Positions 1 through 64,000 of a stretch of 64,000 nucleotides of DNA are shown one piece after another. Position 1 is the stretch's first letter. The number at the start of each line of letters is the position of its first letter. The notes beneath the pieces were generated by a model. It saw only the letters and a program-made list of their open reading frames with translations, was not told where the DNA came from and did not search any database. Source of the DNA: Bacillota bacterium. Lineage in GTDB: Bacteria > Bacillota > SHA-98 > UBA4971. The DNA lies in assembly GCA_024653485.1 (NCBI GenBank), contig JANLFY010000001.1, positions 166,160-230,159 of the forward strand, given 5' to 3'. The position numbers and the translations under genes were made by a program.

Positions 1-813
1 GGGAATTACGTCTTGATATACGGGAAGCTGGGGTTCCCGAGGATGGGCGTGGCGGGAGCCGCGCTCTCAACCAGCGTATCGAGGGCCATTGCATTCGCGC
101 TCATCTTGCGCGCCGTAACCGGAGGCAGATTCGCTCTGCACCTCACGGGACCGACTCGACTTGACGCCCCCCTCATCAGGCGCATAGTTAGAATCGGGAT
201 TCCCGCTGCTATTGAGCAGATCATCCTTCGAGGGGGCCAGCTCGCTTACCTTCGAATTGTGGCGGGTTTCGGGACGGCCGTGGTGGCTTCACACCAAATC
301 GCCATGAACATCCTGGGCCTTTCTTTCATGCCGGGCCAGGCGTTCGCTGTGGCGGCGACGACCCTAGTGGGACAGGGCCTTGGCGCGCGTCGACCGGATC
401 TCGCGGAAAGGGGAGCGCTCGAGACCCGGCGCATCGGGATGATCGTCTCCGGTTTCATGGCGTTCGTTTTCATTCTGTTCGGCAGGTACATCGCAATGCT
501 GTACTCCAATGATCCCATAGTCGTGGCGAAGACAGCCATCGTCTTGCGCATCATTGGACTCGTGCAGCCGGCCCAGTCCACGCAATTCATCCTCGCGGGC
601 GGGCTGCGCGGGGCAGGCGACACGAAGTGGCCGCTTTACTCTACGGCGGTCGGGATCTGGGGTTTCAGGGTCGCGCTAGGATACGTGCTCGCGGTGATCT
701 CACGCATGGAGCTCGTGGGCGCGTGGATCGCAATGGCGATAGATCAGGTCGTGCGCTCCGCGATCATAACGTTTAGGTTCCGAGGAGGTAGGTGGAAGCT
801 CGCTAAGCCGTGA
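1..813 (+). CDS. MATE family efflux transporter, C-terminal portion (5' end outside window)
   Basis: Frame open from position 1. Polytopic hydrophobic protein matching the C-terminal half of a MATE/NorM-type transporter. Confidence 0.7.
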   Translation, partial: GNYVLIYGKLGFPRMGVAGAALSTSVSRAIAFALILRAVTGGRFALHLTGPTRLDAPLIRRIVRIGIPAAIEQIILRGGQLAYLRIVAGFGTAVVASHQIAMNILGLSFMPGQAFAVAATTLVGQGLGARRPDLAERGALETRRIGMIVSGFMAFVFILFGRYIAMLYSNDPIVVAKTAIVLRIIGLVQPAQSTQFILAGGLRGAGDTKWPLYSTAVGIWGFRVALGYVLAVISRMELVGAWIAMAIDQVVRSAIITFRFRGGRWKLAKP

Positions 814-827
814 GGGACCCTTCGGCG

Positions 828-1040
828 GCCGGAGGGTCCCCCAAAAGCGGAGGCTTGACATAGTGTGGAGAAAGAGCGTAAGCTGAAGCGGGAAAGGGCC
901 TCCAACGAGGATTCGTCACCACTAACGCAGGCATCCGCGAAAGGAGATGATGAAGATGGACGCTGACCCAGGGAGTAGTAGCTTCAGCATAAGGTACCAG
1001 AGAACGGCGCACGCGGCGCTAGCTCGTGCGAGATGTCCGT
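828..1040 (+). promoter_or_regulatory. Candidate M-box (ykoK-type) Mg2+ riboswitch in the mgtE leader
   Basis: About 430 nt untranslated leader ahead of mgtE. Segments resemble M-box conserved blocks: GGAGGCUUGACAUAGUGUGGAGA vs GGUGAGGCUCCUGUAUGGAGA, GACGCU...GGG, CAUAAGGU, and GCGCUAGCUCGUGCGAGA vs GUGCUAAAGCUCUACGA. mgtE is the classical M-box-regulated gene. Confidence 0.4.
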
Positions 1041-1261
1041 CTTCGTCGTTTCCCGGAGCTGGGTGAGTCTTGTTCGTCACACGCCCTTGGCTCGTCGGGA
1101 TGACGGGCCAAGGGCGCTTTCGAATATGGGACGCCAATCGTCCGCGTCACGTCCCTGCTCGGCATGCCCGCACCTGTTCGCCTCCGCGCCGTGCTGCGTC
1201 GGACGCCTCGTCTGAGGCTGAACGCCGCTCGCGACTAACCGACGACGCCGTAAGGGAGGGG

Positions 1262-2617
1262 ATGCAGGTGGCCATCGACCTCACGAACAGAGTACAGGGG
1301 CTTCTTACTCAGAAGGACTACATTGGACTCAAGCGGGCTCTTGAAAGGTGCCATCCCTCAGACATCGCAAGGGTCATTGACGAGTTGTCCTCGGACTCAA
1401 TCGGATTCGTATTCAGGCTTCTCCCCAAGAATCTCGCCATTGAGGTCTTTGACTTCATGGATGTCGATAGGAAACAGGTCCTTCTGCGATCCCTCGGTGG
1501 AGACATGGTTGCGATGCTCCTCAACGAGATGAGCCCGGACGATCGGACGGAGCTCTTCGAGGAACTGCCCGCCAAGGTGGTCAAGAAGTATCTCTCGCTC
1601 TTGTCCGACAAGGAACGGCACGTGGCCAACATGCTCCTGGGATACAGGGAGGAGTCTGCTGGTCGTCTCATGACCACAGACTTCGTGGATCTAAAGGAGG
1701 ATCAGACCGTCGACGATGCCCTCGCGCACGTGAGAAAGACGGCACCGGACAAGGAGACCATATACCACTTGTACGTCATATCCCGAGATAGGCGGCTCGT
1801 GGGTGGGCTATCTCTCAAGGAGCTCATGTTGGCGCCGGGCGATAGATTGGTCGGCGAGATAATGCACCCGGACGTGGTGAGGGTCTCGACCGATACCGAC
1901 CAGGAGGATGTCGCCCGGGTTTTCGAGGACTACGGGTTCCTCGCCGTGCCCGTGGTGGACAGAGAGGACCGCCTCGTCGGGATCATCACCCACGACGACA
2001 TACTCGAGGTCGTTCGTGAGGAAGACACCGAGGACATTCACAGGATGGGTGGCTTGGGTGCTCCTGAGGAGGAGTACTTCAGGATGAGCCTTGCGGACAA
2101 CGTGAAGAAGCGTGTCGGATGGCTCGCGCTGCTCGTTCTTTTCGAGAGCTTCTCCAGCAACATCCTGAAGGTCTACTCAGCTTCCCTCGAGGCTGTGGTG
2201 GCACTGGCGTTCTTCATACCCACCCTCATCGACACAGGGGGAAACACCGGGACCCAGTCAGCCACGCTCGTCATCCGGGGCATGGCCACTGGCGAGATAG
2301 ACCTGCGGCAGGGGTTCAGGGTGATGCTCAGGGAATGCGCCATCGGAGTGGTGCTGGGGCTCTTTCTCGGCGCATTCGCTTACGTGCGGGCTTACCTCAC
2401 ACAGGCCGACGTGAGGATCGCCTTTGTCGTCGGGCTTTCGCTGCTCGTGGTGATAGCGGTATCGAACGTGGCTGGCGCCTTCCTGCCCCTCGCCGCCAAG
2501 CGGCTGAGAGTGGACCCGGCGGTGATGGCCGGCCCGTTCATCACCACCGTCGTTGACATCATCGGTCTCATCGTGTACTTCGAGGTCGCGCGCATTGTCA
2601 TAGGTCTGAACAGCTAG
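1262..2617 (+). CDS. mgtE: Magnesium transporter MgtE (N-terminal MgtE_N domain, CBS pair, membrane domain)
   Basis: Protein shows the MgtE_N segment DDRTELFEELP, tandem CBS-like region and a C-terminal transmembrane domain. Start chosen at the internal ATG (MQVAIDL) to give the typical ~450 aa length. The ORF extends upstream to 1070 but that part is Arg/Pro-rich. Confidence 0.9.
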   Translation: MQVAIDLTNRVQGLLTQKDYIGLKRALERCHPSDIARVIDELSSDSIGFVFRLLPKNLAIEVFDFMDVDRKQVLLRSLGGDMVAMLLNEMSPDDRTELFEELPAKVVKKYLSLLSDKERHVANMLLGYREESAGRLMTTDFVDLKEDQTVDDALAHVRKTAPDKETIYHLYVISRDRRLVGGLSLKELMLAPGDRLVGEIMHPDVVRVSTDTDQEDVARVFEDYGFLAVPVVDREDRLVGIITHDDILEVVREEDTEDIHRMGGLGAPEEEYFRMSLADNVKKRVGWLALLVLFESFSSNILKVYSASLEAVVALAFFIPTLIDTGGNTGTQSATLVIRGMATGEIDLRQGFRVMLRECAIGVVLGLFLGAFAYVRAYLTQADVRIAFVVGLSLLVVIAVSNVAGAFLPLAAKRLRVDPAVMAGPFITTVVDIIGLIVYFEVARIVIGLNS

Positions 2618-2644
2618 AGCCGGATGCCGCGTCTCCTCAGGCTT

Positions 2645-2686
2645 CACGGGGCACGCCAGGTCGCCGGCCCCTGACTGTGCCCCGTC
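2645..2686. terminator. Stem-loop between convergent mgtE and ribonuclease genes (possible bidirectional terminator)
   Basis: Inverted repeat ACGGGGCAC ... GTGCCCCGT (9-bp GC-rich stem, ~22-nt loop) in the 77-nt convergent intergenic gap. No clear U-tract. Confidence 0.25.
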
Positions 2687-2694
2687 ATACCTAA

Positions 2695-4404
2695 TCAGGC
2701 CGTGCGGTCTTCCCGTGCGAGACTCCTCATGAGCGCCACGAGCCTCGCTATCTCCTCACGAGACGCGCGGAAGACCGCCGGGTCTCTCAACGATCCCCCC
2801 TGGTCAAGCGCTTTCCGGAGCGCGGCATATGCGTGGTCGAGCTCCTCGCTCGCGGCCTTCAACGAGAGTGCCCTTTCTCCCTCCGTGCTCACGCCCGGAG
2901 TCACCGTTGTTTCACCGCTTACAAGGTCCACGGTGTCTCCTCTGTGGGGAACTCCCACCCACAGTCCCAGGGTGTTCTCGAGGGTCACCGCGAGGGCCTC
3001 GGCCGATTCTTCCTCGCCATGCACCACGAAGACGCGCCTCGGTTTGCTGCGAAGGCTTCTCACCCAGTAGAGCAGAGCGTCGCGGTCAGCGTGAGCCGAG
3101 TACCCGTCTATGGACTCGATGGACGCGCTCACGACCACGTCTTCGTTGAAAATCCTGACCTTCTTGGCTCCATCCATCAGCAGACGACCGAGCGTGCCTC
3201 GCGCCTGGAATCCGACGAAGAGGACTGTGCACTCCGGCCTCCAGAGGTTGTGTTTCAGGTGGTGCTTGATCCGGCCGAAGTTGCACATCCCGCCGGCCGA
3301 GATAATGATGGCACCTCTTGTGATATCGTTGAGGGCACGAGATTCCTCTGCGGTCCGCACGTACTGGAGCCCTGGAAAGTCGAAGGGATCACCTCCGGCT
3401 TCAATGAGAGCCGTGGTCTCGATGTCGAACTCGTCCCGATACGAGCTGAACACCTCGGTGGCAGATACGGCCATCGGGCTGTCGATGAACACCCTCACGG
3501 GTGGGACCTCCTGCTTGTAGGCCAGTTTCGCGATATCGTGAAGGACGTCCTGGGTGCGTGCCACGGCAAAGGCAGGGACGATCACGTTTCCGCCACGCGC
3601 CCACGTGTCGCAGATCACTCTCCGGAGCCTCTCAATGCTTTCCATGCGGTCTTCATGAACCCTGTTCCCGTACGTCGACTCTACTATGAGGAAGTCGGCG
3701 TCCGACACGAACTCTGGGTCTTTGATGATCGGCTGGTTCACGTTGCCGAGGTCTCCCGAGAAGACGATCTTCACCTCGCCGCCGGTGAGCGCGGGCGCAG
3801 GCTCCATAGCGCTCTCGGGACCGGCGGCAGCCGGCGAGCCGGATGCGGAAGGCCGCGCCATGCCCTCTCCGGACCCGTGATGCCGCAAGTACACCTCGAT
3901 CACGGCGGATCCGAGAATGTGCCCGGCATGCCGGAACCTCACCGCAACGTCCGGAGCCACCCCCACGATCTGACCGAAAGGAACCGCCTCGAAGCTCGAA
4001 ATGCTCCTCTCAACGTCGTCCAGCGTGTAGAGCGGCTCGAACGGAACCTCGCCCGCTCGGCGGGCTTTGCGCTGCTGCCAACCGGCTTCGAGTTCCTGGA
4101 TGTGGGCGCTGTCCAGGAGCATGATCTTGCACAGAGCGATGGTAGCGGCGGTAGCGTACACTTTGCCTTTGAAGCCCTCGCGCACCAGCCGCGGGATGAG
4201 GCCGCTGTGGTCTATGTGCGCGTGAGTCAAGAGGACGAAGTCGAGGCCCGAGGGGTCGAACGGGAAGGGAAGGCGATTGAGCTTCTGGATCTCGTCGTCT
4301 CCTTGGAACATCCCGCAGTCCACTATGAATTCCGTGACACCGGTTTGCACGTAGTGGCACGATCCGGTCACGGTTCGGGTGGCGCCAACGAATTCAAGTC
4401 TCAT
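2695..4404 (-). CDS. MBL-fold beta-CASP ribonuclease (TTHA0252/CPSF-like, RNase J-related) with extended C-terminal tail
   Basis: N-terminus MRLEFVGATRTVTGSCHYV...DCGMFQG...LLTHAHIDHSG is the metallo-beta-lactamase beta-CASP signature. Start taken at ATG 4404, which sits 10 nt downstream of an AGGAGGG SD. A GTG at 4428 is the alternative. Confidence 0.8.
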   Translation of the reverse strand: MRLEFVGATRTVTGSCHYVQTGVTEFIVDCGMFQGDDEIQKLNRLPFPFDPSGLDFVLLTHAHIDHSGLIPRLVREGFKGKVYATAATIALCKIMLLDSAHIQELEAGWQQRKARRAGEVPFEPLYTLDDVERSISSFEAVPFGQIVGVAPDVAVRFRHAGHILGSAVIEVYLRHHGSGEGMARPSASGSPAAAGPESAMEPAPALTGGEVKIVFSGDLGNVNQPIIKDPEFVSDADFLIVESTYGNRVHEDRMESIERLRRVICDTWARGGNVIVPAFAVARTQDVLHDIAKLAYKQEVPPVRVFIDSPMAVSATEVFSSYRDEFDIETTALIEAGGDPFDFPGLQYVRTAEESRALNDITRGAIIISAGGMCNFGRIKHHLKHNLWRPECTVLFVGFQARGTLGRLLMDGAKKVRIFNEDVVVSASIESIDGYSAHADRDALLYWVRSLRSKPRRVFVVHGEEESAEALAVTLENTLGLWVGVPHRGDTVDLVSGETTVTPGVSTEGERALSLKAASEELDHAYAALRKALDQGGSLRDPAVFRASREEIARLVALMRSLAREDRTA

Positions 4405-4649
4405 GGGATGATCGTCCCTCCTATCCACCCGTCACGTCGCGCACGACAGGCGAGGTTGCGCGTACGCGCGACAGACTGCAGCCCTTCGAGTCCCAAATCA
4501 CTACTTCCCGGTCAGATCCCGAGAATCCTGCTGCATCCCTCTGGTTTGGTGCCCGTTCGGCGTTGGTAGAATAAGAAAACCTGCCGTGTCATACCATTTG
4601 TCAGGGATGGTTGTTCAGATCCGGATCCACAAACGCGGGAGGTGGCAAG

Positions 4650-5429
4650 ATGCTGGTGATTTCGAGACGGGCGGTCGTCCTGGTTGGCGCGTGCGCGGCT
4701 TGTCTCGTGTTGGGCCTCGGGTTCCTTGCCGGACGCGGCGTGGAATGGGTCGTGACTCGCCACGTTCCCGTGACCGAGTCCATCTTGGTGCTGCCCCGGA
4801 CCACGATGCCCCTCTTCTACGTCAAGACGGAGGAACCGGCCATCGCCCTGACCTTCGACATTAGCTGGGGCCACGAGACCGCGCCGCGTGTGCTCGAGAT
4901 CCTCCGCGAGAAGAACGTGAGGGCCACCTTCTTTCTCTCGGGCCCGTGGGCGAAAAGGAACGCAGAGCTCGTTCAGGAGATCGTGCGGGCGGGTCACGAA
5001 GTCGGCAGCCATGGCGATGCCCACGTCAACCTCAGCCGTTACGACCGGGCTGTGGTCGAGGACAACATCAGGACCGCCCATGAGGACCTTCTTAATGCGG
5101 CGGGAAGGGTCGCGCCGTTCTTCCGTCCCCCGAATGGCGACTACGATGACGTGGTCGTTGAAGTCGCGAAGGCCTGCGGGTACGAGACCGTGATATGGGC
5201 TGTCGACTCCCTCGACTGGAAAAACCCCGGGCCGGATTTCATGGTTGACCGGGTGCTGAAAAGAGCTTTCAAGGGCGCAATCATTCTCATGCATGCGAGT
5301 GACTCGAGCAAGCAGATTCATGAAGCCCTTCCCCGTGTGATCGACGGCCTTCGTGAGAAAGGCTACAGATTGGTGCCTCTTTCTGAGCTTCTGACGTTGG
5401 GAGAGCCCGGCCGGGATGATCCAAGGTAG
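4650..5429 (+). CDS. Polysaccharide deacetylase family protein (NodB homology domain; PdaB-like) with N-terminal membrane anchor
   Basis: NodB-domain motifs (TFDISWGHE, HGDAHVN, ILMHA). Hydrophobic N-terminus. GGGAGGTGG SD before ATG 4650. Confidence 0.8.
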   Translation: MLVISRRAVVLVGACAACLVLGLGFLAGRGVEWVVTRHVPVTESILVLPRTTMPLFYVKTEEPAIALTFDISWGHETAPRVLEILREKNVRATFFLSGPWAKRNAELVQEIVRAGHEVGSHGDAHVNLSRYDRAVVEDNIRTAHEDLLNAAGRVAPFFRPPNGDYDDVVVEVAKACGYETVIWAVDSLDWKNPGPDFMVDRVLKRAFKGAIILMHASDSSKQIHEALPRVIDGLREKGYRLVPLSELLTLGEPGRDDPR

Positions 5430-5465
5430 CGCGGCGCGGGCAGCGAGGCCGGGCTCGCGCGGATG

Positions 5466-5831
5466 TCAATGAGGTGGTGAGTAGAGACACAGGATCCCGA
5501 TGTTCGTATAGCTCGTACACTTTGCAGCGGCGGGAAACGTGCGCACGATCCGGAAGTCGAACCGTCGAAAGCCCTTCGATGCGACTACGTTCTCGATGAC
5601 CACGTCTGCCACCTTCGCTGGACGCTGTCCGCCGACGAATATGACCTCCGCTGGCGTTCCGGGGCCTAGCTTGCCCGAGTTTATGTCCACGAGAACGTCG
5701 TACGAGATCTCGCTTGGTCTGTACGCTAGATGGTACATGCTGCCGGGACCCAGGGTCCGCAGATTGTCCACGGTCCACTGGATCTTAACCACCATTTGGA
5801 GCACCTTCGAGCGTGGTACTTCGGGCTCCAT
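5466..5831 (-). CDS. Hypothetical protein (122 aa)
   Basis: ORF with balanced composition (MEPEVPRSKVLQMVVKIQWTVDNL...). No family recognised by eye. Start at the internal Met, because the upstream part of the ORF is Arg-rich. Confidence 0.35.
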   Translation of the reverse strand: MEPEVPRSKVLQMVVKIQWTVDNLRTLGPGSMYHLAYRPSEISYDVLVDINSGKLGPGTPAEVIFVGGQRPAKVADVVIENVVASKGFRRFDFRIVRTFPAAAKCTSYTNIGILCLYSPPH

Positions 5832-6126
5832 CAAGAGCGCCTCCCGCCCCTGGCTTGCCTCCTCGTATTCCCCGGCCGATCGCTTCGATCGCAACCCTCC
5901 GCGACGCGGCAAGGGGGGCTTCCAGTATACGATATGCCTTCATTCCACCGGGCGTGAGAAGGTTGCTAGAGGCTGCATCGAGCCGGCGGCGGTCCTCGGG
6001 ATCGGTACGAGGCTGGCCGCGGTTACCTGCCGGAGCGTCTTCCTCTGCGTAATCTATACGCCAGACGCGGTCAGGAGATACTAGCTGAAGAACCCTACTT
6101 GCGCCGAGGGAACAGGAGGATGGACG

Positions 6127-6570
6127 ATGGCGCTTGAGACCTTTCGCGCTTCGGTGCGCAGTGTGGGACAAGGGCTCCTGTGTAAGGCGAACGTCCGGGG
6201 TTTCGAGGTGGCCATGGACGAGCCGAAAGAGCTGGGAGGCGGAGACCAGGCGATGAATCCCGTGGAGCTTCTGCTCTCGTCCTTGGGAGGGTGCATCACC
6301 ATTTGCGCCGTTGCGTTTGCTCCGACGTGCGGTGTGAGGCTCGACGGGTTCCGCGTGGACCTCGAAGGCGACTTGGATCCCGACGGATTCATGGGAAAGC
6401 GCGAGGACGTTCGCACGGGTTTCCAGCACATAAGGTTCACTATGAACATAACATCCAGCTCGCCCGAGGAGAACGTCCGAAAGCTGGTCAAGATGATAAA
6501 GTCTCGCTGTCCCGTGTCCGACACCCTCCAAGGGGTGAGAATAGACGGGGACTTCACGCTGACCCGCTGA
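6127..6570 (+). CDS. OsmC/Ohr family protein
   Basis: Carries the OsmC-like motif NPVELLLSSLGGCITI and a second conserved Cys region. Length 147 aa is typical. Stop codon lies inside a 10-bp tandem repeat. Confidence 0.85.
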   Translation: MALETFRASVRSVGQGLLCKANVRGFEVAMDEPKELGGGDQAMNPVELLLSSLGGCITICAVAFAPTCGVRLDGFRVDLEGDLDPDGFMGKREDVRTGFQHIRFTMNITSSSPEENVRKLVKMIKSRCPVSDTLQGVRIDGDFTLTR

Positions 6571-7015
6571 GACCCGCTGACCCGCCCCTCTGATCTGGTG
6601 CTTGCCACGCCGGCCGGTGCCGTCACGGCTCAAGGCCGGCGTCGCGCTTTCGCCGCCCCGTGTGTCCGTGAAGGAACGCAGGGGCGGATGTTTAACGTAC
6701 TAAGGGGGGGTAACGGGCATGCCGGAGGCTTTGGTGAATGGAATGAGCCTCTGGGACGAGCCTGCCTCCTCTGGCCGTCCGGTCCGAGACTTCGAGGTCT
6801 CGACAGGCTTGCGGCGTCAATCTTGCGGCGTCGATCGTCGATCAAGGAGCTCGTTGCCACGTCGTCGGTCGAGGTCGTCGGTCGAGCTCGAGCAAGAGAT
6901 CGTGCAAACCGCTCGAGCGCTCGCGAGGCTCTCGATACCATCAGGTGAAGGGGAGGGGGAGATCGTGGTCGGAGAGGTTCCGACGAAGGGACGTCGAGTG
7001 AGGGAGGGATGCACG

Positions 7016-8209
7016 GTGAAGGAGGCTGTAGTCGTCAGTGCGGTTAGAACGGCGATCGGGACTTTTGGCGGAACCTTGGCGGACGTCCCCGCCTGGCATC
7101 TCGGCGCGGTTGTGATCGCGGAAGCGCTCAGGCGCGCCCGGCTCGAGCCTTCGGAAGTTGACGAAGTCATCATGGGCAACATCCTCCAGGCGGGGCAAGG
7201 CCAGAACCCCGCCCGGCAGGCCGCAGTCAAGGCCGGACTTCCGGTCGAGGTTCCCTCGATGACCATCAACAAAGTGTGCGGGTCTGGGTTGAAGGCGATC
7301 GTTCTCGCTGCCCAGTCCGTGATGCTTGGCGACGCGGATGTGGTCGTTGCGGGCGGCATGGAGAGCATGAACCAGGCGCCGTACCTCTTGACGAGGGCGA
7401 GAACGGGTTACCGAATGGGCCACGGCGACCTCGTGGACAGCATGATAGGGGATGGCTTGTGGTGCGCCATCACAGGCGTCCACATGGGTGTCACGGCGGA
7501 GAACCTCGCGGCGAAGTACGGCATCTCCAGGCAGGAACAGGATGAGTTCGCCCTTCGCAGTCAGCGGAGGGCTGAGCGCGCCATCACGGAAGGGCGGTTC
7601 GAGGAGGAGATCGTGCCGGTGGAGGTCCGGGGCAGGAAAGGCGAGGCCGTGAAGTTCGCCAGGGACGAGCACCCGCGGTTCGGAGTCACAATTGAGAACC
7701 TGGCCGCGCTGCGACCCGCCTTCAAGAAGGACGGCACCGTCACCGCCGGGAACGCCTCCGGCATCAACGACGGTGCGGCGGCAGTGGTGGTGATGTCGCG
7801 GGAAGGCGCAGAGTCACGCGGGCTCGAGCCCATGGCGACCATCGTGAGTTACGCGTCGGCGGGAGTAGAACCGTCGGAGATGGGGCTGGGCCCTGTTCCC
7901 GCTACCCGGAAAGCGCTGGCCAAGGCGGGTCTCAAACTCGACCAAGTCGACCTCATCGAAGCGAACGAGGCGTTCGCGGTGCAATCCCTTGCGGTCGGCA
8001 GGGAGCTTGGGTGGGACCTGGAGAGGGTCAACGTGAACGGAGGCGCGATAGCTCTAGGACATCCGATAGGAGCGAGCGGAGCTAGGATTCTGGTGACCTT
8101 AGTTCACGAGATGAAAAGAGCCGGGGCAGAGCTCGGCCTCGCAACCCTCTGTGTGGGCGGAGGCATGGGAGTGGCGGCCATCGTCAGGCGAGAGCGCGTT
8201 GCCCGGTGA
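7016..8209 (+). CDS. Acetyl-CoA C-acetyltransferase (thiolase II)
   Basis: Thiolase signatures ([20 protein letters not shown], catalytic-Cys region [13 protein letters not shown]-terminal CVGGGMG). GTG start preceded by AGGGAGGG. Confidence 0.9.
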
Positions 8210-8458
8210 CAGCGCCTGGAGTGGGAGAGCGTGGTGCGCCTCAGGGCGAACGGAAATTCCGCGTTGCGGACAGGGACGGGCCATAGTATAATTGTAATGG
8301 TTCACTAGCCCAGGTGGAGTCCGTGTGCTAGTGGCCGAGAAAGAGTGCGTAGCGGTTGTGAAACGTCAGAGTATCAGGGGGGATGCGGGTCAGGTGTTCG
8401 GACGCGGGCGTCTGTGAAAAGTGTCATTTTCACAAAGTCGAAAGGAGAGGCGGCGAAA

Positions 8459-9142
8459 GTGAGAAGAGCCAACGTGCTACTGGCAGTGGCAGTTGCTTTG
8501 GTTGCGCTCATCGGTTCAGTGGCGTTTGGAGCCGAGGCGCCGTCGTACAAGGACGGTTCATACATAGGATATGTTCCGGACGATCACGGTGACGTTGTCA
8601 TCGAGGTTGTGATCCAGTTTGGCAAGATAGTCGATGTCAATATGATAAACCCTGACAAGCCCCAGTCGTACAAGCATGAGGCTGCGAAGGCCTTGTTCCG
8701 CGAGTATCCTCTGATGGTTGTCAAGAATCAGAAGGCCGATATCGACGCTGTGAGCGGCGCCACGAGCTCTCGTAACCAATACACGAAGGCCACCCAGATG
8801 GCTCTGGATATCGCGAGTGGGAAATACAAGGGCAACGTGTTCTACGGATTGGCCAAGAACCCCGTGAACGGGCACACCCTTCTGGCCGTGACCGTGCAAG
8901 GTAAGAAAGTCACGAAGGTCGAGTTCATAACGAAGAAGACAGACTACGACACGCTCATGGCGGCAAAAGGAGCGGACTACAAATCGAAGCCTGCAAAGGA
9001 GTTCTTCGACAGCTTCCCGCAGCTGGCCGTGAAGGTGCAGACGGATCTCAAGAAGATCGACGCTGTGAGCGGCGCGACGCACAGCTACCATGAGTACCTG
9101 CATGCATACGAGAACGCCCTGAGGCAGGCGGGCCTGCTCTAG
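8459..9142 (+). CDS. Secreted protein with two FMN-binding (FMN_bind) domains, a predicted ApbE flavinylation substrate (PplA-like)
   Basis: N-terminal signal peptide (no lipobox Cys) followed by two FMN_bind-like repeats each carrying a DAVSGAT(S/H)S flavinylation-type motif. GTG start after an AAAGGAGAGG SD. Confidence 0.8.
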   Translation: MRRANVLLAVAVALVALIGSVAFGAEAPSYKDGSYIGYVPDDHGDVVIEVVIQFGKIVDVNMINPDKPQSYKHEAAKALFREYPLMVVKNQKADIDAVSGATSSRNQYTKATQMALDIASGKYKGNVFYGLAKNPVNGHTLLAVTVQGKKVTKVEFITKKTDYDTLMAAKGADYKSKPAKEFFDSFPQLAVKVQTDLKKIDAVSGATHSYHEYLHAYENALRQAGLL

Positions 9143-9369
9143 GCCACCGTCCATGCACGGCCGATGGATCCGGCCGATGGACCCGAGGAGGTCCAATAGT
9201 CCGTGCCATCGGGATGGATGCCTGCTGGAGAGCAGGGCCTGCGGGCGCCACGCGGGAAACGCGGAGCGCTCAGGGCCCGGCATCTTTGATAAACAGTGGG
9301 AGGCCCGGCGCCTCAGGGCGCCAGGCCTCTCGACGTTATCGGTGACCGATATCGGTTACGATGGACGTT

Positions 9370-10365
9370 TCACGGGATCACGAGCCGCTGACCAACCCAC
9401 AGCGTGTTGGCGTCGGTGATGCCGTTTGACTGCATGATGGCTTGCACCGAAGCGCCGTACCTGAGAGCGAGCTGGTAGAGGGTGTCCCCCGGCTCGACGA
9501 TGTGGATCGTCCGCCCGGCCGCTCCACCCTGCGATGGGTTCCCGCTCGGCTGTGAGGTCGTGGAGGCGTCCTCCGAAGCCTGCACGATGATGATCTGCCC
9601 CACCCAGAGCGCGTTCGCGTCGACGTTCGGATTGAGCTGAATGAGCCTGTATAGGGTGACACCGTTCTTCACCGAGATCGCCCACAGTGTGTCACCAGGC
9701 TGAACGTAGTAGACTCGCCCTGGCCTTCCCGATGTCACGGGCGCCGTGGGCTTCACGTAGTCTTGATTCCACCAGGCGGCAAGGGCCGGCCCGTTGGGAC
9801 CGCGGTACCTGAAAGCGATCCATGCTTGGCGGGCTATCCGGTTCGCCACGTTCGCCGAGGTGATCTCGCGCACGGAGTTGACGGTCCACATCATACCGGG
9901 TCCAGGCCCGAAGGGCTGGATGAGCTGAACGATGTACGCCCTCTCCAAGTGCTGGACGAGAACCTGGGCTTCGCCGGTGCCGGAATCCTTCTGAACATCG
10001 ACCCTGGATATCAGGGTGTACGTGTCCTGCCACGGATCGAACCCCAGAATCGCTCCCTCCTGCCGCGCTACCTGCACCGGGTCCAGCCTCCAGGTGTCTT
10101 GCCCCTGGTACACCCGCAGCTGCGCTTGGTACAAAGCCTGCCAGTTGAGGGTTACCGGACCGGTCGCTACCTCAGCGGGCGGCGAGGCGGGCGTCCCGCG
10201 GTAGTAAACCTGGCCGTCTTGACCCGCCCTGAACGAGGGATGGGCCAGTGAATCGAGTCCTGATCGCTCCTCCCCAGGCCCCGCGGCCCACACCACCGCT
10301 TGGAGCGTTAACGCGGCGGCGAGGACGATCGCTACGACTATCGAGCGTCGCATGGTGCGATGCAA
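9370..10365 (-). CDS. Secreted protein with two C-terminal LysM peptidoglycan-binding domains
   Basis: Signal peptide. Two LysM repeats (YVQPGDTLWAIS...WVGQIIIV and HIVEPGDTLYQLA...WVGQRLVIP). Confidence 0.75.
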   Translation of the reverse strand: MHRTMRRSIVVAIVLAAALTLQAVVWAAGPGEERSGLDSLAHPSFRAGQDGQVYYRGTPASPPAEVATGPVTLNWQALYQAQLRVYQGQDTWRLDPVQVARQEGAILGFDPWQDTYTLISRVDVQKDSGTGEAQVLVQHLERAYIVQLIQPFGPGPGMMWTVNSVREITSANVANRIARQAWIAFRYRGPNGPALAAWWNQDYVKPTAPVTSGRPGRVYYVQPGDTLWAISVKNGVTLYRLIQLNPNVDANALWVGQIIIVQASEDASTTSQPSGNPSQGGAAGRTIHIVEPGDTLYQLALRYGASVQAIMQSNGITDANTLWVGQRLVIP

Positions 10366-10670
10366 AGGAACTCTCCCCTTTCACACAGAATGTAGGATGG
10401 GAAACAATGCTATTGCGAGTTTCCCGACCCTCTTGGCCATGATATCTGGATGGAGCGGGCTTGTCATCCTTCAGATCCTTCCAGGCGAAGGCACACCTGC
10501 CACACGCGGCGTGCTTCTGGTGGAGGGGCACAGTCGCCGCGCTGCTATTGGTCCGGTTGGCCCAGGGTTCGTGTGAAATCTAATGGGGCGGGAGACCTGG
10601 TTAGGCGGTGCGCACGACGAGAGGAGTGTGGTATTATGATGTAGCGGGGGACGAGTCAGGGGGGAGGATC

Positions 10671-11396
10671 ATGCTAACGCTAAAGGACATTCAAGGCAAT
10701 CCCAACTTCCGCCTTCTCATAGGCAAGGCCAACGACTACCTGTCGCTTCTCGGTTACACCGAACACGGGCTTCGTCACGTGACCTATGTGTCCACGACGA
10801 CGGCGTACATTCTCAGAAGCCTTGGGCACGACGATAGGACCGTCGAGCTCGGGGCGATCTCCGGTTACTTGCATGATATCGGGAATATGCACAATCGCAA
10901 GTACCATGGTCCCACCGGCGCGAACATAGTCTTCACAGAGCTCAGAATGCTCGGAATGCCCCTGGAGGAGATCTGCACCATCACCACTGCCATCGCCAAT
11001 CACGAGGAGGAGATAGGCATCCCCGTGAGTCCAGTGTCCGCTGCATTGATCATCGCGGACAAGAGCGACGCGCACCGGACCCGGGTGAGGATGAGGCGGG
11101 CGCATGACATCCATGACAGAGTGAACCTTGCCATAACCGATTCATCCTTGGTCGTGGATGACGTGCGTAAGACCATCACGCTGGACATATCCTTCGACAC
11201 GACGGAGTGCCAGATAATGGACTATTTCGAGATCTACCTAACCCGAATGGAGATGTGCAAGCAGGCGGCGGCGCTCCTCGGCTGCAGGTTCAGGCTCGTC
11301 ATAAACGGGCTCGAGCTTCTCGGACAACTGCAGCGGGACGAAGCACCTCGAGCTCGGGCGGCCTCGGGCATGGCGCCATCGCGCACGGGCGCGTGA
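10671..11396 (+). CDS. HD domain phosphohydrolase
   Basis: H...HD...D motif arrangement (GLRHVTYV, YLHDIGN, ADKSDA). ATG 10671 follows a GGGGGAGGA SD. Confidence 0.7.
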   Translation: MLTLKDIQGNPNFRLLIGKANDYLSLLGYTEHGLRHVTYVSTTTAYILRSLGHDDRTVELGAISGYLHDIGNMHNRKYHGPTGANIVFTELRMLGMPLEEICTITTAIANHEEEIGIPVSPVSAALIIADKSDAHRTRVRMRRAHDIHDRVNLAITDSSLVVDDVRKTITLDISFDTTECQIMDYFEIYLTRMEMCKQAAALLGCRFRLVINGLELLGQLQRDEAPRARAASGMAPSRTGA

Positions 11397-11515
11397 GGAT
11401 CACGGCGACTGACGGCACGTCAAGGCCTCGCAGGGCTGCTGTAGGAGGTTCAACCCGGAGGTTCAACTGGGTCTTGCTTGGCGCGGCGGTCTCCATACGC
11501 TGTCCCGAGCAGTGT

Positions 11516-12526
11516 TCAACTGGTGCGGTGCACCACGCTTGCTAGGATATCCGCGAGGATCTCTTTTCCCGTGCCGTCAGGGAGGAGCGCGAGGCAGCGA
11601 TTCGCGCGGTCCGCGTATCTCTCCGCGACCTGCAACGCTCGGCAGAGGGCGCCGGATTCCCTCACCGCGGCGATGACTCGCTTGCGAGCTTGGCAGCTCA
11701 TGCTGTCGCGCCCATCCCGGCCGGTTGCGTTGAGTTCGGTGAGAAGAGCCCTCAACTCGGGTCCCCATTTCCTGCTTCCCAGCGCATATATCACGGGCAG
11801 AGTGTACACGCCGCACGCGAGATCGTGCGCAGCGGGCTTTCCCGTGGCAGCCTCGTCTTGCGAAAAGTCAAGGACATCGTCTGCTATCTGGAACGCGATG
11901 CCAAGGTGAAGGCCAAATCGGCGAAGCGTGTCCGTAGTATCTCTCGGAGCTCCCGCCACAAGGGCGCCGGCATAGCAACTCAAGGCGAAGAGCATGGCTG
12001 TCTTTTGGCGGATCCTCCGCAGATACTGACCGAAGGACACGGTGACATCGCCTCGGGCCTCGTATTGCTCGATCTCACCCTCGCAGACCTGCTGAACCGC
12101 GTTGGCCACAGATGAGAGAATCCCCGTGTCGGCATACCGGGACAGCATCTGAAAGGCGCGCGTGAAAAGGTAGTCACCGGTGAAGACGGCCACATTCGCC
12201 CCGTGTCGCGCCTGAACGGTCTCGATCCCCCTTCGGGTATCGGCGTCATCCACGATGTCGTCGTGGACGAGCGTGGCCATGTGGACGACTTCGACGGCGG
12301 ACGCGACCACCACGAGTTTCTCGGGGTCAGCATGACCGAACATGCCCGATGTCAGCACGAGGGCCGGACGGACGCGCTTTCCTCCCGCTCGCAGGAGGGA
12401 CATCACTGCGTCCGAGATGAGCTTGTGTCCTGTGGAGAGCTGTTCCTCGAGGCAGGCTTGCACTCTCTTGAGGCCGTCGGCGAGCTCGGGGTGATGCGTC
12501 CACCTGGATGACGAAGCTTTCTCCAT
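11516..12526 (-). CDS. Polyprenyl diphosphate synthase (trans-IPPS; HepT/DmkB-like)
   Basis: First and second Asp-rich motifs (LVHDDIVDDADTRRG and IADDVLDF). Start at MEKASS, preceded by a GGAGGAG SD. Confidence 0.85.
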   Translation of the reverse strand: MEKASSSRWTHHPELADGLKRVQACLEEQLSTGHKLISDAVMSLLRAGGKRVRPALVLTSGMFGHADPEKLVVVASAVEVVHMATLVHDDIVDDADTRRGIETVQARHGANVAVFTGDYLFTRAFQMLSRYADTGILSSVANAVQQVCEGEIEQYEARGDVTVSFGQYLRRIRQKTAMLFALSCYAGALVAGAPRDTTDTLRRFGLHLGIAFQIADDVLDFSQDEAATGKPAAHDLACGVYTLPVIYALGSRKWGPELRALLTELNATGRDGRDSMSCQARKRVIAAVRESGALCRALQVAERYADRANRCLALLPDGTGKEILADILASVVHRTS

Positions 12527-12557
12527 GAGACTCCTCCATCCGCCGTCGTGTATGTTG

Positions 12558-13118
12558 TCAAAGCGTCCTCGCGACTTGCTTGCCCCGCGTTTCCCTCTGC
12601 TGGCGGGCGGAGGGAAACGCGACAGCCTTCGCGAGGAAGCTGAGGACGAACCCGGCTGCGATTCCAACGAAATAACCTGTGGCGACTCCGGCCACCAGGA
12701 GCACGGGGAGATAGCCGTAAATGCCCATGGTGCCCACGACCATTCCCGCGACGAAGAGCTGGCCCACGTTGTGGGATATCGCCCCCAGGACGCTCACTCC
12801 TACCAGGCCGAAGACGCTTCCCAGTCGTCTGTACGCGAGCGACATCACGGCCGTCGCGAGCGCTCCTCCGACCACGCTAAAGGCGAAGCTGGTCAGAGCT
12901 CCGGAGAGGAGCGACGCAAGGAAGGTGCGCAGGACGACCACGACGAACGCGTCAACAGGGCCGGAAAGCACGATCGCCACGAGCGTGACTATGTTCGCGA
13001 TTCCCAACTTTGCCCCCGGAATCATGAAAGGCACGGGTATCAGGCTCTCGACTGCATGCAGTACAAGAGCGAGTGCGGTGTACATCGATATGTGCGTCAA
13101 TCTCTGTATTCTCGTCAT
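12558..13118 (-). CDS. Gx transporter family membrane protein (heptaprenyl diphosphate synthase component I domain, PF07456-like)
   Basis: 186-aa polytopic membrane protein. Composition and topology match Hpre_diP_synt_I/Gx-transporter proteins that co-occur with ApbE and NusG-II proteins. Confidence 0.65.
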   Translation of the reverse strand: MTRIQRLTHISMYTALALVLHAVESLIPVPFMIPGAKLGIANIVTLVAIVLSGPVDAFVVVVLRTFLASLLSGALTSFAFSVVGGALATAVMSLAYRRLGSVFGLVGVSVLGAISHNVGQLFVAGMVVGTMGIYGYLPVLLVAGVATGYFVGIAAGFVLSFLAKAVAFPSARQQRETRGKQVARTL

Positions 13119-13205
13119 TCCGCATGAGATCTGCGCGGGTGCCGCGGCAACCGGGTGACGCGCAGAAAACCCTTGCCCTCCCTTTGGCGTCTTCCCTCGT
13201 CATCG

Positions 13206-13631
13206 TCAATACGCGACTCCGTCGAGCGCGTGTTCCGGTCGTGGCGATCGTGTCCCACCCTGAATCTTCACCACGACTCTGTTGGGAAGGCACACGATGG
13301 TCTCGCCCGGCTGATCGATCCAGCCTGTCCTGACGCATACTCTATCAGGGCAATCCGAATCGAGGACCCTGGCGCGCCCATCCTCCGTGATCTCCACGGT
13401 GACGCTGTGCCCCCTGCTCGCAGGGACGTCCACCGTCATAGTGTGCGTGACCTGTGAGAGAGGGATCGTCCAGAAAGGACGGTTGTCTAGCTCTATAGAC
13501 ACCTCTCTCGCGCTCACGGCATCCCGCTCGCGGCTTCGGCTGACGCTTTGGCACGCGAAAATCGCTGCGGCGCAGCTCACGACGACGAGAGCGAGTATGA
13601 CATCAGCTTTCTTGAACGTCTTCACCATCAT
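13206..13631 (-). CDS. NusG domain II-containing protein (DUF1312-like), membrane-anchored
   Basis: N-terminal TM anchor, then a beta-rich domain resembling the NusG_II family that typically sits next to ApbE and Gx-transporter genes. Confidence 0.6.
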   Translation of the reverse strand: MMVKTFKKADVILALVVVSCAAAIFACQSVSRSRERDAVSAREVSIELDNRPFWTIPLSQVTHTMTVDVPASRGHSVTVEITEDGRARVLDSDCPDRVCVRTGWIDQPGETIVCLPNRVVVKIQGGTRSPRPEHALDGVAY

Positions 13632-14724
13632 GATACTTGACAGTCCACCCGTCACTGATTTCTATGGCGCCCTTGAGTCCCGGGGAAACGAGCACCTCTC
13701 GGACCTCGGTCACTATCACCGCCTCTATACCGGGGAGGCGCTCCACGAGACCCATCCCATCCGACGGTCCCAAGAGGAACACCGCGGTGGACAGCGCGTC
13801 CGCGTCCACCGCGCGGCGGGCTACGATGGTTGCGCTCACCACCCCCGTCTCGGCGGGGTACCCCGTGTCAGGGTCGATTATGTGATGGTACCGTCTTCCG
13901 TGCTGTTCGAAGAAGCGTTCGTACGTGCCCGACGATACTACGGCCGTATCGCGCACGGACAACACCGCGAAAGTCGCGCCGCGCTCCTTCCAGGGATCCT
14001 GTATCCCCACGCGCCACGGCGACCCGTCTGGCCTCGAGCCAACCACCAAGATGTTTCCACCCAGGTCGATGAAAGCGCTCTCCACTCCGCGCTCCGTCAG
14101 AACCTCCGCGGCTTCGTCGGCGGCATAACCTTTCGCTATCGCACCCAGGTCGAGGGCCATCCCGGCCTTCGGAAGACGCACCGTGCCCCCAGACTCGTCC
14201 ACCTCCACCTCGCCATGATGGACCAGCTGCTTCGCGACAGCGATATCTTCAGGAGAAGGCACTTTCGCGTGCTTCGTACCTATGCCCCACAACTGGACGA
14301 GCGGGCCGATGGCCACGTCGAACTTGCCGTTGCTTAGATCGGCGTATTCCTTGGCCCTTTTCACCACATACAGTGTATCGCCCGCCACCGAGCTTGGCAA
14401 GCCTCCGGCGTTTCGGTTCAATTCTGCGACATCGCTAGATGCGATGTTGGCGCTCATCAGAGCCTCTATCTCCTCAATGCGGTGGAAGGCTTCGTCTACG
14501 GCCTTGCCGGCACCCTCGCCGCTAGCGTACGCACGCACTTGGACGAGCGTCCCGAGGGCGAAGCCGGTTCTAACTGACGCGACCGGCTTGTTTGCGGAAA
14601 GCTGGCACCCCGCAACCGTGAAGGCCGACACCAGGGCGACTGCGTATAGCCAATCGAGTGAGAGGTCCTGACGACTGCCACGCAAGTCGCGCCTCTTCAC
14701 GCGAGTCTCTCCATTCGCAGACAT
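13603..14724 (-). CDS. apbE: FAD:protein FMN transferase ApbE, lipoprotein
   Basis: ApbE family sequence. Lipobox VAGC after the signal peptide. Start at MSANGE to exclude the Arg/Pro-rich upstream ORF portion. Confidence 0.85.
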   Translation of the reverse strand: MSANGETRVKRRDLRGSRQDLSLDWLYAVALVSAFTVAGCQLSANKPVASVRTGFALGTLVQVRAYASGEGAGKAVDEAFHRIEEIEALMSANIASSDVAELNRNAGGLPSSVAGDTLYVVKRAKEYADLSNGKFDVAIGPLVQLWGIGTKHAKVPSPEDIAVAKQLVHHGEVEVDESGGTVRLPKAGMALDLGAIAKGYAADEAAEVLTERGVESAFIDLGGNILVVGSRPDGSPWRVGIQDPWKERGATFAVLSVRDTAVVSSGTYERFFEQHGRRYHHIIDPDTGYPAETGVVSATIVARRAVDADALSTAVFLLGPSDGMGLVERLPGIEAVIVTEVREVLVSPGLKGAIEISDGWTVKYHDGEDVQES

Positions 14725-15197
14725 CCTCGGGGAACACCCCCAGGGCGCGCCCTCGCGGCTCCTCGTGGGCACGTCTATGGGCGCGCCTGCAGTCGTGCTT
14801 GCTCTTGCGTCTCAATTCATCAGCCGCCCAGTGCGTCGTCCGCAAGGCTTCGTGGACTCACCTGTACCGGTGTACCGCCACTCGCTCACATCATGCTGCA
14901 CAGCCCGCCCTGCGGCTTCCGGGGTCACCGCCCGATCACTACCCGGCCTGTCCGGTCGGAGCGCGTCGGCAACCCCCACGTGGCCGCACTGACTCCGCCA
15001 GGCTCGCACCGAGCTCGTGGCCGGTCTGTTGCGGCCGGCTTTCTGAACGCTGTGATTGCACTATCGTGCCACCCGTGATTGTACCATTTGTGCGGCGAAA
15101 CTGTCTATGGTATAGTTGAAAGAGCCGATGGTAATCAGCGTTATCATGGAGGATTCCCCTGGCACTCGGCGAAATACACAACAGTCGGGGCGGCGTG

Positions 15198-15213
15198 TGT
15201 GATTGGCGTCACA
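15198..15213. promoter_or_regulatory. Perfect TGTGA-N6-TCACA palindrome (Rex/CRP-FNR-type operator) in the apbE / ndh divergent promoter region
   Basis: Sequence TGTGATTGGCGTCACA lies 118 nt upstream of the NDH-2 start codon and also faces the divergent apbE operon. Confidence 0.35.
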
Positions 15214-15331
15214 ATCACAAGGAGGTGGCCGCGGCAGACCGCGGCTGACCCGACCGCTCGTCCTCGTCTCTCAGACTACTGGACGAGACTACCAGACATG
15301 ATCGGACAAGAGCGCGTGGGAGGAATGGTGG

Positions 15332-17083
15332 ATGGCTCACAAGAAGAGAGTGGTCATTCTCGGAGGGGGTTACGGGGGGATCCATGCAGCGCAGACCCTG
15401 GACAGGCTGCTTGGACGCGACGAGGCCGAGATCACGCTCATCGACAAGAACGATCATCACACCCTCCTGACCGAGCTCCATGAGGTGGCGGGGGCTCGAG
15501 TTAACGAGGACAGCGTGCGGATCCCCTTTTCGGACATCTTCCGCAGGAGCAAGGTACGCGTGGTTAAGGACACGGTCACCGGCATCGATCTCAATAAGAA
15601 AGTGCTGAGGTCAGAGACGGCAGAATACCCGTATGACTATCTTGTTCTAGCGTGCGGAAGCGAACCGGAGTTCTATGGAATCCCTGGAATGGCCGAGAAC
15701 GCGTTCACCCTTTGGTCGCTAGAAGACGCCCGGAAGATAAAGGCGCAAGTGCGGGCCATGTTCGAACTGGCGGTCGCGGAACGAGATCCGATCAAGCGGC
15801 AGGAGCTACTCACTTTCGTGGTGGGTGGCGGTGGCTTTACTGGAGTAGAGATGGCTGGCGAGCTTGCGGAATGGGTACCGGAGCTGTGCCGCGAGTTCGG
15901 CTTGTCGCCGTTTTCGGTGACGGTGTACGTGATCGAGGCCCTCCCTCGCATACTCCCTACCCTTGCCGACAACCTTGCGGCAAGGGCAGCTCGCGCCATG
16001 CGGGCGAAAGGGATCACCGTGTTGACCGACTCGCCCATAGTGGAGGTCGGGCGTGACGAGATTACGCTCAAGTCAGGCACGAAGATACGGACTCGCACCG
16101 TGATTTGGACGGGTGGAGTCCGAACGACCAGCTTTCTGAGGGACAAAGGTTTCGACTGCAAGAAGCGTGGTCGCCTGACGGTCAACGAGTATCTCCAGGT
16201 GGTCGGGCATGACGATGTGTACGCAGTCGGCGACAACTGCTTCTTCGCAGATGAGAATGGAGAGCTTCCTGCGCTCGTTGAGTCGGCGCTTCAGGGAGGG
16301 GCATGCGCTGCCAGGAACATAGCAGCTGATATCAAAGGTACGCCCAAACGCAGGTTCAGGCCCCGTCTCCATGGGGTGATGGTATCCGTCGGCAGCCACT
16401 ACTCGGTGGCCGACCTCATGGGGATGTCCCTGTGGAGTTATCCGGCCACCGCCATGAAGCACCTCGTGAACCTTCATTACCAGTGGGGCGTCGGAGGCAT
16501 GAGGGTCATACTCAAGTACCTCAGACACGAGATGATAAACGCGAGGGGAGTGCTTTCAGAGCTCATGAAACACGCTAACGTCAAGGTCAGCCTTGCTTGG
16601 CTCGTGATTCTCAGGGTGTTCCTTGGCTATGAGTGGCTCGTATCTGGACTAGGCAAGATACGCGATGGTTTCCTTGTCTCCGGCGACAAGCTCGTGTCTG
16701 GCTCGTCTTTGATGCCCATGGGGCCGGGGACGCCCGAGTGGTACAGGTGGCTCATGGACACCTTCGTCTTCCCGCATGCGCTCTTCTTCCAGTGGGTTGT
16801 GACCCTGACAGAACTGGCGCTGGGGCTCGCGTTGATCTTCGGTCTCTTCACCAGCATTGCGGCGCTTGGGTCGATATTCATGAACGTCAACTTCGCTCTT
16901 GCTGGCGCCGGAGGGAACATCTGGTTCGTAATGGTCTCCATCGCCATGCTCGGTGGAGCCGGGCGCGCTTTCGGGTTGGACTACTATGTGATGCCCATCT
17001 TGGGAGAGGTCATAAGAGGGATGCTTCCCAAGGGGCGGCTCGCGTCCGGCTCGCGGACTCCTCAGGCTGGCGCGGCGAGGTAG
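15332..17083 (+). CDS. ndh: Type II NADH dehydrogenase (NDH-2) with C-terminal DoxX-like multi-helix membrane extension (EET-type Ndh2-like)
   Basis: N-terminus MAHKKRVVILGGGYGG (FAD/NAD Rossmann). Second dinucleotide-binding motif present. The last ~170 aa form 3-4 hydrophobic helices. GGGAGGAA SD. Confidence 0.85.
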   Translation: MAHKKRVVILGGGYGGIHAAQTLDRLLGRDEAEITLIDKNDHHTLLTELHEVAGARVNEDSVRIPFSDIFRRSKVRVVKDTVTGIDLNKKVLRSETAEYPYDYLVLACGSEPEFYGIPGMAENAFTLWSLEDARKIKAQVRAMFELAVAERDPIKRQELLTFVVGGGGFTGVEMAGELAEWVPELCREFGLSPFSVTVYVIEALPRILPTLADNLAARAARAMRAKGITVLTDSPIVEVGRDEITLKSGTKIRTRTVIWTGGVRTTSFLRDKGFDCKKRGRLTVNEYLQVVGHDDVYAVGDNCFFADENGELPALVESALQGGACAARNIAADIKGTPKRRFRPRLHGVMVSVGSHYSVADLMGMSLWSYPATAMKHLVNLHYQWGVGGMRVILKYLRHEMINARGVLSELMKHANVKVSLAWLVILRVFLGYEWLVSGLGKIRDGFLVSGDKLVSGSSLMPMGPGTPEWYRWLMDTFVFPHALFFQWVVTLTELALGLALIFGLFTSIAALGSIFMNVNFALAGAGGNIWFVMVSIAMLGGAGRAFGLDYYVMPILGEVIRGMLPKGRLASGSRTPQAGAAR

Positions 17084-17260
17084 GGCTCGCGGGGCGCGCC
17101 GTGCGCAGCGAATCGGGCTTGCAAGAGGCGATGGACGCCGGGGACGGCAGCGCGTGGATGGTGGACAATGGGCGGGCGCCTGGGCTCACGGGATGGGAGT
17201 GGAGCTCCAGGCGCCCGGAAAAACAGGGAGCAGGGTCTTCTGGGGCAGAGTCCCGAGGGT

Positions 17261-17524
17261 CTAGGCTCCCGCCGCATCCGGCGTTTTGGACGACCCTTGC
17301 GAGGACTTGACTTGAGTGTCCTCTTTGGCCTTCTCTTTGTAGTCGGTGCTGCGATTGTCTGTCGTGTAGAAACCGGACCCCTTGAAGATGATGCTCACGT
17401 TTCTGCTGATGAGCCGCCTGACCGGGCCGCCGCAGGTGGGACAGCGGGAGAGGGGCTCATCCGACATGCGCTGGAGCTCTTCGAACCGGCCACACTTCTC
17501 GCAGTGGTATTCGTAAGTAGGCAT
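17261..17524 (-). CDS. FmdB family zinc-ribbon protein
   Basis: [12 protein letters not shown]...CPTCGG paired CxxC zinc-ribbon signature. The acidic/low-complexity C-terminus is typical of this family. Confidence 0.7.
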
Positions 17525-17709
17525 GTCGCGACAATCCCTCCTCGAGAGAACTCGGCGCACAGCGGGCGCTGCTTTGATGAGGTAAGCTGGAGCGCCGCGA
17601 GGCCCGCGCCAACTACGTACTATACGCCGCTCTTAGGCTCCTGTCAAGAACGCGAAAGCCTGCAAGCCCGCTCAGCCACCCAACCCTGACGCTGAGTCAG
17701 AGGGGCTAG

Positions 17710-17738
17710 CAAGACGGATTTGTGAATGATGCCACAAA
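17710..17738 (+). promoter_or_regulatory. Candidate sigma-A-type promoter (TTGTGA-17-TAGAAT) overlapping a TTTGTG-N8-CACAAA palindrome, upstream of the three-HTH regulator gene
   Basis: -35/-10 hexamers with 17-nt spacing. A 6-bp inverted repeat overlaps the -35. Confidence 0.3.
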
Positions 17739-17920
17739 GTGTTAGAATGGGGTGGACGGACTTAGGGGCGGGTCCAAGTGGGTTCGACAGACCTCGGATC
17801 ACCACCGCGCGGTGTCCTCGCGATTACGTCAGTAGGCTGTCGCTTGTGGTGCTGCGTGTGGTTCCACGACTATCCTCCCGAGCTGGACCAGCCACCGGGC
17901 TTGAAGGGGGGGCCGGGCTC

Positions 17921-18706
17921 GTGGTTTCCGGTGAGAAGGTTAGGAACGCGAGAAAGGCAAGGGGGCTCACGCTCGTCGAGCTTGCTTCGAGGGCAAGACT
18001 CTCATATTCGTACTTGAGCGAGATAGAACGCGGTTCCAAGACTCCATCCTCTGATGCACTGGCGCGGCTCGCCGACGCGCTCAACCTCAACAGGGCGGAT
18101 CTCGTGGAGGCATCCGAGGAAGACGGCGATCAAGGCATCGGGCCTGGTGACAGACTGCGGGTTGCCCGGGAGGACCGCGGCATGACTCTTCGTGAGGTGG
18201 CGTCCGCGGCGGGCATATCAAGCACTTACTTGAGCGAAATAGAGCGTGGCAACGTGCAACCAGCTGTGTCCGTCCTGAAGAGGCTGGCCCGCGTGCTGCA
18301 CATCCCTCTCTCTGTGCTCATGTCGCCAGCGGAACGCAAGGGATTCCTGGGCGAGAAGCTCAAGAGGCTCAGAGCCATACTGGGTATGACCCAGGCGGAG
18401 GTGGCTGCCAAAGCCGGCGTTTCGTCCGCCCTCGTCGGCCAAATCGAGCTAGGGCGGGTTTCGCCGTCACTCAGAACCGTCAACAAGATAGCCTCGGCAT
18501 TGGGTGTGTCACCTTGTTACCTCGTCTTGGATAGCGAGGGCATCGACGAGATCGTCCCGGCGATGACCAAAGACCTTCGCGACCTACTGCAGGACCCAAA
18601 CGTGCAGATGCTGTTGAGCGCGGTGTGTACTCTGAATCAGAAGGAGATGAGGTTCGTCTTCGAGGTGATTGCGCTCCTCAAGCGGTCGGGAATCAGCTCG
18701 CCTTGA
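17921..18706 (+). CDS. XRE-family transcriptional regulator with three tandem HTH_XRE domains
   Basis: Three repeats of the ~55-aa Cro/C1-type HTH (…LSYSYLSEIERGSKTPS…, …ISSTYLSEIERGNVQPA…, …SSALVGQIELGRVSPS…). GTG start after an AAGGGGGGG SD. Confidence 0.7.
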   Translation: MVSGEKVRNARKARGLTLVELASRARLSYSYLSEIERGSKTPSSDALARLADALNLNRADLVEASEEDGDQGIGPGDRLRVAREDRGMTLREVASAAGISSTYLSEIERGNVQPAVSVLKRLARVLHIPLSVLMSPAERKGFLGEKLKRLRAILGMTQAEVAAKAGVSSALVGQIELGRVSPSLRTVNKIASALGVSPCYLVLDSEGIDEIVPAMTKDLRDLLQDPNVQMLLSAVCTLNQKEMRFVFEVIALLKRSGISSP

Positions 18707-18796
18707 CTTGTCGCGATCTCATCTCAGCCATGCAGGCCGATCCGTCGCGGAAGGCAGCGGGCCGCTGGCCAGTTGCGGTCAGCCGCCCGCCCTGCG

Positions 18797-19498
18797 TCAC
18801 TCTCCCAGATACGCTTTGCGGATGTCCGCGTTCTCGAGTAGTTCCCGTCCTGGCCCCTCCATCGTAATGGTTCCTGTCTCCAGAACGTAAGCGTAGTCCG
18901 CTAGTCTCAAAGCTGCCTTGGCGTTCTGCTCGATGAGGAGGATAGTGCACCCCTCTGCATGTATCTTGGACAACGCCCTGAAGACCTCCCGCATCAAGAC
19001 GGGCGCGAGCCCGAGCGACGGCTCGTCAAGGCACAGAAGTCTCGGCCTCGACATGAGGGCGCGACCCACCGCCAGCATCTGCTGCTCACCGCCTGAAAGG
19101 GTGCCGCCCTTCTGAGTGAGGCGCTCTTTGAGCCTTGGGAAGAGCGTCGTGACCCACTCAAGGTCTTGTTGTATGCCTGCGGTGTCTTGTCTAGGGTACG
19201 CGCCCATCATCAAGTTCTCTAGGACGGTGAGGTTGCGGAAGATTCTCCGGCCCTCGGGCACCATCGCCACCCCGGAGCGGACGATGTGGTGGCTAGGCTT
19301 GCCTGCTATGTTCTCCGCTTTGAGCTGGATAGACCCGCGCCGGGCCTTGACAAGGCCCGTTATGGCTCGGAGAGTAGTGCTCTTTCCGGCCCCATTCGCT
19401 CCGATGAGTGTGACTATCTTGCCTTCTGGCACGTCCAGGGAGATCCCCTTGAGCGCGTGAATGCCGCCATAGTATACATGGAGGTCCCTTATCTTGAG
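18797..19498 (-). CDS. livF: Branched-chain amino acid ABC transporter ATP-binding protein LivF
   Basis: Walker A GANGAGKST, ABC signature LSGGEQQ, LivF-type C-terminus. 4-nt gap to livG. Confidence 0.9.
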   Translation of the reverse strand, partial: LKIRDLHVYYGGIHALKGISLDVPEGKIVTLIGANGAGKSTTLRAITGLVKARRGSIQLKAENIAGKPSHHIVRSGVAMVPEGRRIFRNLTVLENLMMGAYPRQDTAGIQQDLEWVTTLFPRLKERLTQKGGTLSGGEQQMLAVGRALMSRPRLLCLDEPSLGLAPVLMREVFRALSKIHAEGCTILLIEQNAKAALRLADYAYVLETGTITMEGPGRELLENADIRKAYLGE

Positions 19499-19502
19499 CA
19501 TC

Positions 19503-20291
19503 CTAGTCTTCCTCCTCACCCAGGTAAGCCGCTATGACTCGGGGGTTCGACTGGATCTCCTGCGGAGTGCCTTCAGCGATTGAGACTCCGTAGTCGATCA
19601 CACGGATCCGCTCGCAGATCCCCATCACTAGGCGCATGTCGTGTTCTATGAGGAAGATCGTCAGACCGAACTCCTCCCTGATGCGGCAGATGAACCTCAT
19701 CAGCTGCGTGGTCTCTTCGGGGTTCATCCCCGCCGCGGGCTCGTCCAGGAGGAGAAGGCGAGGGTTTGTCGCCAGCGCCCGAGCGATCTCGAGACGACGC
19801 TGCTGACCGTACGGAAGGCCGCCGGCTTGCTCCCTGGCAAGGTCAGCCAGCCCGACTCTCTCAAGGAGTTCCATCCCGCGCATCCTGGTCTCTTGGTCTT
19901 CCTTGACGTAGCCCGGTAGTTGACACGCTGCGGAGAGGAAAGACGACCTCACCCGCAAGTGCTGTGACACCAGCACGTTGTCAAGCACCGTGAGGCCTGT
20001 GAAAAGTCGCACGTTCTGAAAGGTTCTTGCTATGCCTGCGGCAGCGATGAGGTCCGGACGCCACCCGGTGATGTCCCGTCCCTCGAATGCCACCCGGCCC
20101 TGGGTCGGCGTGTACTGGCCCGTGATTATGTTGAAGACAGTGGTCTTTCCAGCGCCGTTGGGGCCTATGAGCCCGACGAGCTCGCCCTTCCTTATGTCGA
20201 GCGAGAAGTCGTTCACGGCCACAAGCCCGCCGAACTTGATGGTCACGTGATCGAGAGTCAGGACGACTCCGTCTTGCGTTCGCGCTTCCAC
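19503..20291 (-). CDS. livG: Branched-chain amino acid ABC transporter ATP-binding protein LivG
   Basis: N-terminal LivG motif FGGLVAVNDFSL, Walker A GPNGAGKTT. Start set at GTG 20291 (AGGGGGG SD, 7-nt spacing) rather than the longer ORF that overlaps livM by 80 nt. Confidence 0.85.
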   Translation of the reverse strand: MEARTQDGVVLTLDHVTIKFGGLVAVNDFSLDIRKGELVGLIGPNGAGKTTVFNIITGQYTPTQGRVAFEGRDITGWRPDLIAAAGIARTFQNVRLFTGLTVLDNVLVSQHLRVRSSFLSAACQLPGYVKEDQETRMRGMELLERVGLADLAREQAGGLPYGQQRRLEIARALATNPRLLLLDEPAAGMNPEETTQLMRFICRIREEFGLTIFLIEHDMRLVMGICERIRVIDYGVSIAEGTPQEIQSNPRVIAAYLGEEED

Positions 20292-21346
20292 TCTTGCACC
20301 CCCCTGGAGACTCTGAGCACGGACAGGACCCAATCCCACGACAGCTCGAACTGGCCGAAGAGCCCTCGTCGGTAGAAGATCATGAGAAGGATGAGCAGCA
20401 CGGAGAAGACCACCATTCTCATGCCTGGAACGCCCGGGATGTGGAGAGCTCCGATGTTTATTGGTGCCTCCACGACCCGCAGCACCTCGGACATGAGTGC
20501 AAACCCGAACCCCGTGAACACCGACCCGGTTATGCTACCGAGGCCGCCGAGCACGATGATTATGAGGAGGTTGAATGTCATGCCGAAGGTGAACAGTGTC
20601 GGGGAGACGGTCGTGATGAGCGATACCAGGAGCCCACCTGCCACTCCTCCGAAGAAGCCGCTTGTTACGAAGGAAAGCATCTTCGTGCGGAACACGTTCA
20701 CGCCCATGGCCTCCGCGGCTATTTCGTCATCTCGGATGGCTTTCATCGCCCGGCCGTAACTGGAGTTCGCGATGTTGCTCACCACGAGCGTCGCCACTAC
20801 CGCGGCCCCGAAACACCAGTATACGTTGGCATATTCGGGTATTCCCTTCATCCCGAGAGGGCCGTTGGTCAAGGGGATGAGGTTGTTGGCAAGCACGAAG
20901 ATTATCTCGCCGAAACCGAATGTTGCGATGGCGAGGTAGTCGCCGCGCAGCCGGAACGACGGAATCCCCACGAGAAGCGCCCCAAGAGCGCCGACGACGC
21001 CTCCGAGCACGACGGCGAGACCGAACATGTACGCCGGAAGAGAGAACGAGTTGAATGGCCACATGAGCGGCTCGAGGAACCACACGAACTGCTTCTGCTG
21101 AAGCGGCAGGATGAGGAGCGCCGTGGTATAGCCGCCGAGTGCCATGAAGCCGTTGGGGCCCAATGAGAACTGGCCTGTGATGCCGTTCACGAGGTTGTAC
21201 GCGACCGCTGCGACCACGTAGATCGCGCCCGTGCGTGCCACTCGCAACGGGAACTCTCCGAGATGCGTGTCGGCCCACCAGAGGGCGAGAAAGATCACTG
21301 CAATGAGCGCAAGCGTCAAGATGAGGTGCAGACGTCTTCTCTCCAT
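20258..21346 (-). CDS. livM: Branched-chain amino acid ABC transporter permease LivM
   Basis: Polytopic permease of the LivM type. Start ATG sits in a TGAcATG junction with livH. Confidence 0.9.
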   Translation of the reverse strand: MERRRLHLILTLALIAVIFLALWWADTHLGEFPLRVARTGAIYVVAAVAYNLVNGITGQFSLGPNGFMALGGYTTALLILPLQQKQFVWFLEPLMWPFNSFSLPAYMFGLAVVLGGVVGALGALLVGIPSFRLRGDYLAIATFGFGEIIFVLANNLIPLTNGPLGMKGIPEYANVYWCFGAAVVATLVVSNIANSSYGRAMKAIRDDEIAAEAMGVNVFRTKMLSFVTSGFFGGVAGGLLVSLITTVSPTLFTFGMTFNLLIIIVLGGLGSITGSVFTGFGFALMSEVLRVVEAPINIGALHIPGVPGMRMVVFSVLLILLMIFYRRGLFGQFELSWDWVLSVLRVSRGVQEWKRERKTESS

Positions 21347-21347
21347 G

Positions 21348-22241
21348 TCACACCTTCTCCTTTAGGGGCTCACCAAGGATCCCGGTTGGCCGGAGGAGCA
21401 GGAATATCAGAAGTAGCGTAAAGATGATGCCGTCGCGGTACCCCGAGAGGCTGGGCAAGACCGCCACAGTCATGATCTCGACGAGCCCGATGAGGAAGCC
21501 CCCGAGCATCGCCCCTGTGATATTACCGATGCCTCCTACCACCGCGGCGGTGAACGCCTTCCATCCGGGGTATATGCCCATGAGCGGGTTGATCTGGGGG
21601 TACTTGTAAGCCCACATTATGCCTCCCGCAGCCGCCAGGGCAGAGCCGATGGCGAAAGTGTAGGATATCACTCTGTCTACGTCCACCCCCATCAAGCGGG
21701 TGGTTTCGATGTCAGTTGACACGGACCTCATCGCCATGCCGACCTTCGTGCGGTATACGATGAACAACAGCAGTGCAAGCAGAGCGAGGCTGAGGATGGG
21801 CACCCAGATGGACACGCCTGACACGGCCGCCGGTCCGATCGGTATCACCCTCGCCATGACGTCGGGCCTCTGAAACGCTTTCGGCCGGGCGCCCACGGTC
21901 ACCAAGCCCAAGTTCTCCAGGAAGAACGACACGCCCACCGCGGTTATGAGGGCGGATATGCGCGGAGCGTTCCTTACGGGCCGGTAGGCTGCCCTGTCCA
22001 CGATCATGCCGACGAGGGCAGTCAAAACGACCGCAAGAATGGCGGATGCCCCCCACGGCAGACGAAACACGGCCACGAGGAAGAACGCAAAGTATGCGCC
22101 TACCATGAATATGTCGCTGTGGGCGAAGTTGATGAGCCGCAGGATGCCATAGACCATCGTGTAGCCGATGGCGATGAGGGCATACAAGCTTCCAAGGGAG
22201 ATGCCGTTCATCAGCTGCTGAATGAAGGTCTCGAGCGTCAT
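21348..22241 (-). CDS. livH: Branched-chain amino acid ABC transporter permease LivH
   Basis: LivH-type permease (MTLETFIQQLMNGISLGSLYALIAIGYTMVYG). Confidence 0.9.
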   Translation of the reverse strand: MTLETFIQQLMNGISLGSLYALIAIGYTMVYGILRLINFAHSDIFMVGAYFAFFLVAVFRLPWGASAILAVVLTALVGMIVDRAAYRPVRNAPRISALITAVGVSFFLENLGLVTVGARPKAFQRPDVMARVIPIGPAAVSGVSIWVPILSLALLALLLFIVYRTKVGMAMRSVSTDIETTRLMGVDVDRVISYTFAIGSALAAAGGIMWAYKYPQINPLMGIYPGWKAFTAAVVGGIGNITGAMLGGFLIGLVEIMTVAVLPSLSGYRDGIIFTLLLIFLLLRPTGILGEPLKEKV

Positions 22242-22665
22242 TCACATCTACTCCTTGAAAAGACGGCGTTCCAACCGTCGGGAATCTCGCCTCGTCGGAA
22301 GGTTCCGTCTTGGTGCGCGCGTCACGCGCGCCCTCCTGCGCTGGTGGCCAGCGCGACAGATGTGGCTCTCGGGTCTGTCGCCTGCCCTTGCCTCCGGACA
22401 CGGACCGGTCGTCCGTGTCCGTTGCCGCCGGCCGGGAAGGTCCGCAAGACACTCAACGGGGGCAAAGAGGAAGCCTGCCGTCTTGGTAGGGATGGCCCTC
22501 CTTGCCCCCTGTAGTGTACCGGGACTTCTTCCGCTTGTCACGGCGTCACGAGATGCACCCGACCTGCCTTCTCATCATCGTAGGCTGCGACGCCGAGCCA
22601 ACCGGGCCTGCCTGATGTCCCTTCTCAGGCAGGACAGGGGCACGCCCGAGCCAATGCGCGACTCA

Positions 22666-23793
22666 TTACGGATAAACTATCGACTGGTACTCCCACTTGC
22701 CGTTCTTCACGGCGTTGAACACCACGGGCTTGATGGCGTCGCCGTTCTCTATCGTGACGGGCCCAGTCACGACCTGGAGGTTCTTCGTGTCCTCTATGGC
22801 CACCGCGACCTTCTTGGGATCGGCGGAGCCAGCCCTCTTGATGGCGTCGAGGACTATGAGATAGCAGTCGGCCGCGAGAGCGCCGAACACGTTGACCTCG
22901 CTGTCGGCTCCGAATTTCTTCTTATACGCCTCGACGTACTTCTTGCCGATGTCTGTCGCCGCTGCCTTCTCATGCCAGAACGTGGTATGCTGGACTCCCT
23001 CCACGGCCTTACCGCCGATGGACAGGAACTCCTCGGTGGCTATGCCGTCAGCTCCGAAGACAGGTTGAGTGAGGCCGAGATCCCTGGCTTGCCGTACGGC
23101 AAGCGCGGTCTCTTGGTAGTAGTTGGGTATATAGATGACATCCGGCTTCTTGTTCTTGATCTCCGTCAGCTGGGCGCTGAAGTCTTGGTCACCGTACTTA
23201 CACTTCTGGTGGGTGACCACTTTGCCGCCAAGCTTGGTGAACTCCTTTTCGAACATGGTTCCAAGGGCTATGCAATAGTCGTTGGCTATGTCGGACAGGA
23301 TCGCAGCAGTCTTGGCCTTCAAGTCCCTGTAACAATAGGTTGCTGCGATGGACGCCTGGAACGGGTCGATGAAGCACGCGCGGAACACGTACTTCTTACC
23401 TTGAGTACACAGAGGGTTCGTCGTAGTCGGCCCTATGATGGGGACCTCTTTCTTCTCGCAAATCTCACCGGCGGCGAGCATGTTACCGCTGATGGTGGGC
23501 CCGATTATGGCGACGACTTTGTCGTTCTCGATGAGACGAGAGGCCACGTTTGCTGCCTCAACCTTGTCGGACTTGTTGTCGAGGAGCTTGAATACGACCG
23601 GTCTGCCAAGGACCTCGGGCTTTACGATATCGTCAATGAGATTGACACCTTCCCACGCTGCCTGGCCGTATGCGGCCACCTGGCCGGTCATCTCGAGGTT
23701 GAACCCTATGACGATCGGCTCGGCCGAATAGGCCACTGCTCCCAACGAAACTAGAGCGACAACCAAGACCAGACTCAGTATGTACCTCCTCAC
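22666..23793 (-). CDS. livK: Branched-chain amino acid ABC transporter substrate-binding protein (LivK/LivJ type), secreted
   Basis: Signal peptide plus periplasmic-binding-protein type I fold sequence (Leu/Ile/Val-binding family). Confidence 0.9.
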   Translation of the reverse strand: MRRYILSLVLVVALVSLGAVAYSAEPIVIGFNLEMTGQVAAYGQAAWEGVNLIDDIVKPEVLGRPVVFKLLDNKSDKVEAANVASRLIENDKVVAIIGPTISGNMLAAGEICEKKEVPIIGPTTTNPLCTQGKKYVFRACFIDPFQASIAATYCYRDLKAKTAAILSDIANDYCIALGTMFEKEFTKLGGKVVTHQKCKYGDQDFSAQLTEIKNKKPDVIYIPNYYQETALAVRQARDLGLTQPVFGADGIATEEFLSIGGKAVEGVQHTTFWHEKAAATDIGKKYVEAYKKKFGADSEVNVFGALAADCYLIVLDAIKRAGSADPKKVAVAIEDTKNLQVVTGPVTIENGDAIKPVVFNAVKNGKWEYQSIVYP

Positions 23794-24632
23794 TGCTCAA
23801 TACCTCCTCGCTTTGTGCACTTCGTGCTTTCCTCCACCCTCTCTACCACGGAATCTCCGAACCGTCCCATGTCGTCCAAGTCTATCTGAGGGTCACCAGT
23901 CACCTCCCCCGCGGCAAGAGAGAGTCACTCTCTCTTCCACTGTCTCAAATGTCCTAAACCCGTTCCGGACCAGTCCTGACGGCTGTCCCGCGACAAGGAG
24001 CGAACTCCCGACGTGCAAGCCGACCGGTCAAGACCATCCTCGGGGAACCTGTGCCAACCCGCCTGGATGATGGGTCTTTCGGCGGGGCTGGCATCACTTG
24101 TTTCAGCCACTATATCATGGCAAGCGTGCACAGTCAAGCCGTACGCTCACCGGCTCACCGACGAGAGCATCGCTTCGCTTTGTCCCAGACTCGTCGCGCC
24201 CTTAGGGCCCGACGTAAGTGCGAGCGCAGGCAAGAGCAGAAGCCTTTCACTGAAATGGGAGCACGAGCCTCACGCGATTCGCGCCCAGTGCGTCATAGAC
24301 AAGCCGCGTAGACAGTCTGTCATAGTCGGGTATTCTCCGTCGGAGAGCTAATCTCCTCTTTAAGGCGCGCACCTGCTTCAGTATTTTTCTTACAGGAGCC
24401 CTCATCCACCCCAATTCTCCGTCGCTCAGGCACGCGCGGCCATCTCAGCGGACGAGGGAGGAGGAGGAGAGAGGAGGAGAAGGACCACTCGCGCCGAAGA
24501 CAGGAAGGGAGGTCTGACGTGACCTTCTTCCGGTGTCCGACGGTGTCTGGCGTTTCGGTGCCCGCCGACGGCACGCCCGCCGGATGCGCGGGCGCCAAGA
24601 TGTGAACTCAATGAGCGGGAGGCTGTCATCTC

Positions 24633-24899
24633 GTGACGCGACGCCCAAAATGTGTTGAGATCCAAGTCACAGTGGACAGAATCGAAGCGGACAACGCCGT
24701 TCTCCTCGTAAGCGGCCAGGAGGCCGAGGCTATACTCTGGCCCGTGCGGGCCTTGCCGGAGGGCGTCCGCGAGGGGATGGTCCTCAGGATCTCCATCACG
24801 CCTGACGAGCAAGCCACTCAAGCTGCCAGGGCGCGCATGGAGGACCTATTGAAGAAGCTGGTAGCGAAGGACCCGGAAGGCCGATCCGGCGTCCGGTGA
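24633..24899 (+). CDS. DUF3006-like small protein
   Basis: Resembles the DUF3006 family (CVEIQVTVDRIEADNAVLL...ILWPVRALPEGVREGMVLRI). Confidence 0.55.
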   Translation: MTRRPKCVEIQVTVDRIEADNAVLLVSGQEAEAILWPVRALPEGVREGMVLRISITPDEQATQAARARMEDLLKKLVAKDPEGRSGVR

Positions 24900-24918
24900 A
24901 CGTCGGAGCGTCGTGCTA

Positions 24919-25038
24919 TCAGCCTTCGCGCCACATTCTCAGCATCAGCCTGATCATGGCGTAGAAGACAAGTATGACGCCGAAAATGGTTGCCATACCG
25001 ATGCCCAGAACACGCCAGCTCTGAACCACTGCGCTCAT
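24919..25038 (-). CDS. Small single-helix membrane peptide (39 aa), possibly an OadG-like fragment
   Basis: MSAVVQSWRVLGIGMATIFGVILVFYAMIRLMLRMWREG. The hydrophobic helix pattern resembles decarboxylase gamma-subunit N-termini but is much shorter. The upstream in-frame extension is Arg-rich and was rejected. Confidence 0.3.
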   Translation of the reverse strand: MSAVVQSWRVLGIGMATIFGVILVFYAMIRLMLRMWREG

Positions 25039-25495
25039 CCTCTGAAGTCGCGGCCGACGATGCCTCCTATCCACGTCTCTTCTCTTCCTCTCACTCAAGC
25101 GACCGACCTCTGGCTCGCGCCCCGTACGGGACTTTCGTCTCCCATCGAACGGAGCAGACCGCCCCGCGAGGCGGTTGCAAGGGACGCACGCCGCCCGCCA
25201 GGCAGGGCGACCGCCTTGCCTCTGCTTGCCGCTTGAGCCCGTGGGCATTCGCGTCGTCTGCCGACTTCTTTCCCTCCCCTCGTTGTCAGGTGCGCGAGTC
25301 CCCTCGGCGCAGCCTTCGTCGCAGCTCGCGCTATGCAATTCGCGCGGCGCCCCGTTGCTGCCGCTTGTTGGTCGTTCGGGTGCGCCCGCCGTTCCGTGGC
25401 CCGTGCTCGGTTCCCTGCCTCGAGACCTTTCTCGCGTCGCCTCTCACGCGCGACGCGGGAATCACGCCCTGGGCGCGCAGCGCATCGCGGACGCC

Positions 25496-26647
25496 CTAAG
25501 ACACGAGGGCGAGTATCAGACTTCCAGCCACTATGGACGCTATCTGGCCGGCAACGTTCGCCCCCACGGCGTGCATCACTATGTAGTTGGTCGGGTCTTC
25601 TTTGAGGGCCATCTTCGCGATGACCCGTGCGGACATCGGGAACGCCGATATCCCGCACGCTCCTATCATCGGGTTTATCTTGCGGCGCAGCACCAGGTTA
25701 AGAGCCTTCGCGAACAGCACACCTCCTCCTGTATCGAACACGAAGGCGAGCAGGCCCATGCCCATGATGAGGAGAGTCCTGAAGTTCAGGAAGGAATCCG
25801 CCCGCATCGACGAGCCAATGGTGATGCCGAGGAGGAGCGTGACCAAGTTGGCGAGCTCGTTCTGCGCGGCCTTGGACAGCCTCTCCAACACACCGCTTTC
25901 CCTTATCAGATTGCCGAACATGAGCATGCCGACAAGGGCGACGCTGATCGGAGCGATCACCCCTGCTACGAGGGTCACGCCTATGGGGAACAGGATGCGC
26001 ACGATCCGAGGCACCGCGACTTCCCGCGAATCCATGCGGATACGCCTCTCGGCCCTCGTCGTGAGGGCTGTCACCACGGGGGGCTGTATGATCGGTACCA
26101 GCGCCATGTATGAATATGCGGCGACTGATATCGGCGCGAGGAGGTGGCTCGCGAACTTGGTGGCTACGTAGATCGAGGTCGGACCATCTGCCGCCCCTAT
26201 GATCCCTATGGACGCCGCCTCCTTCAGGTTGAAGCCGAAGTACGATGCTACCACCATGGTAGCGAACACTCCCAGCTGCGCCGCGGCTCCGAAAAGGAGC
26301 GTTTCCGGCCTCTGCAGGAGTGGCGTGAAGTCCACCATCGCCCCAACGGCCACGAAGATCAGTATGGGGAAGAGCTCGGTCTTGATCCCCGCGTTGTAAA
26401 GCAGTTCTAACACGCCGTGTTCGCCAAGGACAGACGTAAATGGTATGTTCGCGAGGATGGCGCCGAATCCAATGGGGAGGAGCAGCATCGGCTCGTAGTC
26501 GCGCTTCACCGCAAGGTATATGAGAAATCCGCCGACGGCAAACATTACCATGTTGCCGAAGCTCAACCCCCGCACACCCGCCAAGAGTTCGTTCAGGTTC
26601 ACCAACTCCCTTCGGAAGAGCGCTCCGTCCACCGCCAGGCGAGACAT
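25496..26647 (-). CDS. Na+-transporting carboxylic-acid decarboxylase beta subunit (OadB/GcdB/MmdB family)
   Basis: 383-aa polytopic protein with strong resemblance along its length to OadB-type beta subunits. Start at MSRLAV (ATG 26647). The remaining 5' part of the 794-aa ORF is antisense to the TAXI gene. Confidence 0.85.
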   Translation of the reverse strand: MSRLAVDGALFRRELVNLNELLAGVRGLSFGNMVMFAVGGFLIYLAVKRDYEPMLLLPIGFGAILANIPFTSVLGEHGVLELLYNAGIKTELFPILIFVAVGAMVDFTPLLQRPETLLFGAAAQLGVFATMVVASYFGFNLKEAASIGIIGAADGPTSIYVATKFASHLLAPISVAAYSYMALVPIIQPPVVTALTTRAERRIRMDSREVAVPRIVRILFPIGVTLVAGVIAPISVALVGMLMFGNLIRESGVLERLSKAAQNELANLVTLLLGITIGSSMRADSFLNFRTLLIMGMGLLAFVFDTGGGVLFAKALNLVLRRKINPMIGACGISAFPMSARVIAKMALKEDPTNYIVMHAVGANVAGQIASIVAGSLILALVS

Positions 26648-26827
26648 TCGATGTCGCGCGCCGTTTTCCTCCTCCGCGCCTTTGATCCAGAAGCTGCCTG
26701 GCAAGCAGGACGGGATTAGTTCGAGATGGTTTGGAAGGAACACCGGGGAGCATGTAGAATCAAACATGTGAGAGGTTCGGTCAAGCGGGACCGGGAAATC
26801 TCCGAGGGTGAGGAGGCAGAAGAGAGA

Positions 26828-27787
26828 ATGAGAAGAGGCGTATTGGCGGCGGTCACCATGTGTCTCGTGCTTGCCATCGGGTCCACATCGTTTGCTGCCG
26901 TGACGCAGCTCGTCATGGCCACCGGGGGGACAGCGGGCACGTATTACCCTTTGGGCGGGGCGATGGCCCAACTCATCGGCGAGAAAGTGAAGAACGTCAG
27001 CATAACCGTCCAAAGCACGGGCGCTTCTATCGCGAACCTCAGGATGATTCATTCGAAGGAAGTCGATCTTGCGCTGGTTCAGACTGACACAGCGGACTAC
27101 GCATGGAACGGAACGGAGTTCTTCCAGAAAGACGGGAAGATGAGAAGCTTCGGCGTGGTGGCGTCGCTTTATCCGGAGCTCATCCAGATCGTGGCGTCGG
27201 CCGACTCCGGCATAAACTCCGTAGCCGATCTGAAGGGCAAGAGAGTGTCGGTGGGCGCGCCGGGCAGCGGCACGGAGGCGAACGCAAGACAGATTCTCGA
27301 GGCGTACGGACTGAGCTATAAGGACCTGGCTCAGGTGCAGTATCTTAGCTTCGCGGAGTCCGCGGAGGCGTTCAAGGACAAACACATCGATGCGTTCTTC
27401 GTGACCGCGGGCATTCCGAACGCCGGGATCCAGGACGTGGCGACTCAGCATAAGATCAAGATCGTTGAGGTCCCGGACGAGATGTACAAGAAACTGCACG
27501 ACAAGTATGGTTTCTACGGCCAAGCCGTGATTCCGGCCGGCACCTACATCAACCAGACGAAGGACGCGAAGACAGTTGCCGTGCAAGCCATGCTCATAGC
27601 CCGGTCGGATCTCGACGCAGGTCTCGTTTACGAGATGACCCGAGCGCTTTTCGAGAACCTGCCGGAGCTTGCGAAAGCACATGCCAAGGGCAAGGAGATC
27701 AGCCTTGCCGGCGCTCTTGCGGGCGTGAGCACGCCGCTGCATCCCGGGACAGAGAAGTACTTCAAGGAGAAAGGCATTATCAAGTAG
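26828..27787 (+). CDS. TAXI-family TRAP transporter solute-binding protein
   Basis: Signal peptide plus TAXI receptor fold sequence (GGTAGTYYPLGGAMAQL...). GAGGAGG SD. Confidence 0.85.
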   Translation: MRRGVLAAVTMCLVLAIGSTSFAAVTQLVMATGGTAGTYYPLGGAMAQLIGEKVKNVSITVQSTGASIANLRMIHSKEVDLALVQTDTADYAWNGTEFFQKDGKMRSFGVVASLYPELIQIVASADSGINSVADLKGKRVSVGAPGSGTEANARQILEAYGLSYKDLAQVQYLSFAESAEAFKDKHIDAFFVTAGIPNAGIQDVATQHKIKIVEVPDEMYKKLHDKYGFYGQAVIPAGTYINQTKDAKTVAVQAMLIARSDLDAGLVYEMTRALFENLPELAKAHAKGKEISLAGALAGVSTPLHPGTEKYFKEKGIIK

Positions 27788-27815
27788 CAGAGACGAAGAC
27801 AGGTCAGGTGGACGA

Positions 27816-28451
27816 ATGGGCGCAAGTGTCCCGAACGCACCCGAAGCGCGTCTCGCCGGTCGCCAGGGCGGCGCCGTCATCGCCGTCCTGGCGCTCGGTG
27901 CTATCCTGGCTACGGCGGCGATGCTCGCCCCTTTCGTAGGCGCGCTGGAGGTGAGGGAGGAGCGGACCGGTCGTCTGGTTTACCTCGCGCGTGTGCCCGC
28001 AGGGGGCAGGTTCGAGGTGCGCTTCGTTCACTCGGTGGAGAGGACGCCCGTTTGCGAGGTCTTCGCAGTCGAGTCCGGCGGCGTCATCTACCTTGTTGAG
28101 ACGAGGTACAAGTCTTTCGGGGCTGGGCTCCCCACGATCGCAGACGAAGGCGCCCGGTTTGCCTTGGAAGATGGGGAGGTGCGCATCACCGGTATCCGCC
28201 GGCGCATCGGCGAGCTAGACCTGGCGGTAAGCCCGGTTCCCGGGCATTCGCTTGTGGTCTCCGGCAAGATGTTTGCCTTCGCGGACGTCGCCAGGCCCGG
28301 GACGGCCCTCAATATCAAGGCGGTTCGTGCGCCTATGGCCGCGTTTCTGTTCAGGGGGAGATGCTGGTGGATCAAAGAGCGGACGATGTCCAGAGAGACA
28401 TCATCTCAAGCCCAGGCGACGTTTCCAACAGGGTCGAAACGGAGTCCGTGA
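27816..28451 (+). CDS. DUF1850 domain protein (TAXI-TRAP associated)
   Basis: Membrane-anchored protein at the conserved position between the TAXI receptor and the fused permease. Confidence 0.65.
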   Translation: MGASVPNAPEARLAGRQGGAVIAVLALGAILATAAMLAPFVGALEVREERTGRLVYLARVPAGGRFEVRFVHSVERTPVCEVFAVESGGVIYLVETRYKSFGAGLPTIADEGARFALEDGEVRITGIRRRIGELDLAVSPVPGHSLVVSGKMFAFADVARPGTALNIKAVRAPMAAFLFRGRCWWIKERTMSRETSSQAQATFPTGSKRSP

Positions 28452-30379
28452 GCCAGGCGGAGATCGAAGACATCCTGATGAAGTACGACAGGGAGTCCGC
28501 GTATCGGAGGATTCCTGGGCTGTACTCCGTTGTCATCAGCGTCATTGCCATCGCCTTCTCACTCTTTCAGCTGTACACCGCGGCGTTCGGCGTGCTGCCG
28601 GCTCAGATACAACGGGCAGTCCACCTGGGTTTCGGAGTCCTCCTCGCGTTCCTGCTCTATCCCGCGTCGAAAAGAGGTATCCGCAAACTGGCGTGGTACG
28701 ACGTGGTGTTGGCAGTGATCGGTGCGTTCGTGATGAGCTATCTCGTTTGGAACTTCAAGGAGCTCCTGGTTCGCGCGGGAGCGTACACCACCTTTGACAT
28801 AGTCATCGGCGCGATCGGCATCCTGTTGGTGCTGGAAGCCACCAGGCGCGTCGTGGGGATTCCCATCTTGGTTGTGGTGTGCTGTTTCCTTGCGTACGCC
28901 TACTTCGGGCGATACGTGCCGGGGTTCTTCCAACATCGCGGCGCCTCGATCACGAGGCTCGTCGGACACATGTTCTTCACGACCGAGGGAATGTTCGGCA
29001 TCCCACTAGGTGTGTCGTCCACCTTCATATTCCTGTTCATCCTGTTTGGTGCGTTCCTCGAGAAGACAGGGATAGGTCAGTTCTTCATCGACATCGCCAA
29101 CTCCGTGGCGGGCCACGCCGCCGGTGGCCCGGCCAAAGTGGCGGTGATAACGAGCGCGCTGGAGGGCACGGTTTCCGGAAGCTCCGTCGCGAATACCGTG
29201 GGCTCCGGCAGCTTCACGATCCCCATGATGAAGAGGCTCGGCTACAGACCGGAGTTTGCGGGGGCGGTAGAGGCGTCGGCGTCTACTGGAGGGCAGATCA
29301 TGCCCCCGATCATGGGAGCGGCTGCGTTCCTCATGGCTGAGTTCATCGGCGTGCCATATCTCCAGGTGGCGAAATCCGCGATCATCCCCGCCATCCTCTA
29401 TTTCACGGGCGTGTTCATCGTGGTCCATCTCGAGGCGAAGAAGACCGGGCTGCGCGGGCTGCCGCGAGAGCGCCTGCCGCGGTTTTGGGCCATCATGCGT
29501 GAGCGGGGCCAGCTTTTCCTCCCGTTGGTCGCCATCATATACCTTCTCGTTGAGGGAAGCACGCCCATGAAGGCCGCGCTATGGGGCCTTGTGGTTGCCG
29601 TCTTGGCCAGCTGCATTTCCAGGGCGACCAGGATGAAACCTGCTGACATCTTGGCCGCACTCGAGCAAGGCGCCCGCAACGCCCTCGGTGTCGTGATAGC
29701 GTGCGCTGCGGCGGGCATGATAGTGGGAACGGTGACTCTGACAGGCCTCGGCCTGAAGCTGGCGAACGGGCTCATCCTGCTGGCTCGTGGACAGCTTCTT
29801 CCAACCCTTTTCTTCACCATGGTGACGTCGCTGGTACTCGGGATGGGAGCACCAACGACGGCCAACTACGTCATCACGTCAACTATAGCAGCGCCCGCAC
29901 TCCTGAAACTGGGTGTCCCCGTCATGGCGGCTCACATGTTTGCGTTCTACTTCGGCATCGTGGCCGACGTGACGCCGCCCGTGGCTCTCGCTGCATTCGC
30001 GGGGTCGGGGATAGCCAAGTCGAATCCGATCAAGACGGGGATCGAGGCGACTAAGCTCTCAATAGCCGCTTTCCTTATCCCGTACTTCTTCGTATACGCT
30101 CCCTCGCTTCTCCTCGTGGGCACCATGTCTTGGCTCGACACGCTGAGAGTCGTCGCGGGAGCCGTGGTCGGCATGATAGCAGTGGGAGCGGCCGTTGAGG
30201 GGTGGCTGTTGACATCCACGCGCAACGTCGAGAGGCCGGTCCTATTTGTCGCAGGGCTTCTGCTCATCCATCCTCACATCTCCACGGATCTCCTAGGCAT
30301 ATTGCTGATAGGCGTCGTCTGGTTGGCTCAAATGGCGAGGCTGCGTCGTAGAGGCGTGTCCCGAGGAGTCACCGCGTGA
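28448..30379 (+). CDS. TRAP transporter fused permease (DctQ-DctM 4TM/12TM fusion, TAXI type)
   Basis: Long polytopic permease with the N-terminal ...KYDRESAYRRIPG motif typical of TAXI-TRAP fused permeases. Start proposed at GTG 28448, which overlaps the DUF1850 stop as GTGA. The longer ORF reaches 28361. Confidence 0.85.
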   Translation: MSQAEIEDILMKYDRESAYRRIPGLYSVVISVIAIAFSLFQLYTAAFGVLPAQIQRAVHLGFGVLLAFLLYPASKRGIRKLAWYDVVLAVIGAFVMSYLVWNFKELLVRAGAYTTFDIVIGAIGILLVLEATRRVVGIPILVVVCCFLAYAYFGRYVPGFFQHRGASITRLVGHMFFTTEGMFGIPLGVSSTFIFLFILFGAFLEKTGIGQFFIDIANSVAGHAAGGPAKVAVITSALEGTVSGSSVANTVGSGSFTIPMMKRLGYRPEFAGAVEASASTGGQIMPPIMGAAAFLMAEFIGVPYLQVAKSAIIPAILYFTGVFIVVHLEAKKTGLRGLPRERLPRFWAIMRERGQLFLPLVAIIYLLVEGSTPMKAALWGLVVAVLASCISRATRMKPADILAALEQGARNALGVVIACAAAGMIVGTVTLTGLGLKLANGLILLARGQLLPTLFFTMVTSLVLGMGAPTTANYVITSTIAAPALLKLGVPVMAAHMFAFYFGIVADVTPPVALAAFAGSGIAKSNPIKTGIEATKLSIAAFLIPYFFVYAPSLLLVGTMSWLDTLRVVAGAVVGMIAVGAAVEGWLLTSTRNVERPVLFVAGLLLIHPHISTDLLGILLIGVVWLAQMARLRRRGVSRGVTA

Positions 30380-30468
30380 AGACCGCGCACCATGGACACC
30401 AACGGAGGGTGGCGGAGAAGGATTCTGTGAACACTGTGTCGAAGGAAAACCGCGCAACGCGGCGAACA

Positions 30469-30828
30469 ATGTTCTTCGGCGGGTACGCGAAGCTGCCCAC
30501 CGGAATCACGGCGGAGGAACTGTACAAGGTGGTGGGGGTGGGCCTGGAGATCGAGCCCGTGACCGGCGAGATAGTTGACGCGGACTGCACCCTCGCTACT
30601 TCGACCGCCAAGAAAGTCTTCAGGCAGCTCGTGACCGGGCGCAGAATCGACGCTGACATGGGAGCCATCGTGGACGACCTGAGGGCGTACTACCATGGTG
30701 CTGCGCAGAGAGCGCTCCTGACGGCTCTCAGGGCCATCCGCGAGAAATACCGGGCGACGTGCCTCGGCCCGGCCAAGCAGCCGGCGGGTGAGGCCGACGG
30801 CGCTACGGGTGAGGGAAACGAAGGCTGA
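30469..30828 (+). CDS. DUF3870-like protein
   Basis: MFFGGYAKLPTGITAEELYKVVGVGLEIEP... matches the DUF3870 family that often follows TRAP permeases. Confidence 0.55.
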   Translation: MFFGGYAKLPTGITAEELYKVVGVGLEIEPVTGEIVDADCTLATSTAKKVFRQLVTGRRIDADMGAIVDDLRAYYHGAAQRALLTALRAIREKYRATCLGPAKQPAGEADGATGEGNEG

Positions 30829-30978
30829 TGATAGCCAAACAAGAGTACCGGCAGGGACACGCTTGCAACTACGGCTGGCGTGGAAGTGCCGGTTGCCACC
30901 CTGGCCGCGGCGCGAGGGGGAGTACCCCGGGCCGCAAAGCGGACATGGCCTGGCTTCGAGCGGTCCGGTGAGGACATC

Positions 30979-31006
30979 GGACCACGCGGGGTCAGGTTTT
31001 GTTTTT
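30979..31006 (+). terminator. Weak intrinsic terminator candidate after the TRAP operon
   Basis: GACCacgcggGGTC hairpin (with an alternative GGTCCG...CGGACC pairing) followed by TTTTGTTTTT. Confidence 0.3.
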
Positions 31007-31114
31007 ATCCGCTGCTGAGGGCGGCTAGCGATCCTGCTGGTTACGGTCGGAGCATCCGGGTCCGCCCAGCGGGCGAGACTAGTGCCGATACGAGAGAAGG
31101 AGGTAGCGGTAAGC

Positions 31115-32452
31115 ATGGGCCGGAAAGAAGATCTTGTTGCCAGGGCGAAGAAGCCCGCGGAGGACGCCCTCAAACTCCACCCGTTCTACCGGGGCAAGAT
31201 CGAGACGGTTCCCAAGTGTGAGATTCGTGACTTTCAGGACTTCGCCGTGTGGTACTCGCCGGGCGTTGCGGCTCCCTGCAAGGAGATCGCTCAGAACAGG
31301 GAGCTCGTTTACTCCTACACGAACAAATGGAACACCGTGGCGGTGGTGTCGGACGGCACGAGGGTCTTGGGATTGGGCGACATCGGGCCTGAAGCTGGCT
31401 TGCCCGTGATGGAGGGCAAGGCTCTGCTCTTCAAGTACCTGGGTGGAGTGGACGCGTTCCCGATATGCCTTGGGACCAAGGACCCTGATGAGATAATATC
31501 CGCGGTGAAGTGGATACAGCCGTCTTTCGGCGGAGTGAACCTGGAGGACATAGAGCAGCCCAAGTGCTTCTATGTGCTCGAGCGGCTGCGCGAAGAAGCG
31601 GAGATTCCCGTATGGCATGACGACCAGCAAGGAACGGCGGCCGTGACCGTCGCGGGCCTTGTAAACGCTCTCAAGCTCGTGGGAAAGGACATCAGCAAGG
31701 TCGATATCGCCATGATAGGGGCGGGTGCCGCCAACATCCGCACGGCGTGGCTCATAATCGCGGCAGGCGCGGACCCGGGGAGAATCGTGATGTGCGATAC
31801 CAAGGGCACCCTCCACAAGGGCCGAACCGAACTTGCGAGGACCCACAAGGAGAAGTGGGAGCTGGCGCAGCGGACCAACGAGCGGTGCGTTGAAGGACAG
31901 ATACCCGACGCCATGCGCGGAGCGGACGTGGTGATCGCCCTCTCGAAGCCTGGCCCCGACGTCATACACCCAGAGTGGGTGAAATCGATGGCGAAGGATC
32001 CCATAGTGTTTGTGTGCGCGAACCCGGTGCCGGAGATGTGGCCATGGGATGCGACGGAAGCTGGGGCAGCCGTCGTGGCAACCGGACGGTCGGACTTCCC
32101 CAATCAGGTTAACAACTCCCTCGGCTTCCCGGCGATCTTCAGGGGCACCCTCGACGTCAGGGCGAAGACCATCACCGACGAGATGTGCCTTGCCGCTGCG
32201 CTGGAGCTCGCAAGGTGCGCGGAGGACAGGGGGCTCTCGCGCGAGTACATCATCCCCACCATGGATGAATGGGAGGTGTACCCCAGAGAGGCGGCCGCCG
32301 TGGGGACGAAAGCCATCGAGCAGGGGGTCGCGCGGATCACCCTGACTTGGGATGAATTGTACAAGAACGCCGAGGCCATGATCTCACGGTCGCGGGAGAC
32401 CGCCAGGCTGCTGATGGAGAAGGGGATCATCCCGAAAGCGGCAAGGGGGTAG
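31115..32452 (+). CDS. NAD(P)-dependent malic enzyme (oxaloacetate-decarboxylating malate dehydrogenase)
   Basis: Malic enzyme N-terminal and NAD-binding domains (FYRGKIE, VVSDGTRVLGLGDIG, AMIGAGAA). GAGAAGGAGG SD. Confidence 0.9.
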   Translation: MGRKEDLVARAKKPAEDALKLHPFYRGKIETVPKCEIRDFQDFAVWYSPGVAAPCKEIAQNRELVYSYTNKWNTVAVVSDGTRVLGLGDIGPEAGLPVMEGKALLFKYLGGVDAFPICLGTKDPDEIISAVKWIQPSFGGVNLEDIEQPKCFYVLERLREEAEIPVWHDDQQGTAAVTVAGLVNALKLVGKDISKVDIAMIGAGAANIRTAWLIIAAGADPGRIVMCDTKGTLHKGRTELARTHKEKWELAQRTNERCVEGQIPDAMRGADVVIALSKPGPDVIHPEWVKSMAKDPIVFVCANPVPEMWPWDATEAGAAVVATGRSDFPNQVNNSLGFPAIFRGTLDVRAKTITDEMCLAAALELARCAEDRGLSREYIIPTMDEWEVYPREAAAVGTKAIEQGVARITLTWDELYKNAEAMISRSRETARLLMEKGIIPKAARG

Positions 32453-32601
32453 GCTCGCGGGCGCCGCCAGACGCGCTTGGCGTGACGCACGCTTGCGGAA
32501 ACTAGCATCCTCGTGCCAGCTCGGGAGCGGCTCAGAGCCGGCTTCAAGCTGTCAGCGGTAGAGCTTGGTGCCGGCATCGCCGGGCGAGGGAGAGATCTGC
32601 T

Positions 32602-33000
32602 TTGAGGCTCACGCGCGATGTGATAAGGGGCGATAGCAGACGCAAGCTGCTTGACATCAGCGGGGAGGACGTCGCTGCGTGTTACCAGTGCGGCAAGTGC
32701 TCCGCCGGCTGCGCGATGGGGGCGATGATGGATCTCCTCCCTCACCAGGTGATTAGACTCGTGCAGCTCGGGCAGATTGATGACGCGCTCGCGTCCCGAA
32801 CGATTTGGCTGTGTGCCTCGTGCCTAGCATGTAGTGCGCGGTGTCCGAGGGGCGTGAGCCTGCCGCACGTCATGGAAGCGCTCAGGGTGACGCTCCTGCG
32901 TTCGGGTGGGCGGCATCTCGACCTCTCGCGCCTCCCGTCGGATGTCTTCGAGAACGCTCCGGAGCAAGTTTTCGTGGCCGGTCTCCGGAAGTACACGTGA
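32602..33000 (+). CDS. hdrC: Heterodisulfide reductase subunit C-like (HdrC), two 4Fe-4S motifs
   Basis: CYQCGKCSAGC and CASCLACSARCP cluster motifs in a ~130-aa protein directly upstream of hdrB. TTG start is uncertain. GTG 32620 is the alternative. Confidence 0.7.
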   Translation: MRLTRDVIRGDSRRKLLDISGEDVAACYQCGKCSAGCAMGAMMDLLPHQVIRLVQLGQIDDALASRTIWLCASCLACSARCPRGVSLPHVMEALRVTLLRSGGRHLDLSRLPSDVFENAPEQVFVAGLRKYT

Positions 33001-33271
33001 CCTGCGTCGCGGCGGCGGGGAGCCTGAGTTGAGCCAGTCGGGCGGTGTTTCCGCCTGGGCTTGGCCTCGGATGCCGCGCAGGCTCGAGCCGAGACCGCCG
33101 ATCGCGGTGAGACGTGGCTTGCCACAGCCGCGCTTGCCACAGCCGCGAATGTGGCTGCACTATGGGCTTTCCTGGCCGGACGCGGGGGCGGGGAGAAAGG
33201 GAGGAGGGTCGCCGCAAGGACGCAGCCCGACGGCGCGACCCCGGGGCGGGCACGACTTGCGGCCAGGCGAG

Positions 33272-34153
33272 ATGGGCTACGTGTATTTTCCAGGATGCAC
33301 GCTGCGGGTAAGGGCCAAAGGCTTCGAGTCGTCGGCTCTCGCTTCAGCGCGTGCGCTCGGCGTTCATCTCGAAGAGCTGCCGAATTGGCAGTGCTGCGGG
33401 GCGACATTTCCGCTGCAGGTGGATAACGCGTTTCCGCTCGTGTCCCCAGCTCGGACCCTTGCGTCCGCCAGAAAGATGGGCGGACGACTCGTGACCCTGT
33501 GCTCCGCCTGTTACAATGTGCTCAAGCGAACGAACCACGTGATGCGTACGGACGCCGACCGCCGCTTCAAGGTGAACGCTTTCATAGAGGAGGATTACGG
33601 TGGAGATGTCGAGGTCGCGCATCTGCTAGAGGTGCTCCGTGATGACGTCGGGTTCGACGAGATTGCGAAGCGCGCGAAGGTGCCCCTCGGCGGCCTCGCG
33701 GCCGCGCCCTACTACGGCTGCCTGCTGTTGAGACCCGCCGACGAGCTCGAATTCGACGACCCGGAGTCGCCCCACATCCTTGAGGATTTCCTCGCCGCTC
33801 TGGGATGCAAGGTCGTTGACCATCCGTACAAGATAGAGTGTTGCGGTAGCTACGTAGCGCTTGAGCCCGGACAGGCCGCTTTGGAGCCGAGCAGGCTTGT
33901 GGTGGAGTCGGCGAAGACAAGGGGCGCCCAGGTCATCGTGACGAGCTGCCCCCTGTGCCAGTACAATCTCGAGGTCTCGCAGGGAAGACCTCACGGCCTG
34001 GCCGGAGCAGGGGTCCCCGTGATCTACTTCACTCAGCTTCTAGCCGTCGCCCTCGGTCTTTCAGAGGATGTCTTGGGCTTTGAGGACCAGATGATCTCTC
34101 CAGGGCCGCTCCTGCGGTCCGTCGGGGCCATGGGAAGTGAGGCTACGGCATGA
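33272..34153 (+). CDS. hdrB: Heterodisulfide reductase subunit B-like (HdrB), two CCG domains
   Basis: MGYVYFPGC...QCCG and ...CPLCQYN CCG-domain signatures. Start at ATG 33272. The upstream part of the ORF is Arg/Pro-rich. Confidence 0.85.
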   Translation: MGYVYFPGCTLRVRAKGFESSALASARALGVHLEELPNWQCCGATFPLQVDNAFPLVSPARTLASARKMGGRLVTLCSACYNVLKRTNHVMRTDADRRFKVNAFIEEDYGGDVEVAHLLEVLRDDVGFDEIAKRAKVPLGGLAAAPYYGCLLLRPADELEFDDPESPHILEDFLAALGCKVVDHPYKIECCGSYVALEPGQAALEPSRLVVESAKTRGAQVIVTSCPLCQYNLEVSQGRPHGLAGAGVPVIYFTQLLAVALGLSEDVLGFEDQMISPGPLLRSVGAMGSEATA

Positions 34154-36096
34154 GGACGGGTGTGTTCGTGTGCTGGTGCGGTCTGAACATCGGCGGAGTC
34201 GTGGACGTGCCGGAGGTCGTCCGGGTAATCTCGAGTTATCCGGGGGTTGCGTGCGCCCTTGACTATCGATACATGTGCTCCGATCCGGGCCAACAGCTCA
34301 TCAAGGACACCATCAGGAGGGAGCGCCTGGACAGCGTGGTCGTTGCGGCGTGTTCGCCGGCTATGCACGAGGCCACGTTCCAGTCGGTGGCGGCAAGCGC
34401 CGGGGTGAATCCGTACAGGTGCGAGATCGCGAACATCCGCGAGCAATGCAGCTGGCCTCATCAAGATGAACCCGGCAAGGCCACGAGCAAGGCCTTGGAG
34501 CTCGTCCGAGCGGCTGTGGAAAAGGCTCGAGGCGACGAAGAGCTCTCGGCTCTATCCGTTCCTCTGACGAGGCGCGCCCTCGTCATAGGGGCGGGGATCG
34601 CCGGAATGCAGGCCGCTCTCGACATCGCAGAGGCGGGCCACGAGGTCGTGCTGGTGGAACGGCAGGCGCACATCGGAGGCCACATGGCTCAGCTTTCGGA
34701 GACGTTCCCGACCCTCGATTGCTCGCAGTGTATACTCACGCCGAAGACATCAGAGGTGGGAAGACACCCTCGGATCAAACTCCTCACGAACAGCGACATC
34801 GAATCGGTCTCAGGGTACGTGGGGAATTTCTCCGTGAAGATCCGCAGGAAGGCGACTTATGTGAACTGGGATGTCTGTACCGGCTGCGGCCTGTGCACGG
34901 AGAAGTGCCCATCCAAGAAGCCGTCCGTCTTCGAGAGAGGTCTTTCCCAGGAGCCCGCCATTGCCATCGCCTTTCCGCAGGCGGTGCCCCACAAGCCTGT
35001 GATCAGCGCCGAAGCGTGCAGGCATTTCACGAAGGGCAAGTGCGGAGTGTGCGAGAGGGCCTGCCCGGCCGGGGCAATCGACTTCGGGCAAAGGGACTCG
35101 CTTGTCGAAGAACAGGTCGGCGCGATCGTGGTTGCTACGGGATATGACCTCCATCCAAAGGCGAAGGTGGGGGAGTACGGTTACGGTGTGTACCCTGATG
35201 TCATCGACGGGCTCGAGTTCGAGCGACTCAACTCCGCGTCCGGTCCCACGCAGGGCGAGATAAGGCGTCCGTCCGACGGCAAGGTTCCTAAAGAAGTGGT
35301 GTTCATTCAGTGCGTGGGATCCCGGGATCAAGAGAACGGGTACCCCTATTGTTCGAAGATATGCTGCATGTACACGGCCAAGCATGCTCGGCTATACAAG
35401 CACAAAGTGCCTGACGGCCAGCCTTACGTGTTCTACATGGACGTGCGCGCAGGCGGTAAGGGTTACGAGGAGTTCGTGCAGCAAGCCATGGACGAGGGCG
35501 TGCTGTACCTGAGAGGCCGGGTGGCGCGGGTGTTCCAGGATGGCGACGGCCTTGCGGTGCTCGGGGTGGACACTCTCTCCGGCAAGAAGGTGGAGGTCCG
35601 CGCGGATATGGTGGTTCTCGCTACGGCCATCGTGCCCTCGAGTGGGGCGAAAGACCTCGCTCAGCTCCTCAAGACCGCCGTGGACCAATTCGGGTTCTTG
35701 TCCGAGGCTCACCCCAAGCTGCGCCCGGTGGAGAGCCTGACGCGCGGCATCTACATCGCGGGGTGCGCCCAGGCGCCGAAGGACATTCCCGACACGGTGA
35801 CTCAAGCGGGTTCCGCGGCAGCGAAGGTGCTCGCGCTCTTCTCCGCAGAGAGGCTCTCCCATTCGCCGACTGTGGCCGCCGTAGATGAGGAACTGTGCAG
35901 CGGGTGCGGGATCTGTGTGAAAGCATGCGCGTACGAGGCCCGAACGCTTGACCCGACACGGCGCGTGGCGACGGTGAATGACGTGCTGTGCGAGGGGTGT
36001 GGCGCCTGCGTCGTGGCGTGCCCGAATGGTGCCACGAGACAGAAGAACATGACGAGATCCCAGGTGTTGTCGATGATCGATGCAGTGATGGGCTAG
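34150..36096 (+). CDS. hdrA: Heterodisulfide reductase subunit A-like (HdrA): FAD domain, inserted ferredoxin domain, C-terminal 2x[4Fe-4S]
   Basis: N-terminus MRTGVFVCWCG, FAD-binding LVIGAGIAGMQAA, CTGCGLC/CGVCERACP and CSGCGICVKAC/CEGCGACVVACP clusters. ATGA overlap with hdrB. Confidence 0.9.
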   Translation: MRTGVFVCWCGLNIGGVVDVPEVVRVISSYPGVACALDYRYMCSDPGQQLIKDTIRRERLDSVVVAACSPAMHEATFQSVAASAGVNPYRCEIANIREQCSWPHQDEPGKATSKALELVRAAVEKARGDEELSALSVPLTRRALVIGAGIAGMQAALDIAEAGHEVVLVERQAHIGGHMAQLSETFPTLDCSQCILTPKTSEVGRHPRIKLLTNSDIESVSGYVGNFSVKIRRKATYVNWDVCTGCGLCTEKCPSKKPSVFERGLSQEPAIAIAFPQAVPHKPVISAEACRHFTKGKCGVCERACPAGAIDFGQRDSLVEEQVGAIVVATGYDLHPKAKVGEYGYGVYPDVIDGLEFERLNSASGPTQGEIRRPSDGKVPKEVVFIQCVGSRDQENGYPYCSKICCMYTAKHARLYKHKVPDGQPYVFYMDVRAGGKGYEEFVQQAMDEGVLYLRGRVARVFQDGDGLAVLGVDTLSGKKVEVRADMVVLATAIVPSSGAKDLAQLLKTAVDQFGFLSEAHPKLRPVESLTRGIYIAGCAQAPKDIPDTVTQAGSAAAKVLALFSAERLSHSPTVAAVDEELCSGCGICVKACAYEARTLDPTRRVATVNDVLCEGCGACVVACPNGATRQKNMTRSQVLSMIDAVMG

Positions 36097-36216
36097 ACCG
36101 CGCACACGAGGAGGCGGAAAGCTGCTCGGAGCGGTCAGAGCGGTCGGATTTGTCCTGCGGGGCTGCCGTCGCGGCTTGCGCGGCAATGGCTATGACGACA
36201 CAGCTTGGGATGAGGT

Positions 36217-39200
36217 GTGATTTTAGGGATGGTGCCAGCTGAAGCGCGTTCGAGAGGGTCCGTGCTGGTAGTCGGAGGCGGCGTGGCTGGGATGCACGCC
36301 TCGCTCATCCTGGCGGAGGCAGGCGTGCATGTGTACCTGGTGGACTCGTCCGCCACGGTGGGCGGGCTCTGGAACCTCCTCGACAAGACATTCCCGACCC
36401 ATAGCTGCGGGATCTGCCACATGTCCACGAAGAACCCGGCCTACTGTCCGGTGATCGAGGTCGCGAGGCATCCCCGTGTCACGCTCATGGTCAACAGCCT
36501 AGTGGAAGAGGTCTTGGGTGACATAGGGGACTTCCGAGTGCGGGTCAGCACTCGCCCGGAATTCGTGAAGAGCGCCCTCTGCGACGGATGCGGCGAGTGC
36601 GAGAGAGCCTGTCCAGTGGAGGTCAGGCTGCCGCGTCACCTCGGACTCGATGACCGCAAGGCGATTGTTCGACCGGGCGGTCGCGCCGTCCTCGGAGGGT
36701 ACGCTGTGGACGAGGAGGCTTGCACAAGGTGTGGGGAGTGCGCCAGGGCGTGTCCCAGGGGCGCCATAAACCTTGCTGCCGAGGGAACCGAGACCACTCT
36801 TGCGGTTGGAGCCATCATCGTGTGTTCCGGAGCTGCCATGTGTGATCCCAGCGTACGTCCGGAATACATGTACGGTTTGTCGAAGAATGTCATGACTGGC
36901 TTGGAGTTCGAGAGGGTCTCGGCAGCCGCTCTCCTGAGCAATGAGGGTCTCCTCAGACCGGGCGATGGGGCGAGGCCCGACAGGATCGCCTTCATCCAGT
37001 GCGTGGGCTCGCGTGACAGGTCGAGGGCGAGCCCGTACTGCTCTTCGGTTTGTTGCATGTACGCCGTCAAAGAGGCGATCATTGCGAAGACGCTGGTGCC
37101 CGAGGCGTCGGTGAAGGTTTTCTATACGGATGTGAGGGCTCTTGGCAAGGGGTACGAGGAGTACTACGTCCGCGCAAAGGCCCTCGGCGTCGAGTTTGAG
37201 AACTGCAGGGTGTCTAGCGTCGAGGACAACGAAGGCGCTCTCGAGGTGCGCGCGGAGTCCGGCGGTGTGGTAAGGCGCGATAGCTTTGACCTCGTGGTGC
37301 TTTCGAACGGCTTTGTACCCGCAGGGAGCCTCATCAGCATCGGAGCCGTGCTCGGGCTCGAGCGGGACGAGTTCGGGTTCGTGAGGCCGCTATCTCAAGG
37401 GCGCTCACGGGTGACGACGTCCCGACCAGGGGTGTACGTTTGCGGAGGGGCGGCCGGGCCCCAGGACATCCCCACGTCAGTCCTGTGGTCGGGAGCGTGC
37501 GCGCTCCAGGCGCTTAGGGCGGTTGGACCCGAGGCTGACTGGGATGAGTGGCCCGCGCTCCGACTCGACGCGGGAGAGCAGACAGATCGACCGGGCGGGG
37601 GGAGGGCCGCGGACCTGGGTTCAGAGGCCACGGTGCAGAACCAGGTTTCGACTGCGACACAGGTGGCGCCGGCGTCCGCGGCTGGTGAGACGCGAGTCGG
37701 GGTGTTCGTTTGCGAGTGCGAGGCGTCCTTGGGGAGCGTAGACCCCGCGCGCCTCGTCCATGTGTTGTCGGGAGAGCCGATGCCTGACGTGGTCGTGGTG
37801 AAAGGGATTCCTCCCGTGTGCAAGCGAGAAGGCGTGGAAGCTCTGGCGAGGGAAGCTGCGTCCCACCGGGTCAACCGCGTGGTAGTAGCCGCATGCTCGC
37901 CTAGGCGGGTCCAGGACCTCATAGGTGGCAGGCTCTCGCAAGCCGGCGTGGAGCACGGGATGGTCGAGGTAGCGAACATCCGCGAGCAGTGCGGGTGGGT
38001 GCACGACCACCCTGGCAAGGCTGAGCGAAAGGCGCGCGATCTCGTGGCGATGGCAGTTGCCAGCGTTCGGATGGCAACTGTGCTCGTGGAACGAGCCAGA
38101 CCGGTGCCGGCGGGGGCGGTGGTGATCGGCGGAGGGCCGGCCGGGATGCACGCTGCTGCTTGCCTTGCCGACCTGGGCCACCACGTTCACCTTGTGGAGA
38201 AGGACGAGATTCTCGGGGGCAGGGCTCGGGCCTTAGCCCGGACGCTTGACGGGACAGACGTTCGAGAGCTCCTCGAGAAACTCGAGGAGCGTGTCCGCTC
38301 CGACAACCGCATCACCGTTCACACGTCATCGCGGGTCGCGTCGGTTCACAGGCGAGATGGAGGGTTCAGTGTGTCCATCGTCCGCAACCGCGACTCGGGT
38401 GGTGCGGAGCCTGAAAGGCTTGCAGACGACCTTCGCTGCACCGGTGAAGGCAGCGGCTTTCGAGGCGGTCGAGGCGGTTGCGCGGAAGAGGGCGGAGCGG
38501 CGATCGCGTGCGGCGCGGTGGTCGTGGCCACAGGGGGGCGCGAGGCCCCTGGCCCTGCGAGCCTTCCGCCTCCCGACGGCGCGCGCGTCTTGACCCAAAC
38601 GGAGCTCGAGGCCCGTCTCTGGCCTTCGTTGGATATCCCGGGCGCGATCCGGAGCGTTGTGATGATACAATGCGCGGGATCTCGCGATGAAACGAGGCCG
38701 TACTGCAGCCAGGTTTGTTGCTCTCAGGCCATCAAGAACGCTATCAGGCTCAAGGAGGAGCGCCCGGATGTCGAGGTTTACGTGTTGCATCGCGATGTCC
38801 GGGTGCCGGGTGCGTGGGAGGCTTTCTATGAACGGGCGCGCGAGATGGGAGTGGTGTTCGTAAGGCACCATGACGACGCCCCGCCCAGGGTGGTCAATGA
38901 TGGCGACGAGCCGGGCGGCAGCGCCCTCGCCGTCGAAGTCCTCGACGACATCCTGGGAGAGACCATCATCATTCCTGCGGACCTCGTAGTCCTGTCAACG
39001 GGGGCGGTGGGCGCGGCCGACCGCGATCTCGCGATGGCCCTCGGGGTGCCGGTCGATGGCCACGGTTTCCTGACCGAGGCCAACGTCAAGGTCCAACCCG
39101 TGGATACATGCGTGCCAGGGGTGTACGTCTGCGGACTTGCGAGGGCACCCGGGTTCTTGAGCGATGCGCTCGTCTCAGCGGAGGCCGCAGCGGCGCGCGC

Positions 39201-39471
39201 GGGCGTGTGCCTTGCCTCAAGGGAGGAGCGCACGGTCGGGAACGTGTCGCGCGTGCGCGCGAGGCGCTGCTCGGGGTGCGGCGTGTGCGTAGCCGTGTGC
39301 GCTCACGGCGCGCGGTCTCTCGATGAAGAGACGAGGCGAGCCGTGGTGGACGAATTCCTCTGCCGAGGGTGTGGGGCGTGCCAGGCGGCGTGCCCGTCGG
39401 GCGCGGCTTCGCATGCCGGGTTCGAGACGGAGCGCGTCATGTCTGCTCTAGACGCGGCGCTGGGCGGATAG
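36217..39471 (+). CDS. Giant tandem HdrA-like flavoprotein (two FAD/HdrA modules plus ferredoxin domains; HdrL-like)
   Basis: Two full HdrA-like repeats (VLVVGGGVAGMHA... and VVIGGGPAGMHAA...), each followed by Cys-rich 4Fe-4S motifs. An internal VFVCECE thioredoxin-like/HdrA N-domain sits between them. Confidence 0.8.
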   Translation: MILGMVPAEARSRGSVLVVGGGVAGMHASLILAEAGVHVYLVDSSATVGGLWNLLDKTFPTHSCGICHMSTKNPAYCPVIEVARHPRVTLMVNSLVEEVLGDIGDFRVRVSTRPEFVKSALCDGCGECERACPVEVRLPRHLGLDDRKAIVRPGGRAVLGGYAVDEEACTRCGECARACPRGAINLAAEGTETTLAVGAIIVCSGAAMCDPSVRPEYMYGLSKNVMTGLEFERVSAAALLSNEGLLRPGDGARPDRIAFIQCVGSRDRSRASPYCSSVCCMYAVKEAIIAKTLVPEASVKVFYTDVRALGKGYEEYYVRAKALGVEFENCRVSSVEDNEGALEVRAESGGVVRRDSFDLVVLSNGFVPAGSLISIGAVLGLERDEFGFVRPLSQGRSRVTTSRPGVYVCGGAAGPQDIPTSVLWSGACALQALRAVGPEADWDEWPALRLDAGEQTDRPGGGRAADLGSEATVQNQVSTATQVAPASAAGETRVGVFVCECEASLGSVDPARLVHVLSGEPMPDVVVVKGIPPVCKREGVEALAREAASHRVNRVVVAACSPRRVQDLIGGRLSQAGVEHGMVEVANIREQCGWVHDHPGKAERKARDLVAMAVASVRMATVLVERARPVPAGAVVIGGGPAGMHAAACLADLGHHVHLVEKDEILGGRARALARTLDGTDVRELLEKLEERVRSDNRITVHTSSRVASVHRRDGGFSVSIVRNRDSGGAEPERLADDLRCTGEGSGFRGGRGGCAEEGGAAIACGAVVVATGGREAPGPASLPPPDGARVLTQTELEARLWPSLDIPGAIRSVVMIQCAGSRDETRPYCSQVCCSQAIKNAIRLKEERPDVEVYVLHRDVRVPGAWEAFYERAREMGVVFVRHHDDAPPRVVNDGDEPGGSALAVEVLDDILGETIIIPADLVVLSTGAVGAADRDLAMALGVPVDGHGFLTEANVKVQPVDTCVPGVYVCGLARAPGFLSDALVSAEAAAARAGVCLASREERTVGNVSRVRARRCSGCGVCVAVCAHGARSLDEETRRAVVDEFLCRGCGACQAACPSGAASHAGFETERVMSALDAALGG

Positions 39472-39511
39472 GCGCCGTCGATGTAGCGAGGACGAAGGGA
39501 GGGGAGCTGCG

Positions 39512-39943
39512 ATGAGCGCTGGTGAGGAGTTCGAGCCGAGAATCGTAGCGTTCCTGTGTAACTGGTGTACATACACGGGCGCTGACCTCGCAGGTGTGTC
39601 CAGGATTCAGTACCCGCCCAACGTGCTGCCGCTTCGCGTCATGTGCTCGGGTTCGGTGGATCCGATGTACATTATCAAAGCCCTCCTGGACGGGGCGGAT
39701 GGAGTCCTCGTCGGCGGATGCCATCCCGGTGACTGTCATTACGTGAGTGGGAACTACAAGGCCAGGCGGCGCCTGGCGGTTCTCTCCGCGATCCTGGACG
39801 AGTTCGAGATAGACAGCCGGCGGGTCTGGTTCAGGTTCATCAGCGCGAGCGAGGGCGCGCTCTTCGCGAGGACCGTGCGCGACATGACAGACGCGCTGAG
39901 GTCGCTTGGACCCAATCCTGCGCGCGCGCTGTGGATCACATAG
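39512..39943 (+). CDS. mvhD: MvhD/FlpD-type methyl-viologen-reducing hydrogenase delta subunit homolog (2Fe-2S electron transfer protein of Hdr complexes)
   Basis: IVAFLCNWCTYTGADLAG...CSG...GGCHPGDCHY is the MvhD signature. GGGAGGGGAG SD. Confidence 0.85.
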   Translation: MSAGEEFEPRIVAFLCNWCTYTGADLAGVSRIQYPPNVLPLRVMCSGSVDPMYIIKALLDGADGVLVGGCHPGDCHYVSGNYKARRRLAVLSAILDEFEIDSRRVWFRFISASEGALFARTVRDMTDALRSLGPNPARALWIT

Positions 39944-39978
39944 CGCGTCCCTGCCGCGTGCAGCAGCGAGGTGTAGCC

Positions 39979-41061
39979 ATGAAGAACCTTCTAATCGCGG
40001 TGGAACAAGAGGGGAGAGAGAAGGCGCTGTCGAGCTTCCTTGCCAGACTTCTCGAAACCGGGGCTGTTGACGCGATGGTGGTTCTGGCAGAAGTCGCGCC
40101 GGGAGTAACGACGCACGTTCTCGCGAAGGACCCGCGTTTCGTGGAACGTTGGGCTCGGCCGCTCTCGCCGGTCATGCCCTCGAACGCTTCGCAGGTGGTG
40201 TCGGAAGTCGTGCGCAAGCGGCCTTCGGGCAGGGTCGGGGCCGTCTTGCGGCCGTGCGAGAGCCGGGCCCTCGTGGAGCTCATCAAGGTGAGACAGGCTG
40301 CCCCGGAGAACGTCGTCTCCATATGCGTCGACTGCACAGGGACGTATGACCCCGTAGCGTATCGGGACGCACACGGGAGCGTCGAAGGCCTCGCGTTGAG
40401 GGAAGCGTGCCGAGTGTGTCTCAATCCTACTCCTCTCGAAGACGCCCTGCCTGGCATCGTGCTCGGCTTCATTGGTCTGGACGAACGAGACGGCGTGCTC
40501 GTGTCGGTTCACGATCGTCTTGACCCTGATGTGGCTGCGGTCGTAGACGAACTCGGCTTGGCGTGCGGCGAGGACGCCGGGCGCAAACGCAGCGAGGCGG
40601 TCCGCGGGTTGGTCCAGGAACGCCAAAGCGCGTACGATGCCTTCCTTGCGGCTAGAGAGGTCTCGGGAATCGAGGCTTTCGCGAGAGAGCTCGGAGCATG
40701 TACGGGCTGCCACAACTGCCGCGTCGCGTGTCCGGTGTGCTACTGCAGGGAGTGCATCTTCGACACGGACACGTTCGAGGGCGAGCTCGGCCAGTTCGTA
40801 AGAAGGGCTGAGAGGAAAGGTGCACTGAAGGTGCCCTCCGAGACGATTCTCTACCACTTGACCAGGATGAACCACATGTCGCTCTCGTGCGTGGCGTGCG
40901 GGCAGTGCGAGCAGGCGTGCCCTGCCCGTCTGCCGCTCTTCCACCTGTTCGCGATGGCTTCCAGACGCACGCAGGCGCTCTTCGGGTACGTCCCCGGCAG
41001 GAGCCTGGAAGAGGAGCTGCCCTTCACGACGTTCAGGGAGGACGAACTCGAGCCGAGGTAG
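39979..41061 (+). CDS. Fe-S protein with 4Fe-4S dicluster domain, FrhB/FdhB-like (F420-hydrogenase beta family)
   Basis: CTGCHNCRVACPVCYC and CVACGQCEQACP motifs. The N-terminal ~250 aa resemble FrhB/FdhB-type flavin-binding domains often found next to HdrA/MvhD. Family call is tentative. Confidence 0.5.
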   Translation: MKNLLIAVEQEGREKALSSFLARLLETGAVDAMVVLAEVAPGVTTHVLAKDPRFVERWARPLSPVMPSNASQVVSEVVRKRPSGRVGAVLRPCESRALVELIKVRQAAPENVVSICVDCTGTYDPVAYRDAHGSVEGLALREACRVCLNPTPLEDALPGIVLGFIGLDERDGVLVSVHDRLDPDVAAVVDELGLACGEDAGRKRSEAVRGLVQERQSAYDAFLAAREVSGIEAFARELGACTGCHNCRVACPVCYCRECIFDTDTFEGELGQFVRRAERKGALKVPSETILYHLTRMNHMSLSCVACGQCEQACPARLPLFHLFAMASRRTQALFGYVPGRSLEEELPFTTFREDELEPR

Positions 41062-41087
41062 TTCGGGGGCGGCACCGGCAGGAGGTG

Positions 41088-41774
41088 ATGTTCGTGGCAC
41101 AGGAGATGGTCAGGGTTTTCATAATGGGCAAGGCGTACGACGTGCCGAAGGGGCTCACCATCATGAAAGCGATGGAATACGCCGGCTACCAGTTCGTCCG
41201 CGGCTGCGGCTGTCGCGGGGGGTTCTGTGGTGCGTGTGGCACAGTGTACCGCATGCCAGGCGACTATCGGATAAAGGTCGGCCTCGCCTGCCAGACGATA
41301 GTCGAGGAGGGAATGTACCTCACCCAGATTCCTGTCTTCCCTGCGAACAAGGCCGTGTACGATGTGGAAAAGACGCGCCCGACCCTGGGTGATCTCCTAA
41401 AACTGTACCCCGAGCTATCGAGGTGTCTCGGCTGCAATACTTGCACGAAGGTGTGCCCGCAGGAGCTGGATGTGATGAACTACATGGCTGCGGCCATGCG
41501 TGGCGACATCGCGCGCACCGCGGACATGTCCTTCGACTGCTTGATGTGCGGCCTGTGCGCTGCGCGCTGTCCTGCGGAGACCGTGCAGTACAACATAGCG
41601 ATCCTCGCTCGGAGGTTGTACGCAAGGCATGTCGCCAAGAGAGCCGAACACCTCGCCGTGAGGGTTCAGGAGATCCTCGACGGCAAGTTCGACGCGGCCC
41701 TCGCGGAGTTGACGAGGCTCGACCGAGCCGAGCTCGAAAGGCTCTACAACGAACGAGACATCGAACCGGAGTAG
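41088..41774 (+). CDS. Succinate dehydrogenase/fumarate reductase iron-sulfur subunit-like protein (no membrane anchor gene adjacent)
   Basis: N-terminal 2Fe-2S-type motif GCGCRGGFCGACG, then CLGCNTCTKVCP and CLMCGLCAARCP cluster motifs. GTG 41094 is the alternative start (GGAGGTG SD). Confidence 0.7.
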   Translation: MFVAQEMVRVFIMGKAYDVPKGLTIMKAMEYAGYQFVRGCGCRGGFCGACGTVYRMPGDYRIKVGLACQTIVEEGMYLTQIPVFPANKAVYDVEKTRPTLGDLLKLYPELSRCLGCNTCTKVCPQELDVMNYMAAAMRGDIARTADMSFDCLMCGLCAARCPAETVQYNIAILARRLYARHVAKRAEHLAVRVQEILDGKFDAALAELTRLDRAELERLYNERDIEPE

Positions 41775-41779
41775 GAGGG

Positions 41780-43420
41780 ATGGAAAAGGTGGCTTACACT
41801 CCGCAGATGATGGAGTCCATGCGTCTCGTGGAAGCGTCGCGCGAGAAGCGGTATACTGAGAGGCACCCGCGCCTGAGCCCCGCTGAGAAGCAGGACATTC
41901 TTCGGAGGTTCCACCCGGACTTCCGGCCGGACACCATGCGCGCGGTGAAGGTGGGGCCCTCTCGCGGTTCGATGATGCCCCACGAGCTCGTCAACGTGCT
42001 CGAGGCAAGGAGCAGGCTCGATCCTGATACCTTCACCATTGACCGGATCGACTACGATGTGGATGTGCTGGTGGTGGGAGGGGGAGGGGCGGGCTCCTCT
42101 GCGTCTTTGATGGCGCACTCTGCGGGCGCGAACGTCCTTCAAGTCACCAAGCTCAGACTGGGTGACGCCAACACAATGATGGCACAAGGCGGCATCCAGG
42201 CAGCCGACAAGCCCAACGACTCTCCGATGATCCACTATCTCGACGTCATCGGCGGCGGCGGCTTCGTGAACAAACCCAACCTCGTGAGGGCGCTCGTTGA
42301 AGACGCGCCGCTCGTGATAAAGTGGCTGGAGGATCTTGGGTGCATGTTCGACAAGGAGCAAGACGGAACCATGATCACCCAGCACGGTGGAGGCACGTCG
42401 CGCAAACGCATGCACGCCGCGCGCGACTACACCGGGGCGGAGATCATGAGGACTCTAAGAGACGAGGTGCGGAACAAGCCGATCCCCGTCATCGAGTTTT
42501 CGCCCGCGATCGAGCTTCTGTCAGACGGCGAGGGGAGGTGCACGGGGGCCGTTCTCATGAACCTCGAGACGAGGGAGTTCTTCATCGTGCGCGCCAAGAC
42601 GGTCGTCTTAGCGACGGGCGGGTTCGGAAGGCTTCACGTGGCGGGGTTCCCTACCACGAACCACTACGGAGCTACCGCGGACGGTCTCGTCATGGCCTAC
42701 CGAATTGGGGCGAACCTCATCTTCCTCGACGCGACGCAGTTTCACCCAACAGGGGCCGCGTACCCGGAGCAGATCGTCGGCCTCCTCATCACCGAGAAGG
42801 TCCGGGGCGTGGGCGCGCAGCTGGTGAACGCCCGTGGGGAGCAGTTCGTGTTCCCTCTAGAGACGAGAGACGCGGTTTCGAGCGCCATTCTCCGCGAGTG
42901 CCACGAACGGAGGGCGGGCGTGGTCACGGAGACGGGGCAGCACGGAGTGTGGCTGGACTCGCCCATGATAGAGCACATCCATGGAGAGGGCACGATACTC
43001 AGGACCCTTCCGGCCATGTTCCGCCAGTACAAACGTTTCGGGATAGACATGAGGAAGGAGCCCATTCTCGTGTACCCGACTCTTCACTATCAGAACGGCG
43101 GAGTTGAGATATCGGAGGATACGAGCACATGTGTGGAGAACTTGTTTGTGGCGGGTGAGACCTCGGGAGGCGTCCATGGACGAAATCGCCTCATGGGGAA
43201 TTCCCTGCTCGATGTGGTGGTTTTCGGGAGACGGGCCGGTCTTGCCGCATCAGAGCGGGCACGAGGCGTCAAGCCTGGAAAGCTCACTCTCGAGCACGTG
43301 AGGCGCTATCACAAAGAGCTCGATGAGGCGGGCATCGGAAGAGACAGGGTGTCGCCCATGATCCTTCCGCCCTATGCCCGTCACGAAGCCAAGCCGGGTG
43401 CCAACCCCGCGGTGCTGTAG
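41780..43420 (+). CDS. Fumarate reductase/succinate dehydrogenase flavoprotein-like subunit (FAD_binding_2) with ~90-aa N-terminal extension
   Basis: DVDVLVVGGGGAGSSA...AQGGIQAA...FHPTG...HYQNGGV... are Frd/Sdh/TfrA-type flavoprotein motifs. GTAGGAGGGA SD. Confidence 0.8.
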   Translation: MEKVAYTPQMMESMRLVEASREKRYTERHPRLSPAEKQDILRRFHPDFRPDTMRAVKVGPSRGSMMPHELVNVLEARSRLDPDTFTIDRIDYDVDVLVVGGGGAGSSASLMAHSAGANVLQVTKLRLGDANTMMAQGGIQAADKPNDSPMIHYLDVIGGGGFVNKPNLVRALVEDAPLVIKWLEDLGCMFDKEQDGTMITQHGGGTSRKRMHAARDYTGAEIMRTLRDEVRNKPIPVIEFSPAIELLSDGEGRCTGAVLMNLETREFFIVRAKTVVLATGGFGRLHVAGFPTTNHYGATADGLVMAYRIGANLIFLDATQFHPTGAAYPEQIVGLLITEKVRGVGAQLVNARGEQFVFPLETRDAVSSAILRECHERRAGVVTETGQHGVWLDSPMIEHIHGEGTILRTLPAMFRQYKRFGIDMRKEPILVYPTLHYQNGGVEISEDTSTCVENLFVAGETSGGVHGRNRLMGNSLLDVVVFGRRAGLAASERARGVKPGKLTLEHVRRYHKELDEAGIGRDRVSPMILPPYARHEAKPGANPAVL

Positions 43421-43530
43421 CACTTGTAGCACTGTTGAGTCGAGGGGAGAGGCCGCGGGGTGTGGGGTCTCAGGGTCGCACGAGTTGTCGTTGAAGCACT
43501 AAACCTGCGCATCGCGCAAAGAAGGGGCGG

Positions 43531-43821
43531 GTGACGATGCCTGGAAGCAATGGGGCGGGGCCGGCCCTAGATGAACGGCGGTCCGAGGTGCCGGTGGAGA
43601 TCAACTCAAAGTGGTGTAAGGGGTGCGACATCTGCGTGGCCTTCTGTCCCAAGGAGGTACTGACTAGACCTGAAGGGGGAAAGGCGCAGGTTGCGCACCC
43701 CGAAAAGTGTACACGTTGCGGGCTGTGCGAGATCATGTGCCCTGACCTAGCGATCGTCGTGATCCCGGCGCCCCGCAAAGGGGCGTCGATACGCGGGCAG
43801 GGAGGTGACGCTGATGCTTAG
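43531..43821 (+). CDS. korD: 2-oxoacid:ferredoxin oxidoreductase delta subunit (2x[4Fe-4S] ferredoxin)
   Basis: CKGCDICVAFCP and CTRCGLCEIMCP motifs in a 96-aa protein immediately upstream of korA. Confidence 0.8.
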   Translation: MTMPGSNGAGPALDERRSEVPVEINSKWCKGCDICVAFCPKEVLTRPEGGKAQVAHPEKCTRCGLCEIMCPDLAIVVIPAPRKGASIRGQGGDADA

Positions 43822-44950
43822 CAGTGCCGGCGCGCGTTTGATGCAGGGTAACGAGGCCTGCGCGGAAGGAGCCATCGCCGCGGGTCTACGGTTCTTCGCG
43901 GGCTACCCCATAACGCCGTCCACTGAGATCGCTGAGGAGCTCGCGCTGCTCCTTCCGAAAGTGGGCGGGAAGTTCATTCAGATGGAGGATGAGATCGCGA
44001 GCATATCAGCGATCATAGGAGCGTCGCTCGCGGGGGCGAAGTCCATGACCGCGACGAGCGGACCGGGGTTCTCCCTGAAGCAAGAGGGGATAGGATTCGC
44101 ATCGTATACCGAGGTGCCGTGCGTCATAGTGAACGTCCAAAGAGTGGGACCGAGCACGGGGGTGCCCACAGCGCCGGCGCAGGGCGACGTGATGCAGGCG
44201 CGCTGGGGGACCCACGGGGATCATCCGATAGTGGTGTTGTGTCCGTCTTCCGTCGCGGAGACTTTCTCGTTGATAATCGAGGCGTTCAACATATCGGAGC
44301 GCTGGCGGATACCTGTGGTCTTCCTGATGGACGAGGTTATCGCTCACATGCGTGAGAAGGTCGTGGTCCCCGAAGCAAGCGCGATCAGGATCGTGGAACG
44401 GCCCAGGCCTCAGGTCGCCCCGGACGAGTACCTCCCTTACGCGGCGGGCGAAGACCTGGTTCCCGCCATCGCGGATTTCGGCTCGGGATACAGATACCAC
44501 GTCACTGGCCTGACTCACGACGAGACGGGCTTCCCTACCACCAAGGCTTCCGAGGTGGACGCCCTTGCGCGCCGCCTGGACGCGAAGATGAGGAGGGCGG
44601 CCCCCCACGTCACGTTCGTGGACGAGTTCCTCGTGAACGACGCCGAGGTAGCGGTGTTTGCGTACGGTGTGACCGCTAGAGCCGCAGCCAAGGCTGTCCG
44701 CGACGCGCGAGCCCAAGGTCTGAAGGCGGGACTCGTCAAGGCGAGAACGCTCTGGCCGTTCCCCGAGGAACACGTGCGTAAGGTGGCTGAGCGGGTGCGA
44801 GCAATAGTCGTCCCCGAGATGAACATGGGCCAGCTGGTGCTGGAGGTCGAAAGGTCATCGGCGGGCCGTGCCGAAGTCGTGGGCCTTTCCCGCGTGGACG
44901 CTGAACCCATCACGCCCGACGAGATCCTGGCGAAACTGCGGGAGGTGTGA
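43814..44950 (+). CDS. korA: 2-oxoglutarate/2-oxoacid:ferredoxin oxidoreductase alpha subunit
   Basis: KorA/PorA family sequence (GYPITPSTEI, SGPGFSLKQEG). Start at ATG 43814, 5-6 nt after GGAGGTGA. Confidence 0.85.
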   Translation: MLSSAGARLMQGNEACAEGAIAAGLRFFAGYPITPSTEIAEELALLLPKVGGKFIQMEDEIASISAIIGASLAGAKSMTATSGPGFSLKQEGIGFASYTEVPCVIVNVQRVGPSTGVPTAPAQGDVMQARWGTHGDHPIVVLCPSSVAETFSLIIEAFNISERWRIPVVFLMDEVIAHMREKVVVPEASAIRIVERPRPQVAPDEYLPYAAGEDLVPAIADFGSGYRYHVTGLTHDETGFPTTKASEVDALARRLDAKMRRAAPHVTFVDEFLVNDAEVAVFAYGVTARAAAKAVRDARAQGLKAGLVKARTLWPFPEEHVRKVAERVRAIVVPEMNMGQLVLEVERSSAGRAEVVGLSRVDAEPITPDEILAKLREV

Positions 44951-44958
44951 GATCTACC

Positions 44959-45792
44959 ATGGCTACGCCTGTGACTCACTACCTGAGGACGAGCAAGATG
45001 CCGCACATATGGTGTCCGGGGTGCGGGCACGGGATAGTGCTTGGCGCCGTGTTGAGGGCGATAGATTCGAACGGCCTCGACAAGGACAAGGTATGTGTGG
45101 TTTCCGGGATAGGGTGTGCCTCACGTGCACCGGGATATCTGGATTTCAACACGCTTCACACGACGCACGGAAGGGCCATCGCTTTCGCAACCGGGATCAA
45201 AATGGCCAAGCCAGAGCTGAAGGTGATCGTGCTCACAGGTGATGGTGACGCCGCCGCCATAGGCGGGAACCACCTCATACACGCGGCGCGACGCAACATC
45301 GGCATAACTACGGTGTGCTTCAACAACAGCATTTACGGGATGACTAGCGGACAATACTCGCCCATGACTCCAACTGGGAGTCTTGCTAGCACGGCGCCAT
45401 ACGGCAACATAGAGGAGCCCTTCGACCTGTGCGACCTCGTGTACGCGGCGGGCGCGAGCTACGTCGCCCGAGGCACCGCTTACCATGCCCTCCTTCTGTC
45501 GAAGCTGATTGCGAGGGCCATAGCGACCGAGGGGTTCTCGTTCGTGGAGGCCATCACGCAGTGCCCAACGTACTATGGACGGCGCAACAAGTTGAGGTCG
45601 GCGGTAGACATGCTGAAATGGCAAAAGGAGCACGCCGTGTCCGTGGCCGCTGCATCCAAGATGTCCGCGGAGGAACTTGCAGGCAAGTTCAGGATAGGTG
45701 AGCTTGGCGTGAGGACCAGGCAGGAGTACTGCCGGAGGTACGCTGGTCTCATGGAGACGGCGCAGAAGGAGGAGGCTGAGCGGGATGCGTAA
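44959..45792 (+). CDS. korB: 2-oxoacid:ferredoxin oxidoreductase beta subunit (TPP-binding)
   Basis: N-terminal WCPGCGHG, then the TPP-binding GDGD motif. ATG 44959 after GGAGGTG. Confidence 0.85.
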   Translation: MATPVTHYLRTSKMPHIWCPGCGHGIVLGAVLRAIDSNGLDKDKVCVVSGIGCASRAPGYLDFNTLHTTHGRAIAFATGIKMAKPELKVIVLTGDGDAAAIGGNHLIHAARRNIGITTVCFNNSIYGMTSGQYSPMTPTGSLASTAPYGNIEEPFDLCDLVYAAGASYVARGTAYHALLLSKLIARAIATEGFSFVEAITQCPTYYGRRNKLRSAVDMLKWQKEHAVSVAAASKMSAEELAGKFRIGELGVRTRQEYCRRYAGLMETAQKEEAERDA

Positions 45793-46333
45793 GGAGGTCA
45801 GGCTCTCGGGAAGTGGTGGGCAGGGGCTGATCCTCGCGGGCATAATCCTTGCGGAAGCCGCTATTCGCGACGGTCACGAGGTGGTTCAGACGCAGTCGTA
45901 CGGACCGGAGGCTCGTGGCGGGGCGAGTCGCGCTGAGGTCATCATCTCCGATGAGGCCATCGACTACCCCAAAGTGGTGGCTCCAGACGTCGTCCTCGTG
46001 ATGTCTCAGGAAGCGTGCAACAAGTACGCGCGTCATGTGAAGGCCGGCGGGATGCTCGTGGTGGACGGGACCAACGTGAGGACCGTGCCGGATCTCGAGG
46101 CGGCGAACGTCGTGCGCCTACCTATCACGGAAATCGCGAGGCGTGACGCGGGTCGTCAGGTGACCGCGAACATGGTGGCTCTCGGCGCGCTCGTGGGACT
46201 AGCGGATCTTGTGACGCCAGAGGCGGCAGAGCACGCCGTGAGAGAGCGGGTTCCCAAGGGGACGGAGGACCTGAACCTGAAGGCGTTCAGACTCGGGATG
46301 AAGTGGGCGAGGGAGGCTTCGGGTTCGACATGA
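45785..46333 (+). CDS. korC: 2-oxoacid:ferredoxin oxidoreductase gamma subunit
   Basis: GSGGQG...IILAEAA motif of gamma subunits. Overlaps korB stop and sucC start. Confidence 0.85.
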   Translation: MRKEVRLSGSGGQGLILAGIILAEAAIRDGHEVVQTQSYGPEARGGASRAEVIISDEAIDYPKVVAPDVVLVMSQEACNKYARHVKAGGMLVVDGTNVRTVPDLEAANVVRLPITEIARRDAGRQVTANMVALGALVGLADLVTPEAAEHAVRERVPKGTEDLNLKAFRLGMKWAREASGST

Positions 46334-47472
46334 AACTCCATGAATTCCAGGCAAAGGACATGATGAGGCGCTACGGGATACGGACGCCCCGCGGCGAGGT
46401 TGCCAGCACGCCGGACGAGGCGGGCGAGATCGCCGCGAGGCTGGGGTGCGCGGTGGCCGTCAAAGCCCAGGTCCATGTGGGGGGTAGGGGCAAGGCAGGT
46501 GGCATCGCGGTCGCCGCCACACCGGACGAGACCAGACGCCAAGCGTCGAGGATTCTCGGAATGAGCATCAAGGGTCTTACGGTCACGAGAGTGCTCGTGG
46601 AAGAAGCTGTTAACGCTACCCGCGAATACTACGCGGGAATGACCGTGGATCGTGCGCGGCGTTCTATCGTGGTCATGGCGAGCAGCGAGGGCGGGGTGGA
46701 TATAGAGGACGTCGCCGCGCGAACGCCCGAAAGGATCGCCAAGGTCTGGGTCAGCCCACGGGACGGATTCGAACCGTGGCAAGCGAGGTCGCTCGCGCTC
46801 TCGGCGGGGTTCGAGAGAAAGGCGTTGGGCCAGGCGGGGGCGATGATAGCCAATCTCTTTCGGCTCTTCATAAGGGAGGATGCTTCGCTTGCGGAGATCA
46901 ACCCGCTCATGCTGGCTGATGACGGGCGGGTGATTGCCGCGGACGCCAAGATCACCGTCGACGACAACTCCCTTTCACGTCACCCCGAGTACCAAGCGCT
47001 GACTGGGGGAGACAGCGACGACCCGCTGGAGCAAGAGGCGTACAGGCGCGGCCTGACCTATGTCAAGCTGGACGGAAACATCGGCGTCATAGGAAACGGA
47101 GCCGGGCTCGTCATGGCGACGCTTGACGCCATCAATGCGGAAGGAGGCCGCGCTGCGGACTTCCTCGACATAGGCGGTGGCGCGAGAGCCGACGTGGTGA
47201 AGAACGCACTCGAACTCATCCTGATGGATGGCCGAGTGAGGGCCATTCTGATCAACGTGTTCGGAGGCATCACGCGGTGCGATGAGGTAGCTTCCGGTCT
47301 CCTTGCGGCGGCGGAGTCCGTGGGCGTGCGCGTGCCGATCGTCGTGCGGCTCGCCGGCACTAGGGCAGAAGAAGGAAGAGAGCTCTTGCGCGGGACTTCT
47401 GTAGTGGCCGCCGAGGGCATGGCGGATGCCGCGAGACATGTGGTGGCGCTTGCCGCGAGGGGGGTGAGCTGA
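46330..47472 (+). CDS. sucC: Succinyl-CoA synthetase (ADP-forming) beta subunit
   Basis: [17 protein letters not shown]...[17 protein letters not shown]-grasp N-terminus. ATGA overlap with korC. Confidence 0.9.
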
Positions 47473-48350
47473 TGGGTATTTTCGTGGGAGAACACACGAG
47501 GCTCGTGGTGCAGGGGATCACGGGCAGGGAAGGACGGTTTCACGCGGGACGAATGAAGGAGTACGGGACGAACGTGGTCGCGGGGATGACTCCGGGGCGG
47601 GGAGGCACTGACGTAGACGGCGTTCCCGTGTACGATACTGTGCTCGAAGCCGTGAAAGAGACGGGCGCCAACACATCGTGCATATTCGTGCCGGCTTCAG
47701 CGGCCGCGGATGCCGCGTCTGAGGCCCTTGCCGCAGGGATCGAGACGGTCGTGTGCATCACCGAGGGCATTCCCACCCTGGACGTAATGAGCGTCCTCGA
47801 CGCTGCCAAGGCTCAGGCGTTAAAGGGGAGGATCATAGGCCCGAACTGCCCGGGCCTCGTGACGTGTGGCAAGGCGCTCGTCGGCATCATGCCCGGCAAC
47901 ATTTTCACTCCTGGGCCCGTTGGCCTCATCTCCAGGAGCGGAACCCTCACGTATGAGGTAGTGAACCTGCTCACGTCGAAGGGGATAGGCCAGTCCACGT
48001 GCATCGGGGTCGGAGGTGACCCCATAATCGGGACGAACTTCGTTGACTGCCTTGCCGAATTCGAGCGCGATCCCGAGACCAGGGTGGTGGTGCTCATCGG
48101 CGAGATCGGAGGCCAAGACGAGGAGGACGCGGCGGCGTTCATCAAGGACAACGTGAGCAAACCCGTGGTGGCGTTCGTATCTGGGCGCACTGCGCCGCCT
48201 GGGAAACGCATGGGGCACGCGGGCGCCATAGTGTCTGGCAGCATGGGAACAGCCGAATCGAAGGTGAGGGCGTTCCGTGAAGCAGGGGTGCCTGTCGCCG
48301 ATAGCATCGCGGACATCGCGGATCTGGTGGCGAAGGCGTTGGGCCGGTGA
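47472..48350 (+). CDS. sucD: Succinyl-CoA synthetase alpha subunit
   Basis: CoA-binding and phosphohistidine regions (...[17 protein letters not shown]). TGATG overlap with sucC. Confidence 0.9.
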
Positions 48351-48520
48351 GGCTCGAAAAGCACTCGCTGCGCGGACAAAGGCGCGATCGCGGGGTGGGC
48401 CGCCGATGAGGCGTCCGCCCCTCGATCGCGACGTGGCGGTGGCGATGCCAGGTTGAGACGGCTCGCCTTCGAACCAAGCGGGAAGAAGAATCGGATGCGT
48501 CGCCTCTTGGGCCCGGCCGG

Positions 48521-49258
48521 CTAGACAGTAGACGCAGGCACATCCGGTACTGGATCCTTGAGGAACTGGGCGAGCATACTTGCGACGAACCTCTGGAACT
48601 GCGGCGTCTTTGCCAGCTCTAGCAGAAGACTGAGGGAACCGGCTGGCACTGGCGGCACTTCGGAACCCTGGAGACCGGGCTCTTCGGTCAACGAGGCCTT
48701 GACTAGGGCGCTGATCTCCGCTAGAGCCCCCGTGGCCTCGTCAGCGAGTTTGAGGGAAGACTGAACCCTGTTGAGAGTGGCGTTCACCGTCCCGTCCGCG
48801 ATGACCCCGCGTAGTGCCACCTTCGCGCGGGACAGCAGGTTAGGCTGCGATGCCTGCGCATCTGACATCTGCGAGGCCTTGTCTGGTCCGTTGCCGCCGT
48901 GCGCGGATCCATCCGAATCGGAGGATGGAGCGTTCCCGCCCGACGCCTGGGAGGCAGCCGGGTTGCGGTGGAGGCGGGAGACCCGCTCGCGGAGGACCTC
49001 CCGATTTCCGGTGCCGGGCCCCACGAAGCCGCCCATGGCCCCGTAGCGTCCTCTCTCGGCTGCGGCAGGCGTTTCCGCCGTGCCGTTCCCGGGCCGGGCG
49101 TTCTCTATGGCGTCGAGCCTAGACGATATCTTGTCGTGCGACTCCTCGAGGCGTCTCAGGGTTCGTTCGAGACGCTGCAAGACAAGGCTCTGCTGGGCGA
49201 CGACCTCCTGTAGCGTCGGCATCTCTCGACGGGAATCCTTGGTATCTTGTACCTCCAT
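48521..49258 (-). CDS. Hypothetical protein with N-terminal coiled-coil and Gly/Ser/Ala-rich low-complexity centre
   Basis: Balanced N-terminal 60 aa (heptad-like LQRLERTLRRLEESHDKISSRLDAIE) and a hydrophobic C-terminal region. No family recognised. Confidence 0.4.
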   Translation of the reverse strand: MEVQDTKDSRREMPTLQEVVAQQSLVLQRLERTLRRLEESHDKISSRLDAIENARPGNGTAETPAAAERGRYGAMGGFVGPGTGNREVLRERVSRLHRNPAASQASGGNAPSSDSDGSAHGGNGPDKASQMSDAQASQPNLLSRAKVALRGVIADGTVNATLNRVQSSLKLADEATGALAEISALVKASLTEEPGLQGSEVPPVPAGSLSLLLELAKTPQFQRFVASMLAQFLKDPVPDVPASTV

Positions 49259-49508
49259 GGAGAACCACCCCGCTCCCTATCTGTGCCCACCAGGTTTCTT
49301 ATCGGTCGGCATTACATTATATGACCTTTCATGAAGACTGTGCGGGGCACGCGCCATCCGGAAGAGGGAGCGCGCCGACGGCTATCGCCTGTCACGCCTC
49401 ACCAAACCCTGCCCTTCGGAATACGATCTATCAGCACCGGGCGGTGGCCCTGTGCGGATACTGCGGTGCGCGGGAAGCCGCAAGCCGGGAAGGTGGGACA
49501 CGACGCCC

Positions 49509-49886
49509 ATGGCGGACGAGTTGGAGGAACTCAGATCGAAAATCCGCGAGACTCTGCAGCAGAACGGAGGAACGTCGCTGGCAGGGGTGCTGCGCGAGGC
49601 GGGCATCTCCCCCGATAGGCAGGAAAAGGTGAAGGGCCTGCTCGGCGGGATGGGCTTTTCAGACGGTCAGCTGCTAGACCCTGCGGAGCTCGCCAAGATC
49701 GCGCAAGGTTTCTTGTCGTCGATGCCAGAGGAGGCCCGGCGCCAGCTCCTCGGGGTAGCTCTCCAAGTGGTGACTGAAATGAGTGGGAAAGGCGTGCCTC
49801 CAGGAATCACGGATGCCTTGTCACGCCAATCGAGCGAGGAAAGCAAGGATGTCCCACCCGATCCGAGCCAACGAGGGAGCGGCTAG
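49509..49886 (+). CDS. Hypothetical protein (125 aa)
   Basis: MADELEELRSKIRETLQQNGG... Start moved to the internal ATG to exclude an Arg-rich extension. No family recognised. Confidence 0.35.
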   Translation: MADELEELRSKIRETLQQNGGTSLAGVLREAGISPDRQEKVKGLLGGMGFSDGQLLDPAELAKIAQGFLSSMPEEARRQLLGVALQVVTEMSGKGVPPGITDALSRQSSEESKDVPPDPSQRGSG

Positions 49887-50064
49887 ATACACGGAGACCG
49901 AGCGAGAGCGCGCGGGGAACCAACCAACACGGCACCCCATATGATAGTAGCGAGGTAGGCACCGACGAACGAGGTTGCCTGCGGCAAAGTGGCATGACGA
50001 GTCCGGTGAGGCAGGGTGGGTCTCGTGAAAGTGCACGCGAACGAAAGCAAAGGGGGGTATGACC

Positions 50065-50172
50065 GGTGACGCAAGAGGTCCAATTCTGGTGGATAATCAT
50101 ACTGCTATTCGTCTTGCTCATCCCGATATTCTTGATCTTCTTCCCAATCTGGCCGTGGAGCAAGAAGGCCTG
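50065..50172 (+). CDS. Small hydrophobic single-helix peptide, paralog 1 (35 aa: VTQEVQFWWIIILLFVLLIPIFLIFFPIWPWSKKA)
   Basis: GTG start 8 nt after AAAGGGGGG. One predicted TM helix. Shares a (Q/E)xx(F/H)WWI(I/V)ILLFVLL(I/L)P core with two downstream copies. Confidence 0.5.
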
Positions 50173-50304
50173 ATCCCGCACATGGCTGCATGAAGTGAGG
50201 GACGGCAAAGTGATCGTCGGGCGGCCTGACCAGGGAAGCGACTTGGGGTCTCCATGGGAAGGCCGCGCGAGACCTCGTGACACACGAGGAAAGGAGGTCT
50301 CCCC

Positions 50305-50412
50305 ATGACCCAGGAGATCGAGTTCTGGTGGATAATCATACTGCTCTTCGTCCTGCTCATCCCGCTCTTCTTGGTCTTCCTCCCGCTCTTTTCTTGGGGC
50401 AAGGGCGCGTAA
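50305..50412 (+). CDS. Small hydrophobic single-helix peptide, paralog 2 (35 aa: MTQEIEFWWIIILLFVLLIPLFLVFLPLFSWGKGA)
   Basis: ATG 6 nt after GAAAGGAGGT. Differences from copy 1 are mostly synonymous or conservative (V/I, I/L, F/L), consistent with selection on the peptide. Confidence 0.6.
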   Translation: MTQEIEFWWIIILLFVLLIPLFLVFLPLFSWGKGA

Positions 50413-50459
50413 CGCTTGCTGCGGGCTGGGTGAAGTCTGGGAAACGGGGGGAGCGGACC

Positions 50460-50573
50460 GTGGTCCAACAACTCGAACACTGGTGGATCGTCATTCTCCT
50501 GTTCGTTCTGTTACTCCCGGAGCTCATCTCTCTATCCGCGGCGCTCGTCTCGATCCGTGCTAGGAAACCATGA
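50460..50573 (+). CDS. Small hydrophobic single-helix peptide, paralog 3 (37 aa: VVQQLEHWWIVILLFVLLLPELISLSAALVSIRARKP)
   Basis: GTG after GGGGGGAG. More diverged at the DNA level but keeps the (F/H)WWI(I/V)ILLFVLL(I/L)P core and a hydrophobic helix. Confidence 0.5.
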   Translation: MVQQLEHWWIVILLFVLLLPELISLSAALVSIRARKP

Positions 50574-50758
50574 CCTGCTTGCCAACTCACAGCCTCCTCG
50601 CAGAAGGGCCTTCGGCCTCGACGGCCGGGGCCCTTCTGCGTTGACGAGAGGCCTCTTGGCGGCTCTTCCCCCGGGGGGGGGCCCTCCACTCACCGACCCT
50701 TGCCTTCAGGAATATCATTTAGCGTCGCTGAAATCCGCCGTAGAGGAGGACCAGGCAC

Positions 50759-51940
50759 ATGCTCCCGACTTATGCCGCCTACCTTATGGCACTTGCTATC
50801 CTCGCGCGCAAATCGCGCCGCGGAGCGGGGAGGACCAGATCAAGGGTGGTCCGGAAAATCGTCTTGTTTAGGCCGGGCGTGGAACCCGAAAAGGTCCGCT
50901 CCCTGGTCGAGGAGTGCGGGGGAAGGCTCAAGAAGCGACTGCCAATAGTGAACGGCGCAGCGTGCGTCTTTCCCGAGGAAGCGACGGCCATGAGCCTCCT
51001 TTCACGCTCAGGCGAGGTGGCGTGGGTGGAGGACGATTTCGTCGTCTCTGTTACGAGTGCTTGCTTGTTCGGTCCGGGACCGCGTCCCAAGCCGCGTCAA
51101 CAGGTTGTGCCCTGGGGGATCACGAAGGTGCGGGCTCCCGAGGCCTGGAGCCGCGCCACCGGAAGGGGAGTGCGCGTGGCCGTGCTCGACACGGGCATAG
51201 ACGCCGACCACCCTGACCTCAAACCGAATGTCGACGGCGGGTTCGACTGCATCAACGAGACGACGACCATAGCCGACGACAACGGCCACGGCACGCACGT
51301 GGCCGGAACCATCGCGGCACTGGACAACGATATCGGGGTCGTGGGGGTGGCGCCCGAGGCACGGCTTTACTCCGTGAAGGCTTTCGATTCTCGGGGCCAG
51401 GGTCAGGTGTCTGACATAGTGCAGGGCGTGGAGTGGTGTATTACCAACCGTATGCAGGTCATCAACATGAGCTTCGGAACCCCCGATTCCAGCAAGGCCC
51501 TGACCATCGCCATCGAACAGGCTGCTCGTGCAGGCATCGTGATGGTCGCGGCCGCGGGCAACGACGGCAAGCGTGATCACGTGCTGTACCCAGCCCGTGA
51601 TCCCAATGTGATCGCCGTGGCCGCATCAACCCGTGACGACCGCGTGGCTTCGTTCAGCAACTCCGGCGAACAGGTGGCGGTCGCCGCGCCCGGTGAAGAT
51701 ATCTTCTCGACGCACAGGGACGGCGGGTACAAGACCTTGGCCGGCACGTCCATGGCTTGCCCTCATGTCGCCGGAATCGCCGCGCTGATCCTCTCGGCCT
51801 CGCCAGGCCTCGACAGGGACGCTGTCCGGGACATTCTGTGCAAGACAGCCACCCGGCTGCCAGGGTTTGCCCCTGACCAGCAAGGATCGGGCATAGTGAA
51901 CGCCCTGGAGGCGGTCGCTCGTGTTCGTCTGTCGCCCTGA
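50759..51940 (+). CDS. Subtilisin-like serine protease (peptidase S8) with N-terminal I9 inhibitor-type propeptide and no obvious signal peptide
   Basis: Catalytic triad motifs VAVLDTGID, HGTHVAGTIAA, GTSMACPHVAGIAALI. The propeptide-like region precedes the catalytic domain. GAGGAGGA SD 9 nt before the ATG. Confidence 0.85.
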   Translation: MLPTYAAYLMALAILARKSRRGAGRTRSRVVRKIVLFRPGVEPEKVRSLVEECGGRLKKRLPIVNGAACVFPEEATAMSLLSRSGEVAWVEDDFVVSVTSACLFGPGPRPKPRQQVVPWGITKVRAPEAWSRATGRGVRVAVLDTGIDADHPDLKPNVDGGFDCINETTTIADDNGHGTHVAGTIAALDNDIGVVGVAPEARLYSVKAFDSRGQGQVSDIVQGVEWCITNRMQVINMSFGTPDSSKALTIAIEQAARAGIVMVAAAGNDGKRDHVLYPARDPNVIAVAASTRDDRVASFSNSGEQVAVAAPGEDIFSTHRDGGYKTLAGTSMACPHVAGIAALILSASPGLDRDAVRDILCKTATRLPGFAPDQQGSGIVNALEAVARVRLSP

Positions 51941-51998
51941 CTGTTCCACCCGGGGATTCTCACCCGGAGTACTCCTGTGTGTGACGAGGTGATCCGCT

Positions 51999-53084
51999 GT
52001 GGCCCAAGTGTCCCGCGTCCTTGAGGACGCAACATGGCAGCTTTTGGGTCTACCGAACGTGGTAGGCGTGGGCCGCGGATACAAGGTTACCGCCGGCATC
52101 CGTGGCTCCACTGAGTGTATTGTCGTGCTCGTGAAGAAGAAACTACCGAGGGGAGTTCTCGAGACTCAGGCAATGGCTCCCGCCGAGGTGCATGGGGTTC
52201 CCACCGACGTCGTGGAGGTCGGGGAGATACGGTTCCTTGAAGGAGGCGCTGAAGGCGCAGGCGATGAACCGGTCGACACACCGACCTGGACTGAAAGGCC
52301 CCGCAGAGGGGCGCGGATTCGCCCTGCTCGGCCTGGCGTCAGCATTGGTCACTATCAAGTGACCGCGGGCACGCTGGGGGCGATAGTGTGGGACAGGAAG
52401 ACTGGGGAGCCTTTCATCCTGTCCTGCAACCACGTGCTCGCCAACGCCACCTCTGGTCGGGACGGCAGAGCGAAGCTGGGCGACCCCATCGTCCAGCCCG
52501 GCGCGGCTGACGGGGGGACTGTCGACCGAGATCAGATCGCCGTTCTCGACAGGTTTGTTCCGATCCACATGTCAGGGAGGGTGCCTGCATGCCTTGCCTC
52601 GAAGGCAGCCGAAAGGCTCCTCAACAACTGGCTGCGGGTTACGGGCGTCGCGGCCAGGGTGGAGATGGTGACCAGGTACTCTACCATGGCCGTGAACACC
52701 GTGGATGCCGCATTGGCCCGTCCGCTCCACCGGAGCTCCGTCGAACCGGCCATCCTCGGGCTCGGCGAGCTGCGGGGAGCTGCCGATCCCGAACTTGGCA
52801 TGGCGGTGAGGAAGAGCGGCCGGACCACCGGTGTGACCGCGGGCGAGATAACCTCGGTCGACACTACCACGAGGGTTGTGTACACGGGCAATGTGACCGC
52901 GACTTTCCGAGACCAGATAGTGACCGGTCCGATGGGCGAAGGAGGAGACTCCGGCTCGGTCCTGGTGGACGCCGACATGCGAGCGGTGGGACTCCTCTTC
53001 GCCGGCTCTGACAAGGCGACGCTTTACAACAGGATCACGAACGTCTTGGACGCGCTGGCCGTAACGATTGAGCGCCCGAGCTGA
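51999..53084 (+). CDS. Trypsin-like serine protease (S1/chymotrypsin fold) with N-terminal pro-region and no signal peptide
   Basis: GDSGS catalytic-serine motif (GEGGDSGSVLVD), His region SCNHVLAN, Gly-rich beta-barrel segments. GTG start after GAGGTGA. Confidence 0.7.
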   Translation: MAQVSRVLEDATWQLLGLPNVVGVGRGYKVTAGIRGSTECIVVLVKKKLPRGVLETQAMAPAEVHGVPTDVVEVGEIRFLEGGAEGAGDEPVDTPTWTERPRRGARIRPARPGVSIGHYQVTAGTLGAIVWDRKTGEPFILSCNHVLANATSGRDGRAKLGDPIVQPGAADGGTVDRDQIAVLDRFVPIHMSGRVPACLASKAAERLLNNWLRVTGVAARVEMVTRYSTMAVNTVDAALARPLHRSSVEPAILGLGELRGAADPELGMAVRKSGRTTGVTAGEITSVDTTTRVVYTGNVTATFRDQIVTGPMGEGGDSGSVLVDADMRAVGLLFAGSDKATLYNRITNVLDALAVTIERPS

Positions 53085-53235
53085 GGAACCAAGGCGGATC
53101 GGATCGGCACGGAACAACTCAGCGAGACGCGGAGGAGCGGCTAGCAAAGCAGGAAAACCAAGTCAGGTGACGAAAAACGAGAACATGACGTGGGATCGGT
53201 CGAGGGCACACGCCGGTCCCGGAGGTGAACGGGTC

Positions 53236-53823
53236 GTGAAGGCGGTCGCCATTGCTGTCCTGAGCTATCTGATAGGGTCGATCCCCTTCTCTTACCTGTC
53301 CGCGATGGTTTTCAAGAGGACCGATGTGAGGAAGGTGGGATCGAGGAACGTCGGCACGACAAACGTGCTTAAGTCCGCAGGCCTCATTCCCGGCCTCATC
53401 GCCGCCGTAGGTGACTGCGGCAAGGGAGTCTTGGCCGTGCTCATCGCGAGAGCCACGGCTCCCGAGTTGTACTGGATGACATTCGCAGCCGGCCTTCTGG
53501 CTGTCGTCGGGCACAACTGGCCGATCTGGCTCGGGTTCCACGGAGGAGGAGGCCTGGCGACGTGCATTGGCAGCTTGTTAGTGCTCTCGGCGGCGTCCGT
53601 GTTCTATCTGCTCGCCCTGTGGGGCGCCTCCTACGTCCTCACGAGACACAAGTACGCGAGCTCCCTGTTCGGTTGCATGTCGCTGCCGGTGTTCCTGGGA
53701 GTATACGAGCAGTCCTGGGCGTACTTCGGGTTTGGGTTTGGCATGGGCGTTCTCCTCGGTGCGAAGCAGGTGCTCGCGTGGTTGAGATACGGTAAGAAGC
53801 CCGAGAGCATCGCGGCGTGCTGA
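53236..53823 (+). CDS. plsY: Glycerol-3-phosphate acyltransferase PlsY (acyl-phosphate dependent)
   Basis: YLIGSIPFSYL...GSRNVGTTNVLKSAG...GKGVLAVLIA PlsY motifs. GTG start after GGAGGTGA. Confidence 0.85.
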   Translation: MKAVAIAVLSYLIGSIPFSYLSAMVFKRTDVRKVGSRNVGTTNVLKSAGLIPGLIAAVGDCGKGVLAVLIARATAPELYWMTFAAGLLAVVGHNWPIWLGFHGGGGLATCIGSLLVLSAASVFYLLALWGASYVLTRHKYASSLFGCMSLPVFLGVYEQSWAYFGFGFGMGVLLGAKQVLAWLRYGKKPESIAAC

Positions 53824-53974
53824 TGCCCACGTGCCGCCCGTCCGGACGTGCCCATTCCCAACGGGTCGCACGCGACGGCAGACTCGGGGGCGCTGAAGGC
53901 CCAAACTCGGGAGCGACGAAGGCCGTGGCACACGGGCGCCGCTCCCGTTGAGTTTGCAGCAAAGGAGGAGCAAG

Positions 53975-55102
53975 GTGGCAAGCAGGGTATACGTCACGAA
54001 CATGAGGACGAAGAGCGGCCTTTCTTTGGTGGACAAGGTCGGTCTGTTGTTCGACGCTGCGGGGTTTGCGCAACTCTTCGGAAAGGACGATCTCGTCGCG
54101 ATAAAGCTGCACGTAGGAGAGCCGGGCAACATCGCGTTCATCCCGCCGCCGCTCGTCAGGAGGGTCGTCGACAAGATAAAGGCCGCGGGCGCACGCCCGT
54201 TCCTTACCGACTCGAATACCCTGTACGTCGGCAGACGATCGAACGCCGTGGACCACACCATATCCGCGTTGGAGAACGGGTTCACGTACGCGACCGTGGG
54301 GGCACCTTTCATCGTAGCCGACGGCTTGACAGGCCATGAGCACGTGAAAGTGCCCATCGACGGCGTGCGCCTCAAAGAAGTCCGCATAGGGGCTGCTATC
54401 GCCCAGGCAGACGCCATGATAGCCCTCTCGCATTTCAAAGGCCACGAGGCCACGGGCTTCGGGGGGGCCATCAAGAACGTCGGCATGGGTTCCGCGAGCC
54501 GCGGTGGCAAGCAGGAGCAACACTCGAACCTCAAGCCAGCGGTGCGTCTCGAGAAGTGCACCGGGTGCGGCAGGTGCGTCAGGTGGTGTCCCGCCGGGGC
54601 TCTTTCGGTGGGCGATGATAGAAGGGCACACATAGATCCGGAGCGCTGCATCGGCTGCGCTGAGTGTACGATAACGTGCAACAACAGAGCCATCAAGGTG
54701 CAGTGGGAGGAAGGCGAGGAGGGAAGCCTCCAGGAAAAGATGGCCGAGTATGCGCTCGGGGTCGTAAAAACCAAGGCGGGCAAGTGCGGCTTCATGAACT
54801 TCGTGATGAACGTCTCGCCCCAGTGCGACTGCTACGCGTGGAACGATGTCCCCATCGTGCCGAGCGTCGGCATCCTGGCTTCGTGCGACCCCGTTGCCGT
54901 GGATGCAGCCTCGGTCGATTTGGTCAACCGGGCGACGGTTCTCCCAGGGTCGGCCGTTGATCGCTCCGATGAAGCCGGTCCTCACGCGGACAAGTTCGCA
55001 GCCCTGTATCCGGATGTGGACTGGACCGTGCAGCTGAGGCACGGCGAGCGGATTGGGCTCGGGACGCGGGATTACGCGCTTGTGCACGTGGCGATGGTCT
55101 GA
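53975..55102 (+). CDS. DUF362 domain protein with internal 2x[4Fe-4S] ferredoxin domain
   Basis: DUF362 N-terminus (VYVTNMRTK...), CTGCGRCVRWCP and CIGCAECTITC cluster motifs. GTG start after AAAGGAGGAG. Confidence 0.75.
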   Translation: MASRVYVTNMRTKSGLSLVDKVGLLFDAAGFAQLFGKDDLVAIKLHVGEPGNIAFIPPPLVRRVVDKIKAAGARPFLTDSNTLYVGRRSNAVDHTISALENGFTYATVGAPFIVADGLTGHEHVKVPIDGVRLKEVRIGAAIAQADAMIALSHFKGHEATGFGGAIKNVGMGSASRGGKQEQHSNLKPAVRLEKCTGCGRCVRWCPAGALSVGDDRRAHIDPERCIGCAECTITCNNRAIKVQWEEGEEGSLQEKMAEYALGVVKTKAGKCGFMNFVMNVSPQCDCYAWNDVPIVPSVGILASCDPVAVDAASVDLVNRATVLPGSAVDRSDEAGPHADKFAALYPDVDWTVQLRHGERIGLGTRDYALVHVAMV

Positions 55103-55191
55103 TTCCAGCGATCTCGGCGCGTGTCCCGCGCCCGGATCGCCCTCGCCCCGGACATACTAAGCGTGGTCGGAAGGATGCCCCGCGTCTTGCG

Positions 55192-56898
55192 GTGCATGAG
55201 GCCACGACGTGTGCGATGAGTGCTCGAAGGCCCGGCGGGGCGTTCATGGAGGACGAGAGAGTGCCAGGCGTTTACGTGACGGAAAGAAACTTTGGGGATG
55301 TCGCGATAGACCTCTATACCGTTGTAGAGAGCGTCGCTCCCGAATGGCTTGCGGGCGCAAGGTGGCTTCAGCGCAAAGACATCCCCATCAGCCAGGTAAA
55401 GGTGCGCGATCTCGGGACGCTCGCTGGAGACGAGTCAGCGTTGTGCGTCCTCACAGTGATCGAAGTCGTCTTTCACGCGCGAGGCGAGGAGAAGGAGCGT
55501 TCGGACCTCTACAATGTGCCTTTGGTCGTCGCGATGCGAGGCGTGGAGACGGGGAGCGAGCCGCTCGCCCAGATAAGGGGTCCAGGCTACGAGGCGCTCG
55601 TGTACGACGCCGCTGATACCGCCATGTTTGCGAGGGCGGCGTTGGAAGGTGTCAGACAAGGGACCGTAGTGGCCACTGCGGAAGGCGCGTTCGAGTTTCG
55701 CGGCGCCGGTCCCGGCGCGCCGGGTGCGGTGCGCGCAGCGACGAAGCTGCCGGGAACTTCCACGAACACGCTCGTTGCCGTGGACTCCACATGGATCATG
55801 AAGGTCTACCGCAGGATGGTCCGGGGCGCGTCCCCGGACCTCGAGATGAGCGTGGGGTTGACCAAAGCGGGTTTCGGCCACATGCCCGCGACAGCTGGCT
55901 ACGCGGTGTACAGGACGCGCGACGGGGCGTCCTTCCCCATCTTCTTGGTGCAGCAATTCGTGCCAAACCATGGTGAAGCGTGGCGAAGATTCCTCGCCGA
56001 CGCTGCCGCCTTCGTTCGCGGCGGGGAGGCAGAGGGGGAAGGTGGCAAGGATCGGAGTGCGGCCCGCCTCGGTGAGATAACTGCCGAGCTTCACTGCGCT
56101 TCCGCTCGCGTGGGTGATGACGCGTTTCGTCCTGTGGACATGGACTCCCGCGACGTCCTTGCCCTTGAGCAAAGTCTGGGCGGGTCGGTGAGTGAGTCCA
56201 TGAAAGCACTCCGGCAGGCCGAGGGACGCTACGAACAGCCGTATACCGGGATGATCCGCGACGCGGCGCGACGCGCAGACGACCTCATCGCGCTAGTGAA
56301 GCGGGCGTGCCGCGGCCTCGAATCCGGTCGAGACCTGGGCAAGAAGATCCGAATCCACGGCGACCTGCACCTCGGCCAGTTCCTGGTGATTGCTGGGGAA
56401 GCTAGGAACTGCGGCGAGGACTTCGTCGTGATAGACTTCGAAGGGGAGCCTTTGCGCCCTTCCGAGGAGAGGAGACTGAGAGCGAGCCCCTTGCGGGACG
56501 TGGCGGGGATGCAGAGGTCGTTCGATTATGTGGCCTACTCGGCGGTCCTAGCACCTGAGGGGAACCGGTCGGAATATGGCGGAGGTGCGTCTGCCGCGCC
56601 GGCGCACGCCGGAAGAGGGGAGATCGAGCATGCGCTCTTTCAGAGGGCGAGGGCTTGGGGCAGACGAGCGGCAGCGGCGTTCCTCGCGGGCTACCTGCAG
56701 AGAATACGGCGCGACGCCCCGGACCTCGTGCCGGGGGACGACAAAGACTTCAGGCTGTTGCTCACGTCTTTCAAGCTGGAGAAAGCCCTCTACGAGGTGA
56801 GATACGAGCTCTGGAACCGTCCCACATGGGTGGAGATCCCCATCGCGGGAGTCCTGGATTGCATGGAGGAACTCGGCGGCCTTGTTGGGAGGCCGTGA
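55192..56898 (+). CDS. Maltokinase-like protein (Mak/Pep2 family, aminoglycoside-phosphotransferase fold) with N-terminal extension
   Basis: Kinase catalytic-loop motif IHGDLHLGQ and DFEGEP, as in maltokinases of the GlgE alpha-glucan pathway. Start uncertain. ATG 55246 is the alternative. Confidence 0.55.
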   Translation: MHEATTCAMSARRPGGAFMEDERVPGVYVTERNFGDVAIDLYTVVESVAPEWLAGARWLQRKDIPISQVKVRDLGTLAGDESALCVLTVIEVVFHARGEEKERSDLYNVPLVVAMRGVETGSEPLAQIRGPGYEALVYDAADTAMFARAALEGVRQGTVVATAEGAFEFRGAGPGAPGAVRAATKLPGTSTNTLVAVDSTWIMKVYRRMVRGASPDLEMSVGLTKAGFGHMPATAGYAVYRTRDGASFPIFLVQQFVPNHGEAWRRFLADAAAFVRGGEAEGEGGKDRSAARLGEITAELHCASARVGDDAFRPVDMDSRDVLALEQSLGGSVSESMKALRQAEGRYEQPYTGMIRDAARRADDLIALVKRACRGLESGRDLGKKIRIHGDLHLGQFLVIAGEARNCGEDFVVIDFEGEPLRPSEERRLRASPLRDVAGMQRSFDYVAYSAVLAPEGNRSEYGGGASAAPAHAGRGEIEHALFQRARAWGRRAAAAFLAGYLQRIRRDAPDLVPGDDKDFRLLLTSFKLEKALYEVRYELWNRPTWVEIPIAGVLDCMEELGGLVGRP

Positions 56899-56943
56899 CG
56901 CAGGCCCACGCGGAGTCTGGGCCTTCTGCCTAGCACGGTCAGA

Positions 56944-58143
56944 GTGCAAGTGATGAGGAGGACGATGGCTGCGATGGAGAGGCGGCTGTCCGTGACGATG
57001 ATGACAAACGAATACCCGCCTAATGTGTACGGCGGAGCCGGGGTCCACGTGGACTACCTGTCGCGGGCGCTGGCGAAGACGGTGGACGTGGAGGTCAGGT
57101 GTTTCGGGGATGAACGCACGGGGCCGGAGGATATGACGGTGCGGGCTTATGAGCCGTGGGAGCTCGTGGCGAGAGACGGCGACCCGCGCTGCGCGAAGGC
57201 GCTCTTGCCGCTATCGACCAACCTCGCCATGGTGAAAGACCCGATCAAGTCCGACGTGGTCCATTGTCACACCTGGTACACGTTCATGGCGGGGTTCTAC
57301 GCGAAGGAGCTGTACGGGAAGCCGCTAGTCACCACAATCCATAGCCTCGAGCCGCTCCGCCCGTGGAAAGAGGAGCAGCTGGGTCCGGCATACAGGCTCA
57401 GCCGGTGGATGGAGCGCACCGGCGTGCTGGCGTCAGACAGGGTGATCGCGGTCTCGGAGGGGATGAAGAAAGACATCCTCAAGTGCTACACTATTCCAGA
57501 GGACCGCATCCGGGTCATCCACAATGGCATTGACCTCGACGAATATAAGCCAGTCCGCACGAACGACGCACGCCGCGAGTACGGCGTAGGCGACAAGTAC
57601 GTGCTCTTCGTGGGGCGGATGAGCAGACAGAAAGGGATAATCCACCTTCTCGACGCCGTCCCATACTTGCCCGAGGACGTCCAGATCGTGCTGTGCGCGG
57701 GCGCGCCTGACACAGAGGAGATAGAGCGTGAGGTGGTGGAGCGCACGGCGGGCAGGCCCAATGTCGTGCTGATCCGGGAGATGGTCCCAAAACGCAAGAT
57801 CATCGAGCTATATACTAACGCAGCCGTGTTCTGCTGCCCTTCCATTTATGAGCCGTTCGGCATAATCAACCTCGAGGCCATGGCGTGCGAGACTCCCGTT
57901 GTGGCGTCGGCCGTGGGCGGCATACCTGAGGTCGTGGTCGACGGAGAAACGGGGTTCCTGGTTGAGCCGGGCGATCCGCAGGCACTTGCCCGGGCTATAA
58001 ACACACTGCTCCGTGACGGTGAACTAGCCCGGTCCTTTGGTGCGGCGGGTCGAAAACACGTGGAGGCCCGTTTCAGCTGGGACGCCGTCGCCCTTAAGAC
58101 TAAAGACCTCTACGCTGAGCTGGTGGAGCCGTCGCACAGCTAG
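56944..58143 (+). CDS. GT4 glucosyltransferase of the GlgM / Corynebacterium-type glycogen synthase family (alpha-maltose-1-phosphate synthase-like)
   Basis: N-terminal TNEYPPNVYGGAGVHVDYLSRAL and the GT4 E-X7-E region closely resemble GlgM (Rv1212c-like). Exact start Met uncertain. Confidence 0.8.
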   Translation: MQVMRRTMAAMERRLSVTMMTNEYPPNVYGGAGVHVDYLSRALAKTVDVEVRCFGDERTGPEDMTVRAYEPWELVARDGDPRCAKALLPLSTNLAMVKDPIKSDVVHCHTWYTFMAGFYAKELYGKPLVTTIHSLEPLRPWKEEQLGPAYRLSRWMERTGVLASDRVIAVSEGMKKDILKCYTIPEDRIRVIHNGIDLDEYKPVRTNDARREYGVGDKYVLFVGRMSRQKGIIHLLDAVPYLPEDVQIVLCAGAPDTEEIEREVVERTAGRPNVVLIREMVPKRKIIELYTNAAVFCCPSIYEPFGIINLEAMACETPVVASAVGGIPEVVVDGETGFLVEPGDPQALARAINTLLRDGELARSFGAAGRKHVEARFSWDAVALKTKDLYAELVEPSHS

Positions 58144-58255
58144 AGCGCGCCGGTCACTTGACCTGCCGCCCGCTGTCGCCCGCTGCCGCAGGTCGGGACG
58201 CGGCGCCTGTCTTTGTCGCCGCCCCCGAGGGCTTCTTCCGGTCTCCGGCTTCCGG

Positions 58256-60154
58256 CTATGGATTCGGCTCCGCGTGGGGCGCGGGCTCCTCCGGAGCGCC
58301 GGCCCGCGTCTGGGGGGCGTTCCCGGATTCGTTCCCCGATCCGGATTCGCGCCCGGCCGCGTCTTTCTCCCCGTTCGCGGGACTGACGCTAGTCCCGGCG
58401 CCAGCTCCGGCCCCAGCCCCGGTCTCCGCGGCGGTCTCTCTTGTTGCGCCGGGCTGCGCTCGCGCCTCCTCGGCCCCGGCCTCCATCCTCCATTCGAAGT
58501 AGCTCCAGATGCCTTTCGTGATTCCCCGGGCGGCCCTATCCCGGAAACCGGGGTCCATGAGGAGCAACTCCTCGGTGAGGTTCGACATGAAAACCACTTC
58601 GACCAGGCAGGAAGGCATCTTCGCCTCTCGGATGACGTACAGGTCGGGCCTCTCGCGTACCCCCCTATCCGGAAGGCCTATTGCCCTCACGAGGCTCGTC
58701 TGGACGTGCTCCGCGAGCCGACGGCTCATCGGAACGCTGGAGCAGAACAGCGTTTCAGTGCCTGACGACGTCTCAGTTCTTCCCGCGTTCGCGTGTACGC
58801 TGATGAAGATATCCGCGCGCTCCTCTGCAGCGACCTTCACGCGCTCGGGCAGAAAGACGCTCACGTCGTCGGTGCGCGTAAGTACGGCTTTGGCCCCCGC
58901 TTCGCTCAACATGGCGGCGACGCGCTTCGAGATGTCCAGGGTCACGGCTTTCTCCTGCAGTCCCGTCGCTCCGACCGCTCCGGGGTCACTGCCGCCGTGC
59001 CCGGGGTCTACTACTATCGTCTTCTTGTAGAGCGGCGACCGCGTAATCTCGACGGCGGTCTCGCCCCACGATCCGTCGGGCCCGAGTTCCCTGGGAGGCT
59101 CATAGTGGCCCACGTAATATGGTAGGTCCACGACGACCCTCACGGTCATGGGTCCAAACTGGGCGAGGCGAATCCTTTCGATGGTGCCGTCTCCCACTTC
59201 GACGGAACCTTCGGGCGCGTCAAGCACGGAGTCCTCGAAATCCATGACGAGCCTATGCGGTTCTACGAGGCGCGTGATCTTCGCCGGCGGGAGGCCGGTG
59301 GACTTCACTGTCACGCGTGTGGACTTGAGGTGAGTGGCGAAGGCCGCGCCCAGGATGCGGTGGCCGAAGTCGACCACAACCTCGCCCGGCCTGTCTGACG
59401 AAGTGAACACGGAGTATGTCGTCTCCTTGGCGAGGTCAACGACTACGCGCACGGTGTCCGGTGAGTGTTGGCTCGCTCGGATCTGCCTTGCTATTCCGTG
59501 GGACACGGGCATGGGGCCGGGGTTGCCTACGAGAACGGCACCGGGCAGGTCCACGACGATCCTCGGAGGATCGATGAGGATGGAGGTCTTGTACTTGAGC
59601 TTGCCCGTGCCTTTCACGATGGCCTCGGCACGGCCATCCACCTCGCGGAATTCCAGCCCCGTCACACGCTGGGGAAACGTGATGACGATTTCGTGGGGGT
59701 TCTCCTCCGGCGAAGTCACCGAGTGGGCGGATTCCTGGCACAGGTCTATCACGAGTCGCACGACGTTCGAGCTGAACTGGGCGACTCGCACCTTGTCCAC
59801 TATGCCGTCTCCCACCTGGAGTGGCTCGGGCCGCGACGGCAGCACTGCTCCTTCTATGTCGACGACCAGTCGCGCCGGGTCCTTGAGGAGGAACGACTTC
59901 CATGTTGGCTTTCCAGGGCCCTCCAGCGACACTCTCACCGTTCCGTGCCCTTCCACGTCAGCGTAGGTCACCGCGAGAACGCGTACGGTGGGCTTTTCCT
60001 GGTTTAGTTGAGGCGTCACAGCGGGCGCTGAGGCGTGTGCTCGCGAGGCAGGCGTGACGAAGCCCGCCACTATGGACACGAACGCGGCGAGGACGAGCGG
60101 AAGCGGCCAGTTGTTGCGGCAGCGTGGGAGTCTCAACTCTTGGCCTCCAACCAT
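58256..60154 (-). CDS. N-acetylmuramoyl-L-alanine amidase (Amidase_3) with four N-terminal AMIN domains and Gly/Ala-rich C-terminal tail
   Basis: Four ~100-aa AMIN-like repeats, then VVDPGHGGSDPGA...ISVHANA...LVEVVFMSN Amidase_3 motifs. Start at MVGGQ... (signal peptide). The upstream ORF part is Arg/Pro-rich. Confidence 0.8.
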   Translation of the reverse strand: MVGGQELRLPRCRNNWPLPLVLAAFVSIVAGFVTPASRAHASAPAVTPQLNQEKPTVRVLAVTYADVEGHGTVRVSLEGPGKPTWKSFLLKDPARLVVDIEGAVLPSRPEPLQVGDGIVDKVRVAQFSSNVVRLVIDLCQESAHSVTSPEENPHEIVITFPQRVTGLEFREVDGRAEAIVKGTGKLKYKTSILIDPPRIVVDLPGAVLVGNPGPMPVSHGIARQIRASQHSPDTVRVVVDLAKETTYSVFTSSDRPGEVVVDFGHRILGAAFATHLKSTRVTVKSTGLPPAKITRLVEPHRLVMDFEDSVLDAPEGSVEVGDGTIERIRLAQFGPMTVRVVVDLPYYVGHYEPPRELGPDGSWGETAVEITRSPLYKKTIVVDPGHGGSDPGAVGATGLQEKAVTLDISKRVAAMLSEAGAKAVLTRTDDVSVFLPERVKVAAEERADIFISVHANAGRTETSSGTETLFCSSVPMSRRLAEHVQTSLVRAIGLPDRGVRERPDLYVIREAKMPSCLVEVVFMSNLTEELLLMDPGFRDRAARGITKGIWSYFEWRMEAGAEEARAQPGATRETAAETGAGAGAGAGTSVSPANGEKDAAGRESGSGNESGNAPQTRAGAPEEPAPHAEPNP

Positions 60155-60537
60155 TCGACTGCTATCAGGACCTCTTTCGACTCCGTTCAACAATTTCCTC
60201 TTCCACTGCGTGAATCCTCCCCTGGAAGAGCACATAGCAGGCAGAGCCTCGCCGCGTCGGGCGGCGAGCCGCCGCGGAGACGAGGTCGCAGGTGCCCGCA
60301 TCGCGCACGCATGCGTTGCCGGGATCCGGATGGACGGGCTGGGGGCATGGACAGGCTGGAGGCGGGACACCGCGACTGACCGCTGGACCGGTCGGAATGT
60401 CCCGGCACGGGACTCCAGACCCGCCTACTCGGGTATCCCCCGGTTGCGCCGGGAACCACACGCGCAAGGCGACCACATAGGCGCCTCCGCTCTACGCTGT
60501 GTGCGTCTTCACTTCCCCTAGACGTGCCGGTAATATC

Positions 60538-60954
60538 ATGCTTGAGGTGAGCGGGTTGGACGGAGGTTTCGAGCACACGGGCGGCCGCATCAGAAGACTT
60601 CGCCGCTTGAGACGCATGACCCAAGAAGACCTAGCTGAGCTCGCCGGCCTCCACGTCAGCTACGTGGGACAGCTCGAAAGAGGCCAGAGAACCCCGTCTG
60701 TCAAGACCCTCGACGCAATTGCCAAGGCCCTCCAGGTCGACCCGGCGCTTCTAGTAAAGTCTCTCGGAGACGACGAATCCCCGGTGGAAGATCTCCTCAC
60801 CCTCGTCGCGGGGGCTTCGCCAGAGCAGGTCCAGCTCATCACGAGGATAGCGGAAACCGTGCTCTCTTCGGGATACAGGCTGGAGACCCGCGCGAGGAAC
60901 GAAAGGTCGTCGGATCTTCCCGCAAACACCCCTGATGACAAGCCCGCGAAGTAA
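60538..60954 (+). CDS. XRE-family HTH transcriptional regulator
   Basis: Single Cro/C1 HTH (MTQEDLAELAGLHVSYVGQLERGQRTPSVKTLDAIAKAL) with a C-terminal ~70-aa tail. Confidence 0.7.
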   Translation: MLEVSGLDGGFEHTGGRIRRLRRLRRMTQEDLAELAGLHVSYVGQLERGQRTPSVKTLDAIAKALQVDPALLVKSLGDDESPVEDLLTLVAGASPEQVQLITRIAETVLSSGYRLETRARNERSSDLPANTPDDKPAK

Positions 60955-61070
60955 CTGGCTTTGCGCGTCCCCGTTTCCCTGCTTTCACTCCTTTCGCTGC
61001 ACCGGTGTTGCGGTGACGGTTTGAGCATGCATATAATAAGCATCGCAGCATCGTGTGGGAGGCGACCCGG

Positions 61071-61889
61071 GTGGATTCAAGGCCTATCGGCGTGTTCGAT
61101 TCCGGCGTGGGGGGCCTCACTGTGGTACGCGAGGTGTGGCGGAAGCTCCCGAAAGAACGCGTTCTCTACTTCGGCGACACAGCGCGAGTGCCCTACGGTG
61201 GACGACCCGCAGCGGAGATAGAGGTATTCGCGAGAGAGATCATCTCTTACCTACGGAAGCTCGGAGCAAAGTTGGTCATAGTTGCGTGCAACACGACTTC
61301 AGCCCTCGCGCTCGACGAAGTTGGGCGAGAATTCGACGTGCCGCTCGTGGGGGTGCTGAGGCCGGGTGCTCGCTCCGCGGTGAGCGCGACGCGCGCCGGC
61401 AGGATAGGAGTGATCGCCACGGAGGGAACTACGAGGAGCGGCGCGTACGAGCGAGCAATAAGGGAGCTGATGCCCGAGGCGGCCGTCTTCTCCAAAGCAT
61501 GCCCGATGTTGGTCCCTCTCATAGAAGCCGGGCGGACTTGCTCGCGCGAAGCCGAGGAGGCGCTCCGCGACTACCTTGCCCCCCTCCTGGAGTCCGACAT
61601 CGACACTCTCGTGCTCGGATGCACTCACTATCCCTTCCTGGAGGACGCGATCAGGCGGATCGTGGGGCCGGACGTCACCATAGTTGACCCCGCGGGAGAG
61701 ACAGTTGAGGTTGCGTCAGTCCTACTACGCGACCTAGGCCTCTCGAGTCATGAGAGGACCGGACCCGACCAGTTCGCGGTGAGCGGAGATCCTGAAGGAT
61801 TCACCCGTGTCGCGGAGAAACTACTGGGGAAGCGGTTGCCGCGGGCCGCCAAGGTGGACCTACGAGAAAGCTCGATCAACCGGGGCTGA
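61071..61889 (+). CDS. murI: Glutamate racemase
   Basis: IGVFDSGVGGLTV and CTHYP catalytic Cys motifs. GTG start 8 nt after GGGAGG. A TATAAT-like box sits ~35 nt upstream. Confidence 0.9.
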   Translation: MDSRPIGVFDSGVGGLTVVREVWRKLPKERVLYFGDTARVPYGGRPAAEIEVFAREIISYLRKLGAKLVIVACNTTSALALDEVGREFDVPLVGVLRPGARSAVSATRAGRIGVIATEGTTRSGAYERAIRELMPEAAVFSKACPMLVPLIEAGRTCSREAEEALRDYLAPLLESDIDTLVLGCTHYPFLEDAIRRIVGPDVTIVDPAGETVEVASVLLRDLGLSSHERTGPDQFAVSGDPEGFTRVAEKLLGKRLPRAAKVDLRESSINRG

Positions 61890-61978
61890 CGTGCTCGAGG
61901 TTCACTCAGGGGCAGGTCTGGCTGGAGCGCGGCATAGGCCGGTCTTTCTGAAGGGAGACATGGGGAGGCGGTCGCGAC

Positions 61979-62761
61979 GTGCCAAGGCGAGACGATAGAG
62001 CTAGCAGTGAGATCCGTCCGGTCAAGATCACGAGGGGATACATGAAATACGCTGAAGGCTCGGTGCTCATTGAGGTGGGGGACACCCGGGTCGTGTGCAC
62101 GGCCACCATCGAGGATCGCGTGCCCCAATTCCTGAAAGGGCAGGGCAAAGGGTGGGTGACCGCTGAGTACGGAATGCTACCCAGGGCTACGAGCGAGCGA
62201 AATCCGCGGGAGGCCACGAAGGGAAGGTCGGGAAGGACCTACGAGATTCAGAGGTTGATAGGGCGGGCGCTGCGGGCAGTTGTGGATCTCGAGAGCATCG
62301 GCGAGCGCACCGTGTGGATAGATTGCGACGTGATACAGGCAGACGGAGGCACCCGCACTGCCGCCGTCACCGGGTCTTTCGTGGCTCTCGTGGAGGCTCT
62401 CTCCCGCCTGACGTGCGGCACGGGCGACGGTGCGCGCGGGGACTCGAGAGAAGGCGCCGGGGAAGCGATGCCCGGACATTTCCCAGTAAGAGACTTCATC
62501 GCGGCCACAAGCGTCGGCATCGTCGATGGCGAGCTTGTCGTGGACCTTTCCTTCGACGAAGACTCCCGCGCGAGCGTGGACATGAACGTGGTCATGACGG
62601 GGGGCGGCAAGCTGGTGGAGATCCAAGGAACCGCAGAGGGTAGCCCGTTTTCGAGGGCGGATCTCGATCGCATGCTGAGGCTTGCCAAGAGCGGCATCGA
62701 CACCCTCATAGCGATCCAGCGGGACGTCCTCGAGGACTTGGCGGGCAAGGTGGGCCGTTGA
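61979..62761 (+). CDS. rph: Ribonuclease PH
   Basis: [31 protein letters not shown]...[14 protein letters not shown] RNase PH motifs. Contains a ~25-aa Gly/Asp-rich insertion. Confidence 0.9.
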
Positions 62762-62762
62762 C

Positions 62763-63428
62763 ATGTCTCGACTCGTGCTTGCCACCAAGAATCCCGGGAA
62801 AGTCGAGGAGATGCGCGAAATCCTCGAGGCGAGTGGGCTTGGAGACCTCCAGATACTCTCGTGCGCTGACTTCCCCTGGGTCAGCGATGTGGAGGAGGAC
62901 GGCGAAACTTTCGTTGAGAACGCGATGAAGAAAGCCCTCGCCGTGTCGAAGGCTACAGGAGAGGTTGCGCTCGCAGATGACTCGGGGCTCGAGGTCGACG
63001 CCCTCGGAGGCGCCCCGGGGGTAAGGTCCGCGAGGTTCGCCGGGGAGTACCTCCCTGCGGGAGCGTCCCGCGACAAGGCCAATTGCGACAAGCTGCTCTC
63101 ACTCCTCGAAGGCGTGCCAGTTCGTGAGAGGACCGCACGCTTCCGGTGCGTCGTGGCTGTGGCGTCCCCCTTAGGACAGATGCGGACAGCGGAGGGTGAA
63201 TGCGCGGGCACAATAGCCTTCGAGCCCCGCGGGTCTAGCGGGTTCGGGTACGATCCGATCTTCGTGCCCGAAGGTTATGAAGCGACCTTCGGCGAACTCG
63301 GGTTCGAGGCGAAGAACCAAATCAGCCACCGAGCTAGGGCTCTCAGGGCTGCCGTCCCCGCAGTGCGCGACCTCGTTGGGTTGAACGCGCTGAAACGCTC
63401 CAGGCAAGCTCCGGAAGAAGCCAAGTGA
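62763..63428 (+). CDS. rdgB: Non-canonical purine NTP pyrophosphatase (RdgB/Ham1 family)
   Basis: ATKNPGKVEEM...FGYDPIF(V)P signature. Start 2 nt after the rph stop. Confidence 0.9.
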   Translation: MSRLVLATKNPGKVEEMREILEASGLGDLQILSCADFPWVSDVEEDGETFVENAMKKALAVSKATGEVALADDSGLEVDALGGAPGVRSARFAGEYLPAGASRDKANCDKLLSLLEGVPVRERTARFRCVVAVASPLGQMRTAEGECAGTIAFEPRGSSGFGYDPIFVPEGYEATFGELGFEAKNQISHRARALRAAVPAVRDLVGLNALKRSRQAPEEAK

Positions 63429-63527
63429 TGCCAGAACTGCGTGCGTGGGGCTGGCGTCCGTCCACGGGACGTGCAAGATTAGGCGTGAGACCTAGTGGAC
63501 CGGGACGTGGGAAGACCCGGTCAGCCT

Positions 63528-63556
63528 TTGACTTTCCGCGGCAATTGCTGTAGAAT
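63528..63556 (+). promoter_or_regulatory. Sigma-A-type promoter for tRNA-Pro (TTGACT-17-TAGAAT)
   Basis: Consensus -35 and near-consensus -10 with 17-nt spacer. The -10 lies ~35 nt upstream of the tRNA 5' end. Confidence 0.5.
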
Positions 63557-63591
63557 CTTACCTTGAGAAAACATCGAGCATCGCTGGAGTT

Positions 63592-63669
<78 letters not shown>

Positions 63670-64000
63670 TCTTTATCTCTCCGCTCATCCGTCTCGCCTG
63701 TCATCCATCCCGCCTCGTATTCCGTGTGCTCGACAAGCCTGATCCTCGTCTTTCCCGAATCCTCGAATCTTGAGAGCGTGGTCAGCCTTTGGCTGTGACC
63801 GGGCGCGTTGAGCCGTCCGGATCAAGGCTGTGGAGTTCACGTCACCGCGCGCCCTGACGCAAAGTTCGCCCTCCCGTCGGCAGGGGAAAACATCGTGGCG
63901 CAGAATCAAATTGAGAGGAAGGTTTCCATTACTTACGTAGGAGGGGTGCTGATGGCTTCGTTGTCACTGCGTTCCAAGAGGATCGCGGGCGTCGGGGTAC

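Follow-up and report, generated by a model that had tools for sequence, protein, structure and literature searches.

Flavin-based extracellular electron transfer (FLEET) in Listeria monocytogenes is encoded by the locus fmnA-dmkA-fmnB-pplA / ndh2-eetA-eetB-dmkB, and the question raised by the genes described here is whether they form a version of the same module or serve separate flavin and respiratory roles. They lie in a 64-kb stretch of DNA, analysed in full and referred to below as the window. The initial annotation placed this DNA in a "high-GC Gram-positive genome"; the GC content is indeed high (~61–62%), but the source, contig JARYMN010000001.1 of GCA_029907145.1, is an uncultured, unclassified Bacillota (Firmicutes) MAG and not an actinobacterium. 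The same annotation described a FLEET-like gene set, and its genes were found where it had put them, with their Pfam families confirmed. In a Pfam profile search every named gene scored above the curated cut-off of its family, including the four families for which it had proposed such a check (FMN_bind, ApbE, NusG_II and Hpre_diP_synt_I), and the NCBI and JGI gene calls, made independently on the source contig, gave identical genes and Pfam families.

Gene content and its counterparts in Listeria

The features of the locus are collected in Table 1. The ndh2 gene adjoins, and is divergent from, a lipobox-bearing apbE, which heads a minus-strand operon continuing with the NusG_II gene, the PF07456 gene and, last, the polyprenyl synthase gene (14724 down to 11516). 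Six of the eight Listeria EET gene types have homologues in the window when compared gene by gene, PplA being matched in architecture only, and the mapping onto the Listeria locus proposed by the initial annotation holds in direct comparison with that locus (L086). Ndh2, FmnB, EetA, EetB and DmkB of Listeria are 37–39% identical to the window proteins and agree with them in Pfam domains, DoxX in Ndh2 among them, and in both loci ndh2 is divergent from the flavinylation genes. The locus here lacks dmkA (UbiA) and fmnA (ECF-T), and its eetA, eetB and dmkB belong to the apbE operon, whereas in Listeria they lie behind ndh2.

Table 1. Positions of the genes and sites of the locus within the window.
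Feature	Position	Strand	Basis or remark
Candidate operator 1, TGTGAAAAGTGTCATTTTCACA	8413..8434	+	25 nt upstream of the FMN_bind start codon
PplA-like predicted extracytosolic flavoprotein	8459..9142	+	Pfam FMN_bind, two stretches, E 4.9e-16
LysM gene	9370-10365		Pfam; between FMN_bind gene and operon
HD gene	10608-11396		Pfam; between FMN_bind gene and operon
DmkB-like long-chain polyprenyl diphosphate synthase	11516..12526	-	Pfam polyprenyl_synt, E 2.7e-67; final operon gene
EetB homologue, PF07456 membrane protein	12558..13118	-	Pfam Hpre_diP_synt_I, E 3.2e-44
EetA homologue	13206..13631	-	Pfam NusG_II, E 3.6e-28
FmnB/ApbE-type FAD:protein FMN transferase, lipoprotein	13603..14724	-	Pfam ApbE, E 2.9e-93, 312.7 bits; operon gene 1
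Promoter-like site for the minus-strand operon	15107-15078	-	
Candidate operator 2, TGTGATTGGCGTCACAATCACA	15198..15219	+	between the divergent apbE and ndh2, 113 nt before the ndh2 start
Ndh2-type NADH dehydrogenase	15332..17083	+	Pfam Pyr_redox_2 (E 1.1e-45) and DoxX
Triple HTH_3 (XRE-family) DNA-binding protein	17921..18706	+	Pfam HTH_3, three stretches, E 3.7e-44
FAD_binding_2 protein	41807-43420		sole one in the window

The product of ndh2 consists of a type II NADH:quinone oxidoreductase part (residues 1–398) and, fused to its C-terminus, a DoxX-like membrane domain (residues ~405–565), as had been claimed for it. Residues 424–520 match DoxX (PF07681; gathering threshold 23.6 bits) with 33.6 bits, and DoxD and MauE match the same region more weakly. 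Two dinucleotide-binding GxGxxG motifs, GGGYGG (residues 11–16) and GGGGFTG (165–171), are invariant in the homologue alignment. The AlphaFold2 model has a mean pLDDT of 82.7, and its C-terminal part (~residues 409–564) is a series of helices predicted with lower confidence. The best Listeria match is the Ndh2 gene of the FLEET locus, which covers 95% of the query, membrane extension included (38.4% identity, residues 4–555 here against 3–607 in Listeria, E 3e-132), and the NDH-2 genes of Enterococcus are ~40% identical. The Caldalkalibacillus NDH-2 4NWZ matches residues 4–398 (E 8e-82); B. subtilis YjlD (E 9e-69) and the NDH-2-like protein SAOUHSC_00878 (5NA1; E 2.5e-63) match as well. Full-length homologues of the NDH-2/DoxX protein are widespread in Clostridia.

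The four operon genes had been described as encoding an ApbE lipoprotein, a NusG-II protein, a Hpre_diP_synt_I membrane protein and a polyprenyl synthetase, and both Pfam and 37–39% identity to the Listeria proteins bear this out; the family placement of the NusG-II and Gx proteins, which could have failed, is clear from the E-values in Table 1. The ApbE protein has the lipobox TVAGC and is 39.2% identical to Listeria FmnB over 309 aa, and in a search of solved structures Listeria FmnB (7ESA) came first (E 1.9e-75), followed by ApbE/Ftp-type 4IFU. The EetA homologue combines a membrane anchor at its N-terminus with a NusG_II domain whose three cysteines (C94, C99 and C114) are invariant in all 38 of 38 sequences; over 80 aa the homologue shares 37.5% identity (E 3e-19) with Listeria EetA, also a NusG_II protein in Pfam. 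The EetB homologue, with five hydrophobic segments and a further weak Pfam match to ECF_trnsprt, is 37.4% identical over 179 aa to Listeria EetB, which carries PF07456 likewise. EetB has been equated with PF07456, and in Listeria it is the FAD-binding, ECF-S-type substrate-binding subunit of an FAD exporter and not an electron carrier (PMC9973259); eetB is often co-located with apbE, eetA and EET genes (PMC9973259). The polyprenyl synthase and Listeria DmkB share 36.6% identity across 333 aa, and of the three synthase genes in the record of a complete Listeria chromosome, that of DmkB is the one the window protein matches best. Both proteins share the motif HMATL(V/I)HDD, with small residues preceding the first Asp-rich motif, and the NCBIfam HepT equivalog model gives 286 bits, below its cut-off of 456.

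The FMN_bind gene starts with GTG, 8 nt after the ribosome-binding site AAAGGAGAGG. Its product has two compact FMN_bind domains, each with one DAVSGAT(S/H)S motif in the translation (predicted flavinylation sites), and it is predicted to be secreted rather than a lipoprotein, having a hydrophobic signal sequence and neither a cysteine nor a lipobox; the initial annotation was right about both the paired motifs and the secretion without lipid anchor. It shares with Listeria PplA the architecture of two FMN_bind domains with SGAT motifs, but the two align weakly, at 29.7% identity over 91 aa (E 2.5e-4), and the 38 bits obtained with NCBIfam's PplA model fall far short of its cut-off of 325. On sequence grounds the protein is PplA-like in architecture only and is not a PplA equivalog. 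The gene also differs from Listeria pplA in its shorter FMN_bind domains, its missing lipobox, its strand and its place, ~7 kb away in this clade; its separation from the operon, with LysM and HD genes between, had been pointed out earlier, and both of these were located by Pfam search.

Two Listeria components were looked for without success. No UbiA-type DmkA, reported as missing at the outset, turned up across the 64 kb of the window or the 3.9 kb preceding it, either with an HMM built from UbiA-like genes of related loci or by tblastn with Listeria DmkA fragments. FmnA (ECF-T, CbiQ family) had no match in the window, in the 3.9 kb upstream or in 80 related loci. Published counts give eetB an ECF-T neighbour in just 291 of 4,214 genomes (PMC9973259). 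With neither gene in the locus, the quinone and the exporter core, if they exist, must come from elsewhere.

Conserved neighbourhood and a shared candidate operator

Gene neighbourhoods were compared in 80 related loci from other Bacillota, 47 of them with full flanks. A polyprenyl synthase adjoins the NDH-2/DoxX gene in 63/80 and ApbE in 54/80, while EetB (43/80), an FMN_bind protein (42/80, usually a lipoprotein between apbE and ndh2) and NusG_II (36/80) stand beside it. In the full-flank loci ndh2 is accompanied by IPS in 43/47, ApbE in 37/47, EetB in 29/47, FMN_bind in 28/47 and NusG_II in 24/47, and by all five partners together in only 14/47. The clustering of genes around ndh2 is beyond chance, as its neighbours recur in most of the 80 loci.

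A second link comes from a candidate operator. The exact 22-nt pattern TGTGA-N12-TCACA has two matches in the window, one upstream of the FMN_bind gene and one upstream of ndh2 (Table 1), and a PWM scan of the 64 kb returned no sites beyond these two. The first keeps its position in all five clade loci covering the FMN_bind gene (L006-L010), and the second is kept upstream of ndh2 in L006-L011, L066 and L076. In 1.4 Mb of related loci, all 13 of 13 exact matches lie upstream of ndh2 or an FMN_bind gene. Those homologues of the FMN_bind protein whose genes separate apbE from ndh2 in other loci carry DxxSGAT motifs and mostly lipoboxes; since they occupy this place, and since the conserved candidate operator is common to the FMN_bind gene and ndh2, the detached gene belongs to the set. 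We speculate that the triple HTH_3 protein regulates the locus; its gene is downstream of ndh2 in L007-L011 and adjoins the locus in L028.

Relation to other flavin-based systems

The closest architectural relatives are Clostridia loci, e.g. those of Caldicoprobacter oshimai (L060), Thermotalea metallivorans (L054) and Fervidicola ferrireducens (L024), whose NDH-2/DoxX proteins are 45–52% identical to that of the window over their full length. In many of them, such as L060, an IPS-EetB-NusG_II-ApbE-FMN_bind run is divergent from ndh2; L054 is without EetB and NusG_II, and L024 has IPS, FMN_bind and UbiA downstream of ndh2. They differ from the window in that the FMN_bind gene usually encodes a lipoprotein and lies directly between apbE and ndh2, and in the Fervidicola/Thermosediminibacter group a UbiA-type gene also adjoins the locus. 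The FLEET loci of Enterococcus faecalis (with Ndh3) and Lactiplantibacillus plantarum contain the same gene families as the window, and genetic work in these species has shown iron or anode reduction to depend in part on Ndh2/3, EetA/B and PplA (PMC9864754, PMC9888254). Both species belong to the low-GC lactic acid bacteria; L. plantarum needs exogenous quinone precursors.

The Rnf, Nqr, NapH-like, MsrQ-like, PepSY-like and DsbD systems (PMC8238504) have in common with this locus an ApbE-dependent covalent FMN on an extracytosolic FMN_bind domain. Their markers are absent: Pfam lists from -3.9 kb to +58 kb contain no RnfB, NqrF, NapH-like, MsrQ-like, PepSY or DsbD, and the last genes of the window likewise include no RnfB or NqrF. 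The membrane step here is instead proposed to be NDH-2 plus quinone. The operational definition of EET used by Meheust et al. 2021 (PMC8238504) requires that an NADH dehydrogenase of the NDH-2 (K03885) type have a transmembrane helix and be encoded within five genes of an ApbE/FMN_bind gene with a signal peptide or lipobox. The locus falls under this definition, having a predicted NDH-2, assigned from its similarity to 4NWZ, with at least three hydrophobic segments plus DoxX, and an adjoining lipobox ApbE.

Proposed function and alternatives

We consider it likely that the locus represents the Listeria FLEET module in a Clostridia-type form. The same machinery could instead feed dedicated extracytosolic flavinylated reductases encoded elsewhere (e.g. 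fumarate- or urocanate-reductase-like), with minerals, electrodes and free flavins not being reduced, which we regard as possible but doubtful. The sequence by itself fits either destination of the electrons, as the initial annotation had allowed. Listeria FmnB flavinylates an extracellular fumarate reductase as well, flavinylated fumarate-reductase-like enzymes are widespread (PMC8238504), and an FMN_bind protein without a lipid anchor would be suited to be a soluble carrier toward partner enzymes. However, the window contains no gene for a secreted reductase, and its sole FAD_binding_2 protein lacks a signal sequence and a flavinylation motif and is encoded beside cytosolic Fe-S partners. 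Several named relatives that bear the locus have species names referring to metal reduction, which is circumstantial.

The adjacency of ApbE (37/47) and an FMN_bind protein (28/47) to NDH-2 argues against two unrelated neighbours, a respiratory NDH-2 with its quinone-tail synthase on one side and on the other an ApbE-EetA-EetB cassette for general flavin export and flavinylation, serving complexes such as Rnf elsewhere, with the FMN_bind gene unconnected to either. So do the candidate operator common to the FMN_bind gene and ndh2 and absent elsewhere in the window, the lack of Rnf genes there, and the NDH-2 itself, a FLEET-type paralogue with a membrane extension and Listeria Ndh2 as its best Listeria match. 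This division is unlikely, even though the NDH-2/IPS pair is the most constant element (43/47), ApbE, EetAB or FMN_bind are absent in some lineages, and eetB in Clostridia is most often co-located with Rnf (PMC9973259). Reverse flow, in which the flavoprotein would accept electrons from donors in the periplasm or outside the cell and deliver them to the quinone pool, seems highly improbable. Reversed electron flow in flavinylated systems is possible in principle (PMC8238504), and many low-potential Fe-S/Hdr-like enzymes are encoded downstream, but in characterised NDH-2 of this type, as in the Listeria, Enterococcus and Lactiplantibacillus systems, electrons leave NADH and move outward (PMC9888254, PMC9864754), and the locus suggests no energy input for NAD+ reduction.

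If the locus is a FLEET module, NDH-2 would oxidise cytosolic NADH and reduce a membrane naphthoquinone through its fused DoxX-like domain, the quinone tail being a putative product of the co-encoded DmkB-like synthase. FAD export would fall to EetB and its partner EetA, working with a shared ECF T/A module whose genes lie elsewhere, and the ApbE/FmnB lipoprotein would use the exported FAD to attach FMN covalently to the threonine of each DAVSGAT in the FMN_bind protein. The flavinylated protein may then pass electrons from the quinol pool to acceptors beyond the cytoplasmic membrane. Systems of this type are already known and widespread, and the locus is an ordinary example. As the partner set varies between lineages, the NDH-2/IPS pair may have a wider respiratory role too.

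Gene content and surroundings of the locus

The gene set of the initial annotation was present as described in an ORF listing and Pfam scans, with FMN_bind, ApbE, NusG_II and Hpre_diP_synt_I all matched, and the NCBI and JGI gene calls for the source contig agree on genes and families. The description of the genome as high-GC Gram-positive holds for composition (GC 0.59–0.66 across the window) but not for Actinobacteria, as a search with RNase PH places the organism in unclassified Bacillota, named taxa appearing only at 62–65% identity.

The FMN_bind gene has a GTG start preceded by a ribosome-binding site, and both of the reported DAVSGAT(S/H)S motifs were found in its product, which carries a hydrophobic signal sequence without a cysteine and, as had been claimed, would be a secreted protein rather than a lipoprotein. 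The LysM and HD genes do separate it from the operon; they are kept at this place only in the window's clade, and no link between them and the electron-transfer system was found. The HD gene was considered as a counterpart of the phosphodiesterase gene located after dmkB in the Listeria locus, and this was ruled out as there is no similarity. Three cysteines of the NusG_II protein (C94, C99 and C114) are invariant in 38 of 38 EetA/NusG_II sequences; their pattern, CxDxxCV...G...CxP, is also found in Listeria EetA (L086:11057-11491, L086 being the Listeria FLEET locus) and may reflect metal binding or a disulfide.

Features of the locus and its surroundings
Feature	Position	Strand	Evidence or remark
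Candidate operator 1	8413-8434		25 nt before FMN_bind start
FMN_bind, two stretches	8459-9142	+	Pfam E 4.9e-16
LysM protein	9370-10365	-	Pfam LysM; secreted, two C-terminal LysM domains
HD/HDIG protein	10608-11396	+	Pfam HD
polyprenyl_synt	11516-12526	-	Pfam E 2.7e-67
Hpre_diP_synt_I (PF07456)	12558-13118	-	Pfam E 3.2e-44
NusG_II	13206-13631	-	Pfam E 3.6e-28
ApbE	13603-14724	-	Pfam E 2.9e-93; lipobox TVAGC
Candidate operator 2	15198-15219		Divergent spacer, 113 nt before ndh2 start
NDH-2 (Pyr_redox_2 + C-terminal DoxX)	15332-17083	+	DoxX 33.6 bits, cut-off 23.6
Triple-HTH_3 protein	17921-18706	+	Just downstream of ndh2
Hdr/Flx-like cluster	~32600-43420	+	Has a CCG protein; the range given takes in the fumarate-reductase-like pair that follows
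Two large HdrA-like Fe-S flavoproteins	34150-36096, 36292-39471	+	Hdr/Flx-like cluster
FlpD/MvhD	39512-39943	+	Hdr/Flx-like cluster
Fumarate-reductase-like pair	41088-43420	+	Cytosolic
N-acetylmuramoyl-L-alanine amidase	58256-60370	-	Three AMIN domains
tRNA	63592-63666		Rfam

Downstream of the locus lie ABC and TRAP transporters and then the Hdr/Flx-like cluster. The fumarate-reductase-like pair comes after this cluster, and genes for a 2-oxoacid:ferredoxin oxidoreductase and a succinyl-CoA synthetase come next. These genes suggest an anaerobic lifestyle. An FAD_binding_2 protein in the window was considered as an extracytosolic reductase partner and was ruled out, having neither signal sequence nor flavinylation motif. 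Scanning the entire window against Rfam yielded the tRNA alone, and no riboswitch or other known RNA control element.

Comparison with the Listeria locus

The Listeria reference was found by tblastn in a plasmid collection. It lies at 310398-330212 of NZ_LR134400.1, the 594-kb 'plasmid 3' of Listeria monocytogenes NCTC7974, which carries ribosomal protein genes as well as the FLEET locus and is therefore a piece of the chromosome filed as a plasmid. In its annotation one strand carries fmnA, a gap at the place of dmkA, fmnB and pplA; the genes ndh2, eetA, eetB and dmkB lie on the opposite strand. The dmkA region (L086:5343-6401) has no gene-table entry and reads as two ORFs in separate frames (153 and 173 aa), which may represent a frameshift or pseudogene. 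The dmkB gene is the top of three polyprenyl-synthase matches in a complete Listeria chromosome record.

The proposed mapping onto the Listeria EET locus was borne out by pairwise blastp, with 36.6–39.2% identity for five of six proteins. Pfam places Listeria EetA in NusG_II, EetB in PF07456 and FmnA among CbiQ-type ECF-T proteins, and the DoxX match of Listeria Ndh2 is itself borderline (23.9 bits). The N-terminal 398 residues of the window NDH-2 match characterised NDH-2 enzymes (Caldalkalibacillus 4NWZ, E 8e-82), and the closest solved structure to the window ApbE is Listeria FmnB (7ESA, E 1.9e-75). The window synthase shares the motif HMATL(V/I)HDD with DmkB, and has small residues at 4 and 5 positions before the first Asp-rich motif, a feature that marks long-chain prenyl products.

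Window proteins compared with Listeria proteins
Pair	Identity	Extent	E value
NDH-2 vs Ndh2	38.4%	606 columns; window 4-555 of 583, Listeria 3-607 of 628	3e-132
ApbE vs FmnB	39.2%	309 aa	9e-87
Synthase vs DmkB	36.6%	333 aa	5e-73
PF07456 protein vs EetB	37.4%	179 aa	1e-36
NusG_II protein vs EetA	37.5%	80 aa	3e-19
FMN_bind protein vs PplA	29.7%	91 aa	2.5e-4

The UbiA-type DmkA is missing, as first noted, from both the window and the 3.9 kb upstream, and the same stretch holds no CbiQ-type FmnA. In published genomes eetB adjoins eetA in 3,328 and apbE in 2,169, and just 291 of 4,214 genomes have it beside an ECF-T gene (PMC9973259), so the absence of fmnA here is the norm.

Related loci in other Bacillota

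Clostridia commonly encode full-length NDH-2/DoxX homologues of 45–52% identity. When one genome per species was scanned, 463 relatives were obtained, and the best 80 of these 463 loci were searched for partner genes with iterated HMMs seeded with the window and Listeria proteins; 47 of the 80 have at least 6 kb on each side of ndh2 (full-flank loci). The full set of five main partners is present in 14 of these 47, and the commonest order among the best 80 is polyprenyl synthase-EetB-NusG_II-ApbE-FMN_bind, on one strand and transcribed away from ndh2.

Partner genes near ndh2 in related loci
Partner	Best 80 of 463 loci	Full-flank loci
Polyprenyl synthase	63/80	43/47
ApbE	54/80	37/47
EetB	43/80	29/47
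FMN_bind protein	42/80	28/47
NusG_II	36/80	24/47
UbiA-like	11/80	5/47
ECF-T	0/80	0/47

Several named carriers, namely Fervidicola ferrireducens, Thermotalea metallivorans and Orenia metallireducens, bear species names suggestive of metal reduction. A group comprising Thermosediminibacter, Fervidicola, Thermovorax and Thermovenabulum has the order ndh2, polyprenyl synthase, lipoprotein PplA-like, UbiA-like, at ~+1.7 to +4.8 kb from ndh2 (loci L018, L024, L026, L030, L032, L039, L055 and L057). These are the Clostridial loci that do have a DmkA-type gene, and no apbE, eetA or eetB was detected within their fetched flanks. A copy of the whole window locus, 85% identical, was also found under the label 'Betaproteobacteria bacterium' (L011, JBLNCC010000015.1), a label borne by an 83%-identical RNase PH too; this contig is probably a mis-binned or mislabelled MAG.

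A relocated FMN_bind gene and a probable shared operator

The FMN_bind protein of most lineages carries a lipobox, together with one or two DxxSGAT motifs. A compact version without lipobox is found in the window's clade (L006-L011, NDH-2 85–90% identical) and in its sister clade (L012 and L013), and only in the window's clade does the gene lie ~7 kb off on the opposite strand with LysM and HD between. The 608-bp apbE-ndh2 spacer, the gene's place in relatives, was searched for an FMN_bind pseudogene remnant by HMM over all ORFs of at least 40 aa, and none was found. The sister-clade proteins (L012:8942-9631 and L013:8960-9676, both minus strand) have D-V-V-T-K-A-T in both domains in place of the usual D-x-x-S-G-A-T, Gly being replaced by Lys.

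The 64-kb window contains exactly two copies of the 22-nt sequence TGTGA-N12-TCACA, and a position-weight scan found no further ones there; chance would give ~0.06 exact matches per window, an estimate from the ten fixed bases. Across 1.4 Mb of related loci there are 13 exact matches, all upstream of ndh2 or the FMN_bind gene. The pair is retained in each of L006-L010, and the element is present in the window, L006-L011, L066 and L076; its centre reads G-Y-(G/A)-TCA, and its orientation matches that of the gene in every case. A simple CRP-type site, TGTGA-N6-TCACA, was rejected, its one exact match upstream of ndh2 being the inner part of the 22-nt element. The element is probably a transcription-factor operator, and this pattern of occurrence is good evidence for co-regulation of the relocated FMN_bind gene with ndh2. 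The triple-HTH_3 protein, conserved just downstream of ndh2 in the clade and adjoining the locus in L028, is put forward only as a candidate for its regulator; outside the clade operator and HTH gene show no correlation, L066 and L076 having the operator with no HTH gene detected and L028 the converse.

Proposed electron route and alternatives

The locus falls within the published operational definition of an EET system (PMC8238504). In Listeria an FAD exporter, of which EetB is the ECF-S-type subunit that binds FAD, feeds the extracytosolic ApbE homologue FmnB (PMC9973259), and genetics in Enterococcus and Lactiplantibacillus has shown that Ndh2/3 and EetA/B are needed for iron or anode reduction, with PplA also needed depending on the acceptor (PMC9864754, PMC9888254). 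In the best-supported scheme, all of whose biochemical steps we infer, the NDH-2/DoxX protein would oxidise NADH and reduce a prenylated naphthoquinone, the quinol would reduce the FMN-carrying PplA-like protein, and this would in turn reduce an acceptor outside the cytoplasmic membrane, its covalent FMN being supplied by ApbE, EetA and EetB.

The same machinery may instead feed dedicated extracytosolic reductases rather than minerals. Rnf, Nqr and other markers of alternative flavinylated systems were not found among the window genes. That a housekeeping NDH-2 lies by chance beside a flavinylation cassette of general use is disfavoured, both by synteny across the related loci and by the operator common to ndh2 and the FMN_bind gene, and electron flow in reverse through a FLEET-type system is unlikely.

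A more far-reaching reading, which we regard as rather improbable, is that the FLEET module has been rewired here, with a PplA homologue that is anchorless, smaller, out of the operon and under a lineage-specific operator in common with ndh2, maybe read by the triple-HTH protein, and that would carry electrons as a flavinylated protein, released or periplasmic rather than tethered to the membrane. AMIN domains, present in the amidase, are characteristic of proteins in the periplasm of double-membraned bacteria, and on this sign the anchorless protein would be periplasmic rather than released. If true, the rewiring would amount to a protein-borne flavin shuttle with dedicated transcriptional control.

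Significance

The window locus is a known, widely distributed system, correctly identified in a new uncultured lineage; current understanding is not overturned, and the wide spread of the system in Firmicutes had been predicted before. Modest variations are specific to the lineage, namely a PplA homologue that is anchorless, relocated and linked by the operator, and the lack of dmkA at the locus. For the family, the membrane extension of FLEET-type Ndh2, Listeria included, is a DoxX-family domain, the core that varies least among these loci is the pair of NDH-2/DoxX and polyprenyl synthase, and the PplA-type protein varies in anchoring and genomic position. A deep-branching, uncultured, GC-rich member of the Bacillota from engineered and thermal habitats joins the predicted electron exporters by the flavin rather than the cytochrome route, with a bearing on how iron is cycled in digesters and composts and on bioelectrochemistry there.

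Follow-up and report, generated by a model that had tools for sequence, protein, structure and literature searches.

Gene content and operon structure

The locus studied here, part of a 64-kb stretch of DNA from a Bacillota bacterium (the window), raises the question of whether a fumarate reductase without a membrane anchor can be coupled to Hdr-type proteins and thereby provide a neighboring 2-oxoacid:ferredoxin oxidoreductase (Kor) with reduced ferredoxin. The original prediction read the cluster as an electron-bifurcating fumarate reductase feeding Kor and SucCD, and this reading is supported by the active-site residues, the adjacency of hdr genes, the linkage to Kor and SucCD, and the profile matches to a split TfrB. 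We consider, with moderate confidence, that the cluster encodes an electron-bifurcating, Hdr-coupled soluble fumarate reductase supplying ferredoxin to Kor, as the best explanation of the data.

All genes named previously for positions 32602-48350 were found on the plus strand by motifs and by Pfam and NCBIfam profile matches (Table 1). Their tight spacing was recovered as described, with korDABC and sucCD directly following the frd pair, as were the overlaps at hdrB/hdrA and korC/sucC (ATGA) and at korA/korB (GTGA); further overlaps are present at korB/korC (8 nt) and sucC/sucD (1 nt). The start sites of hdrB (33272), the frhB-like gene (39979), frdB (41088), and frdA (41780) were set downstream of the starts of the corresponding long ORFs. 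The locus is a widely conserved operon combining an anchor-less fumarate reductase, Hdr-type bifurcation proteins, and enzymes leading from succinate to 2-oxoglutarate; co-transcription is suggested by the gene spacing. The claimed lack of a membrane anchor agrees with a crude hydropathy scan for multi-helix anchors, which detected none among the proteins from HdrC to SucD; the only protein of the scanned unit resembling one is the TRAP permease, encoded upstream of hdrC.

The conserved co-directional unit exceeds the first description, since it begins upstream at the TAXI-TRAP transporter (26726) and includes the malic enzyme, these added genes covering 26726-32452. The malic enzyme gene lies 149 nt upstream of hdrC and, as noted originally, approximately 9 kb before the frd pair; a malic enzyme also adjoins the pair in the related loci L010, L015, L022, L025, L029, and L082. 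The gene for the solute-binding protein occupies an equal position in L081 and L082. The product of the following gene contains one hydrophobic segment and is probably a DUF1850 member, judging from the gene position in these two relatives. The DUF3870 gene, which overlaps the permease gene by GTGA, is also present in L082.

Table 1. Features of the fumarate reductase locus (positions within the window)
Feature	Position	Strand	Evidence
TAXI-family TRAP solute-binding protein	26726..27787	+	NCBIfam TIGR02122, 374 bits
Small membrane protein, probably DUF1850, TAXI-TRAP-associated	27816..28451	+	Position equivalent to DUF1850 gene in L081, L082
Fused TRAP permease, DctQM type	28361..30379	+	TIGR02123, 776 bits; 15 hydrophobic segments
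DUF3870 protein	30376..30828	+	PF12986, E 1e-24
NAD(P)-dependent malic enzyme	31082..32452	+	NF009501, E 8e-98, malic-enzyme part of profile
HdrC-like, 132 aa, two [4Fe-4S] motifs (two CxxCxxCxxxC)	32602..33000	+	TIGR03290, E 3e-18; Fer4_8/9/17
HdrC-HdrB spacer, GC-rich, 271 nt	33001..33271	.	Between hdrC and hdrB
HdrB-like, two CCG domains	33272..34153	+	PF02754, two stretches, E 6e-19
Full-length HdrA	34150..36096	+	HdrA2 profile positions 1-641, 785 bits
Fused double HdrA, 1084 aa	36217..39471	+	Two HdrA modules by alignment
MvhD/ElpC-type [2Fe-2S] connector	39512..39943	+	PF02662, E 1e-50
FrhB/FdhB/ElpB-like Fe-S (flavo)protein	39979..41061	+	Homologs with PF04432; predicted fold
SdhB/FrdB-like iron-sulfur protein	41088..41774	+	Fer2_4 and Fer4 dicluster matches
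SdhA/TfrA-like flavoprotein, 546 aa	41780..43420	+	PF00890 only, E 2e-70
korD, korA, korB, korC, four-subunit 2-oxoacid:ferredoxin oxidoreductase	43531..46333	+	KorA 573 bits, above cut-off
sucC and sucD, succinyl-CoA synthetase	46330..48350	+	486 and 414 bits, both above NCBIfam cut-offs

The fumarate reductase-like pair

The iron-sulfur protein of the pair has one [2Fe-2S] domain and two CxxCxxCxxxCP four-Cys [4Fe-4S] motifs, and an SdhB-like gene adjoins the flavoprotein gene in almost all related loci (79/80). The flavoprotein is characterized by a conserved N-terminal extension of ~90 aa and lacks both the C-terminal Sdh domain and the covalent-FAD histidine. Its best NCBIfam match is TfrA (351 bits, with the cut-off at 718) and its best PDB sequence match is SdhA of M. 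smegmatis Sdh1, at only 223 bits; the best fold match of its predicted model is E. coli FrdA, the top fold matches being FrdA and SdhA. In the alignment with E. coli FrdA, all fumarate-binding and catalytic residues are kept (equivalents of H232, T244/E245, R287, H355, and R390), and 12 diverse family members show no variation at the residues aligned to the FrdA active site. In place of the covalent-FAD histidine stands asparagine (N132), again invariant in all members examined. Enzymes of the family with non-covalent FAD reduce fumarate and oxidize succinate poorly. Because of this invariant replacement, the fumarate-reducing direction would be favored. Neither biochemical nor structural work on this enzyme family was found.

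Methanogen TfrB naturally combines FrdB-like, HdrC-like, and HdrB-like parts in a single protein, whereas in the window these parts are encoded by separate genes. The idea of a split TfrB was borne out by the NCBIfam TfrB profile, distinct portions of which are hit by the SdhB-like protein (positions 19-92), HdrC (131-221), and HdrB (408-484).

Hdr proteins, donor arm, and Kor

HdrC has the same length of 132 aa in L081 and L082. The HdrB-like protein scores about equally as SdhE of 8-methylmenaquinol:fumarate reductase (174 bits) and as HdrB (157 bits). HdrA is composed of N-terminal, FAD, inserted ferredoxin, and C-terminal ferredoxin domains and, with its cysteine motifs mapped, keeps all domains and motifs of the bifurcating methanogen HdrA. 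In the double HdrA, the first module (residues 17-439) aligns to HdrA 144-567 and the second (residues 493-1083) to HdrA 2-648, the inserted ferredoxin domain being absent, so that the two halves have lost complementary domains; proteins of this size class (~1000 aa) occur widely across the family.

Pfam did not support the FrhB-like assignment on the protein itself (FrhB_FdhB_N, E 0.046), whereas PF04432 in homologs with ~40% identity and the predicted fold (pLDDT 83.8; best PDB fold matches ElpB 8rvu_E, TM 0.73, and FdhB 7bkb_E, TM 0.71) did. In the solved Elp-Hdr and Fdh-Hdr complexes, the ElpB/FdhB subunit feeds MvhD/ElpC and HdrA (PMC12350162), and on its modeled fold the FrhB-like protein is a candidate electron-input or relay subunit. 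It is the sole donor-like part of the 64-kb window, which contains no FlxAB, hydrogenase, FdhA, or NuoEF among the classical donor modules, and the identity of the donor cannot be read from it. F420 is unusual in Bacillota, which counts against the favored reading.

With respect to Kor, the KorB, KorC, and KorD subunits have their best matches in 2-oxoglutarate/2-oxoacid families, below the 2-oxoglutarate-specific cut-offs, and the substrate, as suggested by sequence, is probably 2-oxoglutarate.

Conservation in related genomes

Of 598 relatives found, 80 genome loci from Bacteria and Archaea were kept, in which the flavoprotein family has at least 58% identity to the window protein in the best tblastn segment; neighbors were counted in those 50 loci whose upstream flank was 7.5 kb or longer. 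The hdr-frd synteny, for which a comparative check had been proposed, recurs among these loci: HdrA lay next to the pair in 44/50, HdrB and HdrC were present in 43/50 each, and MvhD in 40/50; 6/50 had no Hdr gene within 10 kb of the frd pair. Linkage of the pair to Kor and/or SucCD recurs in several unrelated lineages, with Kor linked also in L021 and L024 of the Thermoplasmata. The frd locus includes a class II fumarase gene on the same strand in 22/50 cases (directly adjacent in L042); the window encodes none. L081 and L082 keep the gene order in full, their double HdrA proteins sharing just 49 and 67% identity, respectively, with the one in the window, and L001 conserves the portion from the double HdrA onward. 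Some relatives belong to syntrophic lineages (Syntrophomonadaceae, Cloacimonadota).

Donor modules vary by lineage, and all enter via MvhD/HdrA. An FlxA/FlxB-like NAD(P)H module is present in 36/50 loci, the NiFe hydrogenase MvhG and MvhA (H2) in L010, in L021, and, to judge from matching gene spacing, in L024, and a NuoE/NuoF-like module in L009.

The original prediction gave this exact arrangement as not known to it from a characterized bacterial complex; the novelty so implied does not hold, since the same hypothesis is already in print for other bacteria (PMC7282089; PMC6315080). For Pseudoclostridium thermosuccinogenes it is given in PMC7282089, citing Koendjbiharie and van Kranenburg (2019 preprint); the "succinate operon" of this bacterium comprises fumarase along with seven Flx-Hdr and two frd genes, and its expression rises ~4-fold under CO2 limitation (PMC7282089). 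For the flxABCD-hdrABC-tfrAB-korABCD clusters of the tubeworm symbiont Endoriftia and Thioflavicoccus mobilis it was proposed in 2019 (PMC6315080), and their co-expression has been described (PMC11636981). Within this proposed type the window represents a distinct form, in which the FrhB-like protein is the only donor-like part.

Proposed mechanism and alternatives

In the favored mechanism, a cytoplasmic FrdA-like flavoprotein with non-covalent FAD and an FrdB-like FeS protein would receive electrons from an Hdr-type machine rather than from quinol. The donor arm, formed by the FrhB/ElpB-like protein and MvhD, would oxidize a mid-potential two-electron donor and pass the electrons to HdrA's bifurcating FAD or that in the double HdrA. 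Of each pair, the high-potential electron would then move through HdrC and HdrB to FrdB, the FrdA flavin, and fumarate (E0' ~ +30 mV), and the low-potential electron would reduce ferredoxin. This ferredoxin would be spent one-for-one by KorDABC in the carboxylation of succinyl-CoA made by SucCD from the newly formed succinate. Together with the TAXI-TRAP transporter and malic enzyme, the flux would lead from a C4 dicarboxylate (or pyruvate and CO2) to 2-oxoglutarate.

The same proteins might instead constitute two enzymes joined by a thiol carrier, HdrABC with the donor arm bifurcating to ferredoxin and a disulfide (DsrC-like or low-molecular-weight), and FrdAB, perhaps with HdrB, oxidizing the resulting thiol and thereby reducing fumarate in the manner of TfrAB with CoM-SH and CoB-SH. 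Both HdrB CCG motifs, which form disulfide-reducing non-cubane clusters, are intact, the top NCBIfam match of the flavoprotein is a subunit of the thiol:fumarate reductase TfrAB, and Flx-Hdr of Desulfovibrio is thought to reduce DsrC, an option listed in Supplementary Note 3 of PMC6315080. We nevertheless regard a carrier as unlikely: no DsrC/TusE-like gene occurs among the window ORFs scanned, FrdB lacks a CCG domain of its own and thiol oxidation would therefore still require HdrB, and the close conserved adjacency of frdBA and hdr suits a single complex at least equally.

Equally improbable, in our view, is a soluble fumarate reductase that reduces no ferredoxin, with Hdr, MvhD, and the FrhB-like protein merely connecting fumarate with NAD(P)H, F420H2, or reduced ferredoxin as the donor. 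Soluble NADH-dependent fumarate reductases are known, e.g., that of Hydrogenobacter thermophilus with its five subunits (Miura 2008, described in PMC13147460), and not every HdrA-like flavoprotein bifurcates, the Hyphomicrobium HdrA-like protein (PDB 6tjr) being among the matches. However, the full-length HdrA has every domain and cysteine motif of the bifurcating methanogen enzyme, the repeated linkage to the ferredoxin-consuming Kor would be left without rationale, and the large amount of free energy available between NADH or H2 and fumarate would go unused.

There is little to recommend an oxidative operon, in which 2-oxoglutarate or glutamate imported by TAXI-TRAP would be converted to succinate by Kor and SucCD and the Frd/Hdr proteins would act as a confurcating succinate dehydrogenase toward malate and, via malic enzyme, pyruvate. 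Some characterized TAXI-TRAP systems do transport 2-oxoglutarate or glutamate, which counts in its favor, as do the reversibility of Kor, SucCD, and malic enzyme and the syntrophic affiliation of some relatives. Against it, asparagine replaces the covalent-FAD histidine needed for succinate oxidation in all members examined, the uphill electron transfer to NAD+ or H+ from succinate (+30 mV), with one ferredoxin, costs ~40 kJ/mol (standard conditions, calculated here), and the homologous P. thermosuccinogenes operon serves succinate production (PMC7282089). A pair with another activity, L-aspartate-oxidase-like or that of another enoate/dicarboxylate oxidoreductase, is similarly far-fetched: the flavoprotein falls below all curated NCBIfam cut-offs (NadB profiles 280 bits vs. 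TfrA 351) and some database entries label its homologs L-aspartate oxidase, but NadB has no FeS partner in contrast to the SdhB-like partner conserved here, fumarase is co-located in 22/50 loci, SucCD, Kor, and malic enzyme are common neighbors, and FrdA and SdhA head the fold-match list.

The spacer between hdrC and hdrB, which has no Rfam match, includes a 15-nt tandem duplication (33117-33146), and its length differs among relatives: L081 has 77 nt and L082 has 350 nt, compared with 271 nt in the window.

Organization and extent of the hdr-frd-kor-suc operon

Every gene that the original prediction had placed between 32602 and 48350 was recovered by ORF listing and profile searches, all on the forward strand, and the described ATGA/GTGA overlaps at gene junctions were verified. 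Good Shine-Dalgarno sequences precede most starts of the hdrC-sucD unit (window GC content ~62%). The extent of the cluster had to be revised, as the conserved unit reaches upstream past 32602 to the genes of a TRAP transporter. The complete order (TAXI, DUF1850, DctM, (DUF3870, malic enzyme), HdrC, HdrB, HdrA, double HdrA, MvhD, FrhB-like, FrdB, FrdA, KorDABC, SucCD) is repeated in two further assemblies (loci L081 and L082), where the double HdrA shares only 49% (P0251) and 67% (P0244) identity, respectively, with the window protein. A Bacillota MAG of anaerobic-digester origin (L001) also repeats the segment from the double HdrA onward. Unrelated genes, encoding a subtilase, PlsY, a DUF362 protein, and a glycosyltransferase, lie 3' of sucD. 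A crude hydropathy scan detected no membrane anchor between hdrC and sucD, nor was one found in L081 or L082. A promoter and terminator scan of 30.3-49.3 kb gave counts not above shuffled expectation and is therefore silent on operon structure.

Genes of the operon and of the 8345-17083 group in the window
Feature	Coordinates	Strand	Basis
FMN_bind protein	8345-9142		profile searches
polyprenyl synthetase	11516-12667	-	profile searches
heptaprenyl diphosphate synthase component I	12558-13118	-	profile searches
ApbE flavin transferase	13603-14772	-	profile searches
Pyr_redox_2 (NDH-2-like) fused to DoxX domain	15332-17083		profile searches
TAXI-family TRAP binding protein	26726-27787	+	directly upstream group
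small membrane protein	between TAXI gene and TRAP permease	+	co-directional
fused TRAP permease	28361-30379	+	co-directional upstream group
DUF3870 protein	between TRAP permease and malic enzyme	+	co-directional upstream group
NAD(P)-malic enzyme	31082-32452	+	co-directional upstream group
hdrC	32602-33000	+	ORF listing, profile searches
hdrB	33272-34153	+	ORF listing, profile searches
hdrA	34150-36096	+	ORF listing, profile searches
fused double HdrA, 1084 aa	36217-39471	+	ORF listing, profile searches
mvhD	39512-39943	+	ORF listing, profile searches
FrhB/FdhB-like Fe-S protein	39979-41061	+	ORF listing; homologues and fold search
SdhB-like protein (FrdB)	41088-41774	+	ORF listing, profile searches
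SdhA/TfrA-like flavoprotein (FrdA)	41780-43420	+	ORF listing, profile searches
korD, korA, korB, korC	43531-46333	+	ORF listing, profile searches
sucC, sucD	46330-48350	+	ORF listing, profile searches

The hdrC-hdrB spacer (33001-33271) is GC-rich and unusually long (271 nt), holds an exact 15-nt tandem duplication (GCTTGCCACAGCCGC x2, 33117-33146), and matched no family in an Rfam search; its counterpart is shorter in L081 (77 nt) and longer in L082 (350 nt). Other gaps in the unit measure 149 nt (malic enzyme gene to hdrC), 120 nt (hdrA to the double hdrA), and 110 nt (frdA to korD). A frameshift as the common cause of the short HdrC and of this gap was ruled out by the HdrC lengths (132 aa in the window, L081, and L082; 130 aa in the relative L042) and by the two other reading frames of the gap, which translate into low-complexity junk.

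Flavoprotein FrdA and its iron-sulfur partner

The domain content of the 546-aa FrdA is limited to FAD_binding_2 (PF00890, E 2e-70), with no Pfam match to Succ_DH_flav_C (PF02910) at E <= 0.01. Curated profiles align to it only as far as approximately position 420. The best of these families is TfrA (NF004900), which scores far under its cut-off (718 bits); the match spans no more than profile positions 6-418 of 546, and the window protein thus lacks the C-terminal domain. The best-scoring profiles (351 bits for TfrA, ~280 bits each for NadB and SdhA/FrdA), together with the evidence weighed for the rival explanations, led us to reject both the L-aspartate oxidase and the AprAB/Qmo-like readings of the pair.

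Residues of Escherichia coli FrdA taken as dicarboxylate-binding and proton-transfer residues (H232, T244/E245, R287, H355, and R390) correspond in the alignment to H323, T339/E340, R364, H437, and R471 of the window protein; His44, the site of covalent 8-alpha-histidyl FAD attachment in E. coli, corresponds to Asn132. An alignment of 12 family members, drawn from different phyla, shows no variation at the aligned catalytic residues or at Asn132, and much of a ~90-aa N-terminal extension is likewise invariant in it. The best fold matches of the predicted structure (pLDDT 71.7) are E. coli FrdA (1kf6, top) and the SdhA of Mycobacterium smegmatis Sdh1, and structure searches found no solved structure of this flavoprotein family or of a close relative. 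By the alignment and the model, FrdA is a true fumarate reductase superfamily protein and falls in a distinct subfamily, whose flavin would be bound non-covalently.

The partner FrdB (228 aa) combines a 2Fe-2S motif with two four-cysteine CxxCxxCxxxCP motifs, has no [3Fe-4S] motif, and carries no CCG domain in Pfam, the CCG domains being located in the separate HdrB. The view of these proteins as a split TfrB was borne out, since the TfrB profile is matched piecewise by FrdB, HdrC, and HdrB.

Hdr core and putative electron-donor side

The characteristic motifs of the Hdr proteins are intact, including two CxxCxxCxxxC ([4Fe-4S]) motifs in HdrC, two CCG motifs in HdrB, and CxGSRD...C...CC as well as ferredoxin motifs in HdrA, which is full-length (N-terminal, FAD, inserted ferredoxin, and C-terminal ferredoxin domains). 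Each of the three proteins falls under the curated equivalog cut-offs for its methanogen counterpart, and they are thus homologues of the CoM-S-S-CoB reductase rather than that enzyme itself. HdrB also matches the SdhE family of methylmenaquinol:fumarate reductase (174 bits, family cut-off 500).

Domain annotation upheld the tandem nature of the 1084-aa protein and revealed complementary domain losses in its two HdrA modules: the first retains the FAD and inserted ferredoxin domains, and the second the N-terminal, FAD, and C-terminal ferredoxin domains. To judge by its domains, the protein resembles an HdrA dimer whose two unequal halves are joined covalently. Double HdrA proteins of ~1000 aa are common among homologues. 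One of them, in a Desulfofundulus assembly (L083, 1-7543), is encoded together with an FeS protein, a 165-aa protein, FrhB-like, HdrC, and HdrB, and no fumarate reductase was found near this module. The double HdrA is therefore part of a reusable Hdr module not specific to fumarate reduction, and the L083 module would feed an acceptor other than fumarate.

FlxAB, hydrogenase, FdhA, and NuoEF all went undetected in profile searches across the 64-kb window, and no FdhA/ElpA-like partner gene is present in the cluster. The FrhB-like protein by itself is weakly recognized, with generic 4Fe-4S matches in Pfam and NCBIfam; its earlier assignment stands on other evidence, namely homologues at ~40% identity that carry PF04432 and a fold search with a confident model (pLDDT 83.8). 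The best matches were ElpB of the Methanothermobacter Elp-Hdr complex (8rvu_E, TM 0.73) and FdhB of the Methanospirillum Fdh-Hdr-Fmd complex (7bkb_E, TM 0.71), at sequence identities of only 19-22%. In these complexes, the FAD of the ElpB/FdhB subunit takes a hydride from F420H2. The mvhD gene lies directly upstream of the FrhB-like gene, and by analogy FrhB-like and MvhD together are the likeliest entry arm for electrons in the putative complex.

Conservation of the frd pair and exchange of donor modules

Homologues of FrdA number in the thousands, with the best 120 being 64-100% identical to it. A genome collection limited to one representative of each species yielded at least 598 relatives, and the best 80 loci show 58-80% identity over the best tblastn segment. 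Carriers among the best 80 include gut and rumen Clostridia, Sporomusa rhizae, Christensenella tenuis, Treponema, Anaerolineae, Dehalococcoidia, WOR-3, Cloacimonadota, Planctomycetota, and Thermoplasmata archaea; gut Lachnospiraceae, Christensenellaceae, and Ruminococcaceae are among the relatives as a whole.

Conservation of hdr-frd synteny was assessed in the 50 of these 80 loci whose upstream flank reaches 7.5 kb or more; since the 80 are the best-scoring loci and gut Clostridia dominate them, the fractions do not represent an unbiased sample. An SdhB-like protein is encoded in all 50 loci, HdrA in 44, HdrB and HdrC in 43 each, MvhD in 40, a FlxA-like NAD(P)H/FAD/2Fe-2S protein in 36, a FlxB-like (Fer4_22) protein in 35, and a class II fumarase on the same strand in 22. 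Hdr genes are absent near the frd pair in the remaining six loci, where malic enzyme, Kor, or SucCD is sometimes present. In C. tenuis, the order is FumC, HdrB, HdrC, HdrA, MvhD, FrhB-like, Fer4_22 protein, PyrK-like, FrdB, FrdA.

Donor modules other than Flx occupy the same position in other lineages. Genes of a NiFe hydrogenase (MvhG and MvhA) were identified by Pfam between mvhD and hdrCB-frdBA in L010 (6795-9229) and L021 (5396-7892), and the Hdr-linked fumarate reductase of these two loci is accordingly predicted to be H2-dependent. The gene spacing in a third locus, L024, is equivalent, with the Pfam evidence covering L010 and L021, and KorDABC is encoded just upstream in L021 and L024. 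In a Thermoplasmata locus (L009, 10-7670), NuoE-like, NuoF-like (FMN/NADH), and NuoG-like FeS proteins accompany a 1007-aa double HdrA, MvhD, FrhB-like, and frdBA.

A second FrhB-like gene, whose product is ~30% identical to the FrhB-like protein of the window, is inserted between frdB and frdA in a Thermoflexales MAG (L033, 4446-5490) and an Anaerolineae MAG (L018, 3183-4225).

Proposed mechanism and alternatives

An Hdr-linked, bifurcating fumarate reductase feeding Kor and SucCD, as originally proposed, is the best-supported reading of the operon, given the intact motifs, the active-site residues, and the conserved synteny; bifurcation itself we infer. A mid-potential donor would be oxidized at the FrhB-like/MvhD arm, and the electron pair would be bifurcated at an HdrA-type FAD, one path leading through HdrC, HdrB, FrdB, and the FrdA flavin to fumarate and the other reducing ferredoxin. 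Few organic redox couples of anaerobic metabolism are as positive as fumarate/succinate. With NADH as donor, the overall reaction would be exergonic by ~30-40 kJ/mol, as calculated from standard potentials (NADH ~-320 mV; fumarate/succinate +30 mV; ferredoxin -450 to -500 mV). One reduced ferredoxin per succinate equals one per succinyl-CoA for Kor, which provides a rationale for the recurrent hdr-frd-kor-suc linkage. KorA scores over the generic 2-oxoacid cut-off (573 vs. 411 bits), and KorB, KorC, and KorD fall under the 2-oxoglutarate cut-offs (322 vs. 364, 224 vs. 235, and 53 vs. 93 bits, respectively); 2-oxoglutarate is nevertheless favored as the substrate since sucCD adjoins.

A thiol carrier may relay electrons between the Hdr and Frd proteins in place of a direct complex, both models having been set out earlier (PMC6315080, Supplementary Note 3). 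Three findings support direct contact between HdrB/HdrC and FrdB: TfrB naturally fuses the equivalent parts, HdrB of the window resembles SdhE of type-E enzymes, and the genes adjoin in most loci. The enzyme may also be non-bifurcating; the full-length HdrA of the window and the recurrent link to the ferredoxin-consuming Kor argue for the bifurcating reading. FrdA scores far under the cut-off of its best family, and the pair may act on a different substrate; the fumarase found in 22 of the 50 loci and the top fold match to FrdA speak against this. Oxidative operation of the operon may likewise be considered; FrdA His44 variants and soluble fumarate reductases favor reduction of fumarate over oxidation of succinate, and by analogy with these variants the putative non-covalent flavin (Asn132) points to FrdA working toward fumarate reduction.

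Within the bifurcating reading, a more specific and unpublished variant can be put forward tentatively, as a possibility that we ourselves regard as somewhat doubtful. The place of the Flx, Mvh, or Nuo modules would be taken by the Elp-like arm (FrhB-like and MvhD) and by the covalently fused double HdrA with its complementary domains, and the FrhB-like flavoprotein itself would oxidize a hydride carrier in solution (NAD(P)H or deazaflavin). In Bacteria and Archaea alike, Hdr-type bifurcation would have in FrdAB a universal, plug-in acceptor of high potential, with ferredoxin passed 1:1 to Kor, and a bifurcation-driven segment from fumarate to 2-oxoglutarate would operate in heterotrophic anaerobes, including many gut Clostridia.

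Comparison with known systems

The closest counterparts are matched to the window by gene content and order only. The 'succinate operon' of Pseudoclostridium thermosuccinogenes, as outlined in PMC7282089 (citing a preprint by Koendjbiharie and van Kranenburg, 2019), comprises a fumarase gene, seven Flx-Hdr genes, and two fumarate reductase genes, and coupling of succinate formation to ferredoxin reduction was proposed there. As in the window, a soluble two-gene fumarate reductase stands beside HdrABC/MvhD-type genes. This is the commonest arrangement among the relatives (L042 and 35 other loci), from which the window differs by lacking the FlxA/FlxB NAD(P)H module and an adjacent fumarase, by its extra double HdrA, and by running on into korDABC-sucCD. 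The tubeworm symbionts Ca. Endoriftia and the Escarpia symbiont, like Thioflavicoccus mobilis, have an rTCA cluster with flxABCD-hdrABC, tfrAB, and korABCD interspersed in it, and the same idea was advanced of a mid-potential donor serving both fumarate reductase and ferredoxin for 2-oxoglutarate:ferredoxin oxidoreductase (PMC6315080); support from co-expression came later (PMC11636981). The hdr, frd, and kor genes are co-directional in one cluster there, as in the window. Those hosts, however, are Gammaproteobacteria with an autotrophic rTCA cycle using ATP-citrate lyase and FlxABCD (NADH) as donor, whereas the window belongs to a Bacillota MAG and has a double-HdrA and FrhB-like donor side, a TAXI-TRAP transporter, and a malic enzyme.

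In the thiol:fumarate reductase TfrAB of Methanothermobacter (Heim et al., 1998, cited in PMC6315080), the parts that the window encodes as FrdB, HdrC, and HdrB are, by the profile matches, united in the single chain of TfrB. Both TfrAB and the frd pair lack a membrane anchor, and the pair differs in its truncated, low-scoring FrdA and CCG-free FrdB. To our knowledge, CoM and CoB thiols are not expected in Bacillota. The Elp-Hdr and Fdh-Hdr complexes, in which the ElpB/FdhB arm passes electrons to the bifurcating FAD, provide the best superposition for the FrhB-like model, and its gene lies beside an MvhD/ElpC homologue and HdrABC; unlike them, the window has no ElpA/FdhA partner, and its acceptor would be fumarate via FrdAB rather than CoM-S-S-CoB. 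The Desulfovibrio NADH dehydrogenase/heterodisulfide reductase FlxABCD-HdrABC, as cited in PMC6315080 and PMC7282089 (Ramos et al., 2015), shares with the window HdrABC, the MvhD-like FlxD, and an FeS protein at the FlxC position, but its proposed acceptor in these accounts is DsrC instead of fumarate, and its FlxA and FlxB have no counterpart in the window.

According to PMC13147460 and PMC10052474, the NADH:fumarate reductase of Hydrogenobacter thermophilus (Miura et al., 2008) is a five-subunit, soluble, irreversible enzyme of the reductive TCA direction. Its catalytic subunits are of the FrdA/FrdB type, as in the window, but its genes are scattered in the genome, it has extra subunits (FrdC, FrdD, and FrdE), and these accounts report no bifurcation. 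Type E succinate:quinone reductases and the Campylobacter methylmenaquinol:fumarate reductase (SdhABE) pair the HdrB-like CCG protein SdhE directly with SdhAB; unlike the window system, they are membrane-associated and quinone-linked and lack HdrA and MvhD. Classical complex II has covalent 8-alpha-histidyl FAD, an anchor, PF02910, and the [3Fe-4S] motif, none of which was found in the frd pair or, for the anchor, between hdrC and sucD.

The complex is, as originally supposed, uncharacterized, and a literature search found no enzymology or structure of this enzyme family. The idea of it is not new, having already been published (PMC7282089, PMC6315080), and the proposal of a bifurcating fumarate reductase was restated in a 2026 survey (PMC13147460); frdAB without anchor genes was also observed in the Hakuba actinobacterium paper, where no link to Hdr was drawn. 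The novelty is therefore modest, and a specialist in bifurcation or the rTCA cycle would recognize the idea. Two aspects appear to be unreported in searchable papers: the variant with a double HdrA and an Elp-like arm, without FlxAB, inside a TAXI-TRAP/malic enzyme/Kor/SucCD operon of Bacillota, and the breadth of donor-module swapping around the FrdAB pair.

If the proposed reading is true, a cytoplasmic enzyme that turns the drop to fumarate into reduced ferredoxin would constitute a further class of flavin-based electron bifurcation and would explain both succinate production by anaerobes without a quinone-linked fumarate reductase and how ferredoxin-dependent carboxylation of succinyl-CoA is paid for. 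As the family is very widespread, this would matter for models of carbon and electron flow in gut and sediment and for engineered succinate production. The swappable donor modules (NAD(P)H, H2, NuoEF-like, and Elp-like) would offer several independent, experimentally tractable test systems.

Other genes of the window

The gene group at 8345-17083 may be akin to the Listeria locus for flavin-based extracellular electron transfer. It is followed by a gene for a 326-aa protein composed of three tandem XRE-type helix-turn-helix domains (17726-18706) and, upstream of the TRAP/Hdr/Frd unit, by a Liv-type branched-chain amino acid ABC operon on the reverse strand (18797-23793), which encodes two ATPases, two permeases, and a binding protein. 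The sole Rfam match of the window is a tRNA gene at 63592-63666.
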